64,000 nucleotides of DNA from an uncultured Acidobacteriota bacterium. Its GTDB lineage: Bacteria > Acidobacteriota > UBA6911. The position numbers were made by a program, and so were the translations under genes. Below the pieces are notes generated by a model. It was not told the origin of the DNA. It worked only from the letters and a program-made list of their open reading frames with translations, and made no database searches. Of the stretch, positions 1 through 64,000 are shown piece after piece; position 1 is the first letter of the stretch, and each line of letters opens with the position of its first letter. Where the stretch lies: assembly GCA_963809485.1 (NCBI GenBank), contig CAWEJX010000004.1, forward strand, positions 96,001 to 160,000, in the 5' to 3' direction.

Positions 1-32
1 GAACAACCTGAGAGCCGGGACGCCCCCGACTG

Positions 33-269
33 CTATCTCAGGGCTTTTAGCCTGGCTGAGGCGAAAGCCGATCCAACATCCGGCAATCTGGGATGCGTCG
101 GGCTCTTCCCTCGAATCACCGATCGATATTGGGATTCTCTGCCGAGACACACCAGCAGCATGCATGCGCATTGGACAACAAGGCTGATCAGCAAAAAAAC
201 CAACAGGATCCAGAAGATATCTCTGAGAAGTGCAAGCACCTGCCAAGCATCCAGTGACATGGAGTACAT
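33..269 (-). CDS. small hypothetical membrane protein
   Basis: ATG preceded by GAAGGGGG; one hydrophobic stretch (IFWILLVFLLISLVVQCACMLLVCL); no recognisable family. Confidence 0.35.
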   Translation of the reverse strand: MYSMSLDAWQVLALLRDIFWILLVFLLISLVVQCACMLLVCLGRESQYRSVIRGKSPTHPRLPDVGSAFASARLKALR

Positions 270-644
270 AGGCCGTCCCCCTTCTTGCGGGCTTCCGCTT
301 CGAAAGGAGGTTCGCGACACCCCAGGCGTTGCCGTTCAGCGTTTTAAAGGGTAGGCGCAGGAGCCGGCGGTACATGCCGATTACTGTCGCTTGAGCAGGC
401 AAGCCCACGCTTTTGAATTGAGGCGTCGTATCCTCATGTATTGGTTTTCCGGGCCTGACACGGCTTCATTATAGGATATTTGTCAAGGCTGATGCACCCG
501 AAAAAGGGGAACCGTCAGACTCCCGGCTTTGCCTGAGGATACTGGAATATATTGCGACTCGGGCCTGCATGCAATTCGCCCCTGATTTCAGAAGAGATGC
601 CGTAGAATTATGCTATCCTAATCCCCCAGCGGGGAGCGGACATC

Positions 645-1595
645 ATGGAGTTCAACATCGAAAAACACAGTTCCAATTCCGCTATCAGACAGATCCAGGA
701 ACAAATCAAGCTGGCTGTGACAATGGGAGTACTGCGACGGGGTGATACCTTGCCGTCGATCCGGGATGTTGAAAAACAGACGGGCATCAACCGCGGCCTG
801 GTACACAAGGCATATCTGGGCTTGAGGAAATCCGGCCTGCTTACCTTGGCCAGAGGAAAGGGCACGGTAATTTCCACGGACGCTCCCGCCCCCCCTCCGG
901 TGAGTGAAAAATTCAGGCAGTGGAGCATCGAAATCGTTTCCAAAGCCCGCCGGAAAGGCCTGTCCCCTACAGCCTTTGCAAGATACCTGAGCCATCACGC
1001 CCAGGAGGTCGAACGCATGGCGCCGTTCATCGCATTCATAGAAAACGATGCGGAGGATGCCACGGCGAGGGCGGATGCGATCTCGCAGGCGTGGCAAGTT
1101 CCCGTGGCCGGTTTGACAACCCCGGAGCTGAAAAATGCCGTTCGGGACGGCTTGAGGTTCGGGAAAGTTCTGACGAATTACTTTTTGTACGATCGCGTCA
1201 AATCACTCCTTTCCGGCAGGAAAATTGACGTCATAGCGATTACGACCCGCGGCACCGAACAGACCAACAAAGCGCTGGCAGGGATCCAGGCGAATTCCTC
1301 CGTGCTGATCATAATCCCTCAGGGGATTTACGCCCATGCATCCTTCATTGTCGCTCAGCTGCCCAAATTTTTCGATTCCCGCGGCGTCAAGGTTTCCCAT
1401 ATCTCCGCGCACGATATCTCGAATTTCGAGGAGCTTTTCAATAACGCCCGATATGATCTATATCTCTTGTCGCATGGCACGCATCAGATTGTTCCCAAAA
1501 AGCTGCACGTCAACCCCCGCATTCTCCTGATGCGCATGGAACTGGATCCCGTCTCCGTGGAAGCCGCAAGAATCCGAGCCGGCGTTCTCATCTGA
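645..1595 (+). CDS. GntR-family (YtrA-like) transcriptional regulator
   Basis: N-terminal wHTH QIQEQIKLAVTMGVLRRGDTLPSIRDV...RGKGTVI; GGGGAG RBS. Confidence 0.9.
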   Translation: MEFNIEKHSSNSAIRQIQEQIKLAVTMGVLRRGDTLPSIRDVEKQTGINRGLVHKAYLGLRKSGLLTLARGKGTVISTDAPAPPPVSEKFRQWSIEIVSKARRKGLSPTAFARYLSHHAQEVERMAPFIAFIENDAEDATARADAISQAWQVPVAGLTTPELKNAVRDGLRFGKVLTNYFLYDRVKSLLSGRKIDVIAITTRGTEQTNKALAGIQANSSVLIIIPQGIYAHASFIVAQLPKFFDSRGVKVSHISAHDISNFEELFNNARYDLYLLSHGTHQIVPKKLHVNPRILLMRMELDPVSVEAARIRAGVLI

Positions 1596-1674
1596 AATTC
1601 CGGCAGGACCCTAAAGATTGCTGGCTAGCGATCCCGTCCTTACGGACGGTCTTTCCGAATCCCGTCAAAAGGGA

Positions 1675-1787
1675 TGTCATAGATCGATGACAAAAGTCCA
1701 AATAATCCAAGCCATTCAGGTACAGTTTCCATAAAACCGCCATTTGTGGCCGATTCCAAACATTTTATATGTCATTAAACAATGACA
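1675..1787. promoter_or_regulatory. two palindromic operators TGTCAT-N6-ATGACA (1675-1692, 1770-1787)
   Basis: identical half-sites and spacing at both positions; the second lies just upstream of a -35 box. Confidence 0.65.
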
Positions 1788-1788
1788 A

Positions 1789-1817
1789 TTGACATCATTT
1801 GCAGAAGATGATAAAGT
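1789..1817 (+). promoter_or_regulatory. sigma70 promoter TTGACA-17-TAAAGT
   Basis: perfect -35 box, 17-nt spacer, near-consensus -10. Confidence 0.65.
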
Positions 1818-2148
1818 TCTAATGGTAACGCAGAGTAATCCTCTGGGGGGAGGCAATCCGGCCAGGGATTTTGCCATCCCCCCTTTATTGTGCCCCTGCA
1901 GGTCCCTACAGGGTTGTTTGCGTCACCACCGGAATGCAGGAAGGCAAAATTGCAGGGGGCAAGGAGAAAAAAACAACCAGAATTCCCAGGCCAGAAAATT
2001 CGAGCCAAATTGATTTCCAGTCCATGCGCACGGAACAGGGAGCATGCCCGCCGGGCCTCGCGCAATACCGAATCTGAGCCAAAGGGCGTTTGAAAGGCAC
2101 CGATTCCCTGTCTCGACTTCGCTGGGTTAACCATCAGGAGATATTTTC

Positions 2149-2517
2149 ATGTGTAACAGCAGAGATTGGATGATAATTTTCATGCTTTTGATCCTTTGTG
2201 TTGCCGCACCTACAGCTGCAGTGGCAAAAGGGTCGGATCACGGTTCCGTCAAAGTGACCGTGGCAAACAACGTCTTCGCCGCAGGAACCGAAATCAAATC
2301 CGGACAATATGACATCATGTGGGAATCCAACGCCTCAGAAGCCACTGTAATCTTCATATTGAAGGGAAAAACCGCAGCCAAGGTTCAGGGCAAAATTGTC
2401 GAGGTGGAAAATAAACCTGAGTACAATACCATACAGACCGCAAAAGATTCCTCAGGCCGTGAATCTTTGAAGACACTTCTGCTCGGCGGGAAAAATTTTA
2501 AAATCGTTTTTGAATAA
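2149..2517 (+). CDS. small secreted beta-rich hypothetical protein
   Basis: AGGAG RBS; signal peptide (FMLLILCVAAPTAAVA). Confidence 0.75.
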   Translation: MCNSRDWMIIFMLLILCVAAPTAAVAKGSDHGSVKVTVANNVFAAGTEIKSGQYDIMWESNASEATVIFILKGKTAAKVQGKIVEVENKPEYNTIQTAKDSSGRESLKTLLLGGKNFKIVFE

Positions 2518-2712
2518 GGATTGATTAAAAATCCGCGTCACTGGCGAGCGCCGAAGGCGAAGCACAAATGGGACTCTCTTGCGGCTGAGCCTTCGGCCTC
2601 CAACCATGCCCGCCCGTCCCATCAAATAAAGGCAAAAGCCTGAACCACACCTCTCGGGATATAGCCTGTCAGGTTCTTACAGGATACGGTTTTCCCCGAT
2701 GCCAGGCAGAAA

Positions 2713-3524
2713 TCAGCAGGGTCCGGCCTCAACTCCGTACAGGTCGAGCATGCGGCCCAGCTTCCCGATCTTTTTGTTTCCAAAGTAATAGTCCTCGCCG
2801 ACAAGAACGAGACCCGGAGGTCCGTTCCTCTCTTTCTGAGGCCTGGGAGGAAAACCGGCGAATTCAGGGAGCTGATCCTTCAGCTTTTTCGCCTTCCCTA
2901 TATTCAACATCGGGAAATCGCCGAAGGTAACTCCCATGGAGCCGTAATGCTTCTTCATCTCCTCCGGCAGAGAAGAATTCGGATCCTTCGTGACTATTAC
3001 GATCACATGCGTGGAAAGGAGGTTCCTTTTTTCATCGGGAATTGTCTCCATGAGCCCTGGTGATATTGTCAAGGCTCAGCGCCCTGCCCTTTTCCTGGTC
3101 GTAGTTTTTATGGAATTTATCCATGCTGATGAAGGTCCTGCAGAGGCGCGTCGGAATTGTCTATATACCTGTGGAAAAATTCGAGGCACTTGTCGTAGTC
3201 GTCAAAATAGCTTCCGTTGCTGTTATAACTGGGCAGGGCTCCTCCTTGGGCCGTGGCGATCAGGATGTCCGCCAGATCCTTGCCGTCCTCTTTCCATAGT
3301 GTCGGTTCTCCACCGGTGTAATTCATGTTCCAGTAGGAATCTTTCAGGCTTGCGCAGTCCCGAATCGCGGTCAGAACCTGATCCCATGTCAGGCGGTATC
3401 CGGGGCGGATGATATGATCCTCCGCATCGCCCACGTAAATGTATCCGCAGTGCTCGCAACTAAAATTGCACTTATGAAGCAAGGACACGCCCATGACATG
3501 CGTCGGCATTCTTTGGTCGACCAT
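2713..3524 (-). CDS. radical SAM protein, interrupted by two +1 frameshifts (~3140 and ~3052-3062)
   Basis: CNFSCEHC (CxxxCxxC) and TGGEP motifs; a bridging frame RTFISMDKFHKNYDQEKGRALSLDNI links ORFs 3117..3554 and 2713..3072. Confidence 0.75.
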
Positions 3525-3839
3525 AGTAATCCCCCAGCAGCCGATTTGGCCCAAGTCCGCAAAAAGTGAAATGCATGAAAATGAATATCGGGAGACCGGG
3601 TCATTGTACTTCGATTATTGTGAGTTTCACGGAAAATACACGAAAAAGGGAAGCCTGAGGCAGCCCACAGCCGGCAGCAAAACCGGAGGCCGGCCGATGG
3701 CATTTGGGAATTCCATGTCCGGGTTCTCCCTGACGGAACGATGCGGTTGCCTGGGCCGCAATTTCGAGGGAAAACACCTGGCCGGATGCAAATGGAGAGT
3801 GCTACAATCGCCCAATCAATTACGGCACAGGGAATTATT

Positions 3840-4224
3840 GTCAGGTACCGGAGGCTTGAAGGATTTGAACCCCTCAAAGCGTTGGAGGAGTTACGCCGGT
3901 CTTGAACGCTGACTTACGCGGGCAAAAGCCGATGAGGCGCTTCCGATCCCCGCAGAGGCCAGCGCTCCGCGCTGGACAGTTTTCTGCGGCGGCACTGTGG
4001 CAAGAGCCGTGCGGCAAGGAGATGAAGGGTATGAGAAACCGGGCGTTTGCCACAGTGCCGCCGCAGAAAACTTCATCGGAAGCGCCTCATCGGCTTTTGC
4101 TCGCCGACCCTCGCCGAACAAATCCGCGTTTGTCAGCGCTTTTATCAGCGTTTCTCAGCGTTTCAAAATACGGAGCTGTCAAACTCTTTGAGTCCCCCGG
4201 CAGAGCCGGGGGTTTACCAATGTG
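3840..4224 (-). mobile_element. non-autonomous IS200/IS605-type element (MITE/PATE-like), copy 1
   Basis: near-identical to 10591-10986 and 38901-39298; terminal hairpin CCCCCGGCAGAGCCGGGGG; flanked by ATTA (TAAT on minus). Confidence 0.8.
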
Positions 4225-4286
4225 ATTATCGTCAGAACCGGTATGTCGCACTTTCAATCAAAGCATACATCAGGGGGCATAAGGAT

Positions 4287-5552
4287 ATGAGCAAAGCGCT
4301 TGAGCAGGACAAGACTCCACAGGAACTGCGACGCGAAAGAGAACAAAGAATCACGGACGCCATCAATCTTAGAATTCCGGACAGGGTTCCAGTCGCTTGC
4401 GATCTGGGTTTCTTCGTGGCCAAATACGCCGGCATACCCTGCTCCGCTGCCTACTATGATAGCGATGCATGGTTGGCGGCGTACCGAAAGACACTCCAGG
4501 ATTTCCAGCCCGACATGGCGTTTGTCCGGGCTCCCACTTCAGGAAAAGCTCTGGAATATATGAATCCGAGATTTCAGCGATGGCCCGGTCACGGGGTAGA
4601 TCCCAACCATGGGATGCAGGCGATCGAAATTGATAGCCTGAAGGACGACGAATACGACCTCTTCATCAACCATAATGCGGACTTCGGCATCCGATGCCAT
4701 TTGCCGCGTATCTACGGAAGCCTGGAAGCTCTGTCGATGCTTCCGCAGCTGTCCAACACGAATTGGGTTGAGCCCTGGGCTGCGCAGACGCTAGCCATGC
4801 TTGTTACGGAACCCAAAATCGAGGCCGCGATTGAAAATCTTCAGAAGGCCGGCCGGGAGATGAGGAGCTTCCAGCCTAAGGTGGACGAATTCAATCAGCT
4901 GCTGCTCGACTACGGCATACCGCAGTTGTACCAGGGGGCGGCGATGCCACCCTTCGACGTAATTTCCCACAGCGTGCGCGGCATGAAGGGTACGATGCTG
5001 GACATGTACCGCCAGCCTGACAAGATCCTGGAGGCCTGCGAATTTTTGCTCAGGAAAACGCTGGAAAAGCCGATTGCGCCGCCTAATGAATACGGCAACC
5101 TGAGATATTTCATGACCAATACCAGGGGTTCCGACGACTTCATGTCCATGAAGCAGTTCGAGACCTTCTACTGGCCAACGTTTAAAAAGCTTGTCCTGGC
5201 GCTGGTCGAGCGGGGAGTGACTCCGTGTATTTTCTTCGAAGGCAACTTCACATCACGTCTGGAGCGCCTGCTGGAATTCCCGAAAGGAAAGGTGCTCGTC
5301 CGCCTCGATACCACGGATATATTCAAAGCAAAAGAAATCCTCAAGGATCATCTTTGCATTGAGGGGAACATCCCGTCTTCACTTCTGCAGATAGGATCGG
5401 TCCAGGAGGTTAAAGACTATTGCAAAAAGCTGATCGACACCGTGGGCAAGGGCGGCGGTTACATCCTGGGACCCAGGAGTTCCACCGATGAGGTCAAACC
5501 GGAAAACCTTAAAGCCATGATCGACTATACAAAGGAATACGGTCGGTATTAG
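4287..5552 (+). CDS. uroporphyrinogen decarboxylase / MtaA-CmuA methyltransferase family protein
   Basis: PDRVPV N-terminus; PFDVISHSVRGMKG; FETFYWPTFKK; GNIPSSLL...GGGYIL...EVKPENLKAMID..KEYG C-terminus. Confidence 0.85.
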   Translation: MSKALEQDKTPQELRREREQRITDAINLRIPDRVPVACDLGFFVAKYAGIPCSAAYYDSDAWLAAYRKTLQDFQPDMAFVRAPTSGKALEYMNPRFQRWPGHGVDPNHGMQAIEIDSLKDDEYDLFINHNADFGIRCHLPRIYGSLEALSMLPQLSNTNWVEPWAAQTLAMLVTEPKIEAAIENLQKAGREMRSFQPKVDEFNQLLLDYGIPQLYQGAAMPPFDVISHSVRGMKGTMLDMYRQPDKILEACEFLLRKTLEKPIAPPNEYGNLRYFMTNTRGSDDFMSMKQFETFYWPTFKKLVLALVERGVTPCIFFEGNFTSRLERLLEFPKGKVLVRLDTTDIFKAKEILKDHLCIEGNIPSSLLQIGSVQEVKDYCKKLIDTVGKGGGYILGPRSSTDEVKPENLKAMIDYTKEYGRY

Positions 5553-5854
5553 CCGCTCAGAATCGTTTAACGCTGACATGCGCCGACAAAAGCACTGATG
5601 GACGCTGATAATAGAGTTGGCGGTCCGCGTCCATCAGCGCATGGAGTCGATAGAAGTCACACCAAGGCTTTGAGCAACAATTTATCGTGGTCCGACCCCG
5701 ACTTCCAAGTTCCTGCAATCTACAACTCGCGGCATGGCAATCTCGCCTAAGGGAATTGGATAGGCTTAATAGAAGAAAAGAGCTCAAAATAGTCATGCAG
5801 AGCCCATTTATGCTTTTCTATTGGAGTCAACCGCAAATTAGGCAACAATTTATC

Positions 5855-6934
5855 GTGGTCCGACCCCGACTCTTCACCATACTGGCTCTGATCTGCATGT
5901 TGCTGACTGGATGCGGTTCTCAAAAGGGACCGGATGCCGGAGATCCGGATCCGGTAATACCCACGACTGCCCCGGCCGCGCTGCACGCGCCCTTTTTCCA
6001 GACCGGCTTTGCCTATTCCCACATCGGCGGCAGCTACGACAGCGACGCCTCGTCCCTGGAACTCGAAAAGATTCGCGCCGCCGGCGGCAACACCGTCCAG
6101 CTCCTTGTCTTCGCCTACATCTACAAGCTGAACGAACCAGAGATCGGCATGATGGGACAGGAAGCTTCGGAACGGATCCTCCTTGGAGGCATTTCCCGGG
6201 CAAAGGCGGCGGGGTTGCGAACCATGGTGAAGCTGCAGATGTGGGGGCCCGGGTTTCAAGATGACAAGTTTTCCGCGGACATCGGGATGACCAATGCTGC
6301 AGATTGGCGAGCATTCATGGCCAATTACCGGCTTTACGTGTTGCGCTATGCCCGCCTGGCGGCAGAAAGCAGCGTCGACATTCTATGCATTGGCACGGAA
6401 ATGGCCCAGGCCACGCAGTCCGCATACACCACCGCTGACTGGCGCGCCCTGGCCAAAGAGGTCCGGTCATTTTACCGCGGGCCGCTTACTTATGCTGCCC
6501 ACAGCAGCGAGGTCGAGGGAATCCCATTCTGGGACAGCCTCGACTACATCGGTATCGACGGCTACTACCCGATCGCCCGGCTGACTTCCGCCCTGGAGAA
6601 TCTTGAGCGCCTGTCGCATCGATGGAACAGGCCCGTGCTCTTCACCGAAGCCGGATTCTCTTCCAGCCCTTATGCACTGACGGAGCCCTGGAGGCCGGGG
6701 CCAAGTGCGGCAGCTCCCGGCTCCGTCCGGCTCGAGCTCCAGGCGAAGGGGTGGGAGACTTTGCTGGCAGAGCTGTGGCGCCGCGATTTTATATGGGGAG
6801 TCTATGCCTGGAAATGGCATCCCAATCGCGCATGGGGCGGCCCGAAAAACGCCGACCACACGCCCCAGGGGAAACCCGCGCTGGAGGTTATCCGCCGGTT
6901 CTATACCAGGCCTCCGGCTCGCGCCGGCCAGTAA
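5855..6934 (+). CDS. glycoside hydrolase family 113-like lipoprotein
   Basis: lipobox LTGC; IGTE and LFTEAGF catalytic Glu motifs; FWDSLDYIGIDGYYPI; start position uncertain. Confidence 0.8.
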   Translation: MVRPRLFTILALICMLLTGCGSQKGPDAGDPDPVIPTTAPAALHAPFFQTGFAYSHIGGSYDSDASSLELEKIRAAGGNTVQLLVFAYIYKLNEPEIGMMGQEASERILLGGISRAKAAGLRTMVKLQMWGPGFQDDKFSADIGMTNAADWRAFMANYRLYVLRYARLAAESSVDILCIGTEMAQATQSAYTTADWRALAKEVRSFYRGPLTYAAHSSEVEGIPFWDSLDYIGIDGYYPIARLTSALENLERLSHRWNRPVLFTEAGFSSSPYALTEPWRPGPSAAAPGSVRLELQAKGWETLLAELWRRDFIWGVYAWKWHPNRAWGGPKNADHTPQGKPALEVIRRFYTRPPARAGQ

Positions 6935-7069
6935 ATCCGGGCTTTCAGTTTATTGACCTCGCTCAGGAATCCCAAATAGCCTGATAGCAAAAAATATCGC
7001 CAATCTTCATGCAGATTACTTTTGTTGATTTTCTATTGGAGTTATTGCGAGATTGCGCAACAATTTATT

Positions 7070-7756
7070 ATGGTCTCACCACAAAAAATTATCCGGAAAC
7101 GCAGCCGTCGCGAAATCCTAAGAATGGGCTCCGCCGTCAGCGGCATCGTCGCAAGTGGATCCATACTGCGCACATCCAGTCTTCTGGCCGCACAGGAGCC
7201 GGCCTCAGCCCTTCCCTGGCCCTGGAAGGAAATCGAGCCGGCCAGCATCCAGGAACGCGCGTATCAATCAACATGGTCAAAAAACGCCTGCATGTTCGGC
7301 ATCCTCGAGGCTGTGCTTGGGACATTGGCCGATAAATACGGCGCTCCTTACAGCATCTTTCCGGTGGGCGCCGTTTTATACGGCAGCGGCGGCTTTGCCG
7401 GCACCGAATCACTATGCGGCGCCATCAATGGATGCGGGCTGCTTTTCGGCCTTTTCGCCAGGAAAGAGCGGGACATTTTCGCTCTCTCGAGAGAAATGGC
7501 TCGCTGGTACGAGACTGCGAACCTGCCGGCCTACAAGCCGAAGGATCCCAAATTGGATATCCCCATTGTCCAGTCGGTAGCCGGTTCAACCCTCTGCAGT
7601 ATCTCGTCGAACGTCTGGACCAAGGTCTCCGGCCACAAGCTTCTGAGCATGCAGCATATGGAACGATGCAGCCGTCTTGTCGCCGATGTCGCGATGCAGG
7701 CCGTCACCCTTCTTAACGGTTACGGTACCGGCAAGAGTCCTGTAAAAAAGGGCTAA
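7070..7756 (+). CDS. C-GCAxxG-C-C family redox protein with Tat-like signal
   Basis: SRREILR twin-arginine motif; NACMFG...GGFAGTESLCGAING...STLC...ERCSRL. Confidence 0.8.
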   Translation: MVSPQKIIRKRSRREILRMGSAVSGIVASGSILRTSSLLAAQEPASALPWPWKEIEPASIQERAYQSTWSKNACMFGILEAVLGTLADKYGAPYSIFPVGAVLYGSGGFAGTESLCGAINGCGLLFGLFARKERDIFALSREMARWYETANLPAYKPKDPKLDIPIVQSVAGSTLCSISSNVWTKVSGHKLLSMQHMERCSRLVADVAMQAVTLLNGYGTGKSPVKKG

Positions 7757-7803
7757 AACGGATCCCGGAGTTCTGGCCTTCGTTTACCATAGAGGAGGCA
7801 GCT

Positions 7804-8032
7804 ATGAGCAATACTGTCGAGATCAGAAAAGGCTGGTGCGGTCCTTGCCATGGTAAGAGTGCAGCACGGCTGGTGGTTCCCGGAAAAGCCTGCAGCCGAG
7901 CCCTCTCTTCACGGTATCTGGGAATCCAATTCGAATGCTCTTTGTCCCGTGGAACCCGAATACTGCAATCCTGAGGTGGGAGGCTGGCCGCACACCGCGC
8001 TTTTGTGCAAGGTATATAAAGCCGGCGCCTGA
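7804..8032 (+). pseudogene. molybdopterin oxidoreductase remnant (N- and C-termini joined by an internal deletion)
   Basis: GAGGAGG RBS, then MSNTVEIRKGWCGPCH joined out of frame to VRVQHGWWFPE...IWESNSNAL...LLCKVYKA. Confidence 0.75.
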
Positions 8033-8210
8033 TTCGGAACCGCTCAAAGCGGTTGGAGTAGTTACGCTGGTCTTGAACGCTGACTTACGCCGACCCTCGC
8101 CGAACAAATCGGCGTTTGTCGGCGCTTTTGTCAGCGTATCTCAGCGTTTCAAAATACGGAGCTGTCAAACTCTATGAGTCCCCCGGCAGAGCCGTGGGTT
8201 TACCAATAGT
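8018..8210 (-). mobile_element. IS200/IS605-type MITE copy 2 (internal hairpin deleted)
   Basis: GAACCGCTCAAAGCGGTT...GACTTACGC|CGACCCTCGCCGAAC...GAGTCCCCCGGCAGAGCCG; ATTA flank. Confidence 0.75.
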
Positions 8211-8343
8211 ATTAACCGATGGCATACGCCGCCAGGAGTCAGCGTTCCTTCGCGCTGTATTCAGCCCGTGTCTGCCTTAGCCGATTCCGGATCAAAGCAG
8301 GAGGCCAGCCGGCCGCCTCTGCAGATCATCGGGCGTGTCCCTA

Positions 8344-9849
8344 TTATGACAAATACTTGACGGCGTTCTCTCCTGCAATGCGGCCGGAGTTGAGGGCAAA
8401 GCCGACCAGGTGCCCGGTGAGGCGGTAGCAGTAAGCCTCCGATTCCCAGCACCCGGAGGTCGAGCCCGCTGCGTACAGCCCCGGGATTGGATTGTCCTCA
8501 GTATCGAGCGCCTGCATGCGCTCATCGATCTTGATCCCGCCATACGCGTCGCACAATGCCACGTGACTCTTGACAGCATAGTAGGGAGGAGTCCGCAGAG
8601 GCAGCAGATATCTGCGGTCTTTGGCAAATAAAGGATCGTGCCTGTCGTCGCAGGCGGCATTGTATTCTTCTATCGTAGCCTTCAGGACGGCCGGATCGGA
8701 TCCCATCCAGGCGGCAATTTCGCCCCAGGAGCCGGATATCTTCAAATCGCCCTTATCCGCCTGTTTGCGCATTTCCCTCTCCAGACCGGGCAACGGAGTC
8801 GCCGCTGAAACCGGCAGCCAGTTGGCGCGGGAGGCGGCTCCGGGCCTGATAAGCCCCTCCTTTTCGATGGTCCGCATCGTGTCCCTGTCGAAAAGCGTAT
8901 AGCAGATTCCGTCCGGTTGCAGGCAGACTGCGTTGCCGAAGGCGAAGAAAGCAAGGTTGTAGCCTTCGTCGATGAATCTTCTGCCTCTTTTGTTCACCCA
9001 AAGCATCTGCGGTTCCCAGGCAAGAAACCACAGCGAGATTTTTATGAGCGACCCGTCGGGTCCCTTTGCGTCCATCTTCAACATCTCAGAATCGGACTTG
9101 GGCTTGAGGAATGGCGCGTGCAGGTTCATCGCGCCCATGCCGGCCGTCGCGGCGCCTATTTCAGCGGCCATTATTATACCATCCCCGGTATTGCTGGGCG
9201 GCCCGTCGTAGGAGATCGTGTCATGGAAGTACGGGCAGTATTTCTTCAGCATCTCCTTGTTGTTGCCATATCCGCCGGTAGTCACGATGACGCTTCGCGC
9301 CTCTATTTTAAATTCGCCCTGTTTGGATTCCGCCATAACCCCGCTGATTTTGCCCTTTTCATCCCTCAATATCTTCTTCCCGGGAGTGCGTGTGAGTATT
9401 TGAACTCCCAGGGCCTGACAGTTTTCGCGCAGCGTTTTCATCAGCGCGTTGCCGTGCCCCTTCACCGAATGGCGCACCAGAGGCACCTGGTTGGGGAAAT
9501 ACTGTATGAGCTCGAAGCTCAATCCCTTGCTTTCCAGCCAGCCGATCGTGTCCCCGGACTTGTCGATAAACGCGCGCACAATCCTGGGATTGATTCTCGT
9601 CCAGTGCGCCCATTCCATGGCTATCTTGAAAAGCTCGTCCTTGCGGGCGTCCACGCCCTGCCGTTTCTGAACCGGGCTTTCCGCGCCGAAAATGTCGTGG
9701 GCCATGGCAGTACTGCCGGCCGCAGAGCCTGCTTTTTCAAGCACAATGATGCTCTTGCACCCGTTTTCCGCAGCAGCCAGGGCTGCCGCCAGGCCGGCGC
9801 CGCCTCCGCCGATCACAACCAGGTCTGCCTTTAGGTTTTCAGCCGTCAT
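8344..9849 (-). CDS. FAD-dependent oxidoreductase (flavocytochrome c / fumarate reductase flavoprotein family)
   Basis: GGGGAGLAAA dinucleotide-binding motif; TGGYG; NTGDG; GGIKID; PIPGLYAAG; SGRIAG. Confidence 0.9.
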   Translation of the reverse strand: MTAENLKADLVVIGGGGAGLAAALAAAENGCKSIIVLEKAGSAAGSTAMAHDIFGAESPVQKRQGVDARKDELFKIAMEWAHWTRINPRIVRAFIDKSGDTIGWLESKGLSFELIQYFPNQVPLVRHSVKGHGNALMKTLRENCQALGVQILTRTPGKKILRDEKGKISGVMAESKQGEFKIEARSVIVTTGGYGNNKEMLKKYCPYFHDTISYDGPPSNTGDGIIMAAEIGAATAGMGAMNLHAPFLKPKSDSEMLKMDAKGPDGSLIKISLWFLAWEPQMLWVNKRGRRFIDEGYNLAFFAFGNAVCLQPDGICYTLFDRDTMRTIEKEGLIRPGAASRANWLPVSAATPLPGLEREMRKQADKGDLKISGSWGEIAAWMGSDPAVLKATIEEYNAACDDRHDPLFAKDRRYLLPLRTPPYYAVKSHVALCDAYGGIKIDERMQALDTEDNPIPGLYAAGSTSGCWESEAYCYRLTGHLVGFALNSGRIAGENAVKYLS

Positions 9850-10022
9850 AGCAACACGCCTCCCCTCTGATATGCAGTTCGAAAAATGATGCCACGAATT
9901 ATTTAGAATTATATGAATTCCGGAACGGGTATCACCAAAATTCGCGCAATTTTTCTCAATCCATAGTAATTTTGCTGTTGTTTGGCAGGATCGGACAACG
10001 GCATTCAAAGGAAAAAGCCCCC

Positions 10023-10511
10023 ATGGAACTAACCTACGAAAATATCTCCAAATGGTTTGACGGCTATTTCGAAGCTGTGCGCAAAAATCAGGCGGATCTC
10101 GAGACGGTGCCGAACCTCAGGAAATATTTCGCCCCCGAGCTGGAACTGGCGATGTACACAGCCCCGTCCGGCAAAGTATCGATGTCACGGGATGCGCTCC
10201 TGATGTCCTTCGTGCACCCCGGTCTGTTTGAGGAGATAACGCCTCAGCATTACGTTATCGATCTGAGACAGCTGATTGTTGCGGTTCAGTTTGAAATACG
10301 CTTCAGGGACGAGCCTTCGTCCACAAAATGGGCTCCGCTGCAGGCAAGCGCACATTACCATTTGGCTGTGGATTACAACAAAGAGCTCAAAATCCGGAAG
10401 ATCCAGTATTGGACGGAAACTCTGCCCGCGGATGTATTTGATTTCTGGTCCAGGCACAGGGATGAAGCGCTGACGAAACTGGCGATCAGGCATATGAACG
10501 CGAAAGCTTAA
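10023..10511 (+). CDS. SnoaL/NTF2-like protein
   Basis: size and alpha+beta pattern (YFAPEL...IRKIQYW); AAGGA RBS. Confidence 0.6.
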   Translation: MELTYENISKWFDGYFEAVRKNQADLETVPNLRKYFAPELELAMYTAPSGKVSMSRDALLMSFVHPGLFEEITPQHYVIDLRQLIVAVQFEIRFRDEPSSTKWAPLQASAHYHLAVDYNKELKIRKIQYWTETLPADVFDFWSRHRDEALTKLAIRHMNAKA

Positions 10512-10590
10512 GCCGCATCTGATGCGGCGCCAAAATGCCGTTTATGGGAAAGGATACATGGATCGGAATCGCTGCCGGCGTCTCGAATGA

Positions 10591-10986
10591 TTCAGTTACC
10601 TCCGGCAAAGCCGGAGGCTTGAAAGATTGGAACCGCTCAAGGCGGTTGGACTAGTTACGCCGGTCTTGAACGCTGACTTACGCGGGCAAAAGCCGATGAG
10701 GCGCTTCCGATCCCCGCGGGGGCCAGCGCTCCGCGCTGGACAGTTTTCTGCGGCGGCACTGTGGCAAGCGCCGTGCGGCAAGGAGATGAAGGGTATGAGA
10801 AACCGGGCGCTTGCCACAGTGCCGCCGCAGAAAACTCCATCGGAAGCACCTCATCGGCTTTTGCTCGCCGACCCTCGCCGAACAAATCGTTTGTCAGCGC
10901 TTTTATCAGCGTTTCTCAGCGTTTCAAAATACAGAGCTGTCAAACTCCTTGAGTCCCCCGGCAGAGCCGGGGGGTTTACCAATGTA
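10591..10986 (-). mobile_element. IS200/IS605-type MITE copy 3 (full length)
   Basis: both end hairpins CCTCCGGCAAAGCCGGAGG and CCCCCGGCAGAGCCGGGGG; internal long inverted repeat. Confidence 0.85.
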
Positions 10987-11047
10987 ATTACGCCGGCGGC
11001 GATTCCGGTTTTCCCTGCACTGGTTTGTCTCTACGGCAGAGGAGCTT

Positions 11048-12727
11048 CTACCTCCACTTGTCGACCTCGACGCTCTGCAGATACATCAGTCCGCCGATGC
11101 TGTAGTAATTGTTGTTGGTTCCGCCGGTGACGATGATTTCCATCGCATTGGGCTGGAACCAGGGCTCCTGCCCTGCCGGCGCTTCCATCAGGTATTTCTT
11201 GAAATCATCAATCGTATTGTAACCGGCATTCTTGACAAAATTGGCGATCGGCGGGCTGAGGACCGCCGTGGCGCCGAAAAGGAACGGGGCCTGTGTGATA
11301 AAGATATCCTTGATGATCTTGGGGAAATTCATCTCTTTGCCCCAGACGTTGGCCCTCCAGTTTTTCGCCGATAGAACGCCCCATCCTTCAAACAGGCTCA
11401 CGATGTTCTGGTTCGGCTTGAAGCCCTTTCGAACTGAAAATGGCTGCCACGGGGAATCGCGCTCGTTCTCGGCAATGACGATGTTGATCAGGTTCATGGG
11501 ATTCCCCACGGTGCCCATGTAGGTCGTCCCCACTTTGCCGCAGTTGCCCAGGTTGATGGCGATCAGGCTCCACGCTCTTCCAATGGTGGTATTGGCATGG
11601 GCATACGGCCCCAGCGCGCCGATCTCATAGTTCAGCCCGATCTCGTCGCGGATCGCGCCGTTGATTACCAGGGCGCCCACAAAGCCGTTGTCGGACACCG
11701 AGATGGCTTCCTTTCCGGTGGACGCCACCGCAAGCAGCAGCGGCAGATATTCCGGTTTGCAGCCGGCCATGACTGCATTCACGGCAACGTCTTTGACCGT
11801 GAAGGTCCAGTACTCAAAATAGCCGCCGGTGTTGGTGGGCGACATCTTGCCGACAATTTCATCGGGATCGTGGCTGGTTCCCTTCAGCATGTCGGCGACC
11901 TTCTCCTCGGTCGGCAGAACCACCGGCAGGAAATCGGTCCACCGCTTTTCCAGAAACATCTTCTGAAGATTATCGGGAGTATCCGTAAATGTAGCCGGGC
12001 CTTTGTCCCGGACCAATTCGCCGGTCCTCTTTTCTTCAGCCGTCAACGGCTTGGTCAGATGCTCGACGATTTCCTGCATGACGTTCTTTTTGCTGATCGG
12101 ACTGATGCCGTTGACGACATCCCGGCGCAACTGTTCGCGGGTTTTTCCCCAAACCGGACCGCGAACCCACTCGATGCGCAGGCCGGGCATGCCTTTGAGA
12201 AGGGCGGCCTCTGTTTCCTGTTTGTAGAATTCGGAAAGGACCAGCGGAACGGCGGGAATACCCATGCTTGCTTCGAAATTGATGGAGTGGCCGACAACTG
12301 CCGGCGCACATTGGCTTCAATGGCCCATCCCGATGATTACGGCAGCGGCATTCTGCTTGATTTCGGCCCACAACTGCGGATCTTCAGCCTCAAAGCCCAT
12401 GCCGCCTTTTCTCTTGAACACAACCTTGGTCTTGGGCATGTTCTGTGTAAACCAGTCCACCATTTCGAGCAGAAGGTTGTCTCCTCCCACAAAGCCGTCG
12501 TCGACAATGTAGATTGTTTTGCCGTCGAGGGAGGCCGGACGCGGCGCCATTGATTTCAGTTTTACAGGGGGAGGATTCCCCAGCGGATTAAGCACCGTTA
12601 TCCTGGTCTCAGCGGAGGCTGCCGCCTTATTCCCCTGTGCCATAGCCTGATTGTCCAAAGCCGGGAAGCCGCAAAACAGGCCCAGGCAGAGCGCCGTAAT
12701 GACGGCCGTCGATATAAAGCCCTTCAT
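11048..12727 (-). CDS. exported UGSC-like selenoprotein (559 aa, Sec137, GMGH-U-SQC)
   Basis: ORFs 12317..12727 and 11048..12265 are in frame across a TGA at 12319-12317; signal peptide; SECIS-like hairpin; colinear with the uninterrupted paralog 25619-27379. Confidence 0.88.
12290..12305 (-). promoter_or_regulatory. bacterial SECIS-like hairpin GCCGGC-AGTT-GTCGGC
   Basis: starts 11 nt after the UGA; G in the apical loop; same geometry in three paralogs. Confidence 0.75.
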
Positions 12728-13059
12728 TGATTCATTACTCCTTTGATTTGGATTGGGATGGAATGCTTCCCCGGACCGCCCGCCAGGAGTGAGTAAGAAA
12801 ACCGCATGCGGGCGCGAGGCTTACATGGTCAATTCCCAATATTCCGTTACATTTTAAATCGTCCATCCCAACCTGCAGCCAACCGGCAGCAGGTTTGTCT
12901 GCATCCAATATGCGACGCAGACCATAACTGGGTTACATTAAACCATCAGCCGATCATCCTTATGACGGAGATCGCCTTCACTGTAGGCAGACGCTCCAGC
13001 ATCTGTCAAGGGCAAGGCAAATGACAGATGCGGCGCCGGACTAATTGGGCAGCCTGAAA

Positions 13060-13294
13060 GTCAGGTACCTCCGGCAAAGCGGAGGCTTGAAAGATTTGAA
13101 CCGCTCAAAGCGGTTGGACTAGTTCCGCCGGTCTTGAGCGCTGACTTACGCGGGCAAAAGCCGATGAGGCGCTTCCGATCCCCGCCGAACAAATCGGCGT
13201 TTGTCAGCGCTTTTATCAGCGTTTCTCAGCGTTTCAAAATACGGAGCTGTCAAACTCTTTGAGTCCCCCGGCAGAGCCGGGGTTTACCAATGTA
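13060..13294 (-). mobile_element. IS200/IS605-type MITE copy 4 (internal deletion)
   Basis: both ends present; deletion junction TTCCGATCCCC|GCCGAACAAATC. Confidence 0.8.
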
Positions 13295-13390
13295 ATTATG
13301 CTGCCGGCGTCGGAATCCTGCCCGAATTGTCGTAATATGCCGCATAATAGCCGACTATTGATGTCGTCGAACACAAAGGAGGTTCGCATC

Positions 13391-14803
13391 ATGAATGCAA
13401 GTTCAGCGAGAAAGACAATCCTGGAGCCGGCAAGGGATATAGAAATCTGCCGGGAGGCCGACGTCGTTGTTGTGGGCGGCGGGCCGGGAGGTATCGGATC
13501 GGCTCTGGCCGCGGCGCGCAGCGGCGCAGACACGGTGCTGGTGGAGAGGTACGGCCACCTCGGAGGCATGGCTACCGGCGGCCTGGTCACCATCATTCCG
13601 AACTTGAGCACCATAGACGGGAAGCAGCAGATAGCCGGCCTGTGCCAGGAACTGATTGACAGGCTGGACGCCAAAGGAGCAACGCACTATCCGAAGAAAG
13701 AGGACTGGGGCACCACGGACGAAAAGCTGGTCAAGTATTACATCGATGCAAACCTGGCCTGGTTCTACATACGCGACGACCTGAATATCGGCCGCAAAAG
13801 AGTGCTCTACACCGCCCTTTTCGATCCCGAAATCATGAAATGCGAGTTGAACACCATGATGGAGGAAGCCGGCGTAAAGCTGTATCTTCACTCGTGGGGC
13901 ACGCGGCCCATAATGGAGGGGAATACGGTTAAGGGCGTCTTTATCGAAAACAAGTCGGGAAGACGGGCGATCCTGGCAAAAGTGGTCATAGATTCCACCG
14001 GGGACGGCGACCTGCTGCAGCCTGCCGGCGCCGAGTGCGATACCCGGATGATCCCCGGCCTGAGAATTGCGGCCTTCGCATTTCCCTTCTGGATCGGCAA
14101 CATTAATATGAAGAAGGTCGAGGAATTCCGGCAAACCCAGCCCGACAAATACGCCGAATTGATGCAGGATCTTCGCCGGCAGGGCGGCGCCGCATTTTAT
14201 ATGAAGGACCTGGTGAAATATCACGACGGCGTCGTCTGGTACCACCCTTTCTTCCCATCAATGAAACAAGCAGATAATGATGAGATCAATCGGGTAGAAA
14301 TCGAAGGCCGCAAGAAAATGCTTCTCTCGTATGAGTTCTACCGGAAAAACGTGCCCGGTTTTGAGAACAGCTACGTCGCCCTCAGTTCACCGCAGCTTGG
14401 CCTCCAGGGTGGACAGAGAGTGGTCGGGGAGTACGTCTGCACGGCGAAAGACATGACGTCCGACGAAGTATTTCCCGACACCATTGCCATTTTCCCTGAC
14501 AACGACAACGGCGAGATCTCGGCCAAACACCCCAGTGTCTATGTCCCTTACCGAGCCCTGGTGCCGAAGAAAATCGACGGCTTGCTTGTCGCCTGCCGGG
14601 CGTTTTCCTCGGAATGGCAATATAACGAATACTTCAACCTGATCCCGCACTGCATCGCGATGGGGCAGGCGGCGGGAACAGCCGCAGCCTTGGCAGCAAG
14701 CGCAGGCATTCAACCCAGGCAGATTGATTGCGGCGCGCTGCAGAAGCGCCTGTTGCGCCAGGGAGTGATACTGCCCGACGAGATAGCGGGAAAGCGCGCG
14801 TAA
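13391..14803 (+). CDS. FAD-dependent oxidoreductase (FAD_oxidored family)
   Basis: VVVVGGGPGG; LGGMATGG; IDSTGDGD; VPYRALVPKKIDGLLVACR; MGQAAGTAAA. Confidence 0.9.
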   Translation: MNASSARKTILEPARDIEICREADVVVVGGGPGGIGSALAAARSGADTVLVERYGHLGGMATGGLVTIIPNLSTIDGKQQIAGLCQELIDRLDAKGATHYPKKEDWGTTDEKLVKYYIDANLAWFYIRDDLNIGRKRVLYTALFDPEIMKCELNTMMEEAGVKLYLHSWGTRPIMEGNTVKGVFIENKSGRRAILAKVVIDSTGDGDLLQPAGAECDTRMIPGLRIAAFAFPFWIGNINMKKVEEFRQTQPDKYAELMQDLRRQGGAAFYMKDLVKYHDGVVWYHPFFPSMKQADNDEINRVEIEGRKKMLLSYEFYRKNVPGFENSYVALSSPQLGLQGGQRVVGEYVCTAKDMTSDEVFPDTIAIFPDNDNGEISAKHPSVYVPYRALVPKKIDGLLVACRAFSSEWQYNEYFNLIPHCIAMGQAAGTAAALAASAGIQPRQIDCGALQKRLLRQGVILPDEIAGKRA

Positions 14804-14930
14804 TTCCGGGATCCTATCATCCGCGTATTTCTTTGTATTATTTAATCTTATGACGGATTCACTCCCGGCCATTTCCACGCAAAAGCAGCTATAGCTTTAA
14901 AATGTATTGGAAAATTTGTGCGCTCTGCGC

Positions 14931-14970
14931 CGAATGAGGACGATAATTATTATGTCCTCATTCGTTTTCT
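14931..14970 (+). terminator. intrinsic terminator
   Basis: CGAATGAGGAC/GTCCTCATTCG 11-bp stem followed by TTTTCT. Confidence 0.65.
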
Positions 14971-15104
14971 GTCTATTAAAATGGGGAGGGGATGCCTGCT
15001 CCCTCAGCATCCTGCATTCTTCATAGGAATGCGACAGCTCGGCATTTAGGCTGAGCGGAGCGCAACGGTTGTTTTATAGCGTTCCTACTTTATCGGGAGG
15101 CTCT

Positions 15105-15797
15105 ATGCGGCATTCTTGTGCATTTCTGTTCTTCATCCTGTTGCTCGGCTCATCGGCATTTGCCCAGGGCAGGGGGATCATTCAATGCGACCCGGGCTCC
15201 AAAATTCCGGTGCCGTCCTGGATCGCGCCTGGCAGACCTCATGTAATCGAGCAGCTGTCCTGCGGTCAAATGGTCAGTGTCGTCGGCATGGAGCGTGGAT
15301 ACGTGAAAATACAGATTGCCGACAAGCCCGCGTACATCGATGCCAAATACGTCCGCATCCTGGATGCCTCGGAACGAATACCGGTGGATGCCGGTGCCGG
15401 CAATAATGTCGCAGCCAAAAAGCCGGTCCCCATAGAGGACGAGGAACAGAACAAATGGAAGGTGCTCACCAAAGAGAACGTGGAAATCCGCGACGAGAAG
15501 CTCCTGAACCCGACGCATAAAAATGGGCCGAGAACCTTTTCAGCTACTATCCGCAATAAAAGCTCCTTTCCCGTCTCCCATCTCCAGCTGTTGGGAAGGC
15601 TGTACGACTGCGCCGGAACACCGGAAAAGGACAATTCCAATTGCGAGATCATCGGCGAAGTGAAGCCTGTAGTTCCTATATCTGTTCCACCCGGCCAGAC
15701 GCGGCGTTTGGCGGCCTCAATGATGTTTGAGTCCACTCCCCGCGCTAAAGGCACTTTTGCCTGGAGCTACAAAATTCTGGGTGTCCGCGTGGAATAA
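15105..15797 (+). CDS. secreted protein with SH3-like N-domain and Ig-like (FxLYD-like) C-domain
   Basis: GGAGG RBS; signal peptide ending SAFA; VSVVGMERGYVKIQ...AYIDAKYV; GRLYDC...VPPGQTR. Confidence 0.65.
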   Translation: MRHSCAFLFFILLLGSSAFAQGRGIIQCDPGSKIPVPSWIAPGRPHVIEQLSCGQMVSVVGMERGYVKIQIADKPAYIDAKYVRILDASERIPVDAGAGNNVAAKKPVPIEDEEQNKWKVLTKENVEIRDEKLLNPTHKNGPRTFSATIRNKSSFPVSHLQLLGRLYDCAGTPEKDNSNCEIIGEVKPVVPISVPPGQTRRLAASMMFESTPRAKGTFAWSYKILGVRVE

Positions 15798-15956
15798 ATT
15801 CGACCTCGCAAACCAACGGATACGATTTTTGCCGGCATCCTTCCGCGCTTGTCGGTATAAGCCGGCGTGTCATCAAAGTCTGCCGGCGCTGCACAGGCGT
15901 GTGAATTGCCGGCATCTCCGCTGACTCTGGTTTAAGGGCAATTTGCCGAAATCACT

Positions 15957-16898
15957 TCAATAGGCAACCTTCTGCTCAGCGAGCTCGCCGGCTGTAAATG
16001 GAACAGTCGCAAGAACTTCATCAGCAAAACCATCCTGAATGACAAAGAGGGCTGCGCCCAGCACCTGAGCCACCAGATCCGGATCGTCTATCTGAATGCC
16101 CTGCAAGGCTGCCATCCCCTGCAGGTAATAGACGAGGTTATTAAAAACCTCCTCCGGGTTGGTTCCTGTAAACAGATTGCCGTAAGAAATCATGCCCGCT
16201 CGGAACATGAACTCGCTGCCGGTGATGATGCTGGCAGCTTCAGGCTGGTTGAGCCGAATCTTGTTCCGATTGGAAAATGCCACCAGGTTACCGGCGTACG
16301 CCTTTGTCAGGAGTGCGGGAAAATCCTTGTTGCATCCGGCCGCAGAATCCGACAGCAGTTTCCCGGATGCCGGATCGAGATACGCATAGACAAAAAAGTC
16401 CCCGGCGAATTCAATGACTTCGTGGGACAGCTCCGCGCGCAGAGCGGCGTACTGCTCGCCATCCAGGCCCAGCTGCTGCCAGGCGTCCCCGAGCATCGCG
16501 TTCAGAATTGCCGCTTTCTGAATTACATATCCGCTCCCGGGATCGAGCGTAATCGATCCGGAATGCGCCGTGTAATCTTCCTCGTTGTGGGCTACAAAAC
16601 CGAATGCCACGGCCTGCTCCAGCTGGTGAGCGGGGCCGCCTCGCGCCATTTTCCAGACTCTGACGTAATCGACGTGAGTGCGGTCCATCAGGTACATTTG
16701 ATAATGCGACCCGAACATGTAGTTGGCAAAATCCGGAGCGGTGCTGCCGTAGATCGCGTTTTGGCGGCTCGATTCGCTCCCGCTCGCAATTTGGTTGGTG
16801 ATAAAGGCATGTGTCAGCGATCCCCAGGCAAAGGCTCCCTGGGAACCCGGCAGAAAAGCCAAAACAAAAGCAAGTGCGATTGTTGATTTCCGGCTCAT
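15957..16898 (-). CDS. secreted zinc-dependent phospholipase C-like protein
   Basis: AFA-WGSLTH mature N-terminus; GSTAPD; GFVAHNEEDYTAH; HEVIE. Confidence 0.7.
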   Translation of the reverse strand: MSRKSTIALAFVLAFLPGSQGAFAWGSLTHAFITNQIASGSESSRQNAIYGSTAPDFANYMFGSHYQMYLMDRTHVDYVRVWKMARGGPAHQLEQAVAFGFVAHNEEDYTAHSGSITLDPGSGYVIQKAAILNAMLGDAWQQLGLDGEQYAALRAELSHEVIEFAGDFFVYAYLDPASGKLLSDSAAGCNKDFPALLTKAYAGNLVAFSNRNKIRLNQPEAASIITGSEFMFRAGMISYGNLFTGTNPEEVFNNLVYYLQGMAALQGIQIDDPDLVAQVLGAALFVIQDGFADEVLATVPFTAGELAEQKVAY

Positions 16899-17387
16899 AC
16901 GTACCTCCACAAAATTGTGATTGCGGACGCTATAGGTTGGATTCCCGCTATTGGCTGCGATCAATAATGGATGAGAGGTCGCAAAAAATAATACTATACA
17001 TTTTCATCACGTGCACGACAAAAGGGCTTTAGCTCAGGAGGTGTTTGGCGCCTTTGCGGCTCGGCCAGCATCGGTATGTTCAAATGTTTCAAGGCCTTAC
17101 ATGGTTCTCCATGCATTTCGCCCGGAGTGTCTGTAGGCCCATCAGAAGGACAATAGACTATCCGCAGGCCGTTTCTGTGGTAGGATCATTTGTTACCTTA
17201 AAATACCGATCGACGCGCTGTCGACTGCGTGTCGAAGACAAGAAACTGAAACCAAAAGAATGCCTGCTCAGCCTTCGTCATCTGCAGTGAAATCCACAGG
17301 CCGCTCCCCGGGTCAGCATTCCCTTTTTCCGGCGTCAGGCATCACAAACGAGGAATTCAGCCTCAAACAACGACAGGAGCAATAAGC

Positions 17388-17969
17388 ATGCAGCCCGATT
17401 GGGTCAAGCAACTCTCCCACATGAAACTGGCCCCGTATATATGCAAGGCCAGGGCTCTCATCGGCGTTCCGAGAATCGGGGGCGAAAACATGTTCAGGCA
17501 CCAGATGATGACCCTTACGATTTTGCTGGATTACCTGGTGATCGATTCCGTCCTGCTCAAGGCCGCCACTATTCACGATGTCGCCGAAGATGCTCTCGGG
17601 ATGCCCGGGTTGAGCCGCAACGAGATGCTGGAGATCGACGACGAAGGCGGGCAGGTGTATGACCTGATGATCGAAGTCACCCGGCGCGTCGACGAGAATG
17701 GGAAAAAGGAACCAAAATCCCGGTACCTGCGGCGCATCATGGAATCGGGCAGCAATCGCGCCAAGGTCCTGAAGCTTGCCGACAGAATCAGCAATCTGGC
17801 TTCTCTGGGATGGGTTCACGACCGGCATTTTGTGGACAGAATAGTCGCTGAGACACGGGAATTTATTCTCCCGTACGCGCATGACATCAACGCCGATATG
17901 GAACGCGAGTTGCGGGATCTCATTGCTTCGAGAGAACGCAGACCTCATTCTGTCGATGCCGCAAGGTGA
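17388..17969 (+). CDS. HD-domain small alarmone hydrolase-like ((p)ppGpp hydrolase family)
   Basis: FRH...IHDVAED...EVTR...LKLADRISN. Confidence 0.75.
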   Translation: MQPDWVKQLSHMKLAPYICKARALIGVPRIGGENMFRHQMMTLTILLDYLVIDSVLLKAATIHDVAEDALGMPGLSRNEMLEIDDEGGQVYDLMIEVTRRVDENGKKEPKSRYLRRIMESGSNRAKVLKLADRISNLASLGWVHDRHFVDRIVAETREFILPYAHDINADMERELRDLIASRERRPHSVDAAR

Positions 17970-18162
17970 TCGGACCACCGATACGTCCGCAGCATGGGTC
18001 CGGCCTCCATACTCCCAGTGAGAATCGAAGGATTCCTGTGAGCGTTGCATTCCTTCTGCCGATATACGCTGCCCTGTTGCGAAATCCTGCAAGCAATGCC
18101 GGCCGCTGTGGTCTAAAATAGTCCGATAAGACAACCGGGCAACCTATGGGGGATGATGCCAA

Positions 18163-18600
18163 ATGACCGAATCAAAGTATGGAAAGTATGTGGTAACCGA
18201 TCTGATAATTCCCGAAGAAAAAAAGAAAATCGCCGCCGATTATGCCAAATACGCCACGCGCATTCTCTGGATGGATGAAGACGTCGTCAAAGGCGCTTTT
18301 CACATGAACACGGCGTGGTACCTGAAAGCCGCCGCTACGCTTGAAAATACGCCCCACGTCCACGATACGGACGAAATTATAGGGTTTTTCGGGAACGATG
18401 CCGCAAATCCGCACGACCTGGGAGGAGAAATAGAAATCTGGCTCGAGGATGAAAAGCAGGTCATCACCAAAAGCGCGCTGCTTTTTGTCCCGGCCGGGAT
18501 GAAACACTGCCCCCTTGTGCTCAAGCGGGTCGACAGGCCCATATTTCATTTCACTATCGTGCCCGGCGGCCGCTACATCAAGGACGAAAATCCAAAATAG
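18163..18600 (+). CDS. cupin-like protein
   Basis: PHVHDTDEIIGFFG...LGGEIEIWL...FVPAGMKHCP. Confidence 0.75.
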   Translation: MTESKYGKYVVTDLIIPEEKKKIAADYAKYATRILWMDEDVVKGAFHMNTAWYLKAAATLENTPHVHDTDEIIGFFGNDAANPHDLGGEIEIWLEDEKQVITKSALLFVPAGMKHCPLVLKRVDRPIFHFTIVPGGRYIKDENPK

Positions 18601-18654
18601 CCATGCACGGGCAGGGGATTCCCGCGGCCGACAAAAGAGTTTCGTGCACAATAG

Positions 18655-18746
18655 GTTTTTAAAGCTTTTTGAACCGCAGAATGTTGAATATGGAATGATG
18701 CATTTCGAAGTTCTGCGATTCGAAATTCGACATTCGATATTCAGCG
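18655..18746. repeat. short-period (about 7-mer GAAT/ATTC) palindromic intergenic repeat, copy A
   Basis: TTTAAAGCTTTTTGAACCGC-GAATGT... followed by ATTCGAA/ATTCGAC/ATTCGAT units; similar to 33836-33933. Confidence 0.6.
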
Positions 18747-18918
18747 AAATTTCTTTTATCCGGCCAGGAACAGAAAACATGCAACGAGGAGCGCCGCAAA
18801 CATGCAGAAAAAGCTTTCCCTCATGTTTTCCTTCCTGTGCCGGGTAAACCCGGCCAAGGCCTCCAGCTTTTGGTGCAAGCTTTTGCCTTCTTCCATAGCC
18901 GGGCGTTCCCAAATGCCT

Positions 18919-20841
18919 TCATTCGAGGCATTTTATTGAAACGAGTTCCACCTGATTGGGCGGCCATCCAAGCCAGTCGGATGGCTGGGGCGCAAACTGC
19001 ACCCGGTCCCATATCCTGCCCGGCGGCGGCGACGGACCAAAAATTTCGATGAATTGGCCGGGGCCGGCCAATGAAACGTCTGTTGAGAAAATCCGGGATA
19101 TTTCAATCGGCACAAGCGCTGACCGAAAGACAGCGGCGTTTCCCCTTGAAAACGCCACCTCGAGTCCCGCGGGCCGCCCGAGGATGCGGGCAGCAGGGTA
19201 CCGGATCTTCAAATCAAAACGGACCGTGCTGCATGCAGCCGGTTCGTCCAGAATTGCTTCCACCCCTTTATCTCGTGCATGGTCTGTCCGGAACCTGAGT
19301 TCGCGGATGCGGAGATCCTTCGGGTGCGGTCTTTTCCGGAGAAGATAAAATCCTGCCCCGGATTTCTGGCCGGGAACCAATTCAAAGCTGCGCCAGAGAT
19401 ATTCAAATACGAGGGGTGTTCGGGTGATGGACTGAACCGAATCAATTGGGCTCGACCCGATTGTGTCCACCGCATAAATGACCTCGGCATCCGGCCCGGC
19501 CCGATCCAGCATTTCCACGTAATATCTTTGCAGGGCTTCCGTACCGGCATTTATGGCCAACAACACTGGCGCCACAAGAGGCCGGCCCAGGGCAACGCTG
19601 ATAGAATTCTGATATGGGAAAACCAGGACAGGTCTATTGCGAGCGTTCTCCACTGCCAGGTGAAGCTCAGGCGGGACCGCTTCCTCGATTTTCGAGGAAG
19701 CCGATAAAATCCGCTTCACTTTAGCCGGCAGCGACGCCGTCCCGTCTAAGACACTCCTGAAGTGAAGGAAGGCGCTTGCGCCGGCCCAGGGCCAGGCGAG
19801 CAGCAGAGCGGCGAAAAGAGTCATCCAAAGGGTTTTTATCGCCCGCGGAATGGGCCAGCCAAAACCCAGAACAAGAAAAAGAACAACGGCCGGACTCAGT
19901 CCCTGGGTGATATGTCCAAGATCGCTGCGAATCAGCGCGGATTTGAGTGATGCTGCCGCGCAAATGGCCAGGCTCATCAACAAGGCGTAATCGGAAACGT
20001 TCAATCGGCGCAGCAGATACACCGCAGCCCCGAAGACATAAATGCCGGCAAGAACCAGCGCCAATGTGGGCCAGAGGCCCAAAGCCCAATTGCTTCCCAT
20101 ACCATAGGTATAGCCGCGCATCATCTCGATGGCATAAAAGTGATAGGCGAAAACGGGCCGGGAGGCAAAACCGATGATGAGATTGCCGGCTGTGAAGAGG
20201 CCCAGCGCGATCCAAAGACTTTCGGTCATGGAACGCCTGTCCACTTTGAACAAAAGCAGAAGGAACGAGGCGGCAATGATAAAAACTGCATATGCGCCCA
20301 GTTCGACGGTTATCAGCTGCGCAACGAGGCATAGAAGCCCAGTTACCGAAGCCCAGGCGCGGCGCTGTTTAACGTTCCCGGCGGCGACCGTCCTGACGAC
20401 GGCTGCCGCGCAGAGCATGAGTGTCAAAACGCGAAAACTCGTAGGCTCAGAGAAGAGGTTCAGAAAAGTCGCCACGACATAAATGAAGAGGGTATGGAGC
20501 CAGCTTAACCGGCGGATCCACAGCAGAAATATTGCGAGCAGGACGATACACGCCAGGTGGAAAGAAAGCAGGATCAGGGGCAGGCTGTCATAAGCCGAAT
20601 GGCTTTGGTGCATCCACTGGCCGAACCGCGCCAGCATCTGGGAAACACTGCCATAGGTAAAATAGAAATCCCGACCGCTGATCTTGCCCTGCTCCCACAT
20701 GGCGGCAAGGCTCAGAGCCCACGATCCGTCGGGGCCTACTTCCCAATAAGTTCCTGTTCCGGGAGGAACCCTCATGATGGAGACCACAATCCACATGAGG
20801 CTGAACAGGATCACAATCGAGTACTTGGCGTATGTCTGCAT
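18919..20841 (-). CDS. polytopic membrane protein (GT-C glycosyltransferase-like)
   Basis: about 11-12 TM segments; GPDGSW...GRDFYFTYG loop; soluble C-terminal domain. Confidence 0.65.
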   Translation of the reverse strand: MQTYAKYSIVILFSLMWIVVSIMRVPPGTGTYWEVGPDGSWALSLAAMWEQGKISGRDFYFTYGSVSQMLARFGQWMHQSHSAYDSLPLILLSFHLACIVLLAIFLLWIRRLSWLHTLFIYVVATFLNLFSEPTSFRVLTLMLCAAAVVRTVAAGNVKQRRAWASVTGLLCLVAQLITVELGAYAVFIIAASFLLLLFKVDRRSMTESLWIALGLFTAGNLIIGFASRPVFAYHFYAIEMMRGYTYGMGSNWALGLWPTLALVLAGIYVFGAAVYLLRRLNVSDYALLMSLAICAAASLKSALIRSDLGHITQGLSPAVVLFLVLGFGWPIPRAIKTLWMTLFAALLLAWPWAGASAFLHFRSVLDGTASLPAKVKRILSASSKIEEAVPPELHLAVENARNRPVLVFPYQNSISVALGRPLVAPVLLAINAGTEALQRYYVEMLDRAGPDAEVIYAVDTIGSSPIDSVQSITRTPLVFEYLWRSFELVPGQKSGAGFYLLRKRPHPKDLRIRELRFRTDHARDKGVEAILDEPAACSTVRFDLKIRYPAARILGRPAGLEVAFSRGNAAVFRSALVPIEISRIFSTDVSLAGPGQFIEIFGPSPPPGRIWDRVQFAPQPSDWLGWPPNQVELVSIKCLE

Positions 20842-20949
20842 GGGCGCATCGACCCGCGACGGAAAATTCCGTGACGCTTTTTATCTCAGTTGGCCAACTT
20901 TTTCAAGGTAACCCTCTTACCCTATGACCCTTTGCCCATCCTGCATCAA

Positions 20950-21032
20950 TAAATGTCAGCGTTCATCGGCGCTTTTGTCAGCGTATATCTGCGTTACCAA
21001 ATCCGGGAACTGTTAAGCTTCATGCCCCCGGA
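20950..21032 (-). repeat. degenerate remnant of the MITE end
   Basis: TCGGCGCTTTTGTCAGCGTATATCTGCGTT...CTGTTAAGCTTCATGCCCCCGG resembles the element's CCCCCGG-hairpin end. Confidence 0.5.
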
Positions 21033-21124
21033 TGACCTTCTATCGAGTTTATGTGATCCGAGACCCATTGCAGAGTTGTGATGGAGTATCGATTCTTATA
21101 TCCTTGGATTCGAGGTGAGGATAT

Positions 21125-22138
21125 ATGAAGCGAATCGTGCTCGGAAATACAGGCATTGAAACCGTCAGGCTGGGATTCGGCGGCATCCCGATTCAAAGAG
21201 TCAGCGAAGCCCAGGCCATTGAAGTTATCCTGCACGCTCTGGAGAAGGGCATGGATTTTATCGATACCTCCAGGGTTTATACCAACAGCGAAACCAGGAT
21301 CGGCAAGGCGCTTAAAGAGACGGACAAAAAGGCCGTGATCGCAACAAAATCATTCAGCCGCTCGGCAGATGGGATCCGGAAAGACGTGGAAATCAGCCTC
21401 AAGGAGCTTCAGCTCGACTATATCGACCTGTATCAATGTCACGGCATCAGTGACCAGGAAGATTACGGGCGTATCACGTCACCGGGCGGCGCCCTGGCCG
21501 GGTTGCTCAAAGCCAGGGAACAGGGTCTGATTGGCCATATCGGGATTACGAGTCACAGCCTTGATTTGCTGGAAAGGGTGCTGGATGACGGCTTGTTTGA
21601 AACCATCATGATTTGCTTCAGTTTTCTCGAGCCCGCCGCCAGGGAAAAAGTAATTCCCATAGCCCATGATAAGAAGGTCGGGATCATTGCCATGAAGCCC
21701 TTTTCAGGCGGGGTTATCGAGGCACCCGAGGTAGCCCTGAAGTGGGCTTTGTCCTATCCCGATATCCTGGTGCTCACGGGCGTCGAGGAAAAGGCATACA
21801 TCGATCAAAACTGGAAGGTTTTTCAGGGCAGCTGTGAGATGACGGACGATGAGCGGCGGATTCTGGCGGTGATAAGCAAGGAGTATGACGGGAAATTCTG
21901 CCGACGCTGCGACTATTGCCTGCCCTGCCCTGAAGGGATCCCCATTCAGTTTGTTCTCGGCGTACGTTCCATGTTGAGGAGGATGGGTCCCGCCATAAAG
22001 CAAACGCCCATGTGGGGTAGCATGCGTGAAAAAGCCGCCGGCTGCACGGAATGCGGTGATTGTATGGGGAGATGCCCCTATAACCTTCCCATACCCGATT
22101 TGATCAAAGCCAATCTCGACTGGATCAATTCCGTCTAG
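21125..22138 (+). CDS. aldo/keto reductase with C-terminal 4Fe-4S domain
   Basis: LGFGGIPIQR; IDTSRVY; YIDLYQCH; CRRCDYCLPCP...CTECGDCMGRCP. Confidence 0.9.
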   Translation: MKRIVLGNTGIETVRLGFGGIPIQRVSEAQAIEVILHALEKGMDFIDTSRVYTNSETRIGKALKETDKKAVIATKSFSRSADGIRKDVEISLKELQLDYIDLYQCHGISDQEDYGRITSPGGALAGLLKAREQGLIGHIGITSHSLDLLERVLDDGLFETIMICFSFLEPAAREKVIPIAHDKKVGIIAMKPFSGGVIEAPEVALKWALSYPDILVLTGVEEKAYIDQNWKVFQGSCEMTDDERRILAVISKEYDGKFCRRCDYCLPCPEGIPIQFVLGVRSMLRRMGPAIKQTPMWGSMREKAAGCTECGDCMGRCPYNLPIPDLIKANLDWINSV

Positions 22139-22323
22139 CCCCATGTCTGCCCGGTATTTCGGGGCACGGCGTAACGGGCATGGATGCAACCGGCTATAGC
22201 CCGCAGGCTCCAGGCAAAAGAGAGTTGGCTGCGGCCAAAAGCAGGAGTTGGCAATCGTGCCAACGGGGCGCAGGCGGCATGCTTGCAACGATTCCGTGAA
22301 TAAACGGCATTCAAGGAGGACGT

Positions 22324-23187
22324 ATGATGCGGGCAATCACACTGTTTGCGCTGCTTGGCTGCACCTTGTCTTTGCGGGCGGAGACCGTCCCGATTAGCGC
22401 CGAGAAAGCCGCATGCACACGAGCGGGGCTCCAGCAGACCGTAAACCTATATCTGGATGCCCTGAAAAAAGGCAATCCCTCGCTTATGCCGCTTGCCGAG
22501 GGGGCGAGATACATCGAAAACAGGAAAGTGGTTCCGTTCGGCCAGGGCATCTGGCAAAGCCCCCTGGAGATTGATTTTCACCGCAGCCTGCTCGATGTCG
22601 AAACGTGCGAGACATTCACGGAGATAATCCACGCGAGCGGCAGTCACCCTTACGTTCTCGGTACACGCCTGAAAATACTAGACGACAAGATCGCTGAGGT
22701 TGAAGCCCTCGTCACCGACCAGGACGACTGGCTTTTCAACGCTTCAAACTACCTGAAATACTCCTCTCAGGAGAAGTGGGACATACTCCCCCCGGCACGG
22801 CGCAGCGATCGGGAGACTTTGCTTAAGGCGGCCAACGCCTATTTCGACGTGTTTTCGAATCCGGCATCCTCCTCCAATGTGCCGTGGGGCATCCCATGCG
22901 CCCGCCTTGAAGGAGGCGCATACACCAATCCCAAAGGCGAGCCCGATGCTTCCTGTACGGGCGGCCCGCCGCTGGAAGGCAGCGTCAAAATCGTCAACCG
23001 GCGCTTTATGGTCGACCTGGATATGGGAACCGTCGTCGGCCTGGTGGACTTTGGAGAAGAGAACGGCTGGCCCGATTCCCACATATTCCGCCTGGAAGAC
23101 GGGAAAATCCGATACGTTCACACACTGACCGTATGCCCCAATGGCTGCGCACTTCCTTCACCGAAGGAGTCAGCGAAACCTCAATAG
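22324..23187 (+). CDS. secreted protein with tandem SnoaL-like fold
   Basis: AAGGAGG RBS; signal peptide; YIEN...GQGIW; AANAYFD; CARLEGG; SHIFRLEDGKIRYVH. Confidence 0.7.
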   Translation: MMRAITLFALLGCTLSLRAETVPISAEKAACTRAGLQQTVNLYLDALKKGNPSLMPLAEGARYIENRKVVPFGQGIWQSPLEIDFHRSLLDVETCETFTEIIHASGSHPYVLGTRLKILDDKIAEVEALVTDQDDWLFNASNYLKYSSQEKWDILPPARRSDRETLLKAANAYFDVFSNPASSSNVPWGIPCARLEGGAYTNPKGEPDASCTGGPPLEGSVKIVNRRFMVDLDMGTVVGLVDFGEENGWPDSHIFRLEDGKIRYVHTLTVCPNGCALPSPKESAKPQ

Positions 23188-23235
23188 CCTTTTGCTGCTG
23201 CGCTCGACGTCGGGTTGTGTGTTTTTGCTGGAATA

Positions 23236-24057
23236 TCAGAACAGGATCATGCCCGCCAGAAAAACGGCAATGGCCACAGCGACTCCGAGAACTGCGTCCG
23301 CCGCATAGTGATAACGACCCAGCACCACTCCGATCGCAATGCTGACCGATATCCACATAAAGACCGCTCCAACCGGCGGTAAGAGGTAAAGCAGCACGAG
23401 CGAGACGGAAAATGCCGTTGCCACATGCGCGCTGGGGAAGGTGTTAACATGGATGCTTCCGTGGCGGAGTATCCAGAGATTAAGCTGGCGTATTCTTGTT
23501 GGCGGCAGGATCGATGGTTCGCCGTTGGTCAATATCCGTGGCGGTATAGTCCGGGCAAATGGCAAGGCCGCATTGCACAGATATGCCGCCGGCAGCACGA
23601 TGGCCCAAAACTCATCCGCGTGGCGTGCCATATGCGCGATATAGAGCACGCCCAAACCAAAAGGCAGAAGGGGATAGCAGAGCAGATAGGTCAGCTCAAA
23701 ATAGGCTGCCATCCATGAAGAAGCGCGTGCGCCCGGACGATATTTCCCGAACCACCCAAGAATTCTATGATCGAGCCGGATGAGACGGTTCTGGAGTACC
23801 CCGCTTGGAGTGGTGAAAAACAGACCTGACGCCCAATAGGCCACAAGGAAAAGGGGGGCAGGCAGCCAATCGCGGATCACGGAAGCCGGCAGGGGATGAA
23901 CAAGCCGGTCCAGGAACTGAACGCTCGAAAAAAGTGCAATCACTCCCAGCCCGAGGGCCGTAATTTTGGCCCGCCGATCGGGACGCAAGGGGCGCAGCCA
24001 GGCCAGCGCAATCAGAAACGCAAAAAAAAGGACATTGATCCATTCAGCTGCACGCAT
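23236..24057 (-). CDS. PAP2-family membrane phosphatase
   Basis: NTFPSAHVA and GRYHYAADAVLG motifs; multiple TM segments. Confidence 0.85.
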   Translation of the reverse strand: MRAAEWINVLFFAFLIALAWLRPLRPDRRAKITALGLGVIALFSSVQFLDRLVHPLPASVIRDWLPAPLFLVAYWASGLFFTTPSGVLQNRLIRLDHRILGWFGKYRPGARASSWMAAYFELTYLLCYPLLPFGLGVLYIAHMARHADEFWAIVLPAAYLCNAALPFARTIPPRILTNGEPSILPPTRIRQLNLWILRHGSIHVNTFPSAHVATAFSVSLVLLYLLPPVGAVFMWISVSIAIGVVLGRYHYAADAVLGVAVAIAVFLAGMILF

Positions 24058-24159
24058 GGCTCAATCCATACGCCGCCATGGGAAATGAATGCGGGCCGGG
24101 CAAAGTGTTTGACCGCATGGTATGTCTTCATGCGCCGCATCGGCGCAAAATGCCCTTGG

Positions 24160-25215
24160 CTATTTTTCGGGCGGATTCAGAGTGTATTTGCGCGTCATTC
24201 CCAGCGTAAACAGGATATACGGCCGGTCGATGCGATTGAATTGTATAGGACAATGCTTGAGGTTCGGCGGTACCCATATCAGGCTGCTTTGGGTGATAAG
24301 ATACTTCTCGCCGTTGAGCCAGAATTCGAGCTCTCCGCCCAGGTCGCCCGTGTTTCCCTTCCCCCCGGTACCGATAAATCCGAAAACTTCACCCCACGCG
24401 TGGCTGTGCTCCGGGTGGTTGGGGCCCTTTTCGGATCCTTTCCACATATATACAAAATCTATATACGGCGCCCCCTCGATGGAATCGAGGTCCAGAAGGC
24501 GGTCTCCTTCAGTGGTGGAGCTGTTCTTCTTTCCCATTTCAGCCCACTTCTTCAAGGTCTCAGGTGAGACTTTGTCGGGGTTGACTCCGTAAGAAATATA
24601 TTTGGCAAAGTTCCTTTCCTCGGCTTTGTCGGGTTTGAATTCGGTTGCGGTCCTGGAGTACTGGGTTGCCATTCCGCCGGTAAAGAAGAGAACGGGCGAG
24701 TCTATCCGGGTGAATCGGATCGGGCAGTGCCTCACTCCCTTCGGAACATAGATGAGGCAGCACTTGTTTATCATGTATTTCTCTCCGCCGAGCCACACCT
24801 CGATTTCCGAGCCCAGGTTCCGGAAATCCTTTTGCCCTTTGACCCCTATGAATCCAATGAATTCGTCGAAGTCATGGATATGCTCCTGTTCAGCGTAACC
24901 CTTGGCGGCACCCTCCCAAAGCCAATGGAAATCAAGATACGGAGCCCCTTCGGTCCGTGTCGTGTCCAGATTCAGAATCTGAGTCGATGGAACCATCGAC
25001 TGCTGAACCTTTTGTTCCTTGCGGATTTTCTCCAGCATCTCCGGAGAAATATCCAGAGGCTTGACGTCGGTGAAAATATACTTGGCATATTTCCTCTCCG
25101 CGCTTCGGTCCTGCGCAACCGCATTGTCTGACGGCCAAAGAACCAGGGCTGCGGAAACGGAGGTCAGGAGAATAAGCAAAACGGCCAATCCGATATATCG
25201 ATATGCTCTGCGCAT
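24160..25215 (-). CDS. exported tandem cupin-like protein
   Basis: signal/anchor sequence; two repeats (EHIHDFDE...HCPI and EHSHAWGE...HCPI), each homologous to 18163-18600. Confidence 0.75.
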   Translation of the reverse strand: MRRAYRYIGLAVLLILLTSVSAALVLWPSDNAVAQDRSAERKYAKYIFTDVKPLDISPEMLEKIRKEQKVQQSMVPSTQILNLDTTRTEGAPYLDFHWLWEGAAKGYAEQEHIHDFDEFIGFIGVKGQKDFRNLGSEIEVWLGGEKYMINKCCLIYVPKGVRHCPIRFTRIDSPVLFFTGGMATQYSRTATEFKPDKAEERNFAKYISYGVNPDKVSPETLKKWAEMGKKNSSTTEGDRLLDLDSIEGAPYIDFVYMWKGSEKGPNHPEHSHAWGEVFGFIGTGGKGNTGDLGGELEFWLNGEKYLITQSSLIWVPPNLKHCPIQFNRIDRPYILFTLGMTRKYTLNPPEK

Positions 25216-25618
25216 GGGGGATCCCTCCTCAAGAAAAATTAGCCTGTTTCTGGAGCCGTCCTGTGACGCATGGACCTTTCCGAGCAAGCATAATAAAAGG
25301 ACACTAAACCGATGTCCGTGCATCAATAGGCAATCGGACAGAAACAACAATGCTCTTTGAGGCATTTTTATCACGAATGCGCATCCTGCCGCAACACGGG
25401 AGACAGATAACCGGATTTGCAGGTCTACACCCGAAGCTGCTAGCCGATTTCCATGCGTCAGGCCCAGCGGGTTCTCGAGACTCCACGGTCCGGGGAAACA
25501 TAGTCAAAAAAATCGGCAGCGTCGTGAGATAATGCGCAGATACCGCTTGCTGTCCGCATCAAGGAGGCAAGAAGTGAAAAACGCCAGGAATCCCGGCTCA
25601 AGCTTGGAGGGTAATTCA

Positions 25619-27379
25619 ATGAAAGAGAAAGTTGCGTTCACATGCCTGAATCCTCAGGGTGCAGTCGATATCGCCGCTCCTGCGGGTCTGACCGCTCCCC
25701 GCGTCAAAGACCTGGCCGGCAAGAGAGTCGGCATTTTCTGGGATGGCAAAAAGGGCGGCGACAACTTCTGCATCGCGCTGGAAGAGGCTCTGAAAAGGAA
25801 ATATCCCACAGCCCGGTTCATCCGCCTCGTATGGGGAGACGTCGAGGCGGCGGAGAAAAGCAAAAACGAAGTGGACACATTTGTCTTTGGTGTCGGCGAT
25901 GCGGGAATGGGGGGATGGGGCCAGTGCCGGAATGTAATGGACCTGGAAAAACTCGGCAAACCCGGAATTTTTGTAGTGGGAGAGAATGCCATTCACACGG
26001 CAAGAATGTCGGCGCGCGACTCGGGAATGCCCGGATTGCGGATCGTGAGCCTGCCTTCCATAGATTATTACCCCAACCGCTCGACGGCAGACGGACTGAG
26101 ACCTGTGGTAGAGGCACGCATAAGCCTCATTATCGACGCCTTAACCAAACCCCTGACGCCCGAGGAGAAGAATCCATCTTTGATGCCGCAAAGAGAGTTT
26201 CCGGCAAAAGTCAGGATTTCCGCCGAGAGCTATGAATTCGCACTGGATGAGTTCAACCGGGTATACCTCGAAAACCATTGGGGGGACGGCTTACCCCTTA
26301 TTCCTCCCACAAAAAAAGCCGTCAAGCGGATGCTTTCGGGGACCAAACGTTCCCCGGACGAGATTCTGGGCAAGATCCCCTTCCGCAACGGAATTGCCAC
26401 GATCGGGAAGGTGGCTGTGAACGCAGTGATGGCGGGCGCCAGGCCGGAGTACCTGCCCGTGATCATCGCCGCTATCGAATGCCTTGCCGAGGAGGGCTCC
26501 TTTTCTCACATGATGAGTTCGGAGGGCTCGTTCACCCTGATGATCATGGTCAGCGGGCCTATCTGCAGCGAGATCAACATGAATTCCGGCGTGGGACTGT
26601 TGGGCCATGGATGGCAGGCCAACAATACCATCGGTCGTGCCGTAAGATTGTGCATGACGAACCTGGGATATCTATGGCCCGGAGAAATCGATATGGCCCT
26701 GATCGGCCGCCCTTCCTCGCACACTTTCTATACCTTCGCCGAAAACATGGAGCAGAGCCCCTGGGAATCATTCAACGCGGGCCTGGGTTACGGGCCTGAG
26801 GACAGCTGCGTAACGCTTTCCACGGTTGGCGGCGCCGGTGGATTGGGCATGAAGATATACGGCGGAGGCGTGGTGGAACCCTGGGATGCTGCGGAGGTCC
26901 TTCAAAGCATGGCTGAGGAAGTGGCCGGCGATAGGGCGATATTTGCGGCTTACAAACTGGGAGTCGCCAATTATTTCGCTCATTTCCGCAAGCACATCAT
27001 GATCATTCATCCCGAACTGGCGATCATGCTGCAGCGTCTCGGATACAAAACCAAACGCAGTTTGCGCGACTACTTTTACGAGAGCTCAAGAGTGCCGTTT
27101 GAAGAACTCACCCTGGATGAGGTCAAGGGCTTAAGAGACAGGATGAACACAAAGCCGGGCGGAGTGTTCTTTGCGAACGATTCGATTGCCGCAAGCCAGC
27201 TTCCGCTTTTTAAGGCAGCTCTCAAACCGGGCGGCAAAGTCCCGGTAGTGAACCCCGACGACATCCACCTGATTGTCTCCGGCAGCATACCGGGATATTC
27301 GTTCGGCATGTCGTATATGCGTTCGGCGCACAAAACAAAACGCATCCAGGGGGCCAAGTTAACACGGTCCGGCCGCTGA
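25619..27379 (+). CDS. UGSC-like protein lacking Sec/Cys (GVGD-A-GMG), cytoplasmic
   Basis: colinear with the three selenoproteins (LNP.G...APR...L.GK; W.DGLP.IPPT; VAVNAVMAGA.PEY.P; ANNTIGRA); GGAGG RBS; no signal peptide. Confidence 0.85.
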   Translation: MKEKVAFTCLNPQGAVDIAAPAGLTAPRVKDLAGKRVGIFWDGKKGGDNFCIALEEALKRKYPTARFIRLVWGDVEAAEKSKNEVDTFVFGVGDAGMGGWGQCRNVMDLEKLGKPGIFVVGENAIHTARMSARDSGMPGLRIVSLPSIDYYPNRSTADGLRPVVEARISLIIDALTKPLTPEEKNPSLMPQREFPAKVRISAESYEFALDEFNRVYLENHWGDGLPLIPPTKKAVKRMLSGTKRSPDEILGKIPFRNGIATIGKVAVNAVMAGARPEYLPVIIAAIECLAEEGSFSHMMSSEGSFTLMIMVSGPICSEINMNSGVGLLGHGWQANNTIGRAVRLCMTNLGYLWPGEIDMALIGRPSSHTFYTFAENMEQSPWESFNAGLGYGPEDSCVTLSTVGGAGGLGMKIYGGGVVEPWDAAEVLQSMAEEVAGDRAIFAAYKLGVANYFAHFRKHIMIIHPELAIMLQRLGYKTKRSLRDYFYESSRVPFEELTLDEVKGLRDRMNTKPGGVFFANDSIAASQLPLFKAALKPGGKVPVVNPDDIHLIVSGSIPGYSFGMSYMRSAHKTKRIQGAKLTRSGR

Positions 27380-27617
27380 CCGGAATTCCCTGTGGACTGT
27401 CGATGGGATGGGGGAAAACAGGTTTCCGCAACTGCTTCGAAATCCGAAACTGGACGGCTGGCTGCGGATCGGTGGGCGCCGGCGCCTTGTCCGCAGGCTT
27501 TAGCAGCATAATCGGGGTCGCATTCGTTTTCGGTATCGCTGCTGCTTCTCGTTTCCCGTTTTCGACCGCGACCCCAACTCCGAACGATTTGGGCGCTGGC
27601 AGCGCCCAAAATTCCAA

Positions 27618-27722
27618 GTCAGGCACCTCCGGCCTTGCCGGAGGCTTGAAAGATTTGAACCGCTCAAAGCGGTTGGACTAGTTACCCCGGTCTTGAACGC
27701 TGACTTACGCGGGCAAAAGCCG
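27618..27722 (-). mobile_element. IS200/IS605-type MITE copy 5 (one end only)
   Basis: GTCAGGCACCTCCGGCCTTGCCGGAGGCTTGAAAGATTTGAACCGCTCAAAGCGG...GGGCAAAAGCCG. Confidence 0.7.
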
Positions 27723-27739
27723 GAGGATTTTTGAGCAAA

Positions 27740-29545
27740 TCAGTCCGGAAGATGCGCTGCCTTGCCGGGAATCACGGGTATCGCCGTGAATTGATCCTGA
27801 TTTTGGAAAACGCCTATTGCCGTAAAGCTTCCGCCGCCTTGAGCCCGTATCACAATCGATCCTTTGTAGCGAAACTCGGAGTCATTGAGATCTTCATGGA
27901 GATAGCGGGCGACCTGCTGTCCGGGGGCAAGGCGAATCGTAATTCTGTCTTTGTCCAGCTTGCCCATCTGGTCGACGAGCCCGATCTTTATCGTGACGTT
28001 TCGCGACGTTGGGTTCGACAGTGCATACGAGGTTAATTGGCGCTGGCTGTAGTCGTCATAAACGGGAATCGTGGCATACTGCATCAGCGCGGATGGGAGC
28101 ACTCCGACGGCGCTGGTCAACACTTCGTCGATCACAAGTTTATACATCGATACGGCATAAACGGATCCTCCGGAACTCAGAATTTCGGCGGACCCCACCT
28201 TGACAGGATCCTCGGGATTCAGGGCTTCGGCAATCACAAAACCGACGCTTCCAGGGGCCAAATCAAAAGAGAACTCGGAATCGATCACGCTTACGGGATC
28301 GCTGCCGGGAAGGCTCCAGGTGGCATTGACTGCGAAGGGATTTCCCAGCTGATCAAAAAGCCTGAGGGTGGCCGAGGTGGTGTCCGCACCATTGTTACCA
28401 ATGGTGATCACCGTGGCGTACCCTCCGCCTGCAGCGAACTGCGAGAAAAATGTGGCGACGCCCAGCGCTCCCGACACCTTCCGTACCCTGTGATTTCCGG
28501 TGTCCGCAATGAGCAGATTACCCAAAACATCGGCGACGACTCCTACCGGGCCGTTGAGCCGGGCTGATGTTGCGGGGCCGCCATCCCCGGTGAAACCGAT
28601 TGCGCCCATGCCCGCAATAGTGGTGATGACACCCTCTGGCGTTACCTGGCGAACTGCGTTGTTATATGTGTCCGCGACGAGCACATTGCCCCACGCATCA
28701 AGCTTGACGCTGGATGGCGAATTCATTTCTGCGGAAATTGCGGGCCCCCCGTCGCCGCCGTAACCGAAGGAGGAACTGCCGGCAATGGTCGTGATAATTC
28801 CAGCCGGACTGACTTTGCGGATTCGATTGTTGAAGGTATCCGCAATATAAATGCTGCCGTCCGGACCAATTTCGACCCCAAAGGGAGCGTTGAGAAGAGC
28901 CGAGGTGGCCGGGCCTCCGTCTCCGTCGAAACCGCTGAGTGTACCTCCGGCCACGGTGCTTATAATTCCCGTGCGCGTCACTTTGCGAATGCGATTATTG
29001 AAGGTATCCGCTATATAGAGGTTGCCCTGCACATCGATATCTATACCGAAAGGATTGTTGAGCTGGGCTGATGTGGCGAGCCCTCCATCGCCGCTGAAAC
29101 CCGGTGTCCCCTTGCCGGCGACGGTTGTGATGATTCCCGACTGCGATATTTTGCGGATGCGGTTATTATAGCGGTCCGCCAAATAAAGGTTGCCGTCCGG
29201 GTCAAAGGCCAATCCGGAAGGAGCCGATAGTGCCGCCGACGTGGCCTGGCCTCCATCCCCGCTGAAACCCTGCATCCAGATGCCGGCTATGGTGCTGATC
29301 TTCCCGTCTGCCGTAAGCTTGCGGATGCGATGATTGAAGGTGTCCGCCAGATAGATATTTCCCGCGGGATCAACCTCAAGGCTCAACGGGCTGTTCAGCT
29401 CCGCAGAAAGGGCCGGAATGCCGTCGCCGTTATAGCCTTGCGCCCCGTTGCCGGCAATCGTGTTGATAACGGATGCTGCAAATACAGATGCACCGGCTAA
29501 CGCGATGCATAAAGCGGCTGCGCCGATTCTAAAAAATGTCTTCAT
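27740..29545 (-). CDS. secreted NHL-repeat (teneurin-like) beta-propeller protein
   Basis: about 6 repeats of GFSGDGGPATSA.LN.P.G...D..GN.YIADT.N.RIRKV; signal peptide; acidobacterial-type C-domain (FSQFAAGGGYAT). Confidence 0.9.
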   Translation of the reverse strand: MKTFFRIGAAALCIALAGASVFAASVINTIAGNGAQGYNGDGIPALSAELNSPLSLEVDPAGNIYLADTFNHRIRKLTADGKISTIAGIWMQGFSGDGGQATSAALSAPSGLAFDPDGNLYLADRYNNRIRKISQSGIITTVAGKGTPGFSGDGGLATSAQLNNPFGIDIDVQGNLYIADTFNNRIRKVTRTGIISTVAGGTLSGFDGDGGPATSALLNAPFGVEIGPDGSIYIADTFNNRIRKVSPAGIITTIAGSSSFGYGGDGGPAISAEMNSPSSVKLDAWGNVLVADTYNNAVRQVTPEGVITTIAGMGAIGFTGDGGPATSARLNGPVGVVADVLGNLLIADTGNHRVRKVSGALGVATFFSQFAAGGGYATVITIGNNGADTTSATLRLFDQLGNPFAVNATWSLPGSDPVSVIDSEFSFDLAPGSVGFVIAEALNPEDPVKVGSAEILSSGGSVYAVSMYKLVIDEVLTSAVGVLPSALMQYATIPVYDDYSQRQLTSYALSNPTSRNVTIKIGLVDQMGKLDKDRITIRLAPGQQVARYLHEDLNDSEFRYKGSIVIRAQGGGSFTAIGVFQNQDQFTAIPVIPGKAAHLPD

Positions 29546-30120
29546 CGAAAAAACTCCTTGCCTTGGGAACTCGGGGGATGAACGGTTGACAATTTCCACC
29601 CATGACTTCGCGTTTATAATACTTGTTTATGTTTTGGACGCAAGCAAGAACGGCTTATGCGCCAGTTTCTCTTCAGGCGGAGAGCAAGGGAAGCTGTCAG
29701 GAAGCAAAGGCTTTTCGCCCCGATAACGCATCAGCAAAACTCCGGTCTTGACGGGAGACTTCATAGAGTTTGGCTGCTTCGGGACCATGGGATCAGGAAA
29801 TCAGACATACGCTGAAAATAATGATGATGAACGTTCAGGACTTCATTTCAGTCAAGATAAGGATCAGCAGCCAAAGGACTCGAATCAGAGATGCATATTT
29901 TCTGCGACAGATGAATATTTTTTAAATGCACCTAATAAGTTCTTTATTATCAATGATATAATAATTTATCATCAAAAACTGATCCTCGATTGCCCTCCAA
30001 GTGTATATTGAATGCATACACCTGAAGCAAAACAGTAAACGGTTTATTCAACCCAAATAATCGTATAAATACTTTAATAATAATAACTTAGCCGTAATGG
30101 TCGAGCCTTTTGGAATGATT

Positions 30121-30136
30121 TGGCACGCAAAGTGCA
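30121..30136 (+). promoter_or_regulatory. sigma54 promoter (-24/-12) TGGCACGCAAAGTGCA
   Basis: GG-N10-GC spacing; AT-rich upstream region. Confidence 0.7.
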
Positions 30137-30199
30137 TTAATCAAGGACGTCATGAAAGAAGCAATAAATAAAATAAAAAATTCCTGGGAGGAAAAAGCG

Positions 30200-31381
30200 A
30201 TGTCACAGACACTATCAAAAACCGATGGGCTTAACGTGCTGGTGGTGGACGATGAAGAGGTTTTATGCCAGAGCGTGGAGAAAATCCTGAAAAGAAAAGG
30301 GCACAAGGTTGATATGGTAACCACTGTTGCCGATGCCTTGAAGCGCCTGGACGCCGGCAGCCGTTACGACCTTATCATTGCCGATCTGATGATGCCGCAA
30401 GCGGGCGGCTTGGATCTTCTGGCGGCTGTTCAGACAAGCTGGCCTGAACTTCCGGTGCTGATCATCACGGGCTTCTCTTCCATCGCGTCGGCAGTTGAGG
30501 CAACCAAGCTGGGTGCTGCCGGATACCTTCCCAAGCCGTTCACGCCAGATGAACTGGAACAGGCGGTCAGCGAGGTGCTTTTTCGGAACCCGGTGAAGTC
30601 CGAAGATCCGGAAACCGAATCCGATGAGATTCTTGACGTCGATATGCCGTTCAGCGTCAAAGAGCTTGAAAAGGCGACTTCCGCGAGCTATGTCGAGCGC
30701 CTGTCGAGATCGGATATGCCGATTGTCGCGGCCAAGCCGATGCCGGCCGAGGATTTCTGTTCGCTGGGCCAGCGCGCCTGCAAGAAGTTCCTGAAAAAGG
30801 GCGTCTGCCAGCAGGATGAATGCCCAATCGTTACCGCGGAAAGGAAGAAAGGGCGCGCCGCTGCGGCCACCGAGTACGTTTTCGATCCGATCGATGTGGA
30901 CATGCCTTTCAGCATCGCCGAATTGACAGCCCTCACCAGCGAAGCTTATGTCGCCGCGCTTGGGCGTTCCGACATGCCGATTGCAGGACATTGGGGACAG
31001 TTTGCTCCTTCGGCCCACAAGGTCCTCGTAGTGGACGACGAAGCCGTCGTGGTCAACAGCATCCGGAAGATTCTCACGAGAAAGGGTTTCGCCATTCAGG
31101 AGGCTTTCAGCTGCAAGGATGCGCTGGCCCAGGTTTTCGCGCAGGATTACGACCTCGTCCTGCTGGATATGAAGATGTCTGACGGCAACGGCCTCGATGT
31201 TCTGCAGAGAATAAAGGCCAAGAGACCCGATCTGCGCGTGGTCATCGTGACAGGGTACGCATCCATCGACACGGCCGTGGAAGCAATTCAGAAGGGTGCA
31301 AGCGACTACATGGCTAAGCCCTTCACCCCGGATGAGCTGTACACCGTGACCAACCGCGTACTTGGGACTGCCGCCGCATAA
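30200..31381 (+). CDS. response regulator with two receiver domains and a repeated/Cys-rich linker
   Basis: VLVVDDE...DLMMP...KPF twice; internal 31-aa repeat; CSLGQRAC...CQQDEC. Confidence 0.85.
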   Translation: MSQTLSKTDGLNVLVVDDEEVLCQSVEKILKRKGHKVDMVTTVADALKRLDAGSRYDLIIADLMMPQAGGLDLLAAVQTSWPELPVLIITGFSSIASAVEATKLGAAGYLPKPFTPDELEQAVSEVLFRNPVKSEDPETESDEILDVDMPFSVKELEKATSASYVERLSRSDMPIVAAKPMPAEDFCSLGQRACKKFLKKGVCQQDECPIVTAERKKGRAAAATEYVFDPIDVDMPFSIAELTALTSEAYVAALGRSDMPIAGHWGQFAPSAHKVLVVDDEAVVVNSIRKILTRKGFAIQEAFSCKDALAQVFAQDYDLVLLDMKMSDGNGLDVLQRIKAKRPDLRVVIVTGYASIDTAVEAIQKGASDYMAKPFTPDELYTVTNRVLGTAAA

Positions 31382-31402
31382 GGCATCATCGCAACGGCTC
31401 CG

Positions 31403-31453
31403 AAAACAGCCGCAGATCGCCAAAATCGCGCGATCTGCGGCTGTTTTTGTTTT
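31403..31453 (+). terminator. intrinsic terminator
   Basis: AAAACAGCCGCAGATCGC/GCGATCTGCGGCTGTTTT stem followed by a T-tract. Confidence 0.8.
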
Positions 31454-31765
31454 GGGACCCGTTCGTCAGCACTTATGTCAACGCAGGTCCGCCTTTTCGA
31501 CCATGGCGTTGTCAAACTCCATCCGTCCCCCGGCAAGGCCCGTGGTTCGCCGGTGGAATATCCTGTCCGCGGCAGGCACTGAGGATTGGACTGTCCAAGT
31601 CTGCGTCTGTCGACTATAATCGCGACAGGTTCGAGCTTTGGACGTTGCAGTGCGTGCATCGCCGGTGGAGAGAATCTCTGCAATCGGCAAAAGCATCCCG
31701 CACTGCCTGGCATAACAGGTAGGGGAATTGCCGAAATGGCGAGATTTGAAAGGGGAGAATTGGCG

Positions 31766-33250
31766 ATGATCAATGGGAATCAGAAAAAAGCCCATGTCGG
31801 AAGACGAGATTTTATAAAAACAACCACTATGGCGAGTATGGCTGCGACCATTCCGGGGACAAGCCTTCTAGGCCGGGACGCCGCCGGCTTTCCGAAGCCG
31901 CAAGCTGCAGGGAAAAAGAGAAATGTACTTTTCGTGGGCAACCCCCGTCCGGAACATGAGCGGCTGATCGAGTCCATTAAGTCCCTCAAGGAATTTGAAT
32001 TCGCTGTGTCCCCCATCCAGGTCAATAGCAAGAATCCTCAGGAGACCATCCATTCGATTCAGGCCCGGGATGCCGATATTCTTTTCATGTGCAGCATGCC
32101 GCGTACGGGAATATCCTCCGGGAACATCGCTGCAGCCATAGGCAATCTGGATATCCCTGTAATACTTTTCCCTCAGGACCTTGACCTGATCATGGTGGAA
32201 GCGGACCTGGTGGCGGCGTTTCGGATGAGAGGCACCCCGGCCATGCTTGCCAATTCCGACACACACGCAATGGAGCTTTTAAAAATTGCCGCGACTCCCA
32301 GGATACTGGAAGGCAAGCGCGCCGTCATTTTCGGCAGGCCCTTCGACTCGTCCAGCGTGCCGGCCCTTAACCTCAATGAAGACTATGTCTACCGGCACAC
32401 GGGCGTCCGGATCAAGTACCGCCCGATAGAGGAATTGGCGCCACTTCTGCAGACCGTCGACGAAGCAAGCGCCCGGAAGGAAATGGAACGGTGGAAAAGG
32501 GAAGCTTCAAACATCGTGGAGGCCTCGGACCAGGCGATAATGGACGCATCCCGTCTGTATGTGCTGTTACGCTCCATTGTCGACAAGGAGGGATTGTCCG
32601 CAATCTCGATCGATTGCCTGAGCTTCTCCTTTGACGCCAAGCCCACCCTCCCTTATCCCTGCCTCTCGTTTACCAGATTGCGGGACGAAGGGATTGCCGC
32701 TCCCTGCGAAGCCGACGTATGCGGGCTTTTGACTTCCATGCTTCTACAGGAGATCAGCCGGAAGCCATCCTATTTTCATAACGTATCCTCGGTGGATGCG
32801 AAGAATTCCAGTATTGTGCTCCGCCATTGTGTCGCTCCGCTGAAGCTTCTGGGATCCGATGTCCCGCCACTGCCGTATGTCCTGCGGGACTATCACGGGA
32901 TGGGAAGAGGCGTGACGCCGGAAATCGAATACCCGGCGGGAGTCGAGGTCACCATGGGCGGATTCAGCAAAGACCTGAGAAGCTTCGTCTGGTGGCCGGG
33001 AATGATCAAGGCAGGAGTCAACGATAAGGCCCGTCCCTCTTTCCCCAATATGGCCTCTTCTAAAATGCGCCGGTACTGTTCCAACAGGGCGGAAGTGAAA
33101 ATAAAGGATACCGATCATTTTATTCAAAAGATCTCCGGGATCCATCAGGTGATGGTCGCCGGAAGCTATGTGGGTTCTCTGCACGACGCAATGCTTAGGA
33201 TGAATGTAGACCTTATCGGGCCTTCCGATCCCAAACCGCCCGAAGTGTAG
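31766..33250 (+). CDS. Tat-signal L-fucose/L-arabinose isomerase-like protein
   Basis: GRRDFIK; AISIDCL...PCL...GIAAPCEAD...LRHC...LRDYH...CSNRAEV...GIHQVMVAG. Confidence 0.7.
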   Translation: MINGNQKKAHVGRRDFIKTTTMASMAATIPGTSLLGRDAAGFPKPQAAGKKRNVLFVGNPRPEHERLIESIKSLKEFEFAVSPIQVNSKNPQETIHSIQARDADILFMCSMPRTGISSGNIAAAIGNLDIPVILFPQDLDLIMVEADLVAAFRMRGTPAMLANSDTHAMELLKIAATPRILEGKRAVIFGRPFDSSSVPALNLNEDYVYRHTGVRIKYRPIEELAPLLQTVDEASARKEMERWKREASNIVEASDQAIMDASRLYVLLRSIVDKEGLSAISIDCLSFSFDAKPTLPYPCLSFTRLRDEGIAAPCEADVCGLLTSMLLQEISRKPSYFHNVSSVDAKNSSIVLRHCVAPLKLLGSDVPPLPYVLRDYHGMGRGVTPEIEYPAGVEVTMGGFSKDLRSFVWWPGMIKAGVNDKARPSFPNMASSKMRRYCSNRAEVKIKDTDHFIQKISGIHQVMVAGSYVGSLHDAMLRMNVDLIGPSDPKPPEV

Positions 33251-33371
33251 GAGGTTCGTGGAAGCGGAAAACATGGGAGTGTTCCCAATTCAGTGGCCCT
33301 TGCGAGGGAATCTCGGGCAATCCGCAAGAGAAACCCATGGGAATACATTACTTGGAGCCGTTTTCACGAGG

Positions 33372-33620
33372 AATCCGGCGGGATGACTCGATCGCTGCAT
33401 GCCATTTCGCACGGAGAATTGGCCGCCGCTTTACAGTACCACTTTGTTCGGACCGGTAGTATTCATTGGAATGCTGCTATATCCTGTGATCTGCACGGCC
33501 GAAGCTATCCGCGGAAAACAATCCACTCCGGGAATCGGCGCAAAAACGACAAAACGGGCTGTCGCAATTCTCGCTCTTGTCTGGCTCGCGTACTGGGTAG
33601 CCCGGCTGTTCCTGGAGTAG
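33372..33620 (+). pseudogene. 5'-truncated DUF2752-like membrane protein fragment with +1 frameshift (33443-33445)
   Basis: GGMTRSLHAISHGELAAALQYH then (L)FGPVVFIGMLL...LVWLAYWVARLF in the adjacent frame. Confidence 0.55.
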
Positions 33621-33835
33621 CAGCGGGCTTCGAAGAACAGAGCGAAACGGTCATTCACACGATGGCGGCCGGCTTCACTCTTATACGGGTCCGATTGGCA
33701 CGTCGGCTCCGGGCCGTTAGCCTGAATTTGGCAAATATCCTCCGAGATAGCCGGAAGTTTTATGGTGGGTGTACACTCACAGAGGCTTAATCGCAACCAA
33801 TGAAAAATAATGGAAGTTTCATGCGCCGTGGATAG

Positions 33836-33933
33836 CTTTAAAGCTTTTTGAACCGCGGAATGTCGAATGATGAATATCGAATTTCGAATGTCCTTCTGCG
33901 GTTCGACATTCGAAATTCGATATTCATCATTCT
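33836..33933. repeat. short-period palindromic intergenic repeat, copy B
   Basis: TTTAAAGCTTTTTGAACCGCGGAATGTCGAATGATGAATATCGAATTTCGAATGTC...GACATTCGAAATTCGATATTCATCATTC long hairpin. Confidence 0.65.
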
Positions 33934-34026
33934 CTTTTCTGTTTCTTCAGGACGCACCCCGGAACGGTAGAACCTTTTCAAGTCACGCCGCATTAGGCGG
34001 CGGTTTGCCCTAATGCGAATGACAAA

Positions 34027-35241
34027 TTAGGCCAGAAGCTCCTGGGCACGGATCAGGCGTTCCTGCACTCGGACTCCGTTCGGGCACCGGATGGCGCAGG
34101 AAGAGCACTCGCTGCAACGCACGCTGCGGATGCTCCTGGGCAGATCCATGAAATTTAGGCGCGCCTGCTCGAGGCTGCCGCCGAAATCGTTGTAGGCCAG
34201 AAAACGCAGCTCGTCCGTGACCGGCACGCCCTTCGGGCACTCTCCCTTGCACTGGTAACACATGCGGCAGTAGAGTGGGCGGTTCTGCTCATTGCGAACA
34301 TATAGCAGCTTCTCGTCGGCCGGGGTGAACGATCCCGTCATGGCCCGGATGTTCATATCCACTTCTTCGACGCTCTCATGATGCGGAACCGTGGTGCCTA
34401 TCGCGGGATTCCTCAAAACCCATCGGATTGCCGCCACAGGAGTTTCTTCAGCCTTCAGGACGGGCTGTTGGGAAAAATCCTTGGGCGGTTCGGTCAACCC
34501 GAATTCCTCCAGGCGCTTGGGAGGCCACTTCTCCGGTTCTGCCGTAAATTGCCCGGGCGCGGTGGTCAAACCTATGACGACCTTCATTGCCACTACGCCA
34601 ATGCCGGCGTCGCGCAGCTTTTTAATCGCCGCATCCCTGAAAGGAGCGCCAATCGCATAGCTGTAGGAGGTCTGTACGACGTCCAACCCGCATTTGATTA
34701 TGTGGTCCACCATATTGTTCGGGTCATGGGTGCTGCATCCTGCGAAGCGGATTTTCCCCTGCTTCTTGAGCATTTCCATGGCCTCCATCGCTTCTTCTGG
34801 TATTCTTTCCGGCGCATCCCGGGCGGCCAGCAGATAGACGTCCACGTGATCCGTGCCGATTGTCTGCAGGCTGGCGTCGATGTCCTTGAAGATTGCCGCT
34901 TTGGTCGCCCCACCGGTCTTGGTTGATATCAGGATTTTGTCCCTCTTGCCTTTGATGGCTGTGCCAAAGACCTTTTCACTGCGTCCTTCCCCGTAGTGCC
35001 GCGCGGTATCGAAGTAATTGATTCCCCGGTCGATGCAGTGCGCAATGACATCGGTGAGGGGATAGTTGCCCAGGCCGTATCCGACACCCGAAACCTTCAG
35101 GCCGGTCTTGCCCAGCGTTCTATAGGCGATCCCGGCTGGCGCCTGGGATGCCGCTTCAAGGCTGCGTGAAGAGATCAGCTCGGCAGCGGGCAGCATAAGT
35201 CCTGCTTGCAGGAATGTCCTGCGTGATGACCTACATTTCAT
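34027..35241 (-). CDS. Tat-signal aldo/keto reductase with Fe-S C-terminus
   Basis: SRRTFLQ; YRTLGKTGLKVS; NYFDTARHY; CRMCYQCKGECP...CSECSSCAIRCP. Confidence 0.9.
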   Translation of the reverse strand: MKCRSSRRTFLQAGLMLPAAELISSRSLEAASQAPAGIAYRTLGKTGLKVSGVGYGLGNYPLTDVIAHCIDRGINYFDTARHYGEGRSEKVFGTAIKGKRDKILISTKTGGATKAAIFKDIDASLQTIGTDHVDVYLLAARDAPERIPEEAMEAMEMLKKQGKIRFAGCSTHDPNNMVDHIIKCGLDVVQTSYSYAIGAPFRDAAIKKLRDAGIGVVAMKVVIGLTTAPGQFTAEPEKWPPKRLEEFGLTEPPKDFSQQPVLKAEETPVAAIRWVLRNPAIGTTVPHHESVEEVDMNIRAMTGSFTPADEKLLYVRNEQNRPLYCRMCYQCKGECPKGVPVTDELRFLAYNDFGGSLEQARLNFMDLPRSIRSVRCSECSSCAIRCPNGVRVQERLIRAQELLA

Positions 35242-35494
35242 AGAGCCTCCTCCCGGCAGGGTTTTCAAAATTCGGGATCTAAAATAAGGCTTCCTGAAAA
35301 TCTATTGATTTACACGTTTCCTGCATTGTTGCACGATAACGGCAGGATTTTCAATCCAGTCGGCATTTTTGCAGGCAAGGCGGAAAAGGGCGTGCCCCAA
35401 CCCATGCGTTCTCCTTCGGAGCCCTCTTGTAAAAGTATCCTCCGGCAGAGCCGACGGATTTCCCAATGGATTGCGTGTCTCTGTCCTGCCGGCC

Positions 35495-35618
35495 AGTGGA
35501 AAAATCAGCACTGTTGTTGATTTTTCAACACCTGCTTTGGCTGGGAAATAAATACCCAATAAATAAATCATTCATAAGCAATTACTTATAGGAATGCATC
35601 CTCTGGCTCGCTTATTGC
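35495..35618 (+). promoter_or_regulatory. enhancer palindrome TGTTGA-N4-TCAACA (35515-35530) plus sigma54 promoter TGGCTCGCTTATTGC (35604-35618)
   Basis: canonical -24/-12 spacing; palindrome about 75 bp upstream with a weaker adjacent copy; AT-rich IHF-like stretch between. Confidence 0.7.
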
Positions 35619-35664
35619 GATTCCTGAAATGGCTTGATTCATCAAAGCCTGAAAGGAGCTGCAA

Positions 35665-36171
35665 ATGAGAAAATCGTATATAAACCTGGCCGCAGTACTC
35701 TTTATGGCCGCCGCTTCCGGTATTGCCGGCGTGAAAGTATCACCTGCCGAACAATTGCTTGGTCAGTATTTCCTGATTCATAAAAGCCTCGCATCGGACT
35801 CAATCGAGGGCGTTTCGGCCGCCGCGGCCAGGATAGCCGACATCAGCCGCCGCACTGCTGCAGCGGAGGTGAACGGCAAAACGCAGTTGATTGCGCTTTC
35901 CGCTGCAGCGGCAAAACTTCGGGCAACCGACCTGAAGTCAGCTCGAAACGGATTTGGCGAATTGAGCAAAAATCTGATTGCATTTTTGCAGGCAAATCAA
36001 GCAAAGACGAATCCCCCCTATCAGTTCTATTGTCCCATGGTCAAAAAACACTGGCTGCAGCCTGCCAAAGAGGTCCGCAATCCCTACTTTGGCAGCTCCA
36101 TGCTCAAGTGCGGTGAATTGGTTCAATCCGGCCAAGCCGCAGGGCAATCCGGCGGACACAATAAACATTGA
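35665..36171 (+). CDS. DUF3347-type periplasmic heavy-metal-binding protein
   Basis: signal peptide; FYCPM...WLQ...VRNPYFGSSMLKCGE. Confidence 0.85.
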   Translation: MRKSYINLAAVLFMAAASGIAGVKVSPAEQLLGQYFLIHKSLASDSIEGVSAAAARIADISRRTAAAEVNGKTQLIALSAAAAKLRATDLKSARNGFGELSKNLIAFLQANQAKTNPPYQFYCPMVKKHWLQPAKEVRNPYFGSSMLKCGELVQSGQAAGQSGGHNKH

Positions 36172-36207
36172 TCCGCAGGCTTCGAATCCGCCTGCAATGG
36201 AAGAACT

Positions 36208-37548
36208 ATGGTTGAGCGAGCCAGATTCAGATCATTCTCTCGTTGGGTTGCTGTGCTGATACTGCCCCTCATCCTGATGCCGCCATTTGCGGAGGCCCAA
36301 GCAGGCAATCCGCAAGACACCATCGAATTTCAGGCGAAGGAAGCTGATGCAGAATTACCGCCTGTGAATCTTGAGCATCTGATAAGGCAGATGCTTTGGG
36401 GGAATCCTGAACTTCAGGCTGCCCGCAAACGCTGGGAAGCAGCCCAAAAACGTCCCGGGCAGGAAAGAGCGCTCCCCGATCCCACGGTCCGCTTCGGCTG
36501 GTCAAGCGCCGGAGCTCCCTATCCGGGAGCAGGATTGGGCAGCGCACCCACAGCGAACCTTGGAATAGAGTTTTCCCAGAGGATCCCCTTCCCCGGCAAG
36601 CGCGGATTGAAAGGCAGCATGGCCCAGCAGGATGCCCGGGTCGAGTCGTTTATGTTTGAGGGCTCCGAATTGAACCTCGTCGCCAGGCTCAAATCCGCCT
36701 TTTACGCACTGCAGTTCGCCTACGACGCGATCGACGTGCTAAACCGAAACCAGATTCTCCTGGAGCGGCTGGCAAAATTGGCTGAAAACCGCTACTCCGC
36801 AGGCCAGGCAACCCAGCAGGACCTCATCAAATCCCAGGTCGAGCTTTCCCTGATTGAAACGCGGCTGCTTGAAGCTGAGCGCGAAAAGCGAAGCATGGTT
36901 GCGGAAATCAATTCGCTGCTGAACCAGGACGTCGGCGCCGGTCTTGGCCGGCCGGATCCCATCGAAATTCCGGCGCTTCCATCCCTTGAATCCATACAGA
37001 AGTCAGCCATGGAATCATCGCCGACACTTCGCGCCCAACGCGCAACCATCGACAGCCGGCGGTTTGGCCTCGAGCTGTCCCGACGCGAACACTATCCGGA
37101 TTTCGAAGTCATGGGCGGCTATTTCAACCAGGGCTCGATGAAGGATATGTGGGAGTTCCGCATCCAGATGAACATCCCGTTTTTTTTCACCCATAAACGG
37201 AGGCTGGCGGTAGAAGAAGCGGTCGCGCGGTTGAGTGAGGCGCAAAAAACCTATGGGGCCGGAGAACAGATGATTAGTTACCGGATCAAGGACCAATACC
37301 TGGCAGCCGAAAATTATCGCCGTTTGATGGATCTCTATCAGAAGCTGATCGTTCCACAGGCGAACCTCGCGCTGGAATCCTCGCTATTCAGTTATGGCAC
37401 GGGGAAGATCGACTTCCTCTCCGTCCTGTCCAATTTTTCCTCGATCCTGGAAAACGAAATGAAGTTCTACGAAAACCGAGCCCGGTTCCTTCAGTCGCTT
37501 GCCGTCTTGTCGGAACTGGCCGGAGAAAGCGCAGGCATCCAATCATGA
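36208..37548 (+). CDS. TolC/CusC-type outer membrane efflux protein
   Basis: NPELQAAR; ALPDP; RYSAGQATQQDLIK; YGTGKIDFLSVL. Confidence 0.88.
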   Translation: MVERARFRSFSRWVAVLILPLILMPPFAEAQAGNPQDTIEFQAKEADAELPPVNLEHLIRQMLWGNPELQAARKRWEAAQKRPGQERALPDPTVRFGWSSAGAPYPGAGLGSAPTANLGIEFSQRIPFPGKRGLKGSMAQQDARVESFMFEGSELNLVARLKSAFYALQFAYDAIDVLNRNQILLERLAKLAENRYSAGQATQQDLIKSQVELSLIETRLLEAEREKRSMVAEINSLLNQDVGAGLGRPDPIEIPALPSLESIQKSAMESSPTLRAQRATIDSRRFGLELSRREHYPDFEVMGGYFNQGSMKDMWEFRIQMNIPFFFTHKRRLAVEEAVARLSEAQKTYGAGEQMISYRIKDQYLAAENYRRLMDLYQKLIVPQANLALESSLFSYGTGKIDFLSVLSNFSSILENEMKFYENRARFLQSLAVLSELAGESAGIQS

Positions 37549-38876
37549 AGAATTTTGTTCTTGGATTCTTTCTCGCCGTCATCGTCCTGACTGGCGGTTA
37601 TTTCGCTTACTTCCGACTGAGCGGCGACACGGCCGGAGGAACTGCGCAACCTGCGAGGATCCTGTATCACTGCCCCATGCATCCTACCTATGTTTCCGAT
37701 AAACCAGGAAACTGCCCGATCTGCGGCATGGAACTGGTTCCTATCGAGCCCTCCCCTTCCTCCAATTCGCACGCCGGCCGGGAATCAAACGTGACGGGCG
37801 CTGACTCAGGCCAGGCAAGTGTTGTCGAACCGGCTGTCCCCGGGTATGCGCCCGTCATAATTCCTCAGGACCGGATCCAGAGCATGGGAATCACGTTTGC
37901 CGAAGCCCGCCGCATGGAGTTGGACCAGAGTTTCCGGACCTATGGAAGGATCACCTACGACGAAACCAGGATCCATCACGTCCATACGAAGTTTGAAGGA
38001 TATATTGAGACTCTGTACGCAAATTATGTCGGGGAGTTCATAAAAAAAAGCCGGCCTTTGTTCAGCATCTACTCGCCGGAGCTCTTTGCCACCCAAAATG
38101 AATACCTGTTGGCCCTCCGCGCCCGGGAGCAGATGCCTCAGCTCGGCGGCGACGATACCTTCGCCGTAGCCGGGAATGTGGATCTTGTCGCCGCGGCGCG
38201 CCAGCGCCTCGCCCTTTGGGATATCGGCGACCGGGAGATCCGGGAGATCGAGAAAACCCGCAAACCTATACGGGCGCTGACCATTTATTCGCCGGTGGCG
38301 GGCTATGTTACGGGGAAAACAGCCGTTCAGGGACTGAAGGTAACCCCAGGCGATAACCTGTACGATATCGTCGACCTCTCGGTTGTCTGGGTGCTCGCAG
38401 ACGTCTACGAGGTGAATCTCCCCTTCGTTAACGTGGGCCGGCCCGCCAGCATGACTTTGGCTTACCGGCCAGGAAAAACCTGGCATGGGCGGGTAGATTT
38501 CATTAATCCGACCGTTGATCCGGCAACGCGAACCGTCAAAGCCCGCCTTGAATTTGCGAATCCGGGCAATGAACTGAAGCCGGATATGTATGCCGATGTT
38601 GTCATCAGCGGAACCAGGGGGACGGGTGTTGCTGTGCCGGAGAGTGCCGTGATTGCTACCGGGGAGCGAGATATCGTTTTCGTTTCTAAGGGAAATGGGG
38701 TGTTCGAGCCGCGCGAAGTTATCCTGGGAGTCCGAGTGCGGAATTTATGCGAAATCAAACAAGGCGTCTCGGAAGGCGAAAAAGTGGTGACGGGGGCGAA
38801 CTTCCTCCTCGATTCGGAATCAAAGCTCAAGGCCTCTGTCTTAACCGGGGCCGGAGAGCATGGACATGGCCAATGA
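37545..38876 (+). CDS. cusB: CusB-type efflux periplasmic adaptor with heavy-metal-binding domain
   Basis: YHCPMHP...PGNCPICGMELVP; YSPEL; LKPDMYA; FLLDSESKL; His-rich tail. Confidence 0.9.
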   Translation: MKNFVLGFFLAVIVLTGGYFAYFRLSGDTAGGTAQPARILYHCPMHPTYVSDKPGNCPICGMELVPIEPSPSSNSHAGRESNVTGADSGQASVVEPAVPGYAPVIIPQDRIQSMGITFAEARRMELDQSFRTYGRITYDETRIHHVHTKFEGYIETLYANYVGEFIKKSRPLFSIYSPELFATQNEYLLALRAREQMPQLGGDDTFAVAGNVDLVAAARQRLALWDIGDREIREIEKTRKPIRALTIYSPVAGYVTGKTAVQGLKVTPGDNLYDIVDLSVVWVLADVYEVNLPFVNVGRPASMTLAYRPGKTWHGRVDFINPTVDPATRTVKARLEFANPGNELKPDMYADVVISGTRGTGVAVPESAVIATGERDIVFVSKGNGVFEPREVILGVRVRNLCEIKQGVSEGEKVVTGANFLLDSESKLKASVLTGAGEHGHGQ

Positions 38877-38900
38877 TGCGTCTGCCGGCGAGGCTGATGA

Positions 38901-39298
38901 GTCAGGCACCTCCGGCAAAGCCGGAGGCTTGAAAGATTTGAACCGCTCAAAGCGGTTGGACTAGTTACGCCGGTCTTGAACGCTGACTTACGCGGGCAAA
39001 AGCCGATGAGGCGCTTCCGATCCCCGCAGGGGCCAGCGCTCCGCGCTGGACAGTTTTCTGCGGCGGCACTGTGGCAAGCGCCGTGCGGCAAGGAGATGAA
39101 GGGTATGAGGAACCGGGCGTTTGCCACAGTACCGCCGCAGAAAACTCCATCGGAAGCGCCTCATCGGCTTTTGCTCGCCGACCCTCGCCGAACAAATCGG
39201 CGTTTGTCAGCGCTTTTGTCAGCGTATCTCAGCGTTTCAAAATACGGAGCTGTCAAACTCCATAAGTCCCCCGGCAGAGCCGGGGGTTTACCAATAGA
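38901..39298 (-). mobile_element. IS200/IS605-type MITE copy 6 (full length), between cusB and cusA
   Basis: both end hairpins; the ATTA flank overlaps the cusA ATG. Confidence 0.85.
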
Positions 39299-39301
39299 AT
39301 T

Positions 39302-42300
39302 ATGATAGAAAAAATCATTGACTGGTGCGCCCGGCAGAAGTTCGTGGTGCTGGTGTTCGCGGCTGCGGTCGTGGCAATTGGCATATGGAGTCTGCAAAAT
39401 CAGCCGGTTGACGCCATCCCCGACCTCTCGGATATACAGGTCATCGTTTACTCCCGTTGGGACCGGTCTCCGGATATCCTCGAGGACCAGGTGACCTATC
39501 CGATCACGACCGCCTTGCTCGGGGCGCCAAAAGTCAAAGCCATCCGCGGCTATTCGGATTTCGGCTTTTCCTATGTCTACATCATCTTCGAAGACGGCAC
39601 GGATATCTATTGGGCTCGAAGCCGCGTGCTCGAGTATCTAAGCAAGGTGATTCCCACGCTGCCGCCCGAGGTGAGGACCGAGATCGGGCCCGATGCAACC
39701 GGAGTTGGATGGGTGTACCAGTATGCGCTCGTGGATGAAAGCGGCACGCACAGTCTGGCCGACTTGAGGTCGTTTCAGGATTGGAATCTCCGCTATGCCC
39801 TGCAGTCGGTTCCCGGAGTGGCGGAGGTGGCGACCGTTGGCGGTTTTCAGAATCAGTACCAGGTCACGGTCGACCGTGAAAAACTGAATGCCTACAACAT
39901 CTCCGTCACGGAAGTGGCCAATGCTGTGCGCAACGCCAACGTTGAATCCGGAGGCCGGTTAATCGAGTTTTCCGGCCGGGAGTATATGGTTCGCGGCCGT
40001 GGTTACCTAAAATCCGAAGGCGACCTCGAACAGGTTGTTATAAAAACCGATAACCGGGGCACCCCGGTTCTGCTTCGTGATGTCGCCCGGATTGAGCGAG
40101 GCCCGGAGATCAGGCGCGGCGTGGCCGACCTGGATGGCAAGGGCGATGCCGTGGGCGGCATCATTGTCATGCGCCACAGTGAGAACGCCGACAAAGTCAT
40201 CAAACGGGTAAAGGCGAAGCTTGCGGAACTTGAGCCTTCCCTTCCAAAGGGTGTAAGGGTCATTAATACCTACGACCGCTCCGAGCTGATCGAAGCCTCG
40301 ATCGACACGCTGAAGCATGAGCTGATTGTGGAAATGATCATTGTCAGCGCTGTGATCCTGGTTTTCCTCTGGCACATCCCGTCGGCGCTGATCCCGATTG
40401 TGACCATCCCGGTTGCCGTGCTTCTCTCATTCATTCCCATGCGCATGATGGGGCTCAACTCCAACATCATGTCGCTGGCCGGGATTGCCATTTCTATTGG
40501 CGTTTTGGTCGACGGAGCAATTGTCGAGGTCGAAAATGCCTATAAGAAACTGGAGCTTTGGACGGAGGGCGGGCGCCAGGGTGATTTTCACGAAGTCCGG
40601 CTCCAGGCTCTCAAAGAAGTGGGTCCCTCGGTTTTTTTCTCGCTTCTGGTCATCGCCATAGCCTTCCTTCCGATTTTCACGCTGGTTGACCAGGAAGGCC
40701 GACTCTTCAAGCCGCTCGCCTTCACCAAAAATTTCGCTATGGCCATCGCAGCTATCCTTGCCATCACGCTCGATCCGGCGATGCGCATGCTTTTTGCCAG
40801 GATGGATTATTTTCAATTCCGGCCAAAACCGTTGGCCTGGATTACGAACCAGTTGCTCGTGGGAAAATATTATAAGGAGGAGAAGCATCCTATCAGCCGC
40901 ATCCTCTTCCGGATTTACGAGCCCCCTGCACGATGGGTTCTTCGCCATCCCAAAACAACTATTGCGATTGCGCTGGTTCTCGTCTCGACCACGGTTCCAA
41001 TCTATTTCCGGTTAGGCAGTGAGTTTATGCCTCCGCTGAACGAAGGCACGATTCTTTACATGCCGACAACTCTTCCTGGAATCTCAGTCGCCGAAGCCCA
41101 GCGCGTATTGCAGCTCCAGGACCAGCTGATCAAGAGCATTCCCGAAGTGGAAAGGGTTTTTGGAAAGGCCGGGCGCGCAGAAACCTCCACCGATCCGGCG
41201 CCGTTCTCGATGATGGAAACGACGATCCTCCTGAAACCCAAAGCAGAGTGGCGGCATAGAATGCAGTGGTACTCGAGGTGGTCTCCCGAATGGCTAAAGA
41301 ATTTGGTTTTCAGGCGAATCTGGCCGGACCGGATTACGTGGGATGAATTGATCGATGAAATGGATGCAACGGTCCGGATTCCGGGCATTACCAATGCCTG
41401 GACCATGCCGATCCGGGCCCGCATCGATATGTTGACAACGGGCGTAAGGACCCCGATCGGCATCAAGATCTTTGGCCCCGACCTGAAAGAGATAGAGAAG
41501 ATCGGCGCCCATCTTGAGGCAATTATGAAGGATGTTCCGGGTACACGCTCTGTTTATGCCGAGCGGGTAGCCGGTGGTTACTTCGTCGATTTTGACCTGA
41601 AGCGCAGCGAATTGGCCCGGTATGGCTTGTCGGTGGCCGACGCTCAAAACGTGATCACGTCGGCCATCGGCGGTGAAAACGTGACAACAACCATCGAAGG
41701 GCGCGCAAGATATCCGGTCAACGTGCGCTATCCCAGAGAATTGAGGGACAACTTTGAGCGTTTGAGCCAGGTTCTGGTGTCGACTCCTTCCGGAGCTCAA
41801 ATACCAATCTCGCAGATCGCCGATATCAAGCGCGTAAGTGGGCCGTCCATGATTCGCAACGAGAACGGCATGCTCGCCGGTTACGTTTTCGTGGACCTTG
41901 CCTCAAAGGACATTGGCGGATACGTCGAATATGCGAAGAAAGTCGTTCGGGAAAAGCTTTCGCTTCCTGCCGGTTATTCTCTGGTCTGGAGCGGCCAGTA
42001 TGAAAACATGCTCCGGGTCAGAGAACGTCTCAAGATCGTTGTTCCCATCACGCTGTTTCTCATCTTCACCCTTCTGTATATGAACACCAAGTCGGTCGTG
42101 AAGGCCTCCATCGTCATGCTCGCCGTACCATTTTCCCTGATCGGCGCTGTCTGGATAATGTGGATCCTCAACTACAACATATCGATTGCCGCCTGGGTCG
42201 GCATGATTGCGCTGATGGGGCTCGATGCCGAGACGGGCGTTTTTATGCTTCTGTTCCTGGATCTGTCCTATGAGGATGCGAAGCGAAAAGGGCAGCTGAG

Positions 42301-42583
42301 AAGCAACGCGGAACTGATTGAGGCAATCATCCATGGCGCCGTCAAACGGGTTCGTCCGAAAATGATGACTGTGTCGGCCGCATTTATGGGTTTGATGCCC
42401 ATCATGTGGTCGGTCGGCGCCGGCTCGGACATGATGAAAAGGGTGGTCGCCCCCATGGTGGGCGGGCTGGCCACATCATTTGCGATGGAGTTGCTGGTCT
42501 ATCCGGCCATTTATTACCTCTGGAAATGGCATTCTGATGTGAAGCATCAGGCCCTCACTTCTCCGAGAGGAGCATTGCTATGA
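39302..42583 (+). CDS. cusA: CusA/CzcA heavy-metal RND efflux pump (Cu/Ag type)
   Basis: DAIPDLSDIQVIV; GPDATGVGWVYQY; EFMPPLNEG; DPAPFSMMET; RVRPKMMT. Confidence 0.95.
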   Translation: MIEKIIDWCARQKFVVLVFAAAVVAIGIWSLQNQPVDAIPDLSDIQVIVYSRWDRSPDILEDQVTYPITTALLGAPKVKAIRGYSDFGFSYVYIIFEDGTDIYWARSRVLEYLSKVIPTLPPEVRTEIGPDATGVGWVYQYALVDESGTHSLADLRSFQDWNLRYALQSVPGVAEVATVGGFQNQYQVTVDREKLNAYNISVTEVANAVRNANVESGGRLIEFSGREYMVRGRGYLKSEGDLEQVVIKTDNRGTPVLLRDVARIERGPEIRRGVADLDGKGDAVGGIIVMRHSENADKVIKRVKAKLAELEPSLPKGVRVINTYDRSELIEASIDTLKHELIVEMIIVSAVILVFLWHIPSALIPIVTIPVAVLLSFIPMRMMGLNSNIMSLAGIAISIGVLVDGAIVEVENAYKKLELWTEGGRQGDFHEVRLQALKEVGPSVFFSLLVIAIAFLPIFTLVDQEGRLFKPLAFTKNFAMAIAAILAITLDPAMRMLFARMDYFQFRPKPLAWITNQLLVGKYYKEEKHPISRILFRIYEPPARWVLRHPKTTIAIALVLVSTTVPIYFRLGSEFMPPLNEGTILYMPTTLPGISVAEAQRVLQLQDQLIKSIPEVERVFGKAGRAETSTDPAPFSMMETTILLKPKAEWRHRMQWYSRWSPEWLKNLVFRRIWPDRITWDELIDEMDATVRIPGITNAWTMPIRARIDMLTTGVRTPIGIKIFGPDLKEIEKIGAHLEAIMKDVPGTRSVYAERVAGGYFVDFDLKRSELARYGLSVADAQNVITSAIGGENVTTTIEGRARYPVNVRYPRELRDNFERLSQVLVSTPSGAQIPISQIADIKRVSGPSMIRNENGMLAGYVFVDLASKDIGGYVEYAKKVVREKLSLPAGYSLVWSGQYENMLRVRERLKIVVPITLFLIFTLLYMNTKSVVKASIVMLAVPFSLIGAVWIMWILNYNISIAAWVGMIALMGLDAETGVFMLLFLDLSYEDAKRKGQLRSNAELIEAIIHGAVKRVRPKMMTVSAAFMGLMPIMWSVGAGSDMMKRVVAPMVGGLATSFAMELLVYPAIYYLWKWHSDVKHQALTSPRGALL

Positions 42584-43269
42584 AACGATTGACGGTTACT
42601 CTGCTTGCCTGTTTCTTTCTCCTTGCAGGGAATGTATGGGGAGAAACTTTTCAGGTTGAACATGACCATTTCTGGCGCGGCTGCAAGGGGAAGCTGGTGT
42701 TCGGAGAAAGCACGGTCGAGTTTATCGCGGCGAAGAAGGAACACTCGCAGCTTTGGAAATACGAAGACATCCAGCAGGTGGCGATTGCTCCCGGCCGGAT
42801 CTTGATCCTCACCTATGACGCCAGGAAAATCGACCTCGGCGCCGATCATCTTTTCAACTTCAAGCTGCTGTCCGGAACGTTGAGCGATCAGTTTCGAAGG
42901 GAGATCGAAAAGAAGCTGTCTCGTCCCCTCGTTTCCGCCATTTTGCCCGAGCGGAATAAGCCGCGGTTTTCCATTCCCGCGCGCCACCGGCTGTTTCTGA
43001 ACGACTCTCAGGGCGTCCTGGAATTTGGGGAGGAATACGTGGTATATCGATCCCAGACTTCCAAGGATTCGCGCGTCTGGCGCTACGACGAGCTGATGGA
43101 TGTTGGCAGCACGGGCCCGTTCCAGCTCCGCATCGGAGCGCTCCAGAAAACGGGTGGAGAATACGGAGAGGAAAAAAACTACGTCTTTGACCTTAAGCGG
43201 CGGATTACACCGTCGGAATATGATTTTATCTGGGAAAAAATCAACCGGCGCCTGATCAGCGGAAAGTGA
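42580..43269 (+). CDS. secreted hypothetical protein with two internal repeats
   Basis: overlaps the cusA stop; signal peptide; H..F...G.L.FGE..V....W.Y..I/L pattern twice. Confidence 0.7.
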   Translation: MKRLTVTLLACFFLLAGNVWGETFQVEHDHFWRGCKGKLVFGESTVEFIAAKKEHSQLWKYEDIQQVAIAPGRILILTYDARKIDLGADHLFNFKLLSGTLSDQFRREIEKKLSRPLVSAILPERNKPRFSIPARHRLFLNDSQGVLEFGEEYVVYRSQTSKDSRVWRYDELMDVGSTGPFQLRIGALQKTGGEYGEEKNYVFDLKRRITPSEYDFIWEKINRRLISGK

Positions 43270-43440
43270 ATCGCAGCAACCTCCTGCTTGACAATTTCAC
43301 TGAGACGGCAGGTCCCGGATTCAAAGTTGCGGCTTGACCCCAAAAAGCCCGGAACCTGAACCTGAGACCCGGGGCTTTGGCTAAAAAGAGCGACAGCATG
43401 AACCACCGGGTTTATTATTAACAGTTGAGGGATTGGAAAT

Positions 43441-44898
43441 ATGACAGCCCCTACAATACTTATTGCCGACGACGACTCCAGCTTTCGCCGGGTTCTGGAA
43501 TACCAGCTGAAGCAGGCCGGTTATGTCGTCCTGAAAGCCGAAGATGGGAGGAAAGCCCTCGAGATTTTTTCACAAAATCGCTGTCATGCGGTATTGACGG
43601 ACCTGGACATGCCTGAGCTTTCGGGGAATGAACTTCTGAAGGCTATCAAGCAGCAATCTCCCGACACCCCGGTCATTGTCATTACGGCCTATGGCACGAT
43701 CGATTCTGCCGTGGATGCCATGAAGGCCGGGGCATTCCATTATGTGACAAAGCCCGTAAACCGGGACGCGCTGCTCCACACGCTGGATCAAGCTCTTAAA
43801 TTCGCCGGATTGATAACGGAAAACCGCAATTTGCGCGAAGCAGTGTCCACGGCATTCAGATTTGAGGGGGTCGTGGGCCATACGAAAGCCATGCAGCGCG
43901 TTATCGATCAGGCGACACGGCTTGCGCATGTGGACACCACGGTTCTGATCGAGGGCGAAAGCGGGACGGGCAAGGAAATTCTGGCCAAGGCGATTCACTT
44001 CAACAGCGCGCGTAAAGGGATGCTGTTCCTCGTAATCAACTGCAGCGCAATTCCGGATACGCTATTCGAATCCGAGCTTTTCGGATATCGCAAGGGAGCT
44101 TTTACAGGCGCCATCGCGAACAAGCCGGGCAAATTCGAGGCGGCGGACGGGGGCACGGTCTTTCTGGATGAAATCGGCGAGCTTCCTGCGCAGCTTCAGG
44201 CTAAGGTCCTGAGGGTCGTGCAGGAGAATGAGATCGACGTAATCGGTGAAACCAGGCCCCGCAAGATTGATGTTCGAATTATTGCGGCCACAAACCGGGA
44301 TCTCCGGCAGATGAGCGCAGAGGGTCAATTCCGGCAGGATTTGTATTACAGGTTGAGCGTAGCCACTCTGCAGGTCCCGCCGCTGCGCAATCGCAGGGAG
44401 GATATCCCTCTCCTGGTACGCTCGTTTTCGGAAAGCATAAGCAGGCACCTGGGAAAACATCCGGTTACCATCGGTAACGACATCCTGCGCAGGCTGGAAA
44501 TGCACTCCTGGCCCGGGAATGTCCGGGAACTGGAGAATGCGGTTGAAAGATTGATCGTGTTTTCCCAAGAGAGCGTCGCCCGTTTGGAGGATCTGCCGGA
44601 TGAAATACTCCGGCCCCGCCTGACCGTCGGAAAAGCCTTGCTCAGTGTTCCGCCGGAAGGGGTCTCGATGGCAGAACTTGAAAAAGAGCTGGTGATTACG
44701 GCTCTCGAGCGGACTTCCTGGAATCAGACCCGGGCAGCCGATTTCCTGCATATCTCCCGGAACGTGCTCATTTATCGGATGCAGAGGTATCGCCTCGGAC
44801 CCTACAAGGACCTGCCTTCAGATGCGGCAACACTCCCGCCCGAGGAAGAGGGCAATGACGCCGCAGCCAAGGAACCCATACAAACGGAACGACAATGA
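43441..44898 (+). CDS. sigma54-dependent NtrC-family response regulator
   Basis: REC domain, [31 protein letters not shown], Fis-type HTH. Confidence 0.95.
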
Positions 44899-46016
44899 AT
44901 CCCGACGCACCGAAAAACCCGGCGCACGTGAATCTGAAGGCCGGGATTGTTGCTGCTTTCGTTTTGATAATCACCGTTCTGCATTTCTCAACCAGCACCG
45001 AACACCTGTATCTTCATCAGATTTATCAACGAAGCTATTACATACCGATCGTGCTGGCCAGTTTCTGGTTCCAGATACGGGGAGGCTTGGCTACAGCGGC
45101 TGTTTTAAGTTCGCTGTACGTCATTCACATCTGGCGTGATTGGTCGCACCATCCCGACTATTCGTTTCAGCAGTACGCCGAGATTGCCATGTATCTGCTC
45201 ATAGCCGTGCTGCTGGGATATCTGTCGCAGGTTCAACGCAAGACTCGGGAGCAGCTGGAACAGGCAGGGTCTCAACTAAAAGCAGCCTACCAAAAACTCA
45301 GTGAGACCTACGATCAGTTGCGGCACTCAGAACGTCTGGCGTCATTGGGTCAGCTATCCGCCGGCATTGCTCATGAGATTCGAAATCCGTTGGGTTCCAT
45401 ACAGGGAGCCGTTGAGATTCTCGCGCAGGATCTACCGGCGGAGGATCCAAAATCCGAATTTGCCCAAATCGCCAGGAAGGAAGTATCCAGGCTCGAAAAA
45501 CTGACGAGTGAAATACTGCAGTTTTCAAAACCAGCTCCACCCAGGCAACTGCCGACCGAATGGCGGGAAATTGCAGATGCCGCCAGAAGGCTGTGTGCCG
45601 ATCGGGCTGTACGAAAGGGGATTGAGATTGTCGATCAGGTCGGTTCCTCCGGCAGACCGATTTTTGTGGACCCCGAACAGGTGAAACAAGTGCTGATTAA
45701 TATCCTGATAAACGCTATACAGGCTTTGCCCGAAGGAGGGAGCCTTGCAATTCGGGATTATCAGGAGAAAAACGAATCGATTTTGTCCATCCGGGATAGC
45801 GGTCCGGGAATCGATCCTGCACAGCTGGACCACATTTTTGATCCATTCTTCACAACCAAGCGTGAAGGCACCGGTCTGGGACTATCGATTTCGTTTCAGC
45901 TTGTGAAAAACAACGGAGGCCGGATCTGGGTGACCTCCGAACCTGGGAAGGGCGCGTGTTTTCATGTAGGTTTTCCCGTTCATCCAACCACTGCAAAACC
46001 TTTAAATGAAAACTGA
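44895..46016 (+). CDS. membrane sensor histidine kinase
   Basis: His-rich TM sensor (HFSTSTEHLYLHQ); AHEIRNPL; N, G1, F and G2 boxes. Confidence 0.92.
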   Translation: MNPDAPKNPAHVNLKAGIVAAFVLIITVLHFSTSTEHLYLHQIYQRSYYIPIVLASFWFQIRGGLATAAVLSSLYVIHIWRDWSHHPDYSFQQYAEIAMYLLIAVLLGYLSQVQRKTREQLEQAGSQLKAAYQKLSETYDQLRHSERLASLGQLSAGIAHEIRNPLGSIQGAVEILAQDLPAEDPKSEFAQIARKEVSRLEKLTSEILQFSKPAPPRQLPTEWREIADAARRLCADRAVRKGIEIVDQVGSSGRPIFVDPEQVKQVLINILINAIQALPEGGSLAIRDYQEKNESILSIRDSGPGIDPAQLDHIFDPFFTTKREGTGLGLSISFQLVKNNGGRIWVTSEPGKGACFHVGFPVHPTTAKPLNEN

Positions 46017-46020
46017 TCGT

Positions 46021-47181
46021 CTAACCCGCGGCAATTTCGTTCAACGCCGTTGCCGCCTGACGGACATCCTCCTTTGTTGAGAGAATTCCGACGCTGAACC
46101 GCACCACACCTTGAGGAAATGATCCAAGGTGTTTGTGCGCGTAGGGAGCGCAGTGCAATCCGGCGCGGACCGCTATTCCATACCGTTCATCCAGTATCGC
46201 CGCGAGTTCCGTAGGCTCGAATTCCGAAAAATTGATTCCCACAAGGCCGATCCGTCCTTCCCCCCGGCGTTCGGCAATAGCCCTGTCAGCGCCGTACCAG
46301 TTAAACAATTCAGGGGCTTTGAAGGCGCGGTAAAATTCGGCGATCAGGGCTCTTTCGTGAGCCAGGATACTTTGTACCCCACGGTCCAGCAGAAGCTTTA
46401 CGCCCTCCCGCAGGCCGGCAATTCCAAAAACATTGGGAGTCCCTCCTTCGAGGCGATGAGGCAACTCTGATGGTTGAACCGGCGACGATGAGTCTCCCCC
46501 GGTCCCTCCCTCGCGCCACGGAGACACCTCAACACGTTCTCCGACCAGTAGTCCGCCGGTCCCCGTGGGGCCGAGCAGCGCCTTGTGCCCTGTAAATGCC
46601 AGCAGATCGATGCAATCACTATCGAAATCAATCGGCACCACACCTGCGCTCTGCGACGTATCGACAAGGAAGACCGAGTTGCGTTCGCGCACAATCCTGC
46701 CTATCGTGCCGATAGCCTGGATTGTGCCGGTCACATTCGAGGCATGGGTCAGGGCAACCAGGCGTGTGGATGGCTTGAAAGCTTTTGCCACCTCATCAGG
46801 ATCGATGACGTGATCGCTGCCGGCCTGCAATCGAGTCAGCGTAATGACGCCATGCCGCTCCATCTGATTCAGCGGGCGTGAAACCGAATTGTGCTCCAAT
46901 ACGGAAGTAATCGCGTGATCTCCCGAACGGAGCACCCCCTTGATCGCCATGTTGAGCGCGTCGGTTGCATTCAACGTAAAAACCACGCGCTCCGGGCGCC
47001 TGAATCCCATAAGACGGGCAATCAACCTCCTGGTCTCATCCACCATCGCCTCCGCCTCAACGGCCAGGCGGTGGCCGCTGCGTCCCGGATTGGCTGCAGC
47101 CGACCGGATGAAGGCATCCATGCCTCGATAGACCTGCTCCGGTTTGGGAAACGATGTCGCTGCATTATCCAGGTAAATCAT
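46021..47181 (-). CDS. cysteine desulfurase/selenocysteine lyase-family class V aminotransferase
   Basis: MIYLDNAATSFPKP; FTGHK PLP-lysine; RAGLHCAP. Confidence 0.9.
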   Translation of the reverse strand: MIYLDNAATSFPKPEQVYRGMDAFIRSAAANPGRSGHRLAVEAEAMVDETRRLIARLMGFRRPERVVFTLNATDALNMAIKGVLRSGDHAITSVLEHNSVSRPLNQMERHGVITLTRLQAGSDHVIDPDEVAKAFKPSTRLVALTHASNVTGTIQAIGTIGRIVRERNSVFLVDTSQSAGVVPIDFDSDCIDLLAFTGHKALLGPTGTGGLLVGERVEVSPWREGGTGGDSSSPVQPSELPHRLEGGTPNVFGIAGLREGVKLLLDRGVQSILAHERALIAEFYRAFKAPELFNWYGADRAIAERRGEGRIGLVGINFSEFEPTELAAILDERYGIAVRAGLHCAPYAHKHLGSFPQGVVRFSVGILSTKEDVRQAATALNEIAAG

Positions 47182-47198
47182 ACTGTGCCTCCCGAGCC

Positions 47199-48245
47199 TC
47201 AGTTGCCGACATAACGAGCATAGAGGGATTTGGCAACCGCTACATCGTATGTGCCGTTGATAATGGCCCGTCCGTCAGGAAAAACGGTCAACTGATAGCC
47301 GTCAATGGTTGCTTTCAGTAGAAACCGGTTGCGTTTCAGATGGGCGAGCGGGCCGAGTCTTTGGGCCAACTCTTCCAGGTCGATCCGGGTGTCTTCACGC
47401 CGTCTGATTTGCACCGAGTTACGACCGCAGAGTGTCGTCACATCGGCGCCCAATCGTCCATCAAGATAGGCAAAATCCTTAAGCCCGCAGCACGGACAAT
47501 CGCGTTTCCGGTGAGGAGCGCCGATCGCTTCGTGGCGGTTGTCCCAAAGATCTGTGGATATTATTTTGCGGTTTACGGCTTCCCTTCTGCCTGCCAGAAT
47601 TTTAAGCGCTTCTGCCACCTGAGTCGCAGCAATGACTGAAACGATCGGGCCGATCACGCCGGCAGTGTCGCAGGAGGGCGATACGCCGGGCGGGGACGCA
47701 TCCTCGAACACGCAACGCAGGCAGGGGGTTTCTCCCGGCAGCACTGGAAATGTCAGCCCATAGGATCCCACACACGCCCCATAGATCCAGGGGACATTAT
47801 TTTTTACCGCATAGTCGTTGATCAGAAAGCGCGCCTCAAAATTATCGGTGGCGTCCATAATCAGGTCAAAGCCGCCAAGAAGATGGTCTGCGGACGCGGC
47901 ATTCAGGTCCTCAACCAGCCCTTCAACCTTGATCAGCGAATTTGCGCAGCAAAGCTTTCTCTCGGCTGCTATGGCTTTGGGCATAACAGCCTTGACGTCT
48001 TCCTCGTCGAACAGTATCTGCCGCTGCAGGTTGCTCTCCTCTACAAAATCCCGGTCGACAATGCGCAACGTGCCGACACCTGCACGCGCAAGCAGCGAAG
48101 CCTGCACCGTGCCAAGGGCTCCGCAGCCGACAATGACGACGCGCGAGGCGATGATTCGCGCTTGCCCCTCCTGACCGATTCCCTGGAATAGAACCTGCCT
48201 TGAATAGCGCGAATGCACCGGGGTAATAGTGCCTGATGTCGTCAT
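47199..48245 (-). CDS. ThiF/MoeB-family adenylyltransferase
   Basis: RYSRQ; GCGALG; DRDFVEESNLQRQ; CLRC...SCDTAG...CPCC. Confidence 0.9.
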   Translation of the reverse strand: MTTSGTITPVHSRYSRQVLFQGIGQEGQARIIASRVVIVGCGALGTVQASLLARAGVGTLRIVDRDFVEESNLQRQILFDEEDVKAVMPKAIAAERKLCCANSLIKVEGLVEDLNAASADHLLGGFDLIMDATDNFEARFLINDYAVKNNVPWIYGACVGSYGLTFPVLPGETPCLRCVFEDASPPGVSPSCDTAGVIGPIVSVIAATQVAEALKILAGRREAVNRKIISTDLWDNRHEAIGAPHRKRDCPCCGLKDFAYLDGRLGADVTTLCGRNSVQIRRREDTRIDLEELAQRLGPLAHLKRNRFLLKATIDGYQLTVFPDGRAIINGTYDVAVAKSLYARYVGN

Positions 48246-48325
48246 GGATACCTCCCGGGGCCAATGATTCCTCCATCAGCCCAGCAGCCACGATAGCCGT
48301 AACCGGCCGGCATCATGGCCAATCT

Positions 48326-49295
48326 TCATACAGGTATGTTTTGAAACAGTATTGACGAATGATACCTATCCGCGGAATCGGGCAGTATCACGACTATGAG
48401 TTTTCCCTCGTTTTCCGGCCGTGCGGCAACTTTCACGGCAGCTGCCGTCGCCGCTCCGGAAGAGATGCCCGCCGTGATGCCCTCTTCTTTGTGGAGGCGA
48501 TGGGTCATTTCAATCGCCTCGTCGCTGGTCACTCTCTGCACCTCATCCACGATGCTGAGATCAAGGACCTCCGGCTTGAAGCCGGCGCCTATGCCCTGGA
48601 TCTTGTGCGGACCTGGTTTTGGAGGTTCGCCATGGATGACAGCGGTCAGCACAGCTGATTCGGAGGGCTCAACTGCGACGCTCCACAGGGATTTGTGCAT
48701 TGCCCGCTCAATATACCGGCTCACACCCGTGATGGTTCCTCCGGTTCCTACTCCCGCAACCAGAATGTCGATCCCGCCGTCTGTATCATTCCAGATCTCC
48801 GGCCCCGTGGTCTGATAGTGGATTTCCGGGTTGGCCGGATTTTTAAACTGCTGCGGCATCCAGTACTTCTTCGGGTCCGAAGCAACAATTTCTTCGGCCC
48901 TGGCAATGGCACCCGACATCCCCTTGGCGCCCTCAGTCAGGATTACGTCCGCCCCGAACGCCTTCAGCATTCGCCTTCTTTCGAGCGACATGGTTTCCGG
49001 CATCGTCAGCACCAGCGGATAGCCCCGGGACGCTGCGACGAATGCCAGGGCTATGCCCGTATTGCCGCTTGTGGGTTCGACAATGGTTACGTCGCTGGAC
49101 CCAGGCTTCAGGATTCCGTCACGTTCCGCCGCCCAGATCATGGATGCCCCAATCCGGCATTTGACCGAATAGGATGGATTGCGGCCTTCAATTTTTGCCA
49201 CCACAACGGCGGGCAAGCCGGCGGTGATACGGTTCAGTTTGACAAGCGGGCGTATTACCGATGGAAAGCGAGTTGTCGTCATATATTTTTGCCAT
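48326..49295 (-). CDS. cysK: cysteine synthase A (+1 frameshift at 49248-49250)
   Basis: true start [15 protein letters not shown] after GGAG is one base out of frame with PLVKLNR...SVKCRIG...PTSGNTG...HKIQGIG. Confidence 0.9.
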
Positions 49296-49379
49296 ATTCT
49301 TCTCCTGATTCGCATTTCTCCCGAAATCGAAATCAACCTCCACGATCCGACGCTCAACCGAAAAGCGGGCCCCCCGTCT

Positions 49380-49827
49380 CTAGATCGAGTATGTCAGAGC
49401 CGTAGCTTTCTGCCTCCTGGCCTCATCATCGACCAGGTCCTGGAAACTGGTCCGGTCATACACATCCGAAACCGCTTTTGCCGCGCGCTTCCACATGTCG
49501 AGGAAAACACAGTTGCCGGAAAGAGTGCAGCTTCTAGCAGACATGCCGGTCATGCATTCAACCGGGACCAGAGGGCCCTCGACGAATTGCACAATCTCTC
49601 CAACCGATAATTGCGCGGGGTTGCCGGGCCAGAAAATATCCTCCCTCCGCTCCGCGCCGCGACTGGACGAATCCTGCCTGCCTTAGCTGGCCCAGGATGA
49701 CTTCGAGGAAGCGCAAAGGGATCGCCTGAGTGTCTGCAATATCACCGATCCTGATCGGGCCCTCGCCGTGCCTCCGGGCCAGTTCAAACACCGCTCGAAT
49801 TGCATACTGGCATTTCTGGGAAACCAT
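49380..49827 (-). CDS. Rrf2-family regulator (CymR/IscR-like; +1 frameshift at 49617-49620)
   Basis: [10 protein letters not shown]...[10 protein letters not shown]...[11 protein letters not shown] continues as [13 protein letters not shown]...C...C...C in the adjacent frame. Confidence 0.85.
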
Positions 49828-49899
49828 TTTACTCCGCGATGCGCTAATCGAGTGGCGCCTTGGATCACGCTATTCATGCCCGGGTCCCTGTGCATCAGT

Positions 49900-51738
49900 T
49901 TATTGCCTACTGATGACAAAAACGGCCATGTCGGCAAGCAGGTTTATGTCATCCTCGACCACACGCCCCTCCTCCGTATCCAGGGCGATGCATTCGTGAA
50001 TTTGTATTCCCCGTTTCCGGCAGAACTCCTCAAAATCGGAAATTGACAGGAAACGGATATTGGGCGTGTTGTACCATTCATGGCGCAGCAGCCCTGACGC
50101 TACAGGAGATCTTCCTTCGTCGTGGAGCATGGCGCGCAGCTTGTGATAGGCAAAATTCGGAAAACTTACGATAGATTTCCGGCCCACTCTCAACATGTCG
50201 GCGATCAGGCGCTCCACATCATGGACGGCCTGAAGGGTGTGAGACAGAACCACATAGTCAAACTGCGCATCCGCGAACGCAGCCAGGCCCAGGTTGAGAT
50301 CCGCCTGGACGACATCGAAACCCCGCTGGAGGCTGGAAAGGACATCCTCCTGGTTGAGTTCAAGCCCCAGGAGCTTCCGCTCGCCATGCAAGTGGAGCTT
50401 CGCCAGAAGCGATCCTCGGCCGCAGCCGAGATCCAGCACGCTGGCTTCCGGCTTTATCAGCTTCACGATTTGATCATAGTCAAGCCTGGGCGAGCGTTGC
50501 GCCCCGAAGATGCTCGCCGGTGCATAGATATAGACGTCGTCCTCTTCGAAGCTCCTGGGTGTCCCTTGGTGGACATTATCCAGGAAAGCGCGTACAAGCT
50601 CCCCATAAATGGGCAGATCGTCCGGCAGCAGAAAGGCATCATGGCCGCACTTGCTGGCAATGTTGCAGTAGCTGACCGGTTTCCCGAGAGCGATAAGCGA
50701 ATGCGTCAGCTCGAGGGACTGCTCCGGCGGAAACAGCCAGTCGCTGGTAAAGCTTGCTATGAGCCAGCGGCATTGTGATCGGATTAGGTTTGCCTTGAGC
50801 TCCTCCGCGGTTCGCCCGAGATCGAACAGGTCCATGGCCAGGGACAGCTTGATGTAGCTGTTGGCATCGAACCGTTCAACAAACTTGTCTCCCTGGTAGG
50901 CCAGATAGGAGCCGACGCTGAATTTCTTTTCGAACTCGGTTTCGATTTCGCGCGGCCGCAGCCGGTCTGCGCCAAACTTCTCCCGCATGGATTCCGGAGA
51001 GAGGTAGGTGATGTGGCCCAGCATGCGGGCCAGCGCAAGGCCGGCCGCAGGAACCGCGCCGTTATCGACATATTGGCCGCCGTTGAAGTTGGCGTCGCGC
51101 CGTATAGCATTGCGCCCGACCACATCAAAGGCCAGGGCTTGCGTCGTCAAGCGGGCTGAAGTGGCAAGCGCAACCGCTCCGGCCACCTCGCCGGGATATT
51201 GTATGGCCCACGTCAGGACCTGCTGGCCGCCCATGGATCCGCCGATCACCGCAAGAAGGCGGCGAACCCCAAGGTGCTGCACAAGCCTTCGTTGTGTATT
51301 GACGATATCGTGAGTTGTGATGGTCGGGAAGTCGGCTCCATACCTGCGTCCCGTTTCCGGATTCAGGCTGTTCGGCCCGGTAGTTCCGCGGCAGCCGCCC
51401 AGGGCATTCGGGCAAATAAGGAAATACCGGTCCGTATTGATCGCTTTTCCGGGTCCGACCATGATGTCCCACCAGCCGGGATCATCGGCTGCATCATGGC
51501 GAGCTACGTGGGAATCGCCGCTCAATGCATGGCAGATCAGAATGGCGTTGTCCCTGGCCTCGTTCAGCCGGCCGTAGGTCTCGTATGCCACCGCTATATC
51601 CCGGATCTGCCCGCCCAGTTCAAGCTCGAGCGGGTCCCGGAATTGGCAGCTTTGGACATGCCTGAGAGGGCGGGAGGAGCGAACGCTGTCACTGCTTTGA
51701 AATGTTTCGGCCATTTTGGCTTCACGATCCGGCTGCAT
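49900..51738 (-). CDS. metX: homoserine O-acetyltransferase fused to MetW-like methyltransferase domain
   Basis: ICHALSGDSH; GGSMGG; GHDAFL; then VLDLGCGRG...WYNTPNIR. Confidence 0.9.
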   Translation of the reverse strand: MQPDREAKMAETFQSSDSVRSSRPLRHVQSCQFRDPLELELGGQIRDIAVAYETYGRLNEARDNAILICHALSGDSHVARHDAADDPGWWDIMVGPGKAINTDRYFLICPNALGGCRGTTGPNSLNPETGRRYGADFPTITTHDIVNTQRRLVQHLGVRRLLAVIGGSMGGQQVLTWAIQYPGEVAGAVALATSARLTTQALAFDVVGRNAIRRDANFNGGQYVDNGAVPAAGLALARMLGHITYLSPESMREKFGADRLRPREIETEFEKKFSVGSYLAYQGDKFVERFDANSYIKLSLAMDLFDLGRTAEELKANLIRSQCRWLIASFTSDWLFPPEQSLELTHSLIALGKPVSYCNIASKCGHDAFLLPDDLPIYGELVRAFLDNVHQGTPRSFEEDDVYIYAPASIFGAQRSPRLDYDQIVKLIKPEASVLDLGCGRGSLLAKLHLHGERKLLGLELNQEDVLSSLQRGFDVVQADLNLGLAAFADAQFDYVVLSHTLQAVHDVERLIADMLRVGRKSIVSFPNFAYHKLRAMLHDEGRSPVASGLLRHEWYNTPNIRFLSISDFEEFCRKRGIQIHECIALDTEEGRVVEDDINLLADMAVFVISRQ

Positions 51739-51741
51739 GGG

Positions 51742-53049
51742 TTATATCTGCGATGCAGTCAAAGCCTGATCGAAGTCCTCGCGGATGTCCTCGATGTCCT
51801 CGATGCCGACTGAGACCCGTATATACTCTTGATTGACCCCGGCTTTCCGCTGCTCCTCCTCGGTCAGTTGGGAGTGGGTGGTGGAAGCAGGGTGAATGAC
51901 CAGTGTTCTGGCATCCCCGATATTCGCAAGGTGACTGGCGAGTCGGACATTGTTGATAAACTTTATCCCTGATTCCCTGCCGCCTCGAATGCCGAAACCC
52001 AGGATGGCGCCGGCGCCTTTCGCCAGGTAGCGCTGCGCAAGCTCGTAGTGCTTGTGGCCCGGCAGGCCGGGATAATTGACCCAGGTGACCGCGGGGTGTT
52101 TTTCAAGCCATTGAGCCAGCGTTAGTGCATTGGCAACATGCCGCTCCAGGCGGACATGCAGTGTTTCCAGCCCAAGCAGGAAAAGAAAGGCTGCAAAGGG
52201 ACTCATGCATGCGCCCGTGTCCCGGAGCCAATGAGTGCGGATGTGAAGGATGTAAGCCAGATTCCCCAAAGCCTTGGTCGCTTCCGTAAAAACCAGGCCA
52301 TGATAGGCTTCATCCGGCGCTGCGAATTCGGGCCATTTTTCAGGATTTTGCGCCCACGGGAACTTTCCGCTGTCGACAATTGCCCCGCCGATGTGCACGC
52401 CGTGGCCGCCGATGAATTTGGTCGTCGAATACACGACAATGTCTACTCCGTGGTCGATGGGACGGAAAAGCGCCGGAGTCAGGACGGTATTGTCAACAAT
52501 CAGGGGAAGCCCGCGCTGATGGGCGAGATCGGAGATTTTTCGGAAATCAGGAATGTCGTTTTTGGGATTGCCCACCGACTCGAGATAGACAAGCCGTGTC
52601 TTGTCATCGGCCAACCGGCTGATCTCTTCCGGATGATCAGGATCGAAGAAGCGCGCCTCGACGCCCAATTTCCTGAAGGTCTGGGAAAAAAGCGTCCATG
52701 TTCCGCCATATAAACTGGTTGAGGAGATGAAATTCTGCCCGGAATGGGCAATCGTCAGAATTGCGGCCGTAATAGCCGCCTGGCCGCTCGAGAATGCCAG
52801 GCCGCCGATTCCACCATCAAGGGCCGCCAGGCGTTTTTCGAGTACATCGCAGGTGGGATTCATCAGCCGCGAGTAAATATTGCCGGATTCCTTCAGCGCA
52901 AAAAGGTTGGCGGCATGCTCGGGACTTTGGAAAACGTAGCTGCTGGTTGCATAGATCGGGACGGCGCAGGCCCTTGTCGCCGGATCCGGTTCCTGTCCTG
53001 CATGCAGCGCCAAAGTTGCCAAACGGTGCCTGTTGCTTCCTTCGCTCAT
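51742..53049 (-). CDS. metY: O-acetylhomoserine sulfhydrylase
   Basis: PIYATSSY; IYSRLMNPT; STTKFIGGHG; LANIGDARTLVIHPASTTHSQL. Confidence 0.95.
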   Translation of the reverse strand: MSEGSNRHRLATLALHAGQEPDPATRACAVPIYATSSYVFQSPEHAANLFALKESGNIYSRLMNPTCDVLEKRLAALDGGIGGLAFSSGQAAITAAILTIAHSGQNFISSTSLYGGTWTLFSQTFRKLGVEARFFDPDHPEEISRLADDKTRLVYLESVGNPKNDIPDFRKISDLAHQRGLPLIVDNTVLTPALFRPIDHGVDIVVYSTTKFIGGHGVHIGGAIVDSGKFPWAQNPEKWPEFAAPDEAYHGLVFTEATKALGNLAYILHIRTHWLRDTGACMSPFAAFLFLLGLETLHVRLERHVANALTLAQWLEKHPAVTWVNYPGLPGHKHYELAQRYLAKGAGAILGFGIRGGRESGIKFINNVRLASHLANIGDARTLVIHPASTTHSQLTEEEQRKAGVNQEYIRVSVGIEDIEDIREDFDQALTASQI

Positions 53050-53097
53050 TCCTCCTCCTCTTTCCCAGCAAAGTATTTTATGAATCCGAATTTCTTA

Positions 53098-53127
53098 ATA
53101 GTTCACTAAAACGATCGGGATTGTCAA
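53098..53127 (-). promoter_or_regulatory. TTGACA box overlapping a 25-bp Rrf2-type operator-like sequence
   Basis: minus strand reads TTGACAATCCCGATCGTTTTAGTGAACTAT upstream of the rrf2-containing operon; resembles IscR type-1 boxes. Confidence 0.5.
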
Positions 53128-53197
53128 GTTATAATTCCAGAATGTTTCTTTTATGGGTATGGGTGAATACAAATGCAGCCGGATAAACTACTAAGGA

Positions 53198-54002
53198 TCA
53201 GCGTTGGTCAGCGTTATAGCTTGGGGGATGGACTTTGGTAAATTCAAGCATCAGAGGCAAAACCTTGTCGATTGAAGTCAGTTCCTGTGTGTGATCAAGT
53301 CCCTCCACAACCTGTACCTGAACACTGGATCCCTCGAGCAGCGCCCCATATTCCGCGATTCCGGCCATTGCCCCATCATTGTCCGAGCCGGCCAGCCAGA
53401 GCGTCGGGCAACGGATATCTCCGGGCTCAATCCTGCCCCATTCCAGCATGCTGCTTGCCTGAGCGACAATCAGCGGCATGTTGCGCCTCAACAGTTGTTC
53501 CTGATCCTGCGGGGAAAGCGATTCAAGGTTCAGCGTTCCATCCCGTTGGGCGTTCAGAATGGGCAGCCAGTGGTCGCGGAAGTCCGATCGTGAGCAGGCG
53601 GAAATCACCCGATGCCCCCAAACCAAAGCTGATGCCTATCATGATGAAACTGGCGACACGGGCTGATTGTGCAGCCAGGTAACGCGCGATATTCCCGCCC
53701 AGGGAATATCCCCAAAGCGCAAAGCGTTCGATGCCGCAGGCATCCGCCACTGCAAGGACATCCTGGCAGTGCTTCTCAATGGCGTAATCCGATACCGCCA
53801 GGGGCTTGTCACTTTCGCCGTTGCCCCGGATATCGACGGCAATCACCTTGTAGTCGTTCTTGAGCCGGTCCACGTAACCTGCGTCGTGCCAGACCTGCCG
53901 GCTCTGAAGGCCGCCGTGCAGCAAAAGGATGGGCGGTCCGGTCCCGTTGACATCATAGGTAATCCGGACCCCATCGGATGAAACAGCGAAGCCTGCGCTC
54001 AT
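53198..54002 (-). CDS. alpha/beta hydrolase (+1 frameshift near 53585)
   Basis: LLLHG; DIRGNGES; GYSLGG nucleophile; PTLWLAGSDN...GLDH in the adjacent frame. Confidence 0.8.
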
Positions 54003-54058
54003 AGTCACACCCGTGAAAGTAGGTGGAAGAACACAATTGGGGCCGCATTATCCGGGCT

Positions 54059-54443
54059 TTATCTTTGCGGATTCTTCGACGTTGGCCTGAGTGTCGCATC
54101 GTTGCCGGCGAGTCCGTTCTTGATTTGGTCATAAAGACCCGGGTATTTCGCCTGCAGGTCCTTATCTTTGAGCTTCTTCGCCAGGGTTTTGCCGTCTTTG
54201 GTTTTTACCGTATAGACCGTTCCCTGCGAACTCCGGAGTATGGTGACGGTTCTGTCCCTGCTTTCGAGGTAGCCGATGACAAGATCTTTTCCGGCTGAAG
54301 CCTTCGCCGTTTGTTCCTGCTTGTTTGCCGCTGACCTGGCAGGATCGATGGCGCCCTGGGCAAAAGAGGGATCAGACACCGGCACGGCGAAGCAGGAAGC
54401 AAGAATGCCAAGGGAGAGGAATGCTGCTCTTTGTAGGTTTCAT
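54059..54443 (-). CDS. small secreted hypothetical protein (+1 frameshift at 54430-54432)
   Basis: ATG AAA CCT ACA is one base off the signal-peptide frame AAFLSLGILASCFAVPVSDPSFAQ. Confidence 0.55.
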
Positions 54444-54654
54444 TAGGCACCCCCGTGGTCAGCATTTATAAAGTCGTCCTCGATCCAGCTCGAGGATTGG
54501 ATCATCAGGTATCCGTATTATCTCTCCGGACAGCCCAGGCTGCAACATTGGAGGCCGGCAAAACAATTTGATCCGGCAGGGTTTCGGGACTTGGAGTCCT
54601 GCAGCCAATAAGATCACTGCCAAAGACTCAATGGCGCGGCCAGGCAGAAGTCCC

Positions 54655-55107
54655 TCATCGTCTGCCGATGCCTTCAGCCCCCGTTATCTCGGACGACGGA
54701 GCGAAATACATTCTGCTCACAACAGCGAAGAGAACTCCGGTGGACCAGCCGCACATCAGTATTCCCGTCAGCGCCTCCGCCGCCGCGAAGATACGCCACT
54801 GATCGGGCAGGACGAGGTCGCCATAGCCAACGGTGGTGTATGTGACGGCGCTGAAGTAGAAAGATGTCCTGAAATCGGGGAAAATCTTCCACCAGGTCAA
54901 AACAGATGCCCAGCTGGCGATTTCCGACAGATGAGCCGATAGCATGCCTGCGGCAACCAGGATCAGGATTGAGACGGCATGCCAGAAGTGAAGGACCTTT
55001 GGCCTGGGAATCCGGCTCAGGCGGCGGAGCATCACCGTCATCGCGAGTGCATGAACTACAACACACACGGCAAGCAGAACAGCGGGCATCACCAGACGTA
55101 TAAGCAT
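54655..55107 (-). CDS. potassium channel family protein (pore-only)
   Basis: FYFSAVTYTTVGYGD selectivity filter. Confidence 0.88.
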   Translation of the reverse strand: MLIRLVMPAVLLAVCVVVHALAMTVMLRRLSRIPRPKVLHFWHAVSILILVAAGMLSAHLSEIASWASVLTWWKIFPDFRTSFYFSAVTYTTVGYGDLVLPDQWRIFAAAEALTGILMCGWSTGVLFAVVSRMYFAPSSEITGAEGIGRR

Positions 55108-55393
55108 CGCTCAGCGTCCTTGCGGTTTCCGGATCAACGAATTGAAAACCGGGACCGAGGTTTGAATTCGTGCCTGAAAAATGACGGATGAAGGTGATCA
55201 TAGTCCGTTGCTTGTCTTGCGTCCATATATTTGTCCGCTTCTCCCGGCCGGGCTCAAAAACCCCTTGCGCGAAGCCCCGGCCTGGGGCATAAATTATGGG
55301 CCCTGAACAAAGCCTCGAAGCTGAATGTTCGCCTGGAGCGTTCCGGGACATCAAGAGGGTTTAAATTCGCGTTCAGGTCAAGGAGTGAAAAAT

Positions 55394-55699
55394 ATGAAAG
55401 GCATTTGCATTCTGACTGCGGTTGTGCTTTTTGCCGCAGCCCCGATATTGTTGTGGGCCGCAGAGGATGGGGCGGCTCTTTATGAAAGCAGGTGTTCCAT
55501 GTGCCACGGCGCCCAGGGGGAAGGCAATCCTGATGGAGGGCTGCCCGCACTCAAGGGAACCTCGTTGACTGCAGAGAAAATCATCGCCCTGCTCATGAAG
55601 GGCGAAAAAGATAAGACAATCCACGCGGATCCGATCAGCGACCTGAAAGAAGAGCAAGCTAAAGCTATCACGGATCACGTGACAAAAATGAAAAAGTAG
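55394..55699 (+). CDS. small periplasmic monoheme cytochrome c
   Basis: AGGAG RBS; signal peptide; DGAALYESRCSMCHG. Confidence 0.85.
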   Translation: MKGICILTAVVLFAAAPILLWAAEDGAALYESRCSMCHGAQGEGNPDGGLPALKGTSLTAEKIIALLMKGEKDKTIHADPISDLKEEQAKAITDHVTKMKK

Positions 55700-55715
55700 C
55701 AGGCGAGAAACCACG

Positions 55716-55742
55716 CAGGGGTGCCCTGCCGGGCACCCTGTA
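55716..55742 (+). terminator. hairpin / possible terminator
   Basis: GGGTGCCC-TGCC-GGGCACCC; weak T-tract. Confidence 0.45.
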
Positions 55743-55988
55743 TGCCTTTGGCTGCATCGGATGATGCAGCGCCTCTTGTGAACCTCCCTTTCGGTAAGGT
55801 CTATTTTATATGGTCGCGTTAATATATTCACGCAATCAAAGGGCATGGCCTGCCCCGCCGCGTTCCACACAATGAACTGCATACATCCTCGGCTCTTGAA
55901 TCCGCCTGCAATTCCCATTTCTCTATCCAATCCACTTTCGTTACAATAAACACTACATCTGACAATCCATACAACAGCCGAGGAATAT

Positions 55989-56859
55989 ATGCTCGCTCAA
56001 ATCGTCCTAACTCCCGCAGAATCAAAAAAGCTCATCGCAAAGGCTGTGGCCAGGTTAGAGGCCGTGCAGCAGGCAGTAAAGAAAGGGATCGTCGCACTCC
56101 ATCCCAGCAGCAGCACCTACTTCATCGTGGAAGAAATCACCGGATCAAAACCGAAGACTAATTACTGGGTATGCGGCGTGGTCACGCCGAGGGGAATGTG
56201 CGTGGAAATGGCAATGGTGCTCGGCAGTGGGCTGACTCCCCGCGAAGACAAGGCCGATCCCGGCGATCTTCAGGGGACATGGGTGATAGAAAAGGGCCAA
56301 TTGGGAGGCGAAGAGAAGCTATCCAGCCTGCTCTACCGAATGACAGCCTCCGACGTCTACGTCAAAGGCGTCAATGCGCTGGATCCGGAAGGGAATGTCG
56401 GCATTCTCTTCGGTCTTGAGGGATCGATGGGATATATCCAGGCCGCGAGAAGGAAAAGAAACTTTACCATCATCTATCCGGCCGGACTGGAAAAGCTCAT
56501 TCCTATCCCGGTGAAGGAAGCGGCGAAAGAGGCAAAGTTCACCCGATATGAGTCGGGTATGGGAATGCCTGTTGGGCTTTTTCCTTGTCCAGCAGGTGTC
56601 ACGGTCAACGAAGTGACGGGCAATCCAGATACTGAGCGGCGCTTCGGCAATACCCGTCGCGTCGGGCGGCCTGGGAGGCGCGGAAGGGGCGATCACGCTT
56701 GTCCTGAAAGGGAAGCCTGATGAGGTAAAGAAGGCGCTCGATTTCGTTGAACAGTCGAAAGGAGCCAGGCTTCCGGATCTCCGTCTCTGCAACTGCAACG
56801 ATTGTCCGGTGCCAAATTGCAGGTTCCCGATGGCGGGTAAACGGTGGGCTTCGCTGTAA
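55989..56859 (+). CDS. conserved hypothetical protein with Cys-rich C-terminus (+1 frameshift at 56618-56620)
   Basis: LTPAESKKLIAKAV...YVKGVNALD...PAGLEKLIP continues as AIQILSG...ASGGLGGAEG...CNCNDCPVPNC. Confidence 0.75.
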
Positions 56860-57098
56860 CATTCCGCTCCACAATTTACCGGCCCTTCCCGTCCGCAGTT
56901 TCCTCCTGATCAAAAACTGAAGAAAAGCGATATGCCGGAAGTCCCGGCCAGGCCCCAGACCTTCCGCTTTACTGATTTCCAGATGCTCTGGCTTTGTTCG
57001 CCAGAGTCGTCTATCGCGCTTCTCGCGCCGGGAGGTGAAGCTCCATGGGTTTATGGAGCTTCACCTCTCAAAACAGCTCTCTAATTCCGGGGCGCAGC

Positions 57099-60000
57099 CT
57101 AAAACTGGAACCGGGCGACTATGATCCCCGCTCGAGGTGCAACGGCCACGGTAGTCGTATTGATGTATCCGAAGCCGGAAATCGTCTGGCCGGTGGCCGG
57201 GTTTCTGGTTTGCGTGGCTTGGGCGTTCGTCGATGTGGGACTATTCATCTCGGTGCGGTTGAAAATGTTTGAGAAATCCGCCCGTATATTGATCGAGATC
57301 CCCTCCTTGATCGGGAAATTGCGCGCGAGACTCATGCTTTCACCGGGCCGGCGCTGCTGCCGGTAATCGTTGTAATACGCGGCTCCGGTGCCGAATTGCC
57401 CGGCAGGCGGATCGACCCAGGCGTTCTTATTCAGAACAAATTCCTGGTTCGGGTCGATGCAATGACAGTTGAGATCCTTGGTGTAGAGGTCCTCCCCCGG
57501 TACCCGGTTGGCATAGGTGTTCTGGAAGAGCACCGAGCTGAGCTGATTTTGCGCGACCGGAGCCAGAATCGGCATGCCGCTTGCGTACTGCAAGGTTGCG
57601 CCGATCGTCCAATCCCGGAGTATCCAGGACGCAATCTTGTTGGCATTCCATGTCGGCACGGTGTAATTCGCCGCAATCACGAAAACAAGGGGCCGGGAGA
57701 GCATGGAAAGGTACTTGTTCACGCGCCGGTCGAAAACATTGTTTATCGCTGCGCCGCTTACTCCCATAGCATTCCCCTGCTGCTCCGCACCCATGGTCAG
57801 CTCTTTCTGCCAGGTAAAAGCAGCGGTGAAATCAAGCCCATAGGAATAGCGTTTGGTAACCTTTGCCTGCAAGGAGTCATACCAGGTTCTGCCAAGGGGC
57901 GCCCACATATATCGGATCGCGGGCGTACCGGTGGTCGTGCCTGCAAACTGCGGAAACGGGCGCAACGACTGGGCTACGGTAGACGACATCGGAAAGCCCT
58001 CATAGGGCGGTATGTTGAATCCGCGTTGCGCCGCCAGCGACGAATTCAGCGGAGAGGTCAGCAGCTTCCGGTCATCCGCGTTGTTGACGTTGAGCCCAAA
58101 AGAGGCAATACGCTCGGCTGACAACGCATTGACATTGATCAGGTCGTTGGCTTCCCACCAGGCGCCGCGGTTGCCGACATAGGAGATCTCCACGACCAGG
58201 TTCCTTAAGATCTCGTGCTGAATGCCAATGCTCCATTGGAACTGCCTCGGCGGCCGGCCGGCGTTGCCATCGATTGCGACCGGGGGCGCGCTGAGCGTGC
58301 CTGCAAGAGGATACAAACCGGCATCCAAGACAGGCCATGGCCTCGGAGCAGGCATGCCGTTGCGCAAGAGGCCCGCCGGATTGCCGTATGCGGGCGAGTA
58401 ATACGGGTTGCTGGAGCCGACCTTCCAGGATGCCTGATTTTCGTTGGCTGTTTGGCCGTAAGAGACGCCCAATCCCATACGCAGGACGGTTTTGGGCGTA
58501 ATCTGATATGCGGCTCCCAACCGCGGACCGAATGCATAGGGGTATACCTCCGCGAAGTCACAGTTGCACTGACCCGGTCCGGAGCCTTCATAAATCACGG
58601 CCCCCAACAGGCCGCCCGCGGATGGATTCGGGGTTGTGGGCGAGAAACTCGCGATCCGGCCGTGCGGATCCTTGAAGTACTCCTGGTAATCCCATCTAAG
58701 TCCGTAGTCGAGCGTAAATCTACGGGTAACCTTCCAGGTATCCTGGGCGTATGCCGACCATGCGGATTTACCCAGCCGGGGGTCGCTGGGAACCCCGCTG
58801 TTGCCGTCAGCAATAAGCCCCAGGAGAAAACTCGCGTAGGGGAATCCAATGGTGCCACCCTGCAAAGGCTGCCCCAGAATCGAGGGAAGACCGGTCTGCT
58901 CCACGCCGAAGTTGTAATAACCGTAGGAGGGGGCATAGAGTGTGGTGGGATATTTCTCCTGGCGCAATTCCGCGCCGAACTTCAAGGTGTGGTTATCCTT
59001 CACCCATGTAAGGCTGGCGCTTCCGGAAGGTTTGAACATAACCGATTTGGTTTGCATATAGGGGCCCATGTTGCCGGTCGCCATGCTGACCGCTCGCGCC
59101 GACATGCCGCCGCGAGCCGCCGAGAGTCCAGAAATGAATGGGAAGACGGTGTACAGAGATCCCGGAAGACCGAGTTCTTTGAGCTGGTCAAAATTGGTAT
59201 CGTATGCGGGATCCAGGAACTGCAGATTCTGGACACCGGCAGCCAAATGAAGCACCATGGTCGGCGTGACGGTATAATCAAAGGCCATCTGCGCTATATA
59301 AGACTCCTGGTCCGTATTCCTTTCGGTGGAGACCGGAGAAGGAATGCCGTCTCCCCCCGGAGGCCCGGGCGCGTGCTGGTTCAGGATATCTGTCGATGAC
59401 CAGAAGAACGAAAGCTTGGTGCGGTTGCTCAGGTTGTGGTTGATTTTGAAGGCCGGGATGGTTCGAATGTTGGGGCTGTCCCAGGGATTCAGATAGTTAA
59501 GTGTCACAGCCGCGCTCGTGGGTTCCGGAATGAGATTTTGGATCTTAACCGCGACCGGATCGAATCGGTCCTGCGGAATTGTGTTATTGGTAAACGGATC
59601 TCGAACGCGCAGTCCGTTAACGAGGCGTTCGGTCTGCGGATCGTATATCGTGCCTTCCATAATTGGACGGCCAAGGGGATCGCAATTGGGATTCGCCGTT
59701 GGACAAAGATTCTTCCCTGTCAGAGCTTGGCGGAAATCGCCGCTGCGATAAGCGAGAGTGGGCATCGTATATGTGGTATTAAACTTGGTCACCTCGCGGT
59801 ACTCCTCGAAGCTGAAAAAGAAGAACGTCTTATCGTGGCCGTCGTAAACCTTTGGGATGTAGACCGGCCCGCTGAAGGTGAAACCATAGTTGTTCCTGCG
59901 TACGCGGCTCTTCCTGTTTATAAAGGGCGTACTTGCGTTTAGCGCTTCATTGGACCAGTAGTCGTATGCGCTTCCGTGGTAGGAGTTGGTGCCGGATTTC

Positions 60001-60716
60001 ATGGTGATATTGAAATAGCCGCCGCCGGCCTGTCCGAACTCGGCGGCGTAGTTGCTGGTCTGAATCGCGTATTCCTCAATTGCGGCCATGCTTTGCTGGC
60101 TCATCCCCGTGCTCTGCTGCAGCATTCCGTTTGTGGCCTCCATTCCGTCGACCCGGATGCTCATCGAGGCGGAAGGGGCGCCATTGACGCGAAACCAGGC
60201 TCTGTTCTGGTAGAGCGTGCCCGGAAGCAGCGTCATCACCGCATAGGGATCTCGAATGATATTGGAAAATCCTAAAATGGGCAGGTTATCCACGCGCGTG
60301 CCGGTGACATTATGGCTGAGTTCGCCGCTTTCTGTTTTCAGGAGCGGCGCATCGGCGCTGACCGAAACAGTTTCGGTGATGGTGCCGACCTCCATCGCGA
60401 TATCAATGCGCAATGTCTGCGCAACCATGACCGTGATTCCGGTTCGTAAATACTGCTTGAATCCGGCCTGGGTTGCCGTGATCTGATAGACTCCGACCGG
60501 CAGTTGGGCCAGGGTGTAATTGCCAGTCGCCGAACTGACAGTCTGATAAACGGCCCCCGTTTGTGTGTTTTTGGCTTCAATCTGGGCTTTCGGGATCATG
60601 GCGCCGGCCGGGTCCGAAATGGTCCCGGTTATGGTGCCCCGGTCGCTTTGAGCCGAAGCCGGGGCTGCTGCGAAGATTAGACAAGCAACTGCAATCAAAC
60701 ATGCAACTGAACGCAT
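57099..60716 (-). CDS. TonB-dependent receptor (Oar-like, carboxypeptidase-regulatory-like N-domain)
   Basis: signal peptide; GTITGTISDPAGA; TSNYAAEFG..GGG; KSGTNSYHGS; QDTWKV..TLDYGLRWD; C-terminal RFQF. Confidence 0.93.
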   Translation of the reverse strand: MRSVACLIAVACLIFAAAPASAQSDRGTITGTISDPAGAMIPKAQIEAKNTQTGAVYQTVSSATGNYTLAQLPVGVYQITATQAGFKQYLRTGITVMVAQTLRIDIAMEVGTITETVSVSADAPLLKTESGELSHNVTGTRVDNLPILGFSNIIRDPYAVMTLLPGTLYQNRAWFRVNGAPSASMSIRVDGMEATNGMLQQSTGMSQQSMAAIEEYAIQTSNYAAEFGQAGGGYFNITMKSGTNSYHGSAYDYWSNEALNASTPFINRKSRVRRNNYGFTFSGPVYIPKVYDGHDKTFFFFSFEEYREVTKFNTTYTMPTLAYRSGDFRQALTGKNLCPTANPNCDPLGRPIMEGTIYDPQTERLVNGLRVRDPFTNNTIPQDRFDPVAVKIQNLIPEPTSAAVTLNYLNPWDSPNIRTIPAFKINHNLSNRTKLSFFWSSTDILNQHAPGPPGGDGIPSPVSTERNTDQESYIAQMAFDYTVTPTMVLHLAAGVQNLQFLDPAYDTNFDQLKELGLPGSLYTVFPFISGLSAARGGMSARAVSMATGNMGPYMQTKSVMFKPSGSASLTWVKDNHTLKFGAELRQEKYPTTLYAPSYGYYNFGVEQTGLPSILGQPLQGGTIGFPYASFLLGLIADGNSGVPSDPRLGKSAWSAYAQDTWKVTRRFTLDYGLRWDYQEYFKDPHGRIASFSPTTPNPSAGGLLGAVIYEGSGPGQCNCDFAEVYPYAFGPRLGAAYQITPKTVLRMGLGVSYGQTANENQASWKVGSSNPYYSPAYGNPAGLLRNGMPAPRPWPVLDAGLYPLAGTLSAPPVAIDGNAGRPPRQFQWSIGIQHEILRNLVVEISYVGNRGAWWEANDLINVNALSAERIASFGLNVNNADDRKLLTSPLNSSLAAQRGFNIPPYEGFPMSSTVAQSLRPFPQFAGTTTGTPAIRYMWAPLGRTWYDSLQAKVTKRYSYGLDFTAAFTWQKELTMGAEQQGNAMGVSGAAINNVFDRRVNKYLSMLSRPLVFVIAANYTVPTWNANKIASWILRDWTIGATLQYASGMPILAPVAQNQLSSVLFQNTYANRVPGEDLYTKDLNCHCIDPNQEFVLNKNAWVDPPAGQFGTGAAYYNDYRQQRRPGESMSLARNFPIKEGISINIRADFSNIFNRTEMNSPTSTNAQATQTRNPATGQTISGFGYINTTTVAVAPRAGIIVARFQF

Positions 60717-61038
60717 CGGGTGTATCCTCCTATCGCCTGCAATTTTATTGGCGCACAGAAACACGCACCGCTTATGGCTCCCTTGCCAACTTTTCGACTA
60801 TTGCATCCCCTCTCAACCTATTGCCGCATCGCATAGCTCGCTCAGATTGGCGGCGGTGACAGCGCGCCCTTCTCGGGCAACAACGTCAAGGAACGGCAGG
60901 GGCGTTATCGGGCTCCACTGAAAATCTGTTTCTGTTTGACAATATTATCTGCGGCGGTGTCCATTTGCGTGAGTTGTACGCGCCGCTACTAATGGTGATT
61001 TTAAGCTAGTCGATTTGTCAACTCGTTGTCAAGAAAAT

Positions 61039-61058
61039 ATGTCACAAATATGTGACAT
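61039..61058. promoter_or_regulatory. perfect palindrome ATGTCACA-AATA-TGTGACAT
   Basis: 8-bp inverted repeat in the divergent promoter region. Confidence 0.55.
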
Positions 61059-61373
61059 GGAAGTGACCCGGGCGGCAAAACTATGCTATAGTTGTCGCGT
61101 CGTGGGGAATCTCCAGACCAGGCGCTTTTATCTAACATATTGCCTAATACCAGACGCGGCCGGGAATCCGTGGAGGGAGATCTCCGTTCTATGCAGGCGG
61201 CCTGTGAATCATGTTTTGGACAAAGCGGCGGCAGGCTGCCGCATCCCAAACCATCTATAATTTTTTTATAATTTTTTTCGGAGGTTGTGATTCCCGATGT
61301 GGTTGAAGAAAGCCTGACGCACTAAAAACACAGCTATGGACCAACAGGATCAAAAATCAGGAAAGGGCGGCTT

Positions 61374-63161
61374 ATGAAAAACAGAGCAAGTTGTTTGCTG
61401 ATAGGGATCTTTTGGGTGACGGCCCTTTTGTCGGAATCGCTTTGGGCCGCGGATATTACAAAGATCACGGTGCTGAATCCGCGAGGCGTTCAGCCCCCGA
61501 TACGCTTGATACCCATGGCTCCCCGCCTCGATACATTGGATGGGAAGACGATCTACGTCGTGGATACCAAGTATCCGTTGACAAGGCCATTCGTACAGGA
61601 AGTCTTCAATGTGCTCAAGGAGAGGTATCCAAAAACAAACTGGATATTCCGGGACAAAATCGGCAGCTATTTTGATGATGATCCCAAGCTTTGGGCCGAG
61701 ATCAAGGAGAAAGGCCACGGCATGGTTATGGCCGTCGGGCATTGAAGCACCTGCTCGCCGGCGGTCGCCGGCCATTGTATCTCGGTTGAGAAGTTGGGTG
61801 TGCCAAGTGCCCCCATCATTACCGAAAGGTTTCAGGACCTTGTCCGGACCATTTCATGGAAGAAGGGGGTGCCGAACATGCGCTTTACATTTGTTCCGCA
61901 TCCCGTTGCAGGCAAAGCCGCCGACATTTGCCGTCGATACTTGCTGGGCAACGATCCGCTGACAGGAAAGCCGGTTGTGGACGAACTTGTGGCGGCCTTG
62001 ACGCGACCGCTGTCCGCGGACGACATGAAGAAGGGATTTCTGACAAGAGATCCGCGGCCGAGAATGCTGAAACCTGATACCGCAGCAAACCTGGAAAAGC
62101 TATTCAATGACAGTCTGTGGACGGACGGGCTTCCTATTGTGCTTCCGACAGAAGACAAAGTCGCCGAGATGCTCAGGGCCACCAGTCACAAGGCGGATGA
62201 GACCGTAGGCACGATGCGTCCGTCGCCTCCGCACGAAGCGTGGGAATACACGGTCGAAATGGTTGCGGCCAACGCGGTGATGGCGGGAGCAAAGCCCGAA
62301 TATTTTCCGGTTATCCTGGCCCTGGCCTCAACGGGAGTGACCTCGCTTTTCACATCTACGACGTCTTTTGCCCGGATGATGGTGCTGAACGGGCCGATCA
62401 TCCAGCAGATCAATATGAACACAGGCATTGGAGCCATGGGACCTTTCAATCAGGCTAATGCCACGATTGGAAGAGCCTGGACGCTAATATCCAAGAACCT
62501 GGGCGGAGGAGGGGTTCCCGGCGAAACCTATTTGGGCAGCCAGGGCAGCAATCTCAATTACAACAATCTGTGTTATCCGGAAACGGAAGATGGCTTGCCT
62601 GCCGGGTGGAACCCTCTCCACGTGCAAAAGGGTTTCAAAAAGAACGACAGCGTCGTGAGCACCTTCACGGGCTGGAGCATCAGCAACTATGGCGGCTACA
62701 TAAGCCTGCCGCACAACGAAATCATGAAGTGGCAGCTGCAAAACTTTTTCACGAGCGGGACCGGAAGCAATGGGTCGGCTACTCTCCTGTTGGATCCCGT
62801 GGTCGCCAGAGACCTGAAGGATAGGTTTGACACAAAAGAAAAACTGGTCGAATGGCTCGCTCAAAATGCCACGACGCCGGCCTGGCATTACTGGGCTCGG
62901 GGAGAAGATCAGCTGAAACAGGCAAAATCGGGGGTCGAACCTTTTGCGTCCTATCTGAAATTGGGGGAGATTGCGTCATTGCCCGTTTCGCCCTTCCTCC
63001 GGAGGCCTATGGCTGCGAAGACTCCATCTCAAGGCAAGCCGCCCGACGGCCCTCCGCGCTCCCCGATCGAGATCATTGTGGTGGGAGGAGGCACGAATGC
63101 CTTCTGGGTTGCGGGAGACTTCAGCTATGTCTCCAGTGCTTCCGTCGACAAGTGGAGGTAA
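61374..63161 (+). CDS. exported UGSC-like selenoprotein (595 aa, Sec124, AVGH-U-STC)
   Basis: ORFs 61374..61745 and 61794..63161 are in frame across TGA 61743-61745; signal peptide ending SLWA; SECIS-like hairpin. Confidence 0.9.
61757..61772 (+). promoter_or_regulatory. bacterial SECIS-like hairpin GCCGGC-GGTC-GCCGGC
   Basis: 11 nt after the UGA; perfect 6-bp stem; loop starts with G. Confidence 0.78.
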
Positions 63162-63281
63162 CGCGCCGCAGCGAAATTCGCCCACGGAATATCCTGTGGT
63201 TTTGAGTTTCCCTATGGAGTCGCAGTGCTGACGGTAATGCACGCGGTTCATGTCCATTTTTCGTTCAAAGGAGATCAGATC

Positions 63282-64000
63282 ATGAAAAAGAGGATCGGTT
63301 GGCCGGCATTCGCAGTTTGTCTCCTTGCCTGCCTTGTTATTTCGTGCACCCAAAATCCGGAACAGCGGACGCTTACGGTCTTGAATCCTGTCGGCTCGGC
63401 TTCTCCGACTCCGCTGATCCCGATGGCGCCTCGCCTGGATACGCTGGAAGGAAAGACCATCTATATCGTGGATGTGATGTATCCGCTCACTCATCAGCTA
63501 TTCGAAGAAATGCAGAAAGTGCTGTCCGAAAAATACCCCAAGACGAACTGGGTGGTCAAAAGCAAGGCGGGCACCTACTTTGATAATGACCCTAAACTGT
63601 GGGAAGAAGTCAAGGCGCAAGCCCAGGGAATGATCATAGGCGTCGGCCATTGAAGCAGCTGCACGCCGGCGGTCGCCAGCCATGCTATTACGGTCGAGAA
63701 ACTTGGAGTGCCCACAGCCCCCATCGTCACCAGTCGATTTCAGGATGTCTCAGAAGCCACTGCCGCCAGCAAGGGCATGCCCCGGGCACGATTCACTTAT
63801 ATCCATCACCCGGTTTCGAACAAGCCTGCGGCGGAGTGCCGAAAATACATCGAGGGCAACGATCCTTTGACCGGCAAACCGGTGGTTGAGGAGATTGTAG
63901 CCGCTCTAACCAAACCATTATCGGATGAGGATAAAAAGACCGGGTTCGTGGAAAAACCTCGGGAAAGGCTGCTAAAACCCGATACAGCGCAGAATCTGGA
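63282..64000 (+). CDS. lipoprotein UGSC-like selenoprotein (Sec124, GVGH-U-SSC), runs off the window
   Basis: lipobox-like LVISC; TGA 63651-63653; the frame stays open (SSCTPAVASHAITVEKLGVP...KPDTAQNL) and aligns with the upstream paralog. Confidence 0.88.
63665..63680 (+). promoter_or_regulatory. bacterial SECIS-like hairpin GCCGGC-GGTC-GCCAGC
   Basis: 11 nt after the UGA; same loop as the 61757 hairpin; one C-A mismatch. Confidence 0.7.

Follow-up and report, generated by a model that had tools for sequence, protein, structure and literature searches.

A probable two-domain, exported selenoprotein of the UGSC family, divided by an in-frame TGA, in an uncultured Acidobacteriota bacterium

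Two neighbouring open reading frames (ORFs) in a 64-kb window (the whole stretch of DNA analysed, 64,000 nucleotides from an uncultured Acidobacteriota bacterium) are most likely a single gene, here called P1, in which an in-frame TGA encodes selenocysteine (Sec). The locus as a whole is best explained by one gene whose UGA is decoded as Sec and whose product is a putatively exported, two-domain redox protein with a U-x-x-C motif, a reading to which we assign a probability of about 0.85. The original prediction of Sec read-through at this codon is supported by Cys-aligned homologues, by the retention of TGA in distant relatives and by a SECIS-like hairpin. The positions of all features are listed in Table 1.

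Table 1. Features of P1 and its paralogues in the window.
Feature	Position	Strand	Description	Basis
P1	11048..12727	-	559 codons and TAG stop, one in-frame TGA	ORF list and translation
Shine-Dalgarno-like AAAGGAG	12738..12744	-	9 nt upstream of the ATG at 12727	
Putative Sec-type signal peptide	12638..12727	-	codons 1-30: MK, hydrophobic core, A-M-A then Q	
UGSC domain	12113..12595	-	residues 45-205, predicted five-unit beta-alpha fold	Pfam PF24696, AF2 secondary structure
TGA codon 137	12317..12319	-	proposed selenocysteine; U-S-Q-C with C140	translation, alignment, site counts
P1 SECIS-like hairpin	12287..12309	-	nt +11 to +33 from the U of UGA	folding, bSECIS tests
C-terminal domain	11051..12010	-	residues about 240-559, uncharacterised	
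P4	25532..27379	+	615 aa, no stop at the site, no Sec/Cys and no +3 Cys	
P2	61374..63161	+	595 codons, signal-peptide-like N-terminus	tblastn, hydropathy script
P2 TGA	61743..61745	+	proposed Sec, AVGH-U-STC (AVGH-stop-STCSP)	
P2 hairpin	61757..61772	+	GCCGGC-GGUC-GCCGGC	
P3	63282..64000	+	cut by the window end; lipobox-like LVISC in the N-terminus	
P3 TGA	63651..63653	+	proposed Sec, GVGH-U-SSC (GVGH-stop-SSCTP)	

The ORF list gives, on the minus strand, a 136-aa ORF (12317..12727) that ends in IIGMGH and a 405-aa ORF (11048..12265) in the same frame. The two had been proposed to form one frame across the TGA with a UxxC motif at the junction, and we recovered exactly that sequence: with TGA read as U, translation from 12727 to 11048 yields one 559-residue frame in which U137 is the sole non-standard step, and the protein around it reads ..GMGH-U-SQCAPAVVGHSINFEAS-MGIPAVP.. 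(G-H-U-S-Q-C). TGA is the stop codon of 12 of the 27 well-supported ORFs listed in the window, so the in-frame TGA of P1 cannot be put down to reassignment of the code. No tRNA or tmRNA was found in the window with ARAGORN, no Rfam family matched at gathering thresholds over its entire length, and none of the 9 tRNAs in the 80 homologous loci is a tRNA-Sec. Sec users are present among the Acidobacteriota according to Table 2 of PMC12013277.

If the TGA were a true stop, the locus would encode a secreted 136-aa protein and a cytoplasmic 405-aa protein, and homologues found in one piece would reflect an ancient gene split. Gene callers do give exactly two ORFs here and in hundreds of relatives, and an ATG follows 18 codons after the TGA. 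However, that ATG (12265) has no Shine-Dalgarno site upstream, the 17 codons between TGA and ATG are conserved in frame (SQCAPAVVGH..), and relatives carry a Cys codon at exactly the same position. Both the Pfam domain and the predicted fold cross the stop with high confidence; termination would halve a beta/alpha domain between two products, only the first of which would be exported. We consider true termination extremely unlikely.

The search for homologues with Cys aligned to the TGA, suggested with the original prediction, was successful. GH-C-S(T/S)-C occupies the site in 33 of 50 full-length homologues (at least 500 aa), and a motif scan of 90 DNA sites, three of them inside the window, found 75 TGA, 14 TGC and 1 TGT, that is, Cys codons at 15 of the 90. 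The tblastn search of 80 loci gave a similar distribution over 95 matches, with 78 TGA, 14 TGC, 1 TGT, 1 CTG and 1 TTA. The best fetched homologous locus is 70% identical; identity to P1 at these sites falls to about 33%, and several phyla are represented. Some family members carry Leu, Met or Ala at the site (P0077, the GHMDTL and GQLDTC groups, and P4 in the window), from which it follows that the C-terminal domain can work without the redox pair.

Public databases routinely store the UGSC long forms as two halves. Among the best 120 near-length matches in public protein sets, 119 are pieces shorter than 500 aa, and those fetched begin after the TGA; the best 120 short matches all end in MGH or LGH.

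Three further copies of the gene were identified in the window by tblastn with the P1 read-through protein. The earlier claims that two more paralogues carry TGA at the homologous codon, and that another, near 25619, is uninterrupted, both hold: the former are P2 and P3, and the latter is P4, one ORF across the site. P2 aligns with P1 in a single frame (61446..63158, 37% identity over 580 columns, E 6e-110), while P3 and P4 are 42% and 29% identical to P1, respectively. No signal peptide is visible in P4, and the MAFFT alignment places its GVGD-A-GMG opposite the GMGH-U-SQC of P1, so P4 lacks both the Sec/Cys and the +3 Cys. When the entire window was scanned for further pairs of ORFs separated by a TGA, the UGSC paralogues P1, P2 and P3 were the only convincing cases, and the rest looked like frame noise or adjacent genes. 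Similarity in one frame crosses the TGA in these three and at 72 further TGA sites in the 80 fetched loci. The mere presence of a stop is all that speaks for decaying pseudogenes or sequencing errors; with the stop at the same codon in three paralogues 37-42% identical, the same stop at the 72 sites in other genomes, and all three window copies otherwise open, such an origin is effectively refuted by the conservation of TGA across paralogues and loci.

Downstream of the TGA in P1 we mapped a SECIS-like hairpin with the core GCCGGC-AGUU-GUCGGC at +15 to +30 and a UGA-to-loop spacing of 17 nt. The stem has 6 bp and -9.0 kcal/mol in our strict test, and 9 bp with a bulge and -12.8 kcal/mol in a looser one. 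The P2 hairpin has a GGUC loop, the same spacing of 17 and an energy of -11.7 kcal/mol. Both implementations follow the bSECIS model described in PMC13188914, which asks for a 3-9 nt loop with a G at its first or second position, no fewer than 4 bp in the stem, a location 16-37 nt after UGA and an energy of -7.5 kcal/mol or lower. P1 and P2 pass both; the P3 hairpin contains a C.A mismatch and fails both.

Across the family, the strict test is passed by 22 of 75 TGA sites, 2 of 15 Cys sites and 219 of 3535 background positions (6.2%), and the looser test by 33 of 75, 2 of 15 and 401 of 3526 (11.4%), respectively. Of the 32 sites in the Acidiferrales-type clade, 31 fail both tests and the other passes the strict one. 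Hairpins with 4 bp or more are found at 73/75 TGA sites versus 5/15 Cys sites, and GU is in the loop at 62/75 versus 2/15. When compared with synonymous-codon resampling, GU-loop stems are longer at TGA sites (4.61 versus 3.07 bp) but not at Cys sites (2.33 versus 2.41 bp), and different clades build the stem at the same place from different sequences. In a fixed-register 6-bp covariation test, 73.6% of cells were paired, a value that 3 of 500 shuffles attained, while 139 of 500 attained the observed number of pairs in which both partners had changed. The signal was weak both in this test and when minimum free energy was compared with synonymous resampling, where the mean z was -0.56 for TGA sites and -0.26 for Cys sites. 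The hairpin statistics are thus moderate rather than decisive, and since the sequences are related, the hairpin and site counts are not independent.

This moderate hairpin evidence leaves some room for a UGA read through without Sec, either at a low level by a near-cognate tRNA (Trp or Cys) or as a regulatory event with a mostly truncated product. Yet 15 of the 17 non-TGA tblastn matches are Cys codons, not Trp, the UxxC/CxxC context is typical of selenoproteins, GU-containing loops lie 17-21 nt after the UGA, and UGSC is already an established family of predicted selenoproteins (PMC2398784). Read-through of this kind is therefore very unlikely, and decoding as Sec is the reading that we follow below.

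The link to the UGSC family made in the original prediction is confirmed by Pfam. P1 matches PF24696 (UGSC) with 84.9 bits (E 9.4e-24, cut-off 25), the match spanning the TGA; P4 reaches 54.4 bits with the same model, and all 42 family members of our alignment A2 match it. D-U-G-S-C was given with the original prediction as the usual motif of the family. A literal U-G-S-C is absent from the window copies, which have U-S-Q-C, U-S-T-C and U-S-S-C instead and keep only the UxxC; some Acidiferrales-type relatives have U-G-G-C. The equivalog model NF041046 (UGSC_fam) of NCBIfam has a cut-off of 125 bits, below which P1 (50.9), P2 (62.4), P4 (42.4) and the homologue P0145 (80.4) all fall, and all eight long forms tested score between 25 and 80 bits. 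Within the known UGSC family, P1 represents a long form with two domains, not the canonical protein of ~147 residues. With members of that family (PF24696; NF041046; for example ABI76733.1, attributed to Hyphomonas neptunium) it shares the UxxC motif and the Sec/Cys alternation; it differs from the canonical form in its H-U-S-x-C motif, an extra domain of ~350 residues and a putative signal peptide.

The same two-domain architecture is found in long forms that NCBI names "UGSC family (seleno)protein". For example, P0145 (533 aa, from a Burkholderiales MAG) is 46% identical to P1 in the N-terminal domain but, unlike P1, it is a Cys form (GH-C-STC) without a signal peptide. UGSC has been listed since 2008 as a major environmental selenoprotein family, with 255 Sec and 21 Cys forms in Table 2 of PMC2398784. 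The same paper describes a "UGSC/Unknown_1" fusion from ocean metagenomes in which, as in P1, the UGSC domain is joined to a conserved domain of unknown function; the fused domains are noted there to have conserved Cys, whereas the C-terminal domain of P1 has no invariant Cys. The function of the family is given as uncharacterised in PMC2398784, PMC1976440, PMC9312934 and PMC13188914.

The AF2 model of the UGSC domain of P1 contains five consecutive beta-alpha units. The best Foldseek matches of the N-terminal domain are flavodoxin-like proteins (type II dehydroquinase, CheY-like, PurE and UbiX), all at E >1e-3, and they point to a flavodoxin-like beta/alpha fold for this predicted structure. 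A thioredoxin-like fold has been suggested for UGSC (PMC2398784). The beta-alpha-beta-alpha-beta-beta-alpha order of such a fold does not appear to apply to the P1 model, which has the five beta-alpha units instead, and no thioredoxin is among the Foldseek matches listed.

The C-terminal ~350 residues also have a confident predicted fold (pLDDT of 81.7 in a model of the domain alone). Conserved blocks are WTDxLPxxLPT, NAVMAG, GPxxANxTIGRA, AENE and a terminal DxWR, and the conserved residues are Asp, Asn, Glu and Arg rather than Cys or His. Nothing matched the domain in Pfam (E up to 1, and up to 5) or NCBIfam, and a sequence profile search of the PDB returned a single spurious match (E 0.7). 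Foldseek against the PDB with the full P1 model gave a best E of 2.6e-3, all matches being to the N-terminal domain or of high rmsd; with the C-terminal domain alone, the best E was 0.05, with probabilities of at most 0.35 and TM of at most 0.22. The class I fumarate hydratase, "Toblerone-fold" amidohydrolases and YjgF-like proteins among these matches (E >=0.05) are not ones that we regard as meaningful. Only unnamed, thioredoxin-like or UGSC clusters were found in the ESM Atlas, which gave no independent family lead, and longer proteins with the C-terminal domain (about 710-740 aa) contained no other domain when scanned. One protein, P0379, consists of two copies of the C-terminal domain with no UGSC domain.

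The N-terminus of P1 looks like a Sec-type signal peptide, as judged by eye and with a hydropathy script; the AF2 pLDDT is below 50 for residues 1-38. By the same script, the family includes signal-less, Tat-like and Sec-type forms. That an exported selenoprotein would be unusual, as first thought, was overstated, since there are precedents, including the relatives with apparent export signals within this family. MccSep of Geobacter is a periplasmic selenoprotein whose cleaved signal peptide was shown experimentally (bioRxiv 10.1101/2025.11.18.688581), and selenoprotein substrate-binding proteins with a signal sequence, as well as lipoprotein relatives, have been predicted (bioRxiv 10.1101/2022.07.06.499078). 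Like P1, MccSep is reported to have been divided at its UGA into two annotated genes and to have a SECIS-like hairpin no more than 30 nt downstream (bioRxiv 10.1101/2025.11.18.688581); unlike P1, it is an unrelated multihaem c-type cytochrome, a polysulfide reductase. No description of a long exported UGSC form was found in the portions consulted of the literature on UGSC, Acidobacteriota or exported selenoproteins.

No gene neighbourhood is shared by the family as a whole; the most frequent neighbour cluster occurs in 10 of 81 sources. In seven loci, all of them signal-less, the gene directly adjoins one for a thioredoxin reductase (TrxR)-like protein that carries a CASC motif and scores 308 bits against TIGR01292; the TrxR-like gene lies downstream in six of them and upstream in one.

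These observations suggest the following mechanism. The UGA of P1 would be decoded as Sec by SelB and tRNA-Sec, recruited by the hairpin, whose stem begins 11-15 nt past the UGA and whose AGUU loop lies 17 nt downstream of it. The product would be a precursor of ~60 kDa that crosses the inner membrane by means of its Sec-type signal peptide. The mature protein would consist of the UGSC beta/alpha domain, with H-U-S-Q-C between strand 3 and helix 3, followed by the C-terminal domain of ~350 residues. The U-x-x-C motif may cycle between the selenol/thiol and selenenylsulfide states and so provide the protein with its own redox centre, while the C-terminal domain would bind the substrate of the reaction; Sec would either relay electrons or attack directly as a nucleophile. 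In the signal-less relatives, reducing power plausibly comes from the adjacent, dedicated TrxR-like flavoprotein with its CASC motif.

For PrdB of D-proline reductase it has been proposed that Sec is a catalytic nucleophile that cleaves a bond reductively, a chemistry of the PrdB/glycine-reductase type, and PrdB and GrdB are linked to a thioredoxin system. The Sec of P1 could play such a part rather than relay electrons; a small acidic substrate would then be positioned by the C-terminal domain, and the selenoether would be resolved by the +3 Cys. The UxxC motif as in PrdB (PMC2398784, Table 2), the dedicated TrxR-like neighbour and the conserved residues of the C-terminal domain fit such a role. 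On the other hand, none of the 42 A2 members is similar to PF07355 (GRDB/PrdB) at E up to 5, the loci showed no neighbour resembling a pyruvoyl subunit, and family members without Sec/Cys exist. P1 and PrdB/GrdB have the UxxC in common with no detectable sequence similarity, a functional analogy only, and we regard the nucleophile role as rather unlikely, if still worth considering beside the electron relay.

P1 and at least two of its neighbours are mis-annotated as pairs of hypothetical proteins, an error shared by hundreds of database entries, and correcting the split annotation recovers a family of about 3,500 representatives at 50% identity. The long form, with its uncharacterised 350-residue domain, and the TrxR-like partner of the cytoplasmic forms provide new handles on UGSC function; others are the culturable hosts of Cys forms (for example Rhizobium puerariae, locus L049) and the exported, multi-copy forms in Acidobacteriota. 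A wider reading, which taken as a whole we find doubtful, is that the long-form UGSC proteins are a large class of two-domain selenoenzymes, unrecognised because annotation splits their genes. The C-terminal domain, which also occurs alone as a tandem pair, may be the catalytic module, perhaps with a new fold. Soil and peat Acidobacteriota may have moved the enzyme to the periplasm via Sec, Tat or lipoprotein signals, may keep 3-4 tandem copies beside quinoprotein-like dehydrogenases and glucuronoyl-esterase-like genes, and may use it for selenium-dependent reductive chemistry on plant- or humus-derived compounds. If this were true, part of the carbon turnover by Acidobacteriota would be selenium-dependent.

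The two open reading frames between which the original prediction placed a split gene lie in one frame, with TGA between them. Translation with TGA read as U gives P1, the gene under study, as a single frame of 559 residues in which U137 is the sole recoded codon, in the context GMGH-U-SQCAPAVVGHSINFEAS-MGIPAVP; the split-gene observation was confirmed in every detail. An AAAGGAG motif is found 9 nt 5′ of the P1 ATG at 12727, and no site of this type was seen before the ATG at 12265. The stops of 27 well-supported ORFs listed for the window are TGA (12), TAA (9), and TAG (6); TGA thus functions as a normal stop in the host, with no codon reassignment. Scanning the whole window gave no further convincing case of ORF pairs joined by TGA besides the UGSC paralogues. 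Feature positions are listed in the table.

Coordinates of P1, its paralogues, and neighboring features in the window
Feature	Position	Strand	Remarks
136-aa ORF	12317..12727	-	ORF listing; ends ..AAAVIIGMGH
405-aa ORF	11048..12265	-	ORF listing; same frame as the 136-aa ORF
P1	12727..11048	-	read-through frame
TGA of U137	12319..12317	-	read-through translation
P2	61374..63161	+	37% identity to P1 over 580 columns, E 6e-110; TGA at 61743-61745 (AVGH*STCSP)
P3	63282 to window end	+	42% identity to P1; TGA at 63651-63653 (GVGH*SSCTP)
P4	25532..27379	+	29% identity to P1; uninterrupted at the site
FAD-dependent oxidoreductase	8344..10008	-	vinyl-phenol-reductase/flavocytochrome-like matches below cut-off
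FAD-dependent oxidoreductase	13259..14803	+
ORF with C_GCAxxG_C_C "putative redox-active" domain	7022..7756	+	split-Soret cytochrome c match below cut-off
NHL/beta-propeller repeat gene	27740-29599	-	adjoins P4; six 168-nt-spaced repeat units at 28563-29467
CDRxCL..Y.D.Y-motif protein	22324-23187	+
URO-D/MtaA-like gene	4047-5552	+	listed TTG start
~380-nt repeat, full length	3848-4228, 10612-10989, 38922-39302		direct orientation, 75-98% identical
~380-nt repeat, partial	8036-8214, 13080-13299, 27639-27744, 31456-31559, 20956-21006

Three additional copies were found in the window by tblastn with the P1 read-through protein. As predicted, the same TGA occupies the homologous codon in two of them, P2 and P3, which are arranged in tandem, while the paralogue reported at 25619 corresponds to the uninterrupted P4. 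In the MAFFT alignment, GVGD-A-GMG of P4 stands opposite GMGH-U-SQC of P1, with Ala and Gly replacing Sec and Cys; judging by this alignment, both redox residues are lost from P4. This copy has the two-domain architecture of the others and no visible signal peptide, and is probably a cytoplasmic, non-redox family member in the same genome.

The protein homologue search, scored on P1 residues 40–215, returned 131 proteins of 307–979 aa. The original prediction had looked to Cys-aligned homologues of the read-through protein, and GH-C-S(T/S)-C is present at the site in 33 of the 50 homologues of at least 500 aa, a set that includes P0077, a database protein from a separate search. The other motifs are GH(M/L)DT(L/M) (8), GQLDTC (7), AQLGSR (1), and GHLSFC (1, P0077). 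One search of genome contigs gave 80 loci, 35–70% identical to P1 and not including the source genome, from Acidobacteriota (many of them "Candidatus Acidiferrales"), Desulfobacterota, Chloroflexota, Binatia, Rokubacteria, Alpha- and Betaproteobacteria, and others. Opposite U137, tblastn places TGA in 78 of 95 matches (TGC 14, TGT 1, CTG 1, TTA 1); a motif scan of 90 sites, three of them in the window, gave TGA in 75, TGC in 14, and TGT in 1. TGA is kept well beyond the close relatives of P1. One TGA-form homologue (L050:10352) lies on a contig labelled Candidatus Nitrosocosmicus sp., an ammonia-oxidising archaeon; archaea of this type are not known to use Sec, and the occurrence could reflect mis-binning or gene transfer.

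Public protein sets bear the signature of systematic gene splitting at this site. Among the best 120 near-length database matches, 119 are shorter than 500 aa, with 67–75% of the query covered, and all seven near-length pieces fetched start 3′ of the TGA. The best 120 short matches (97–150 aa) all end in MGH (76) or LGH (44).

Hairpins follow the UGA at +11..+33 in P1 (GUG-C-GCCGGC-AGUU-GUCGGC-CAC) and at +15..+30 in P2 (GCCGGC-GGUC-GCCGGC). Both have a UGA-to-loop spacing of 17 nt and a 4-nt loop with a G within the first two positions; the GGUC loop and its G-U position, one nucleotide off, presumably resemble the E. coli fdhF element. The two hairpins fit the published bacterial SECIS (bSECIS) model (loop of 3–9 nt, stem of at least 4 bp, G at loop position 1–2, spacing of 16–37 nt, energy of at most −7.5 kcal/mol; PMC13188914, Fig. 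2 legend), and both pass a strict and a looser implementation of it. The P3 stem has a C.A mismatch and fails both.

Across the family, the hairpin counts come from related sequences, and none is readable as a probability: a contiguous hairpin of at least 4 bp lies in the zone at 73/75 TGA sites vs 5/15 Cys sites, GU is in the loop at 62/75 vs 2/15, and a stem of at least 4 bp closes a GU loop at 65/75 vs 2/15. The mean native stem is 4.61 bp at TGA sites, against 3.07 bp after synonymous-codon resampling, and 2.33 against 2.41 bp at Cys sites. The stem forms at one place from differing nucleotides, in clades with APAV, APGA, TPAT, SPEV, SASV, and SPTV after the Cys. With one fixed stem register, 73.6% of cells are paired, and 3 of 500 shuffles attained this figure; for pairs with changes on both sides, 139 of 500 shuffles attained the observed count. 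Folding energy shows a slight gain over synonymous variants (mean z −0.56 at TGA sites, −0.26 at Cys sites). The strict implementation is passed by 22/75 TGA sites, 2/15 Cys sites, and 219/3535 background in-frame positions, the looser one by 33/75, 2/15, and 401/3526, respectively. In the Acidiferrales-type clade, which has Tat-like N-termini, 31 of 32 sites fail both and one passes the strict version.

No tRNA and no Rfam match were found in the 64-kb window, and no tRNA-Sec in the 80 loci. Sec users do occur among Acidobacteriota, Occallatibacter riparius being described with three selenoprotein genes (PMC12013277). Insertion of Sec at the UGA would be SelB-dependent. Taking all evidence together, we put the probability that the P1 UGA is decoded as Sec at about 0.9. 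P1 is most likely a genuine selenoprotein gene that has been mis-annotated, and it belongs to a known, uncharacterised family.

The originally proposed resemblance to the UGSC (seleno)protein family is borne out by Pfam PF24696 (UGSC), which covers P1 residues 45–205, across the TGA, with 84.9 bits (cut-off 25) and is also matched by P4 and by 42/42 members of the family alignment. The NCBIfam UGSC equivalog NF041046 (147 positions, cut-off 125 bits) is matched below cut-off by P1 (50.9 bits), P2 (62.4), and P4 (42.4), as well as by P0145 (80.4), a Burkholderiales Cys long form of 533 aa already bearing the NCBI name "UGSC family (seleno)protein". P1, P2, P4, and P0145 thus represent long-form relatives of the canonical UGSC protein (~147 residues). 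The UGSC-containing protein, first noted in Hyphomonas neptunium, is described as a functionally uncharacterised, predicted selenoprotein that carries a UxxC motif, and reviews of 2022 and 2026 still list it as uncharacterised (PMC2398784, PMC1976440, PMC9312934, PMC13188914). Ocean-survey samples yielded 255 Sec and 21 Cys forms of it, and it ranked there among the most abundant selenoprotein families (PMC2398784). With the 405-aa ORF as query, representatives at 50% identity number 3,546 at E up to 1e-3, 1,903 at E up to 1e-10, and 207 at E up to 1e-30.

The AlphaFold2 model of P1, built on the 42-row alignment (mean pLDDT 86.7, pTM 0.86), has five consecutive beta-alpha units at residues ~70–190 and places H136-U137-S-Q-C140 between strand 129–133 and helix 141–153, at a helix N-terminus, where redox-active pairs classically sit. 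The best Foldseek matches of the N-terminal domain are flavodoxin-like folds (type II dehydroquinase, CheY-like receivers, PurE, RpiB, UbiX, and sugar-binding-protein lobes), with probabilities up to 0.99 and all E-values above 1e-3. No thioredoxin is among the matches listed, so the predicted model lends no support to the Trx-like fold put forward for UGSC in 2008 (PMC2398784).

The C-terminal ~350 residues carry the conserved blocks WTDxLPxxLPT, NAVMAG, GPxxANxTIGRA, AENE, and a C-terminal DxWR, with no invariant Cys or His in the 42-row alignment. This domain had no match in Pfam (E up to 5), NCBIfam, or PDB sequences, and no Foldseek relative with either the full or the domain-only model (pLDDT 81.7; best E 0.05); ESM Atlas clusters are unnamed or named thioredoxin-like or UGSC, and nothing else. 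On these models the module is apparently structurally novel. Four proteins of ~710–740 aa (P0360, P0373, P0379, and P0386) match the domain in two stretches and have no UGSC or other Pfam domain; it is therefore an independent module. In P0379, compared in detail, the domain core is present twice in tandem, which hints that the domain may work as a dimer or pseudo-dimer.

N-terminus classes were assigned by a hydropathy script and by eye. P1 (MKGFISTAVITALCLGLFCGFPALDNQAMA, then QG; residues 1–38 disordered in the model) and P2 (MKNRASCLLIGIFWVTALLSESLWA, then AD) look like ordinary signal peptides, while P3 (63282-63350, + strand; MKKRIGWPAFAVCLLACLVISC) ends in LVISC, resembling a lipoprotein lipobox; the three Sec paralogues may thus differ in where they are anchored. 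P1 would be exported via the Sec translocon, with cleavage after A30. The closest relatives (loci L001–L012 and short database fragments) have an N-terminus of the P1 kind, the Acidiferrales-type clade has NRRKLLSLLGMSPALLAG, and the canonical twin-arginine motif SRR[DE]FV occurs in locus L003 and in P0077. A signal is absent from Chloroflexota, Binatia, Rokubacteria, and most Cys forms. The types split by clade, and we infer that putative export is thus a clade-level trait, differing within one family. An export signal had been considered unusual for a selenoprotein; precedents exist, however. MccSep of Geobacter is periplasmic with a cleaved signal peptide, and annotation, as for P1, had cut its gene in two at the UGA (bioRxiv 10.1101/2025.11.18.688581). 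Substrate-binding selenoproteins with a signal sequence have also been predicted, as have TGA-split members of a substrate-binding lipoprotein family (bioRxiv 10.1101/2022.07.06.499078).

No neighbor is conserved family-wide in the window and loci. A TrxR-like flavoprotein gene (~300–357 aa) is directly adjacent on the same strand in seven signal-less loci, downstream in six (L033, L042, L046, L047, L049, L062) and upstream in L070; the L046 copy has a CASC motif and scores 308 bits to TIGR01292, below the cut-off of 343. A PQQ-dehydrogenase-like beta-propeller gene, also matching "acido-empty-quinoprotein group A" below cut-off, is near in 10 loci of the Acidiferrales-type clade, five of this kind also having a glucuronoyl-esterase-like gene. 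Several loci (L013, L016, L022) contain 3–4 tandem paralogues. Two FAD-dependent oxidoreductases and the ORF with the C_GCAxxG_C_C domain lie near P1. The C_GCAxxG_C_C domain is listed among selenoprotein families in the 2026 review (PMC13188914); no in-frame TGA was seen in the window ORF that carries it.

Other features recur in the surroundings. Signal-peptide-bearing proteins with a CDRxCL..Y.D.Y motif near the N-terminus and no Pfam match are found near exported UGSC long forms at L005, L011, L015, L020, L037, and L038, with up to four copies around the UGSC gene of L037. A URO-D/MtaA-like gene is near UGSC long forms in four sources (the window, L002, L036, L073). An intergenic repeat of ~380 nt without an Rfam match, with directly oriented copies, full and partial, that are 75–98% identical to one another and lie on both sides of P1, terminates in a CCCCGGC-AGA-GCCGGGG hairpin, and several copies end just 5′ of + strand genes, such as the AcrB-like gene from 39302. 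Because the start listed for the window URO-D/MtaA-like gene overlaps a copy of this repeat, translation probably begins further downstream.

The NCBI-named Cys long form P0145 was already known, as was a UGSC fusion, mentioned in 2008 as "UGSC/Unknown_1" (PMC2398784, Fig. S1A). The UGSC, Acidobacteriota, and exported-selenoprotein literature searched gave no description of UGSC forms exported with Sec, Tat, or lipoprotein signals, of paralogue expansions in Acidobacteriota, of a TrxR-like partner, or of the C-terminal module as an independent and apparently structurally novel unit. We propose that the C-terminal domain would bind a substrate and that a selenol/thiol to selenenylsulfide cycle would serve the reaction on it; in cytoplasmic relatives, this cycle would most simply be closed by the adjacent TrxR-like flavoprotein. 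Sec could act as an electron relay or as the attacking nucleophile, its role in PrdB-like chemistry. Judged by the site motifs of P4 and of the GHMDTL and GQLDTC groups, the C-terminal module can apparently occur where the redox pair is missing, and the existence of members without Sec or Cys argues that this module, not the UGSC domain, would define the reaction.

Follow-up and report, generated by a model that had tools for sequence, protein, structure and literature searches.

The window, by which we mean the whole 64,000-nt stretch that was analysed, carries three related genes with an in-frame UGA, and their sequences support reading them as exported fusions of a UGSC domain with a C-terminal "Unknown_1" domain, the UGA standing at the redox position as a predicted selenocysteine (Sec, U) codon. 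Gene 1 (11048..12727, minus strand) would encode 559 aa with TGA read as U, comprising a signal peptide, a UGSC domain with the motif G-H-U-S-Q-C and the Unknown_1 domain, with Sec as residue 137. Gene 2 (61374..63161, plus strand) would encode 595 aa in the same way and is a predicted exported long-form UGSC selenoprotein (G-H-U-S-T-C) with Sec as residue 124. The 5' part of gene 3 (63282..64000, plus strand) predicts a further long-form UGSC selenoprotein (G-H-U-S-S-C), again with Sec as residue 124; the gene continues past the end of the window to about window-equivalent position 65042, giving 586 aa from the Met at 63282 in an open frame of 626 codons that is intact apart from its single UGA. 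The Pfam domain PF24696 (UGSC) spans the UGA in all three genes with E values of 9e-24 to 6e-32 (9e-24 over residues 45-205 in gene 1) and scores of 84.9, 92.2 and 111.7 bits, above the gathering cut-off of 25. The scores of the three proteins against the NCBIfam equivalog model NF041046 (50.9, 62.4 and 79 bits) fall below its cut-off of 125, and the motif in each is U-S-Q/T/S-C and not U-G-S-C; on this sequence evidence the three proteins are divergent long-form UGSC relatives, not NF041046 equivalogs. The AlphaFold2 model of the gene 2 product (pLDDT 83.8) places U124 between a strand (116-122) and a helix (127-140).

A fusion of UGSC with Unknown_1 was described in 2008 (Zhang and Gladyshev, PMC2398784, Fig. 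S1A), and a C-terminal block, A-V-N-x-V-M-A-G-C/A-x-P-E-Y, is common to the Unknown_1 alignment published there and to genes 1 and 2 when compared by eye. The proteins share with the UGSC family (PF24696, NF041046) the N-terminal PF24696 domain and the U-x-x-C motif but differ from it in the G-H-U-S-x-C form of that motif, in their signal peptides and in the dozens of copies per genome found in this genus.

Each UGA is followed by a small candidate SECIS hairpin. At site 1, in gene 1, the in-frame UGA (12319-12317, minus strand; context CAU UGA AGC) precedes the hairpin GCCGGC-AGUU-GUCGGC (12305-12290, minus strand), whose arms at 12305-12300 and 12295-12290 form 6 bp including one G-U; a longer stem of 9 bp, in which one C is bulged, can form over 12287-12309. 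At site 2, in gene 2, the in-frame UGA (61743-61745, plus strand) is followed by GCCGGC-GGUC-GCCGGC (61757-61772, plus strand), a perfect 6-bp stem. The in-frame UGA of gene 3 (site 3; 63651-63653, plus strand) is followed by a weakened form, GCCGGC-GGUC-GCCAGC (63665-63680, plus strand), a sequence also present in a near-identical gene of another genome, G006. The distance from UGA to loop is 17 nt at all three sites (an 11-nt spacer plus 6 nt of stem), which puts the first loop G at nt 18-19 after the UGA. The window contains three matches to the pattern TGA-N11-GCCGGC-N4-GYCRGC, where 100 shuffles give an expectation of 0.00, although the matches are not independent events, given that the genes are paralogues of one another. 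An earlier sequence-only reading had proposed these three sites with an AGC after every UGA and a shared NGUY loop, and we recovered each of them at exactly the coordinates it gave and with both features. The G-U change that it noted in one stem is that of site 1, and the stem of site 2 is perfect, but it passed over the third pair of site 3, a C·A mismatch owing to which that site has no 6-bp stem, only 2 + 3 bp.

The minimal SECIS of E. coli fdhF likewise begins 11 nt after the UGA and has a G and a U in its loop. Its 17-nt apical stem-loop suffices for SelB recruitment (PMC11431864), and the elements described here resemble it as small apical stem-loops but are 16 nt long, are without the bulged U at sites 2 and 3 (at site 1 a C is bulged further down the stem) and lie in an acidobacterium. 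A general description of bacterial SECIS elements is found in PMC4605307, and the bSECISearch model (Zhang and Gladyshev; restated in the legend to Fig. 2 of PMC13188914) specifies a loop of 3-9 nt, a stem of 4-16 bp, at least one G among the first two nucleotides of the loop, a spacing of 16-37 nt from UGA to loop and a minimum free energy (MFE) of -7.5 kcal/mol or lower. The three elements agree with this consensus in lying in the coding region directly 3' of a Sec-UGA, in having a 4-nt loop with a G in its first two positions, in the 17 nt from UGA to loop and the loop G some 20 nt past the UGA and, at sites 1 and 2, in a 6-bp upper stem with an energy below -7.5 kcal/mol. Folded alone, the hairpins reach -9.0, -11.7 and -5.5 kcal/mol at sites 1, 2 and 3 (-10.6, -12.8 and -6.6 in a 30-nt context), so that the bare hairpin of site 3 stays above the energy threshold, although the element scored by the published program may be longer. 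Site 3 also departs from the stem of 4-16 bp on a strict reading (3 bp by the loop, the C·A mismatch, then 2 bp), the spacing is close to the minimum that the model allows, and sites 2 and 3 are without an evident lower stem. Applied strictly, to perfect hairpins and with all of these limits, the published model was passed by 23 of 41 Sec paralogues of the genome and by none of 13 non-Sec paralogues, with 199 of 4000 random in-frame positions also passing. A search of the window against Rfam gave no match at gathering score, and the three gene loci matched no SECIS family at E <= 10.

The stability of these regions is not what sets them apart. The 60 nt after each UGA showed no unusual stability against dinucleotide shuffles (z of -0.05, -1.17 and +1.78), and the RNAfold MFE structure of the 60 nt at site 3 did not form the hairpin listed above; because the shuffle scores are unremarkable, the hairpins are notable by position and conservation and not by stability. 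Against synonymous resampling the scores were z -1.80 (p 0.043), -1.32 (0.097) and -0.17 (0.41) at sites 1, 2 and 3, and the synonymous null folds of the peptide already reach -9 to -13 kcal/mol. Sites 2 and 3 do not significantly surpass such nulls, which speaks for an alternative in which coding yields the hairpin as a by-product: the peptide C-x-P-A-V-(A/V)-G would happen to be self-complementary when written in GC-rich codons, and the RNA would have no function. We consider this explanation very improbable, albeit the best placed of the three alternatives weighed here, and the codons of the family argue against it. Across 32 sequences of the G-H-U subfamily, the commonest codon holds a share of 0.89-0.94 at six columns of 4- to 6-fold degeneracy (+4 to +9), compared with 0.33-0.71 at 22 other conserved columns (means of 0.92 versus 0.46; Mann-Whitney p 1.2e-4), and the His codon at -1 is CAT in 31 of the 32. 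The near-fixed silent sites are confined to codons -1 to +9 (nt -3 to +27).

Covariation points the same way. A gap-free alignment of 88 distinct Sec homologues in the same register has 85.4% of hairpin cells paired. Both partners have changed in three of the six pairs (25 cells), and none of 500 shuffles reached the covariation score of 0.227, versus 0.135. The third base of the Pro codon covaries with that of the Val codon (CCG/GUC, CCC/GUG, CCU/GUA), both changes being synonymous and thus silent in the peptide on which a coding by-product would depend. This signal emerges only after metagenome relatives are added: the 28 genus sequences of the three-site subfamily contain no both-side change, only G-C/G-U exchanges, a point in favor of the by-product explanation. 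A hairpin at the same offset recurs in sister subfamilies whose peptides differ widely, a further point against a coding by-product. One of them has an 8-bp stem at the 11-nt offset with 97.3% of cells paired and compensatory changes in four of its eight pairs, and RNAalifold predicts this hairpin and that of the three-site subfamily unaided. At nt 18-21 after the UGA, 73 metagenome Sec homologues from all subfamilies carry GGTC (50), GACC (13) or AGTT (1), the other 9 being of a G-G-U-D type with the loop in another register. Collectively, these sequence comparisons support the conclusion that selection acts on the RNA structure of the hairpin.

Family members without Sec offer a further contrast. 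The genome has 58 UGSC matches, of which 54 were aligned after four short TGA-less fragments were dropped; TGA occupies one alignment column in 41, with x-x-C following in 40 of these, and the remaining 13 have neither U nor C there. One of the latter serves as an internal control in the window (25646..26146, plus strand; UGSC domain, G-D-A-G-M-G-G-W, no U and no Cys), and no hairpin was found at the equivalent place. No perfect hairpin begins 7-18 nt past the codon in 3 of 41 Sec paralogues, versus 10 of 13 non-Sec paralogues. In seven paralogues where U has become Leu, the peptide C-A-P-S/A-V/T is kept, yet its codons vary and the predicted MFE folds are without the stem-loop of the three sites, which is difficult to reconcile with a structure generated by coding.

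Homologues with Cys give a more mixed result. The UGA column of 79 metagenome homologues holds TGA in 73 and TGC in 6, a Sec-to-Cys ratio that can be set beside the 255 Sec and 21 Cys forms of the 2008 UGSC survey (PMC2398784). Only about four Cys lineages are represented in the comparisons that follow: the six Cys homologues pair 20 of 36 hairpin cells compared with 85% in Sec forms, and two of the five distinct Cys sequences carry a SECIS-like hairpin, compared with 72 of 72 Sec sequences. Two of the pairs are broken in the Cys form of the P-A-T-V clade, which uses CCC and GGC where all 13 Sec forms use CCA and (G/A)GT, again contrary to a coding by-product. In one Cys lineage (L096/L099), however, an 8-bp stem persists at nearly the same position, and the two classes are not told apart by generic folding energy, the five distinct Cys sequences being at least as structured as Sec forms (mean z of -1.83 against synonymous nulls, 3 of 5 at p <= 0.05, versus -0.95 and 21 of 70); both observations favor the by-product explanation. 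The sequence-only reading had named equal conservation of the hairpin in Cys homologues as evidence against itself, and such conservation is missing from three of the five distinct Cys sequences but is seen in part in the L096/L099 lineage, and the generic energies draw no line between Cys and Sec forms. The Cys comparison is a weak test of the SECIS reading.

Conservation of the tract could also stem from short-tract gene conversion or another DNA-level process among paralogues in place of selection on RNA. The genome has dozens of paralogues and some are nearly identical, as with the sites at C12:47701 and C12:73234, which are identical over 60 nt and show recent duplication or exchange. We regard this explanation as slightly less probable again than the coding by-product, since the limits of the tract are the same in 32 sequences from many genomes, between flanks saturated at silent sites, and the tract is kept in metagenome relatives at 39-63% protein identity. 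Moreover, the changes seen preserve pairing, and the non-Sec paralogues of the same genomes do not share the tract.

The Acidobacteriota MAG encodes tRNA-Sec as well as selA (565 bits), selB (391 bits) and selD (346 bits), the last with an in-frame TGA of its own. Ten other candidate selenoprotein genes of the genome have a similarly placed hairpin, with the loop 18-27 nt after the UGA: it starts at 18-23 nt in genes for SelD, a NiFe hydrogenase, one MvhD, two Trx-like proteins, Pyr_redox_2 and GrdB-like, UshA-like and rhodanese-like proteins, and at 27 nt in a second MvhD. The GrdB-like gene (L079) has a GUG loop at 18 nt on a stem that starts 12 nt after the UGA, and its product carries L-L-L-P-A-U-P-G-C-T...E-E-A-G-V-P-T, a local pattern that by eye resembles that of the UGSC domain; PF07355 (GrdB/PrdB) gave no match in the three UGSC genes. 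A different geometry in other selenoprotein genes of the genome, the second outcome that the sequence-only reading had said would count against it, was not what we found, in that unrelated families share a similar one. Least probable of all is that the UGAs are real stops in split genes or pseudogenes with the hairpin as translational or transcriptional punctuation between two ORFs: standard ORF calling (table 11) does split each gene (with ORFs of 405 aa at 11048-12265 and 455 aa at 61794-63161 listed), but a single Pfam domain spans each UGA, the codon keeps to one column with x-x-C after it and is exchanged for TGC in the metagenome homologues that lack it, the Sec machinery is complete, and no run of U follows the stem at any of the three sites.

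Taken together, the UGA within the UGSC domain, the Sec machinery, a geometry that fits bSECIS, the constraint on silent sites, the compensatory changes, the absence of the hairpin from non-Sec paralogues and the geometry shared with other families support the SECIS reading, and we put at roughly 90% the probability that the three hairpins are bacterial SECIS elements in genes for exported UGSC/Unknown_1 fusion selenoproteins. By analogy with established bacterial Sec decoding, when the UGA reaches the ribosome, the 6-bp stem with its G/U-containing tetraloop would just have emerged 11 nt downstream at the mRNA entrance, where the winged-helix domains at the C-terminus of SelB, loaded with Sec-tRNA(Sec), would bind it. 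SelB would then bring selenocysteine into the A site, competing there with release factor 2, and in the product a U-x-x-C redox motif would lie at the N-terminal end of a helix. The binding by SelB, the insertion of Sec itself and how well the mismatched site 3 works are what we infer from this scheme. Given that an in-frame UGA and a small hairpin fit the bacterial Sec signal in three related genes, the hairpins add unexceptional new cases of a recoding signal already known, in a selenoprotein family that is likewise known.

The burst of paralogues is more notable than the hairpins themselves. About 45 UGA-containing UGSC-type loci are present in the genome and, together with the 10 others, bring it to at least 55 candidate UGA-Sec loci; the largest published bacterial selenoproteomes, as cited in PMC13188914, number 57 and 63. 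We tentatively propose, at somewhat less than even odds, that in this acidobacterial genus a single family of exported selenoproteins has expanded to dozens of copies, that each subfamily has kept or rebuilt its own SECIS at the same 10-13 nt offset through covariation at silent sites, and that the resulting set of loci is near the largest in print. If this is true, the paralogue burst would constitute a natural mutational series for SelB-SECIS recognition and would point to heavy use of selenium outside the cytoplasm in an environmental lineage.

Reading TGA as selenocysteine (Sec, U) resolved each of the three genes into one open reading frame, with gene 1 encoding 559 amino acids, gene 2 encoding 595, and gene 3 holding a 626-codon open frame (586 amino acids from the Met at window position 63282) that passes the window end and is intact in the contig. 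All three proteins begin with a hydrophobic signal-like segment and carry the motif G-H-U-S-x-C-x-P-A-V. The Pfam UGSC domain (PF24696) spans the UGA in each at 85 to 112 bits, against a cut-off of 25; the NCBIfam UGSC equivalog model gave all three only 51 to 79 bits, with a cut-off of 125. No Pfam family was found in the C-terminal 350 residues, which hold a conserved block, A-V-N-A-V-M-A-G-(C/A)-K-P-E-Y. The same block is aligned as "Unknown_1" of a UGSC/Unknown_1 fusion in the available part of Zhang and Gladyshev (2008, PMC2398784), and this domain architecture is therefore already in print. An AlphaFold2 model of the gene 2 product, built on 20 paralogues (pLDDT 83.8, pTM 0.82), placed U124 between a strand (116-122) and a helix (127-140). 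In Foldseek, the N-terminal domain drew from the PDB only weak hits of Rossmann/flavodoxin-like type (best E 5e-4, TM 0.18-0.22), and no sequence match in the PDB was better than E 0.79. The only functional feature that we propose is a putative U-x-x-C redox motif.

Gene 1 neighbors two genes for FAD-dependent oxidoreductases and one for a C_GCAxxG_C_C protein, and genes 2 and 3 lie in tandem, adjoining a gene for a TonB-dependent-receptor-like outer-membrane protein. Just downstream of gene 1 is a long hairpin (window ~10743-10835, minus strand; L023:134-226 in the fetched locus) that scored 46 bits (E 1e-7) with an Rfam plant microRNA-precursor model whose gathering score is 88; this hairpin is probably no more than a long inverted repeat or a terminator-like element. 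Between gene 1 and an FAD oxidoreductase gene, at window ~13050-13230, lies an intergenic repeat with about 170-250 copies in the genome and six-frame pseudo-peptides of the form '...TAQSGWTSYAGLER*LTRAKADEALPIP...', which may be REP- or MITE-like.

The sequence-only reading had described a SECIS-like hairpin exactly 11 nt after the UGA in all three genes, and re-reading bore out its sequences and coordinates throughout. Site 1, on the minus strand, has its TGA at 12319-12317, followed by an 11-nt spacer whose first three bases are AGC, and then GCCGGC-AGTT-GTCGGC at 12305-12290. On the plus strand, site 2 has TGA at 61743-61745 and GCCGGC-GGTC-GCCGGC at 61757-61772, and site 3 has TGA at 63651-63653 and GCCGGC-GGTC-GCCAGC at 63665-63680. 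The account of the stems held only in part: a G-U pair is present, at site 1, and site 2 is perfectly paired, but the third pair of site 3 is a C·A mismatch. This mismatched sequence also occurs in a near-identical gene of another genome (292 of 301 nt identical), a copy that carries little information because the genes are so alike. The hairpin energies are -9.0, -11.7, and -5.5 kcal/mol for sites 1 to 3, and the site 3 hairpin is absent from the RNAfold minimum-energy fold of 60 nt. At no site did the 60 nt after the UGA fold better than dinucleotide shuffles (RNAfold z -0.05, -1.17, and +1.78). The combined hairpin pattern has three matches in the window, all of them paralogues, where 0.00 were expected. 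Rfam gave no match in the window at gathering score, and a search of the loci of genes 1 to 3 brought up no SECIS family at E<=10; this negative result says little, because the library has no fitting model.

The minimal SECIS of Escherichia coli has the same 11-nt spacing. The available text of PMC4605307 gives bacterial SECIS hairpins a length of 6-8 bp and places their conserved loop G ~20 nt past the UGA; at sites 1 to 3 the loop starts 17 nt after the UGA. We consider the hairpins to be canonical bacterial Sec recoding signals; this is the best-supported reading, and we put its probability at about 90%. With the UGA in the A site, the stem-loop would be positioned at the mRNA entrance, where it would recruit SelB carrying Sec-tRNA(Sec). 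The analysis establishes the position of the hairpin, selection on it at the RNA level, the presence of the machinery, and its confinement to UGA-bearing members; binding of SelB, insertion of Sec, and the efficiency of the mismatched site 3 we infer.

The sequence-only reading cautioned that the peptide P-A-V constrains part of the hairpin. P-A-V-A-G in GC-rich codons is self-complementary anyway, which accounts for the weak result of synonymous-codon resampling at sites 1 to 3 (p 0.043, 0.097, and 0.41). The view that the hairpin is a by-product of the coding sequence would fit a minority of the data. Across the 41 Sec paralogues of this genome, the native sequences folded better than the synonymous nulls (mean z -1.06; p<=0.05 in 9 of 41), as opposed to a mean z of +0.27, with 0 of 13 at p<=0.05, for the non-Sec paralogues (Mann-Whitney p 1e-4). 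The bSECIS model, as given in the available text of a 2026 review (PMC13188914), has a 3-9 nt loop with a G in its first two positions, a 4-16 bp stem, a spacing of 16-37 nt, and an energy <= -7.5 kcal/mol. Of the 41 Sec paralogues, 23 passed its strict form, whereas none of the 13 without Sec did; among 4000 in-frame positions drawn at random, 199 passed. The hairpin is restricted to the UGA-bearing members of the family.

Selection at the RNA level is evident at silent sites. Among 32 G-H-U sequences (15 from this genome and 17 from relatives), the commonest codon had a share of 0.89-0.94 (mean 0.92) at codons +4 to +9, counted from the UGA; for 22 further conserved columns of 4- to 6-fold degeneracy the share was 0.33-0.71 (mean 0.46; p 1.2e-4). 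The frozen silent tract is exactly 30 nt long, and its 3' limit is the exact 3' end of the stem. No covariation was found in 28 genus sequences of the subfamily of genes 1 to 3, where only G-C/G-U changes occurred, G-U being the commoner. A metagenome scan, from which we took the best 80 of at least 585 long-form relatives, added 60 distinct H/L/T-U-S-type sequences, giving a gap-free alignment of 88. In the exact register of the sequence-only reading (UGA-N11, 6-bp stem, 4-nt loop), 85.4% of cells paired, both sides had changed in three of six pairs (25 cells), and none of 500 shuffles reached the observed covariation score, 0.227. Synonymous positions do preserve the pairing, as had been claimed: the silent third base of Pro covaries with that of the second Val (G-C, C-G, U-A). 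In a sister subfamily, G-D-U-G-S/T-C-T, some members of which are stand-alone forms from other families, the offset is again 11 nt; the stem there has 8 bp and is 97.3% paired, with compensatory changes in four of eight pairs. RNAalifold predicted both hairpins unaided. In one metagenome clade, G-H-U-S-T-C-A-P-A-V-A-A/V-H (L108-L140 and others), the outer two stem pairs are lost and a ~9-bp stem with one bulged C surrounds the same GGUC loop, reminiscent of bulged SECIS stems.

Gene conversion, by which the paralogues would owe their shared hairpin to copying, likewise would fit a minority of the data. That the UGAs are true stops would also fit only a minority of the data, and the three alternatives are contradicted by the silent-site covariation, the non-Sec controls, or the domain that spans the UGA.

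The base before the UGA was always a pyrimidine in the 41 UGA-containing UGSC loci of this genome (T in 26, C in 15), which His and Asp codons force in the loci that have them. In these loci the 12 Gly codons before the UGA are GGC or GGT without exception; at codon -2 of the G-H-U subfamily, by comparison, 17 of 32 sequences encode the conserved Gly with GGG or GGA. His at codon -1 is CAT in 31 of 32 G-H-U sequences, compared with a dominant CAC at another His column. This preference may be a context effect on recoding.

The sequence-only reading had also asked whether Cys homologues keep the hairpin equally well. No Cys-for-Sec homologue was found among the 58 PF24696 matches in this genome, among the matches listed for 40 relatives, or in a sample of 401 genomes of the phylum. 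The six TGA-less relatives that we fetched (five of the listed relatives and one from the phylum sample) were all U-to-Leu, as was this genome's own TGA-less copy of the subfamily, and the predicted folds of the U-to-Leu forms lack the stem-loop although C-A-P-S-V is kept. Among the metagenome homologues covering the site (best 80 of at least 585), 73 of 79 had TGA and 6 of 79 TGC. The six Cys forms had 20 of 36 cells paired in the register of the three sites, and a SECIS-like hairpin was present in two of five distinct Cys sequences versus 72 of 72 Sec sequences. In the P-A-T-V clade, CCA with (G/A)GT occurred in 13 of 13 Sec forms, and the Cys form has CCC with GGC, breaking two pairs. The answer was mixed, with three of the five distinct Cys sequences lacking a SECIS-like hairpin and one lineage keeping an 8-bp stem. 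Folding energy against synonymous nulls failed to discriminate Sec from Cys forms (mean z -0.95 and -1.83, respectively), the Cys forms being no less structured; this, like the retained stem, counts against the SECIS reading. The comparison, which covers about four Cys lineages, would only mildly support a SECIS. The lineage that keeps the stem (metagenome loci L096 and L099, G-H-C-S-T-C-A-P-A-V-A-V-H) has it near the SECIS position with the apical GGUC closure gone, and it may carry what remains of a SECIS after recently switching from Sec to Cys.

The Sec machinery is present in the genome (6.04 Mb in 21 contigs, completeness 95.7%, contamination 7.3%), which has a tRNA-SeC, selB (391 bits; G000:C20:730205-732088), selA (565 bits), and a selD (346 bits) with its own in-frame TGA inside the TIGR00476 match. 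PF24696 matched 58 places, of which 54 were aligned, four short TGA-less fragments being left out. TGA occupies one alignment column in 41 of these 54 paralogues, followed by x-x-C in 40 of the 41, and the remaining 13 have neither U nor C there. PF24696 was found in 24 of 24 other genomes searched within the genus (9-45 matches each) and in 2 of 16 from other families of the class (one match each). One UGSC-like gene (G000:C13:46038) has a tandem TGA-TGA (G-G-U-U-G-G). Three tandem long forms at G000:C4:341659-348100, missed by PF24696 at E<=0.001, carry G-G-Q-S-W-U-G-A-A-T, with Sec and no resolving Cys; in all three, a GUGUUCA-GUC-UGAAUAC hairpin begins 13 nt past the UGA.

The sequence-only reading had further considered that other selenoprotein genes of this genome might use a different geometry, and the loops did not bear this out. 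The best G-loop hairpins of the other families have loop starts 18-23 nt after the UGA in nine genes and 27 nt in a second MvhD gene, alongside the 17 nt of sites 1 to 3. A Pfam domain spans the UGA in a NiFe hydrogenase large subunit, an MvhD/FlpD, two thioredoxin-like proteins, and a Pyr_redox_2 protein; the second MvhD and a rhodanese-like gene each matched Cys paralogues, and what speaks for the GrdB-like and UshA-like UGA genes is context and hairpin only. Five further loci (L083, L084, L085, L086, and L087), with no Pfam domain across the UGA, were dropped as candidates. In the NiFe hydrogenase gene (G000:C1:340038-341498), the UGA occupies the second Cys position in the N-terminal motif R-x-C-G-x-C (R-I-C-G-V-U-P-A-S-H-H), whereas the usual Sec site is C-terminal. 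This position lies within the PF00374 match and is Cys in four paralogues, and the hairpin loop begins 22 nt past the UGA. An enoyl-CoA hydratase gene (G000:C20:784794-785564) carries a TGA in frame within its ECH_1 domain (G-L-G-I-L-U-P-Y-G), not at a typical Cys position, and 16 nt downstream a 7-bp hairpin with a GGU loop begins; an unusual selenoprotein is one possible explanation, and a pseudogene or a sequencing error are others. A 320-amino-acid protein without a Pfam family (G000:C4:306910-307869; L-P-K-G-A-U-P-S-G-P-T-A-W-D) is a candidate unclassified selenoprotein; 13 nt past its in-frame TGA a strong hairpin, CUGCGUG-GGA-CGCGCAG, begins.

In total, at least 55 UGA-Sec candidate loci were counted (41 PF24696, three W-U-G-A-A long forms, one fragment, and ten of other families), a lower-bound estimate rather than a census, which includes fragments and near-duplicates in an assembly with 7% contamination. 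The count is a lower bound because both genome-wide screens were noisy: one by codon log-odds and hairpin was swamped by antisense frames, and a Sec/Cys tblastn screen was swamped by the intergenic repeat (~200 copies) and then filtered. The largest bacterial selenoproteomes are put at 57 and 63 genes in the available text of the 2026 review (PMC13188914), and the accessible part of a 2025 paper gives 46 selenoprotein genes. Of four papers found on Acidobacteriota selenoproteins, none deals with this expansion by its title or abstract.

In summary, the hairpins are SECIS elements of the bacterial type already known, the selenoprotein family that carries them is known as well (UGSC-containing, with a long form fused to Unknown_1), and the hairpins add little to RNA biology because they fit the known bacterial SECIS. 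The UGSC family nevertheless offers unusually clean evidence that an RNA structure lies within coding sequence. Standard gene callers break each of the three genes into two, although each is one selenoprotein gene, and dozens more in the genome and genus are split likewise. Beyond the known SECIS, what stands out is the scale of the UGA-Sec loci, and the size of the UGSC paralogue family, its export signals, and its function are more interesting than the hairpin itself.

Follow-up and report, generated by a model that had tools for sequence, protein, structure and literature searches.

The selenoprotein B subunits of glycine, sarcosine, betaine and D-proline reductases (GrdB/PrdB type) use a selenocysteine (Sec) as nucleophile, and a neighbouring Cys resolves the adduct. 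The UGSC selenoprotein family has been known since 2005-2008 (PMC2398784); according to passages of two papers, it was first found in the Sargasso Sea and GOS metagenomes and is functionally uncharacterised (PMC2398784, PMC13188914), and a 'UGSC/Unknown_1' fusion was already noted in 2008 (PMC2398784). On the receptor side, parts of PMC6434023 describe Oar of Myxococcus xanthus as a TonB-dependent transporter needed for secretion of PopC and assign the Oar architecture to 28% of TonB-dependent transporters, and a table in PMC13188914 includes an FCYXU selenoprotein receptor, in which selenium use is tied to a TonB receptor. SusC/SusD-type loci offer a further comparison, in which a local regulator controls a TonB-dependent receptor together with the exported proteins and lipoproteins encoded next to it.

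Here, we studied a 64,000-nucleotide stretch (the window) from the genome of an uncultured Acidobacteriota bacterium (G000), a metagenome-assembled genome of 6.04 Mb with an estimated contamination of 7.3%, in which a sequence-only reading had proposed a TonB-dependent receptor divergently paired with tandem selenoprotein genes. We consider it somewhat probable that these two genes, A and B, belong to a family of exported two-domain selenoproteins that has expanded specifically in this lineage, and that the locus is part of an operator-marked regulon; the biochemical function of both genes is inferred. The features of the locus are as follows.

57099-60764, minus: Oar-type TonB-dependent receptor, 1221 aa (Pfam domains)
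60765-61373, no strand: divergent intergenic region, 609 bp
61039-61058, no strand: predicted operator, 8-nt inverted arms with 4-nt spacer; core TGTCACA-N4-TGTGACA at 61040-61057
61063-61092, plus: promoter-like -35/-10 (GTGACC, 18 nt, TATAGT), directly 3' of the operator (consensus scan)
61374-63161, plus: gene A, candidate exported UGSC-fusion selenoprotein, 595 aa, stop TAA
61374-61448, plus: signal-peptide-like N-terminus of gene A, MKNRASCLLIGIFWVTALLSESLWA (heuristic)
61470-61934, plus: UGSC domain of gene A, aa 33-187 (PF24696, E 5e-26)
61743-61745, plus: predicted Sec codon of gene A, TGA, codon 124
61757-61772, plus: SECIS-like hairpin of gene A, GCCGGC-GGTC-GCCGGC, starting 14 nt after the T of the TGA
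62076-63158, plus: C-terminal conserved domain of gene A, about aa 235-595, without a named family
63182-63199, plus: terminator-like hairpin with T-rich tail between A and B (consensus scan only)
63282-64000, continuing to G000:C4:161042, plus: gene B, candidate lipobox-bearing UGSC-fusion selenoprotein, stop TAG
63651-63653, plus: predicted Sec codon of gene B, TGA, codon 124

Architecture of the locus

The receptor frame opens with GTG, and a likelier ATG lies 16 codons further downstream. Its Pfam matches are PF25183 (E 1e-152, aa 254-1204), PF13620 (E 1e-20, aa 44-125) and PF00593 (E 2e-11, aa 584-796), and the resulting set of CarboxypepD_reg, OMP_b-brl_4 and TonB_dep_Rec_b-barrel domains, an N-terminal CarboxypepD_reg extension with a TonB-dependent barrel, agrees with the earlier description of an Oar-like receptor on the minus strand. 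Pfam reported no Plug domain at E 0.01, and an NCBIfam search returned nothing beyond a weak S-layer match. Because the frame contains no in-frame TGA and there is no corresponding NCBIfam match, the receptor does not fit the FCYXU selenoprotein model; selenium would instead be used by the neighbouring genes.

Across the intergenic region, genes A and B follow in tandem, each a single frame interrupted by one in-frame TGA within the motifs GH-U-STC and GH-U-SSC, respectively, which bears out the proposal of two U-x-x-C selenoprotein genes divergent from the receptor. Gene B encodes about 587 aa and shares 59% identity with gene A. A signal peptide had been proposed for one product and a lipobox for the other; export was called by an N-terminus heuristic, and on that basis gene A has a signal-peptide-like N-terminus and gene B a lipobox-like one (LVISC).

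Decoding of the in-frame TGA

That the TGA is read as Sec in A and B is well supported by the sequence data. The sequence-only reading had made its proposal depend on Sec machinery, and G000 encodes tRNA-Sec together with selB (391 bits), selA (565 bits) and selD (346 bits), all above their cut-offs. Of 56 paralog segments, 42 have TGA at precisely the aligned column, 38 of them apparently intact. A perfect stem of at least 6 bp starting 10-24 nt after the TGA was found at 24 of the 42 sites, whereas the two control sets, 420 random in-frame sites and 2000 random TGAs, gave 91 and 417, respectively, and sequences downstream from Sec sites fold more stably than controls (mean MFE -11.4 vs -7.3 kcal/mol). 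The gene A hairpin has a 6-bp stem and the loop GGUC at +14, and that of gene B (63665-63680) is the same except for one C.A mismatch. Ten of the 42 sites have no perfect 5-bp stem, and an Rfam search matched no family.

Homologues with Cys at the TGA column occur in Neorhizobium (HCSTC), Variovorax and Halalkalicoccus, and in 17 of the 53 representatives covering that column; Cys forms are full length, and cultured bacteria have them. Purifying selection is continuous through the TGA: gene A and its L016 orthologue, which has identical residues at the Sec site, differ at 19, 15 and 59 nucleotides in first, second and third codon positions, in one frame across the TGA. In G000, TGA also ends more ordinary genes than any other stop codon (343 of 861 long ORFs), so it is not recoded across the genome. 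The hallmarks of a bacterial selenoprotein are thus found together: a conserved in-frame UGA with Cys homologues, a SECIS-type hairpin, and tRNA-Sec with SelA, SelB and SelD.

Gene callers treat the TGA as a true stop, which would make each gene two genes or a pseudogene, and in haloarchaea both domains are indeed adjacent separate genes. However, the haloarchaeal split falls after the UGSC domain, which carries CGSC there, whereas the TGA stands at one column within that domain rather than between the domains; together with the full-length Cys forms, the hairpin, the complete Sec machinery and the continuous codon-position bias, this leaves a true stop hardly credible. The same splitting explains how standard annotation misses the family, as had been predicted: the best 120 relatives in the database are fragments from the C-terminal side, 364-483 aa long. 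One soil metatranscriptome yielded short contigs only.

A UGSC domain fused to a second conserved domain

The N-terminal domains of A and B match PF24696 at 92.2 and 111.7 bits, well over the cut-off of 25, and carry the U/C-x-x-C motif of the UGSC family at the expected place, as USTC (A) and USSC (B) at codon 124. They fall below the cut-off of 125 for the equivalog NF041046, which models a stand-alone protein of ~147 positions (62.4 bits for A, 79 for B). Proteins of the A/B type also differ from that family in being about 600 aa long, with an added domain of ~400 aa, in being exported, in reaching about 40 copies per genome, and in having the motifs HUSxC, GUxxC, DUGxC and WUGAA in place of UGSC.

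The C-terminal domain had no Pfam or NCBIfam match in any of 34 members and no PDB match by profile search. Among 52 aligned paralogs, 50 to 52 share each of the residues D251, T259, N362, R367 and E403 of this domain. In the same aligned set, Cys127 is kept in 36 of 39 Sec paralogs and in none of the 13 non-Sec paralogs. Both redox residues are missing and the C-terminal residues retained in 13 of 52 aligned paralogs and 29 of 53 representatives, so that in many members this domain functions in the absence of a redox pair. The adjacency of the two domains as separate haloarchaeal genes, in turn, points to a functional tie between them.

The U-x-x-C motif and faint profile matches in a few members recall GrdB, GrdF, GrdH and PrdB. 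GrdB/PrdB-type matches reach E 0.005-0.06 in one or two of 34 members (TIGR04483, E 0.0047, and TIGR01917, E 0.026, in two members each; other Grd/Prd profiles in one), all far below cut-off. Further, no pyruvoyl partner subunit was found here, and GrdB/PrdB-type enzymes are cytoplasmic, whereas the proteins described here are exported.

An expanded, mostly exported family

G000 contains 38 intact Sec-bearing paralogs, and the family has multiplied to about 40 copies in this bacterium. PF24696 matches above cut-off number 55 in G000 and none in 14 control genomes. Each of the 24 same-genus genomes searched has 8-33 family matches; outside the genus, matches turned up in only 16 of 200 Acidobacteriota, one or two in each. 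Signal-peptide-like N-termini were called heuristically in 43 of 56 paralogs. The family comprises 4149 representative clusters. Two further paralogs lie within the window.

11050-12619, minus: third candidate Sec-bearing exported paralog, HUSQC (PF24696, TGA)
25637-26866, plus: paralog without Sec or Cys (DAGMG) and without a signal peptide (PF24696)

Both were expected from the earlier claim of a third exported paralog and a redox-dead cytoplasmic one within 50 kb. The accompanying claim of FAD oxidoreductases, a UroD-like enzyme and cupins as neighbours was borne out in part: one cupin was confirmed in the window (24160-25371), and URO-D-like and FAD oxidoreductase neighbours were confirmed beside paralogs elsewhere in the genome. 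The paralogs occupy 32 separate loci in G000, with neighbours as varied as xanthine-dehydrogenase-type, URO-D-like, aldehyde ferredoxin oxidoreductase and PQQ propeller proteins. The family is expanded, mostly exported and functionally uncharacterised, as proposed; it is not wholly new, its N-terminal domain being UGSC. The data support A and B as candidate selenoproteins of this lineage-specific expansion.

A recurrent operator

The shared intergenic region is 609 bp long, not ~650 bp as first estimated, and is 75% identical to the orthologous L016 region; the gene A proteins are 94.6% identical. It contains a predicted operator, previously described as a 20-nt perfect palindrome, that consists of two perfect 8-nt arms (ATGTCACA and TGTGACAT) flanking a 4-nt spacer. 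By arithmetic, ~0.02-0.05 copies of the core would be expected in G000; we found six perfect copies and four with one mismatch, every one in a promoter-like gap. The operator is retained in the orthologous L016 region, and relatives have 1-10 perfect copies per genome, compared with zero for a control pattern. Sites adjoin a GntR-type regulator, Oar receptors, UGSC genes, exported hydrolases and flavoproteins. The proposed sharing of a regulatory region by receptor and gene A is supported, and its predicted operator recurs at other Oar and UGSC loci and in relatives. The promoter-like element beside it is weak on its own, as the scan gave one site, whereas shuffled sequences gave a mean of 1.7.

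The candidate regulator, assigned by gene adjacency, is probably a GntR-family protein. In G000, the start of its gene is 85 bp away from a one-mismatch site, and its G012 orthologue (71%) lies ~200 bp from a perfect site. In both G012 and G015, GntR paralogs have a UGSC gene on one side and an Oar gene on the other.

Linkage to Oar-type receptors

The sequence-only reading inferred a utilisation-locus-like module here. In its strict form, the Oar receptor would import a substrate and A and B would process it in the periplasm, an explanation we regard as possible, if on the unlikely side. It draws on the divergent promoter region with an operator common to receptor and gene A, and on recurrence of the receptor-UGSC pairing, divergent in L016, as a receptor followed by a UGSC gene on one strand in L018 and G000 C12, and also in L017. 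In G012, the receptor has a 75% orthologue with a UGSC gene 2.4 kb away and an operator ~290 bp upstream, and the GntR paralogs flanked by UGSC and Oar genes fit the same picture, as does a small lipoprotein gene located downstream from gene B and from four C12 paralogs. An Oar-like gene lies within 3 kb of 9 of 36 UGSC matches in G012 (4.8% expected). However, G012 is the sole enriched genome of five: the counts are 3 of 58 in G000 (5.7% expected), 1 of 25 in G015, 0 of 27 in G018 and 0 of 21 in G003. These counts took in relatives of this one receptor only and are not independent since the genomes are kin. Paralogs with an Oar gene within 5 kb do not cluster on the paralog tree, where this label requires four changes, compared with 4.9 in shuffles. 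In addition, a Pfam scan of ten flanking products plus genes A and B found no SusD-like gene (a 188-aa lipoprotein near the locus matched no family in the scan of flanking products). The locus departs from SusC/SusD-type loci in its Oar-type receptor, the absence of SusD among the neighbours scanned, partners that are redox proteins rather than glycoside hydrolases, and linkage that is not family-wide.

Adjacency may instead have no functional meaning: the scattered paralogs would serve some general redox or binding purpose in the envelope, and the receptor would just share a regulator. The 32 separate loci with varied neighbours and the lack of Oar excess in four of five genomes would fit; we nevertheless find this doubtful, because the same receptor lineage accompanies UGSC genes in several genomes, in two orientations and with the operator kept.

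By analogy with Myxococcus Oar and the protease PopC, the receptor could also export UGSC proteins over the outer membrane. The two receptors are likened by architecture alone, the window's receptor having the same CarboxypepD_reg extension and barrel, and this architecture says little when, according to parts of PMC6434023, 28% of TonB-dependent transporters have it. In favour of export, the genes beside the receptor encode exported proteins that have no known surface-targeting signal. Against this, there is no PopC-like protease beside the receptor, and most UGSC paralogs have no nearby Oar gene; we consider such export very unlikely. Overall, the proposed link to TonB receptors stands for this receptor's own orthologue group and fails family-wide: Oar linkage is local to some loci and no rule for the family.

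Proposed function and significance

Returning to the lineage-specific expansion of two-domain selenoproteins that we favour, the single UGA of each mRNA would be decoded by SelB and tRNA-Sec via the hairpin 14 nt downstream, and the product would be exported, through a signal peptide for gene A and as a lipoprotein for gene B. The UGSC domain would supply a Sec-x-x-Cys redox pair, and the C-terminal domain of ~400 aa, with its invariant polar residues, most likely binds or turns over substrate. The locus would belong to a regulon marked by TGTCACA-N4-TGTGACA, probably controlled by the GntR-family protein with a site in its own promoter, and also taking in Oar-type TonB receptors, exported S15-type hydrolases, esterases and TAT flavoproteins. 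The proteins may be reductases of the periplasm or cell surface: Sec would attack a bond in the substrate, the adduct would be resolved by the nearby Cys, and some general reductant of the envelope would return the pair to its reduced form. The many paralogs would then serve many substrates. G000 has one DsbD-type gene, a possible reductant, linked to no paralog locus.

Passages of PMC13188914 place selenoprotein-rich bacteria in anaerobic Thermodesulfobacteriota, Synergistota and Clostridia, with largest sets of 57 and 63 genes from many families. In contrast, a single family here contributes 38 intact Sec genes to one Acidobacteriota genome, with similar numbers across the genus; the paralogs are mostly exported, and standard gene calling splits nearly all of them. 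Speculatively, and with little confidence, this soil and wetland genus might maintain a toolbox of ~40 secreted selenoenzymes per genome, each joining a Sec-Cys redox head to a substrate-specific domain of undescribed fold, for reductive bond cleavage on organic matter at the envelope with TonB receptors, hydrolases and flavoproteins in one GntR-type regulon. If so, selenium would be a limiting cofactor for carbon turnover in soil and wetland habitats. The operator and candidate regulator provide a direct experimental handle. If the proteins are enzymes, a large, widespread family with an unnamed domain would gain a testable function, and selenium supply would bear on what abundant soil bacteria can degrade.

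A TonB receptor divergent from tandem UGSC-fusion genes

The arrangement first read at the right-hand end of the window, an Oar-like TonB receptor divergent from two tandem genes for UxxC proteins (U, selenocysteine or Sec), was confirmed in its frames, in the TGA at codon 124, in its domains and in its N-termini, and the third exported paralog and the redox-dead paralog without signal peptide were both found as described:

57099-60764, minus strand: Oar-type TonB receptor, 1221 aa, with CarboxypepD_reg, OMP_b-brl_4 and TonB_dep_Rec_b-barrel domains
609 bp: gap between receptor and gene A
61374-63161, plus strand: gene A, a single frame with its one TGA (codon 124, GH-U-STC) read through
63282 to G000:C4:161042, past the window end, plus strand: gene B, with one TGA (codon 124, GH-U-SSC)
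11050-12619, minus strand: third Sec-bearing exported paralog
25637-26866: fourth paralog, without Sec, Cys or signal peptide

As predicted for family members, standard gene calling (table 11) breaks genes A and B each in two, a short N-terminal ORF followed by one of ~450 aa for the C-terminal part. By heuristic, the N-terminus of gene A is signal-peptide-like and that of gene B lipobox-like (LVISC). The shared regulatory region is present, at 609 bp instead of the claimed ~650, and its supposedly perfect palindrome (61039-61058) has two perfect 8-nt arms with a 4-nt spacer between them. A 188-aa lipoprotein-like gene of no family starts 14 bp past gene B (G000:C4:161056-161622; L019:1056-1619); contig C12 of the same genome (G000) carries four paralogs of it, each downstream of a UGSC gene and one with a weak DUF4352 match (E 2e-4). 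No Pfam family was found for the 243-aa ORF adjoining the receptor 3' end (55989-56720, plus strand) or for two minus-strand ORFs at 54674-55927, and an Rfam search of 56800-64000 gave no match.

Reading of the in-frame TGA

The sequence-only reading hinged on Sec machinery, which is complete in this genome (6.04 Mb, 21 contigs, 95.7% complete, 7.3% contamination): tRNA-Sec is present, and selB (391 bits), selA (565) and selD (346) all score above curated cut-offs. Ordinary genes, too, end in TGA more often than in either other stop (343 of 861 ORFs of at least 300 aa on three contigs), so the genome at large uses the standard code. In gene A a 6-bp stem with loop GGUC begins 14 nt past the TGA; in gene B the equivalent hairpin contains a single C.A mismatch. 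Across the family in G000, a perfect stem of at least 6 bp stands at the correct position in 24 of 42 TGA sites, against 91 of 420 random in-frame positions in the same genes and 417 of 2000 random TGAs; mean folding energy is -11.4 at the family sites versus -7.3 kcal/mol. At 10 of these 42 sites even a perfect 5-bp stem is absent. Hairpin covariation within one clade (HUSxC) consisted of G-C to G-U changes only, with no double changes, and the stems of other clades differ such that no single alignment register is possible. Between gene A and its 95% orthologue at locus L016, differences number 19, 15 and 59 at codon positions 1, 2 and 3, in one frame through the TGA; both share an identical Sec motif. 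Homologues with Cys at the Sec column occur in Neorhizobium galegae (HCSTC; 42% identity over residues 31-595), Variovorax and Halalkalicoccus. On these comparisons the selenoprotein reading of genes A and B is strongly supported, and the TGA of family genes is very probably read as Sec.

The selD gene itself (C8:80982-81905, L015) carries one in-frame TGA and thus adds a further selenoprotein to G000. Contigs from soil and wetland metagenomes cover the stretch at 88-99% identity; in three such metagenomes contig depth over 61737-61844, which holds the Sec codon and hairpin, rises several-fold, most likely because many paralogs are alike there at the nucleotide level. One soil metatranscriptome yielded 6 short contigs, informative neither on expression level nor on read-through.

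A known domain in a widespread but unnamed fusion

Against Pfam UGSC (PF24696), residues 33-187 score far over cut-off; they do not reach the NCBIfam equivalog cut-off, which is set for the stand-alone protein. UGSC is a selenoprotein family of unknown function first recognised in the Sargasso Sea and GOS surveys, and the accessible text of PMC2398784 already mentions a UGSC/"Unknown_1" fusion in 2008; Haft and Tolstoy (2025) or the PMC2398784 supplements may contain an earlier description of the fusion. What had been proposed as an expanded, uncharacterised family is indeed expanded, and has no named family for its remaining ~400 aa (no Pfam or NCBIfam match in 34 of 34 members), but its N-terminal domain is known. 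PDB profile searches with two family alignments matched no solved structure (best E 0.16, implausible alignments), and larger fusion forms in Pfam join UGSC to unrelated exported-protein domains only.

Judged by sequence similarity, the fusion form is widespread: it appeared in 4149 representative clusters at E <=0.001 and 327 at 1e-30 and, in another search, in 7419 of 8000 candidates scored, and one homologue queried against the ESM Atlas returned same-family clusters only, from Pseudomonadota, Acidobacteriota and Thermodesulfobacteriota. The Sec column is covered by 53 of 106 representatives, with 17 Cys (some of them perhaps U written as "C" in source records), 29 other residues and 7 gaps; 37 further representatives start 1-50 residues past it, as expected for ORFs called downstream of UGA. 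In haloarchaea the two domains are separate, adjoining genes, which suggests that they are functionally tied. On plasmid 2 of Halalkalicoccus jeotgali (L029:8980-10584) the UGSC gene, with motif CGSC, is annotated 'UGSC family (seleno)protein' and the neighbouring C-terminal domain 'hypothetical protein'. The conjugative IncP plasmid p2-T1 of Acidovorax sp. T1 (NZ_CP021650.1) carries a largely unannotated homologue (L030:8001-9101) whose Sec column is a TGA (D-U-GSC), with a hairpin downstream and IS1071 and IS91 transposases close by; with it, a cultured bacterium would possess a Sec form.

Expansion in the genome and the genus

A six-frame translation search of G000 recovered 66 segments related to gene A at 32 loci. 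The Sec column is reached by 56, with TGA in 42, Cys in none and other residues in 14; 38 of the Sec genes appear intact and 4 are fragments. PF24696 alone gave 55 matches here and none in 14 control genomes. By heuristic, 43 of the 56 have signal-peptide-like N-termini, and those without are mostly non-Sec copies. A quick maximum-likelihood tree built from 52 copies resolves clades HUSxC, GUxxC, DUGxC and WUGAA and nests non-Sec copies within Sec clades, indicating that Sec was lost several times, never to Cys among the copies of this genome. Cys127 is found in 36 of 39 Sec copies versus 0 of 13 non-Sec copies, while D251, N362 and E403 are invariant (52/52) and T259 (50/52) and R367 (49/52) nearly so, with Ser and Lys replacing them in a few Sec copies. 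Three tandem paralogs at G000:C4:341958-347779, a long-branched clade with Sec in W-U-G-A-A and without the resolving Cys, were not listed by the PF24696 search.

Recounting with UGA as Sec extended the family to all 24 same-genus genomes searched, with 8-33 matches each at E <=1e-20 (at most 32 candidates scored per genome) and exactly one TGA in all but 5 among the matches listed; the closed genome G012 has 36 matches, 31 with one TGA. Among other Acidobacteriota, 16 of 200 genomes had matches, 1-2 each and mostly without TGA. Counting selD, G000 has at least 39 Sec genes, a high number but under the 57 and 63 given as the largest sets in the accessible text of a 2026 review (PMC13188914); the set is unusual for its concentration in one family, for export and for the phylum. 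In the literature on UGSC selenoproteins and on Acidobacteria/Acidobacteriota selenoproteomes we found no description of the expansion, and the BSepDB text names neither UGSC nor Acidobacteria.

Candidate operator and genomic neighbours

The core of the inverted repeat between receptor and gene A, TGTCACA-N4-TGTGACA, occurs in G000 in 6 perfect and 4 one-mismatch copies, with ~0.02-0.05 expected by chance; all 10 lie in promoter-like gaps and 8 are on C12. Two precede a second Oar gene (C12:188469), with a cluster of UGSC genes after it in the same orientation; behind each of these lies a small lipoprotein gene, belonging to the same family as the one 3' of gene B. Next to the remaining sites lie genes for four hydrolases of Peptidase_S15 type, for FAD_binding_2 flavoproteins with a TAT signal, for an esterase and for a sugar-type transporter, the last identified by N-terminal sequence only; a GntR-family gene (G000:C12:180386-181501) is also among them and starts 85 bp from a site. 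Related genomes have 10, 7, 7, 6 and 1 perfect sites and a control pattern 0; in G012 one site lies ~290 bp upstream of a 75% orthologue of the window's receptor and another just upstream of a 71% orthologue of the GntR gene. A CRP/FNR-type regulator was dropped in favour of this adjoining gene because none of nine HTH_Crp_2 matches lies beside an operator site. From adjacency alone we infer that an autoregulated GntR-type regulator may control the receptor, gene A and an exported catabolic enzyme set. At the edge of the C12 region where most operator sites and many of the paralogs lie, an ORF (G000:C12:41058-42266) has an N-terminus that by eye resembles a phage-type integrase.

The pairing seen in the window is repeated elsewhere: it is likewise divergent at L016, at L018 a receptor precedes a UGSC gene on the same strand, L017 combines a receptor with four paralogs, and in G012 the receptor orthologue lies 2.4 kb from a UGSC gene. 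In a census of relatives of the window's one receptor only, Oar-like genes lay within 3 kb of 9 of 36 family members in G012 (4.8% expected; binomial 4e-5, loci not independent), but of 3 of 58 in G000 (5.7% expected), 1 of 25 in G015, 0 of 27 in G018 and 0 of 21 in G003. The proposed linkage is thus real at some loci and is no family-wide rule. Also recurring beside family members are xanthine-dehydrogenase-type subunits (at 5 and 4 loci), URO-D-like proteins and TAT flavoproteins (4 loci each), and aldehyde ferredoxin oxidoreductase (3). A YqeB-type maturation gene (G000:C7:172980-173744; TIGR03309, 221.3 bits, cut-off 220) hints at selenium-dependent molybdenum hydroxylases in G000. In cultured bacteria the Cys forms lie among carboxylate transporters and oxidoreductases; the Variovorax gene is directly 3' of a 305-aa NAD(P)/FAD oxidoreductase and a TctC-type binding protein.

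Possible function

Faint profile matches to GrdB/PrdB are the sole hint at chemistry. Sec124 and Cys127 would form a redox pair, as both are lost together, and the C-terminal domain may bind or convert the substrate, as its polar residues are kept also in copies that have lost the pair. The proteins could be envelope reductases of diverse substrates, re-reduced by a general reductant, for example the single DsbD; as a linked reductant DsbD was rejected, being single-copy and 30 kb from the nearest paralog. On a rival and less likely reading, the Oar receptor may export proteins instead of importing a substrate, as the accessible text of PMC6434023 shows for PopC and Oar in Myxococcus. The shared operator and the repeated local pairing lend partial support to the idea of a utilisation-locus-like module, and Oar linkage across the whole family does not hold. 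Genes A and B are a new architectural and genomic variant within the known UGSC family, whose members here would serve as reductases of the cell envelope.

Follow-up and report, generated by a model that had tools for sequence, protein, structure and literature searches.

The 595-codon frame between positions 61374 and 63161 of the stretch of DNA analysed here (64,000 nucleotides in full, hereafter the window) is very probably one gene encoding an exported long-form UGSC selenoprotein, in which the UGA at 61743-45 would be read as selenocysteine (Sec) under the direction of a stem-loop at 61757-61772. A sequence-only reading had proposed a hidden selenoprotein at this place, and the proposal is strongly supported by comparative sequence evidence consisting of Sec/Cys pairs among relatives, purifying selection upstream and downstream of the TGA, a SECIS-type hairpin and a protein domain that spans the codon. 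The features of the gene are as follows:

61359..61367, + strand: candidate SD-like motif AGGAAAGGG, read directly, preceding ATG 61374; its equivalent in L001, a relative with 96% identity, is AGGAGAGGG
61374..63161, + strand: complete putative selenoprotein gene, 595 codons plus TAA, with TGA as Sec at codon 124 (reading frame, 80-locus alignment and substitution pattern)
61374..61448, + strand: signal-peptide-like N-terminus, residues 1-25, made up of MKNR, a hydrophobic core and SLWA (read directly)
61470..61934, + strand: UGSC domain, residues 33-187, with predicted Rossmann/flavodoxin-like strand/helix alternation (Pfam, AF2 and weak Foldseek matches)
61737..61754, + strand: putative redox motif G-H-U-S-T-C, between a strand at residues 116-122 and a helix at 127-140 (AF2 model and alignment)
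61743..61745, + strand: TGA probably read as selenocysteine, residue 124 (alignment of related loci)
61757..61772, + strand: bSECIS-type hairpin GCCGGC-GGUC-GCCGGC, loop at 61763-61766 (folding, consensus and synonymous constraint)
62007..63158, + strand: C-terminal domain, residues ~212-595, which the searches linked to neither a named family nor a solved structure

Reading frame and translation starts

The frame runs from ATG 61374 to TAA 63159-63161 and its sole in-frame break is the TGA at 61743-61745, which is codon 124 and lies within the motif G-H-U-S-T-C. Past this codon the frame reads STCSPAVAGHCISVEKLGVP and stays open up to the TAA, the predicted peptide across Sec124 being AVGH-U-STCSPAVAGHCISVEK; the in-frame continuation and the product of 595 aa are thus present in the sequence as originally claimed. 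The end of the product, SVDKWR, does resemble the end of a paralog encoded elsewhere in the window (paralog 1, EVDKWR), as had been pointed out, both being read in the sequence. A signal peptide had also been claimed, and this agrees, at the level of prediction, with an N-terminus MKNRASCLLIGIFWVTALLSESLWA that resembles a signal peptide by eye and with the hydropathy of 2.15 found for the N-terminus of L001, which differs by one residue; the AF2 model places a low-confidence helix at residues 5-22 of this segment.

Gene finders split the gene in two because its in-frame TGA would encode selenocysteine. Under table 11 the stretch yields two ORFs, 61374-61745 (123 aa, from ATG) and 61794-63161 (455 aa, from TTG), and these are exactly the products to be expected if the TGA were a true stop dividing a split gene into a 123-aa fragment and a 455-aa protein initiated at TTG 61794, whose halves may associate. 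Public gene callers also annotate the downstream part alone in 30/30 of the closest relatives, since these database proteins (65-93% identity) are all truncated calls beginning after the TGA and named hypothetical proteins. However, the break would then interrupt both the Pfam UGSC match (residues 33-187) and a domain that is modelled with confidence as one unit, and the relatives with a Cys codon (15/80) or a Leu or Met codon (3/80) in place of the TGA have uninterrupted frames. Independent initiation at TTG 61794, which was to count against selenocysteine, finds no support either, given that this start would lie inside the UGSC domain and that no downstream start is conserved in the relatives, the annotated starts of the 30 truncated homologues being scattered over reference residues 136 to 231. 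The lack of a clear RBS at this TTG, noted from the outset, is borne out by inspection, as GAGAAG directly abuts the codon and there is no well-spaced SD motif ahead of it. A true stop would moreover leave the Sec-specific synonymous constraint found just past the TGA (see below) unexplained, and we consider this explanation extremely unlikely. With all 30 of the closest entries truncated, the gene illustrates the systematic loss of selenoproteins in automated annotation.

The TGA codon and its hairpin in related loci

For comparison we used 80 related loci, titled as 13 named phyla. The codon aligned with TGA 61743 is TGA in 62 of them, TGC in 15, CTG in two and ATG in one, so that the Cys/Sec pairs for which a homolog search had been suggested do occur, and at exactly the same column. 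The TGA-bearing loci come from 11 named phyla, and the recurrence of TGA at this column goes, on the strength of the alignment, far beyond chance; the family is very large, and selenocysteine would be its dominant state. The Cys (TGC) forms have at least four separate origins on the tree of related loci, and 79 of the 80 loci are free of another in-frame stop in the match, the exception (L068) having one additional TGA. Among the matches listed, the uninterrupted homologues nearest in sequence carry Leu or Met at the Sec column and not Cys (90/90). A further relative (P0016), in which the first ~76 residues are joined straight to the C-terminal domain, was discounted as either a deletion or a chimeric contig.

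Differences from the relative L002 amount to 22/15/58 at the first, second and third codon positions upstream of the TGA and to 138/108/279 downstream of it, and the third-position excess, equal on either side, indicates purifying selection in the same frame. A single in-frame stop may resemble a nonsense mutation, and the gene could accordingly be taken for a pseudogene, or the TGA for a sequencing or assembly error, but TGA recurs at this column in 62 independent loci as well as in three of the window's paralogs, and the sequence on either side is under purifying selection. The 62-locus recurrence together with the two-sided selection effectively refutes this explanation, the probability of which we regard as negligible.

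The residues conserved around the Sec position are His at -1 (61/62 TGA loci and 15/15 TGC loci), Cys at +3 (62/62 and 15/15) and His at +10, and the UxxC spacing is retained in 62/62 TGA loci, where position +1 is mostly S (55/62, with G in 4) and position +2 mostly T (45, with S and G in 8 each). Among the 93 Leu/Met forms, H123, U/C124 and H134 are swapped out jointly. The extra Cys near the motif to which attention had been drawn (GHC, +11 from Sec) is indeed present, but it is not a conserved feature, being found in 33/62 TGA loci and 6/15 TGC loci and missing from the other two Sec paralogs in the window.

The hairpin at 61757-61772 has a 6-bp stem and a GGUC loop, the stem starting 11 nt and the loop 17 nt after the TGA, and it folds at -12.8 kcal/mol (z -2.48); 4/200 shuffles fold equally well. 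It conforms to all the bSECIS rules set out in the legend to Fig. 2 of PMC13188914, namely a loop of 3-9 nt, a stem of 4-16 bp, a G within the first two positions of the loop, a distance of 16-37 nt from the UGA and an MFE <= -7.5 kcal/mol. The synonymous sites that form the hairpin are frozen in the TGA genes only: at the conserved four-fold codons +5 to +7 third-position entropy in the TGA genes is the lowest among 87-122 comparable columns (rank 0.00), and in the TGC genes the same codons rank at 0.73-0.91, i.e., they are ordinary. Such Sec-only freezing provides a clean natural control for spotting SECIS elements within conserved coding sequence. Compensatory G:C/A:U pairs are seen at columns 15:30 (18 and 12 sequences) and 18:27 (46 and 2), and for the same helix 77.9% of cells are paired in the TGA set vs 56.7% in the TGC set.

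Other measures of folding gave less distinct results. The single-helix covariation score was not above that of column shuffles, in an alignment that mixes two registers (GGUC loop at +20, GUC loop at +24), and the MFE of the 12 codons that follow the TGA or TGC codon, compared with synonymous resampling, differed weakly between the sets, with a mean z of -0.78 in the TGA set (65 genes) and -0.34 in the TGC set (15 genes; Mann-Whitney p = 0.16). A generic hairpin rule (>= 4 bp, G-first loop) is satisfied by 64/65 TGA genes and 8/15 TGC genes, with no gene exceeding its synonymous shuffles and p = 1.0 in Fisher's test at >= 5 bp. Segments of 48-71 nt did not fold significantly better than their dinucleotide shuffles (z -0.93 and -0.22), and Rfam at gathering thresholds returned 0 matches over the whole 64-kb window.

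A hairpin of this kind could in principle also stimulate read-through of the UGA without selenocysteine, by a near-cognate Cys or Trp or through some other recoding signal, and such an event would be in keeping with the fact that no Sec machinery was seen within the 64-kb window. However, the residue homologous to Sec124 is Cys in 15/80 loci and never Trp, the hairpin matches the SelB-type consensus with its G-first tetraloop at 17 nt, the N-terminal domain is that of a published Sec-containing family, and TGA elsewhere in the window is a normal stop; we therefore find read-through of this sort very unlikely. According to the selenocysteine reading, the ribosome would decode UGA 61743-45 as selenocysteine, directed by the 61757-61772 stem-loop with its GGUC loop, and insertion would proceed by the bacterial SelB/tRNA-Sec mechanism.

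Domain architecture and relation to known selenoproteins

The Pfam family UGSC (PF24696) matches residues 33-187, spanning the TGA, with 92.2 bits against a gathering cutoff of 25, and it also matches 61/61 of the aligned relatives. The AF2 model of the full product has a pLDDT of 89.5 and a pTM of 0.88, with pLDDT values of 91-98 in each 10-residue block of the UGSC region, which places Sec124 inside one confidently folded domain, and a Foldseek search with the whole model gave flavodoxin/Rossmann-type local matches, all of them weak (TM <= 0.19). As regards the C-terminal domain, Pfam found no common match among 50 such domains, and a search of the PDB by sequence profile gave 0 matches at E <= 10. 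Its best Foldseek match, class I fumarate hydratase (E = 8e-3, probability 0.28, TM 0.19, rmsd 16 Å), was rejected as no match.

UGSC-containing proteins are an established selenoprotein family (PMC1976440, PMC2398784 and PMC13188914); the selenoprotein status of the family is already known, and the gene described here falls in that family. It has been known since 2007, the earliest listing (PMC1976440) naming a gutless-worm symbiont and Hyphomonas neptunium, and it is abundant in GOS data, where Table 2 of PMC2398784 gives 255 Sec and 21 Cys forms. The predicted product shares with the family an N-terminal domain far above the Pfam cutoff, a Sec within UxxC, and the predominance of Sec over Cys forms (62 to 15 here vs 255 to 21 in that table). 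In contrast with the literal U-G-S-C of the family name, the motif here is U-S-T-C, and the protein reaches only 62.4 bits with the UGSC equivalog model NCBIfam NF041046 (147 residues, curated cutoff 125 bits); even the best of 61 relatives, L047, remains under this cutoff with 84.4 bits (E = 7.4e-24). At 595 residues in two domains the product is also fourfold longer than the model, with an extra domain of ~380 residues and a predicted export signal, and by its predicted sequence it is a long-form UGSC family member with a large additional C-terminal domain.

The GOS study (PMC2398784) mentions, both in its main text and in the legend to Fig. S1A, a fusion selenoprotein named 'UGSC/Unknown_1'; likened here by description only, it possibly has the same architecture, with the UGSC domain fused to a conserved uncharacterised domain. 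Unknown_1 is described in that paper as limited to a few aquatic organisms, whereas the C-terminal domain of ~380 residues considered here has 5923 cluster representatives and the 80 loci are titled as 13 named phyla.

The UxxC at the start of a helix and the presumed thiol/selenol redox role are shared with the Trx-like, Prx-like and DsbA-like UxxC/CxxU selenoproteins of marine selenoproteomes, exported members of which exist. However, the AF2 model here predicts a parallel strand-helix alternation, and no thioredoxin-fold protein is present among the Foldseek matches listed.

Another comparison concerns the selenoprotein B profiles TIGR01917, TIGR01918 and TIGR04483 (GrdB, GrdF, GrdH and PrdB, of the glycine, sarcosine, betaine and D-proline reductases). 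In PrdB the Sec is U151 (PMC11229817). This PrdB Sec is a nucleophile whose substrate sits on a partner subunit. The strand-Sec-helix segment of 9/61 family members weakly matches the Sec-holding part of these profiles, covering GrdB positions ~328-399 of 431 or PrdB positions 127-175 of 238, but the matches are far under the curated cutoffs (best 15.4 bits vs 602) and the protein encoded at 61374..63161 itself gives no match at E <= 1. With TIGR01918, scores do not exceed 12.4 bits (cutoff 65.45), and the 3/61 members that match do not include this protein. No pyruvoyl partner subunit (PrdA/GrdE-like) was found in scans of 40 window ORFs and of the 136 ORFs neighbouring 35 loci. That the UGSC domain is a distant relative of the GrdB/PrdB Sec module, and the long form a single-chain extracytoplasmic Sec-dependent reductase with a ~380-residue substrate-binding or catalytic domain, is in our opinion a speculative and rather unlikely interpretation; if true, it would amount to a large class of enzymes, spread across phyla, that prefers Sec over Cys about 4 to 1.

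As for the chemistry of the proposed UGSC selenoprotein, the modelled Rossmann/flavodoxin-like N-terminal domain would present H-U-x-x-C at a strand-to-helix junction. Judging from the motif, Sec124 and Cys127 may form a selenenylsulfide redox couple, or Sec124 may act as a nucleophile resolved by Cys127, in either case possibly with help from His123 and His134. The substrate of the couple would be bound by the C-terminal domain, and the reaction of this paralog would take place outside the cytoplasm.

Paralogs and genomic context

The window holds three Sec paralogs, the one at 61374..63161 included, and one non-Sec paralog. Those other than the gene discussed above are the following (identities are to its protein):

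11048..12727, - strand: putative Sec paralog 1, 559 aa, GH-U-SQC, end EVDKWR, TGA 12319-12317, 41% identity
63282..64000, + strand, cut by the window end: putative Sec paralog 3, lipoprotein-like N-terminus, GH-U-SSC, TGA 63651-63653, 56% identity
25532..27379, + strand: divergent paralog 4, 615 aa, lacking the TGA and without Sec or Cys at the column, Pfam UGSC E = 2.2e-14, 29% identity

Paralog 1 has a hairpin at about 12307-12289 (loop AGUU, -10.2 kcal/mol, z -2.22), and paralog 3, which lies directly downstream of 61374..63161, has one with a C-A mismatch and an energy of -6.6 kcal/mol that fails the bSECIS consensus rule. Paralog 4 forms a long branch in the tree. The predicted export signals are Sec-type or lipoprotein in the window paralogs and twin-arginine-like in many relatives. 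The presence of at least three Sec paralogs in 64 kb suggests a substantial selenium investment by soil or sediment bacteria.

TGA is the ordinary stop of 12/25 Pfam-supported genes in the window, and genome-wide reassignment of TGA was rejected on this ground. A tRNA scan of the 64-kb window found none, hence no tRNA-Sec there, and no selA, selB or selD domains were found among the 40 window ORFs scanned. The neighbourhoods of 35 loci (136 ORFs) contain no conserved partner gene; tandem paralogs occur in 8 of these 35 loci, and the scattered neighbours include MFS/TctC transporters, FAD, PQQ or TrxB-like oxidoreductases and DsbA-like genes.

The interrupted frame and its relatives

The gene follows one frame from ATG 61374 to TAA 63159-63161 whose sole break is TGA 61743-61745, all as the sequence-only reading had described, and with this TGA read as U the product has the 595 residues and the C-terminus SVDKWR (EVDKWR in paralog 1) reported there, with ...MAVGH-U-STCSPAVAGHCISVEKLGVP... 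around Sec. Under table 11 translation the frame divides into a 123-aa ORF and a 455-aa ORF, the latter from TTG 61794; an SD-like AGGAAAGGG lies 6 nt 5' of ATG 61374, and the earlier remark that the TTG has no clear RBS holds, no comparably SD-like motif being present at proper spacing before it. Scanning the window for the motif in all six frames gave three copies of the UGSC plus C-terminal architecture with a TGA; a further paralog has both domains but no TGA.

Paralogs in the window
12727-11048, minus strand: paralog 1, GH-U-SQC, C-terminus EVDKWR
63282-64000, plus strand: paralog 3, directly 3' of the gene studied here, GH-U-SSC, TGA 63651-63653, cut by the window end
25532-27379, plus strand: paralog 4, both domains, without TGA and without Cys at the Sec column

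Paralog 4 is highly divergent (29% identity, long tree branch), carries GD-AGMGGWGQC where the others have GH-U-xx-C, and is apparently a non-redox member of the family in the same genome.

A word-indexed protein search found 5239 relatives with E <= 1e-3, of which 120 were listed. The 30 closest of these (65-93% identity) are all shortened ORFs starting at reference residues 136-231, just 3' of the TGA position, while the remaining 90 are full length (about 590 aa, about 52% identity), and in these the Sec column is Leu in 86 and Met in 4, within the motif G-Q-L-D-T-C. The nearest uninterrupted relatives among the listed matches are thus not Cys forms, an apparent weakness at first, which was resolved by a genome scan with 569 confirmed relatives: in the best 80 loci, which were fetched, residue 124 aligns with TGA in 62, TGC in 15, CTG in two and ATG in one, providing the Cys/Sec homologue pairs that had been proposed as a check. 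No further in-frame stops occur within the matches of these 80 loci except one extra TGA in the Cys-form locus L068, elsewhere in the matched region (inside 6001-7626); this may mark a second Sec or, alternatively, an error or a pseudogene.

In a FastTree tree of 84 rows, Sec forms hold most deep branches and cover 11 named phyla; Cys forms occur in at least four separate places (two proteobacterial clades, L037 and L079), all of which branch within Sec forms, and the Leu/Met forms make up a single nested clade. When the window gene is compared with six relatives, differences concentrate at third codon positions on both sides of the TGA (against L002, 22/15/58 by codon position upstream and 138/108/279 downstream), and since this bias also holds upstream, the 5' segment is translated in the same frame. 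TGA terminates 12 of the 25 Pfam-supported window genes; the code is therefore the standard one, with local recoding.

Selection on the SECIS-type hairpin

The hairpin GCCGGC-GGUC-GCCGGC (61757-61772) begins eleven nt 3' of the TGA and has a folding energy of -12.8 kcal/mol (z -2.48; 4 of 200 shuffles were as good). It satisfies all published constraints of the bacterial SECIS consensus, with a spacing of 17 nt; the consensus comprises a loop of 3-9 nt, a stem of 4-16 bp, a G among the first two positions of the loop, a spacing of 16-37 nt and MFE <= -7.5 (PMC13188914, Fig. 2 legend). Paralog 1 has an equivalent hairpin (loop AGUU, -10.2 kcal/mol); that of paralog 3, with a C-A mismatch, folds at no better than -6.6 kcal/mol and breaks the consensus rule, so UGA may be decoded there with a different efficiency.

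Because the hairpin lies on a conserved peptide (P-A-V-A-G-H) in GC-rich DNA, it was tested against the expectation for coding sequence. Segment MFE compared with synonymous resampling gave no discrimination (mean z -0.78 for 65 TGA genes, -0.34 for 15 TGC genes, p = 0.16), and the stem-length rule, passed by 64 of 65 TGA and 8 of 15 TGC genes, never exceeded synonymous shuffles. Third-position entropy was then compared at conserved four-fold-degenerate codons (87-122 comparable columns), and in TGA genes the lowest values of all belong to codons +5, +6 and +7 after Sec: H = 0.15, 0.55 and 0.43 (median 1.69) in the 45 genes with a GGUC-type hairpin, and H = 0 in the 18 with a shifted GUC-loop hairpin, whereas in the 15 TGC genes these columns are ordinary (rank 0.73-0.91). 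Of the helix cells, 77.9% are paired in the TGA set versus 56.7% in the TGC set, in agreement with the entropies, and two pairs of the helix show G:C/A:U alternatives. Unlike the two generic tests, the synonymous-entropy test was decisive: RNA structure is selected only in genes that have the TGA. Together with TGA/TGC pairing and coding selection on both sides, the Sec-specific hairpin constraint upholds the proposal of a hidden selenoprotein: judging from its sequence, the window gene is a selenoprotein gene masked by its own Sec-UGA.

Family, fold and the Sec site

The protein is a long-form member of the already known UGSC family: Pfam PF24696 'UGSC family' covers residues 33-187 with 92.2 bits (cutoff 25), and NCBIfam NF041046 'UGSC family (seleno)protein' scores 62.4 bits, under its 125-bit equivalog cutoff. 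UGSC-containing protein was first listed in 2007, as a selenoprotein family without known function (PMC1976440), ranked among the most abundant families of the GOS metagenome set (255 sequences with Sec, 21 with Cys; PMC2398784, Table 2), and is still given as uncharacterised in 2022 and 2026 reviews (PMC9312934, PMC13188914); no function is assigned to UGSC selenoproteins in the accessible parts of that literature. A 'UGSC/Unknown_1' fusion, possibly of the same architecture, is also named in the GOS study (PMC2398784, Fig. S1A).

The AlphaFold2 model (61-sequence alignment, pLDDT 89.5, pTM 0.88) has an N-terminal domain of alternating strands and helices, with Sec124 between strand 116-122 and helix 127-140; against the PDB, Foldseek gave weak local matches to flavodoxin/Rossmann-type domains only (TM <= 0.19). 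The thioredoxin fold suggested in 2008 is unsupported by this model and these matches. The C-terminal part of about 380 residues was modelled separately (pLDDT 83); it has no meaningful Foldseek match among PDB structures (best probability 0.28, TM 0.19) and none among PDB sequences at E <= 10, and no Pfam family is common to 50 members of this domain, whose profile nevertheless retrieves 5923 cluster representatives, 1461 at E <= 1e-30.

His-1 is kept in 61 of 62 TGA and all 15 TGC loci and Cys+3 in all 77; the extra Cys near the motif (GHC, +11), pointed out earlier, is indeed present in the window protein but in only 33 of 62 TGA and 6 of 15 TGC loci. When 79 redox forms were compared with 93 Leu/Met forms, five positions switched jointly (H123->Q, U/C124->L, H134->F, D474->S, N575->D), a lead rather than a test, as the Leu/Met forms are one clade. 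Both groups share a C-terminal polar core (D251, T259, T270, E276, N300, N339, N349, N362, R367, E403, E405, H416, D592). The redox site seems dispensable for the role of the C-terminal domain. Most likely, Sec124 would pair with Cys127 as a redox or nucleophile couple; two histidines flank it, and it would work with the conserved C-terminal domain. The large Leu/Met clade, with Dehalococcoidales and Chloroflexota names, includes database matches P0027-P0126 (90 of the 120 listed) and loci L010, L021 and L035. In the database protein P0016 (430 aa) the first 76 or so residues, signal peptide included, are joined straight to the C-terminal domain and the Sec region is absent; the protein is a variant with an internal deletion, or else its contig is chimeric.

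The Sec segment of some members gives weak, consistently placed matches to NCBIfam selenoprotein B models (of 61 members, GrdB 9 with best E = 0.0065, PrdB 5, GrdF 4, GrdH 3, TIGR01918 3), covering the part of the profile where their Sec is expected (U151 in PrdB; PMC11229817). All scores are far under the cutoffs, no match comes from the window protein and no pyruvoyl partner gene lies nearby, so that a relationship to selenoprotein B (GrdB/PrdB) is put forward only as a hypothesis.

Putative export signals and gene neighbourhoods

The signal-peptide-like N-terminus noticed earlier was recognised by eye here too; all three Sec paralogs of the window have signal-like N-termini by the same judgement, that of paralog 3 being lipoprotein-like. 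A crude hydropathy rule is passed by 24 of the 80 relatives, about 19 more have by eye a twin-arginine-like start (MNRRKLLSLLG...), some of which also pass the rule, and in many others the N-terminus starts directly at the domain. The twin-arginine-like N-termini, judged by eye, suggest Tat export of a folded selenoprotein in these relatives.

Loci with twin-arginine-like N-termini (MNRRKLLSLLGMSPALLAG...)
Sec-containing relatives: L014, L020, L022, L026, L028-L030, L032, L036, L037, L046, L047, L059, L061, L062, L069, L070, L075, L079

No conserved gene neighbourhood was found among 35 loci, the sole recurrent feature being tandem paralogs (8 of 35): a second family gene adjoins the first in L002, L010, L021, L026, L028, L029, L030 and L035. 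At several loci gene-finding splits the adjoining copy into a UGSC piece of about 135 aa and a piece of about 430 aa, which implies additional tandem Sec paralogs. The other neighbourhoods contain scattered transporters and various oxidoreductases, among them TrxB-like genes immediately 3' of the relatives in L043 and L045, and DsbA-like genes on the 5' side in L016 and L019.

Other genes in the window
57099-60764, minus strand: TonB-dependent-receptor-like outer-membrane protein (1221 aa), divergently upstream of the gene studied here
8344-10008, minus strand, and 13259-14803, plus strand: FAD-dependent oxidoreductases flanking paralog 1
7022-7756, plus strand: C_GCAxxG_C_C protein
47199-48245, minus strand: ThiF/MoeB-like protein
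4047-5552, plus strand: URO-D-like protein

Sec-containing forms of the C_GCAxxG_C_C and ThiF/MoeB-like families are listed in selenoprotein papers. FAD oxidoreductases also stand beside relatives in L006 and L021, and URO-D-like genes in L017, L018 and L025.
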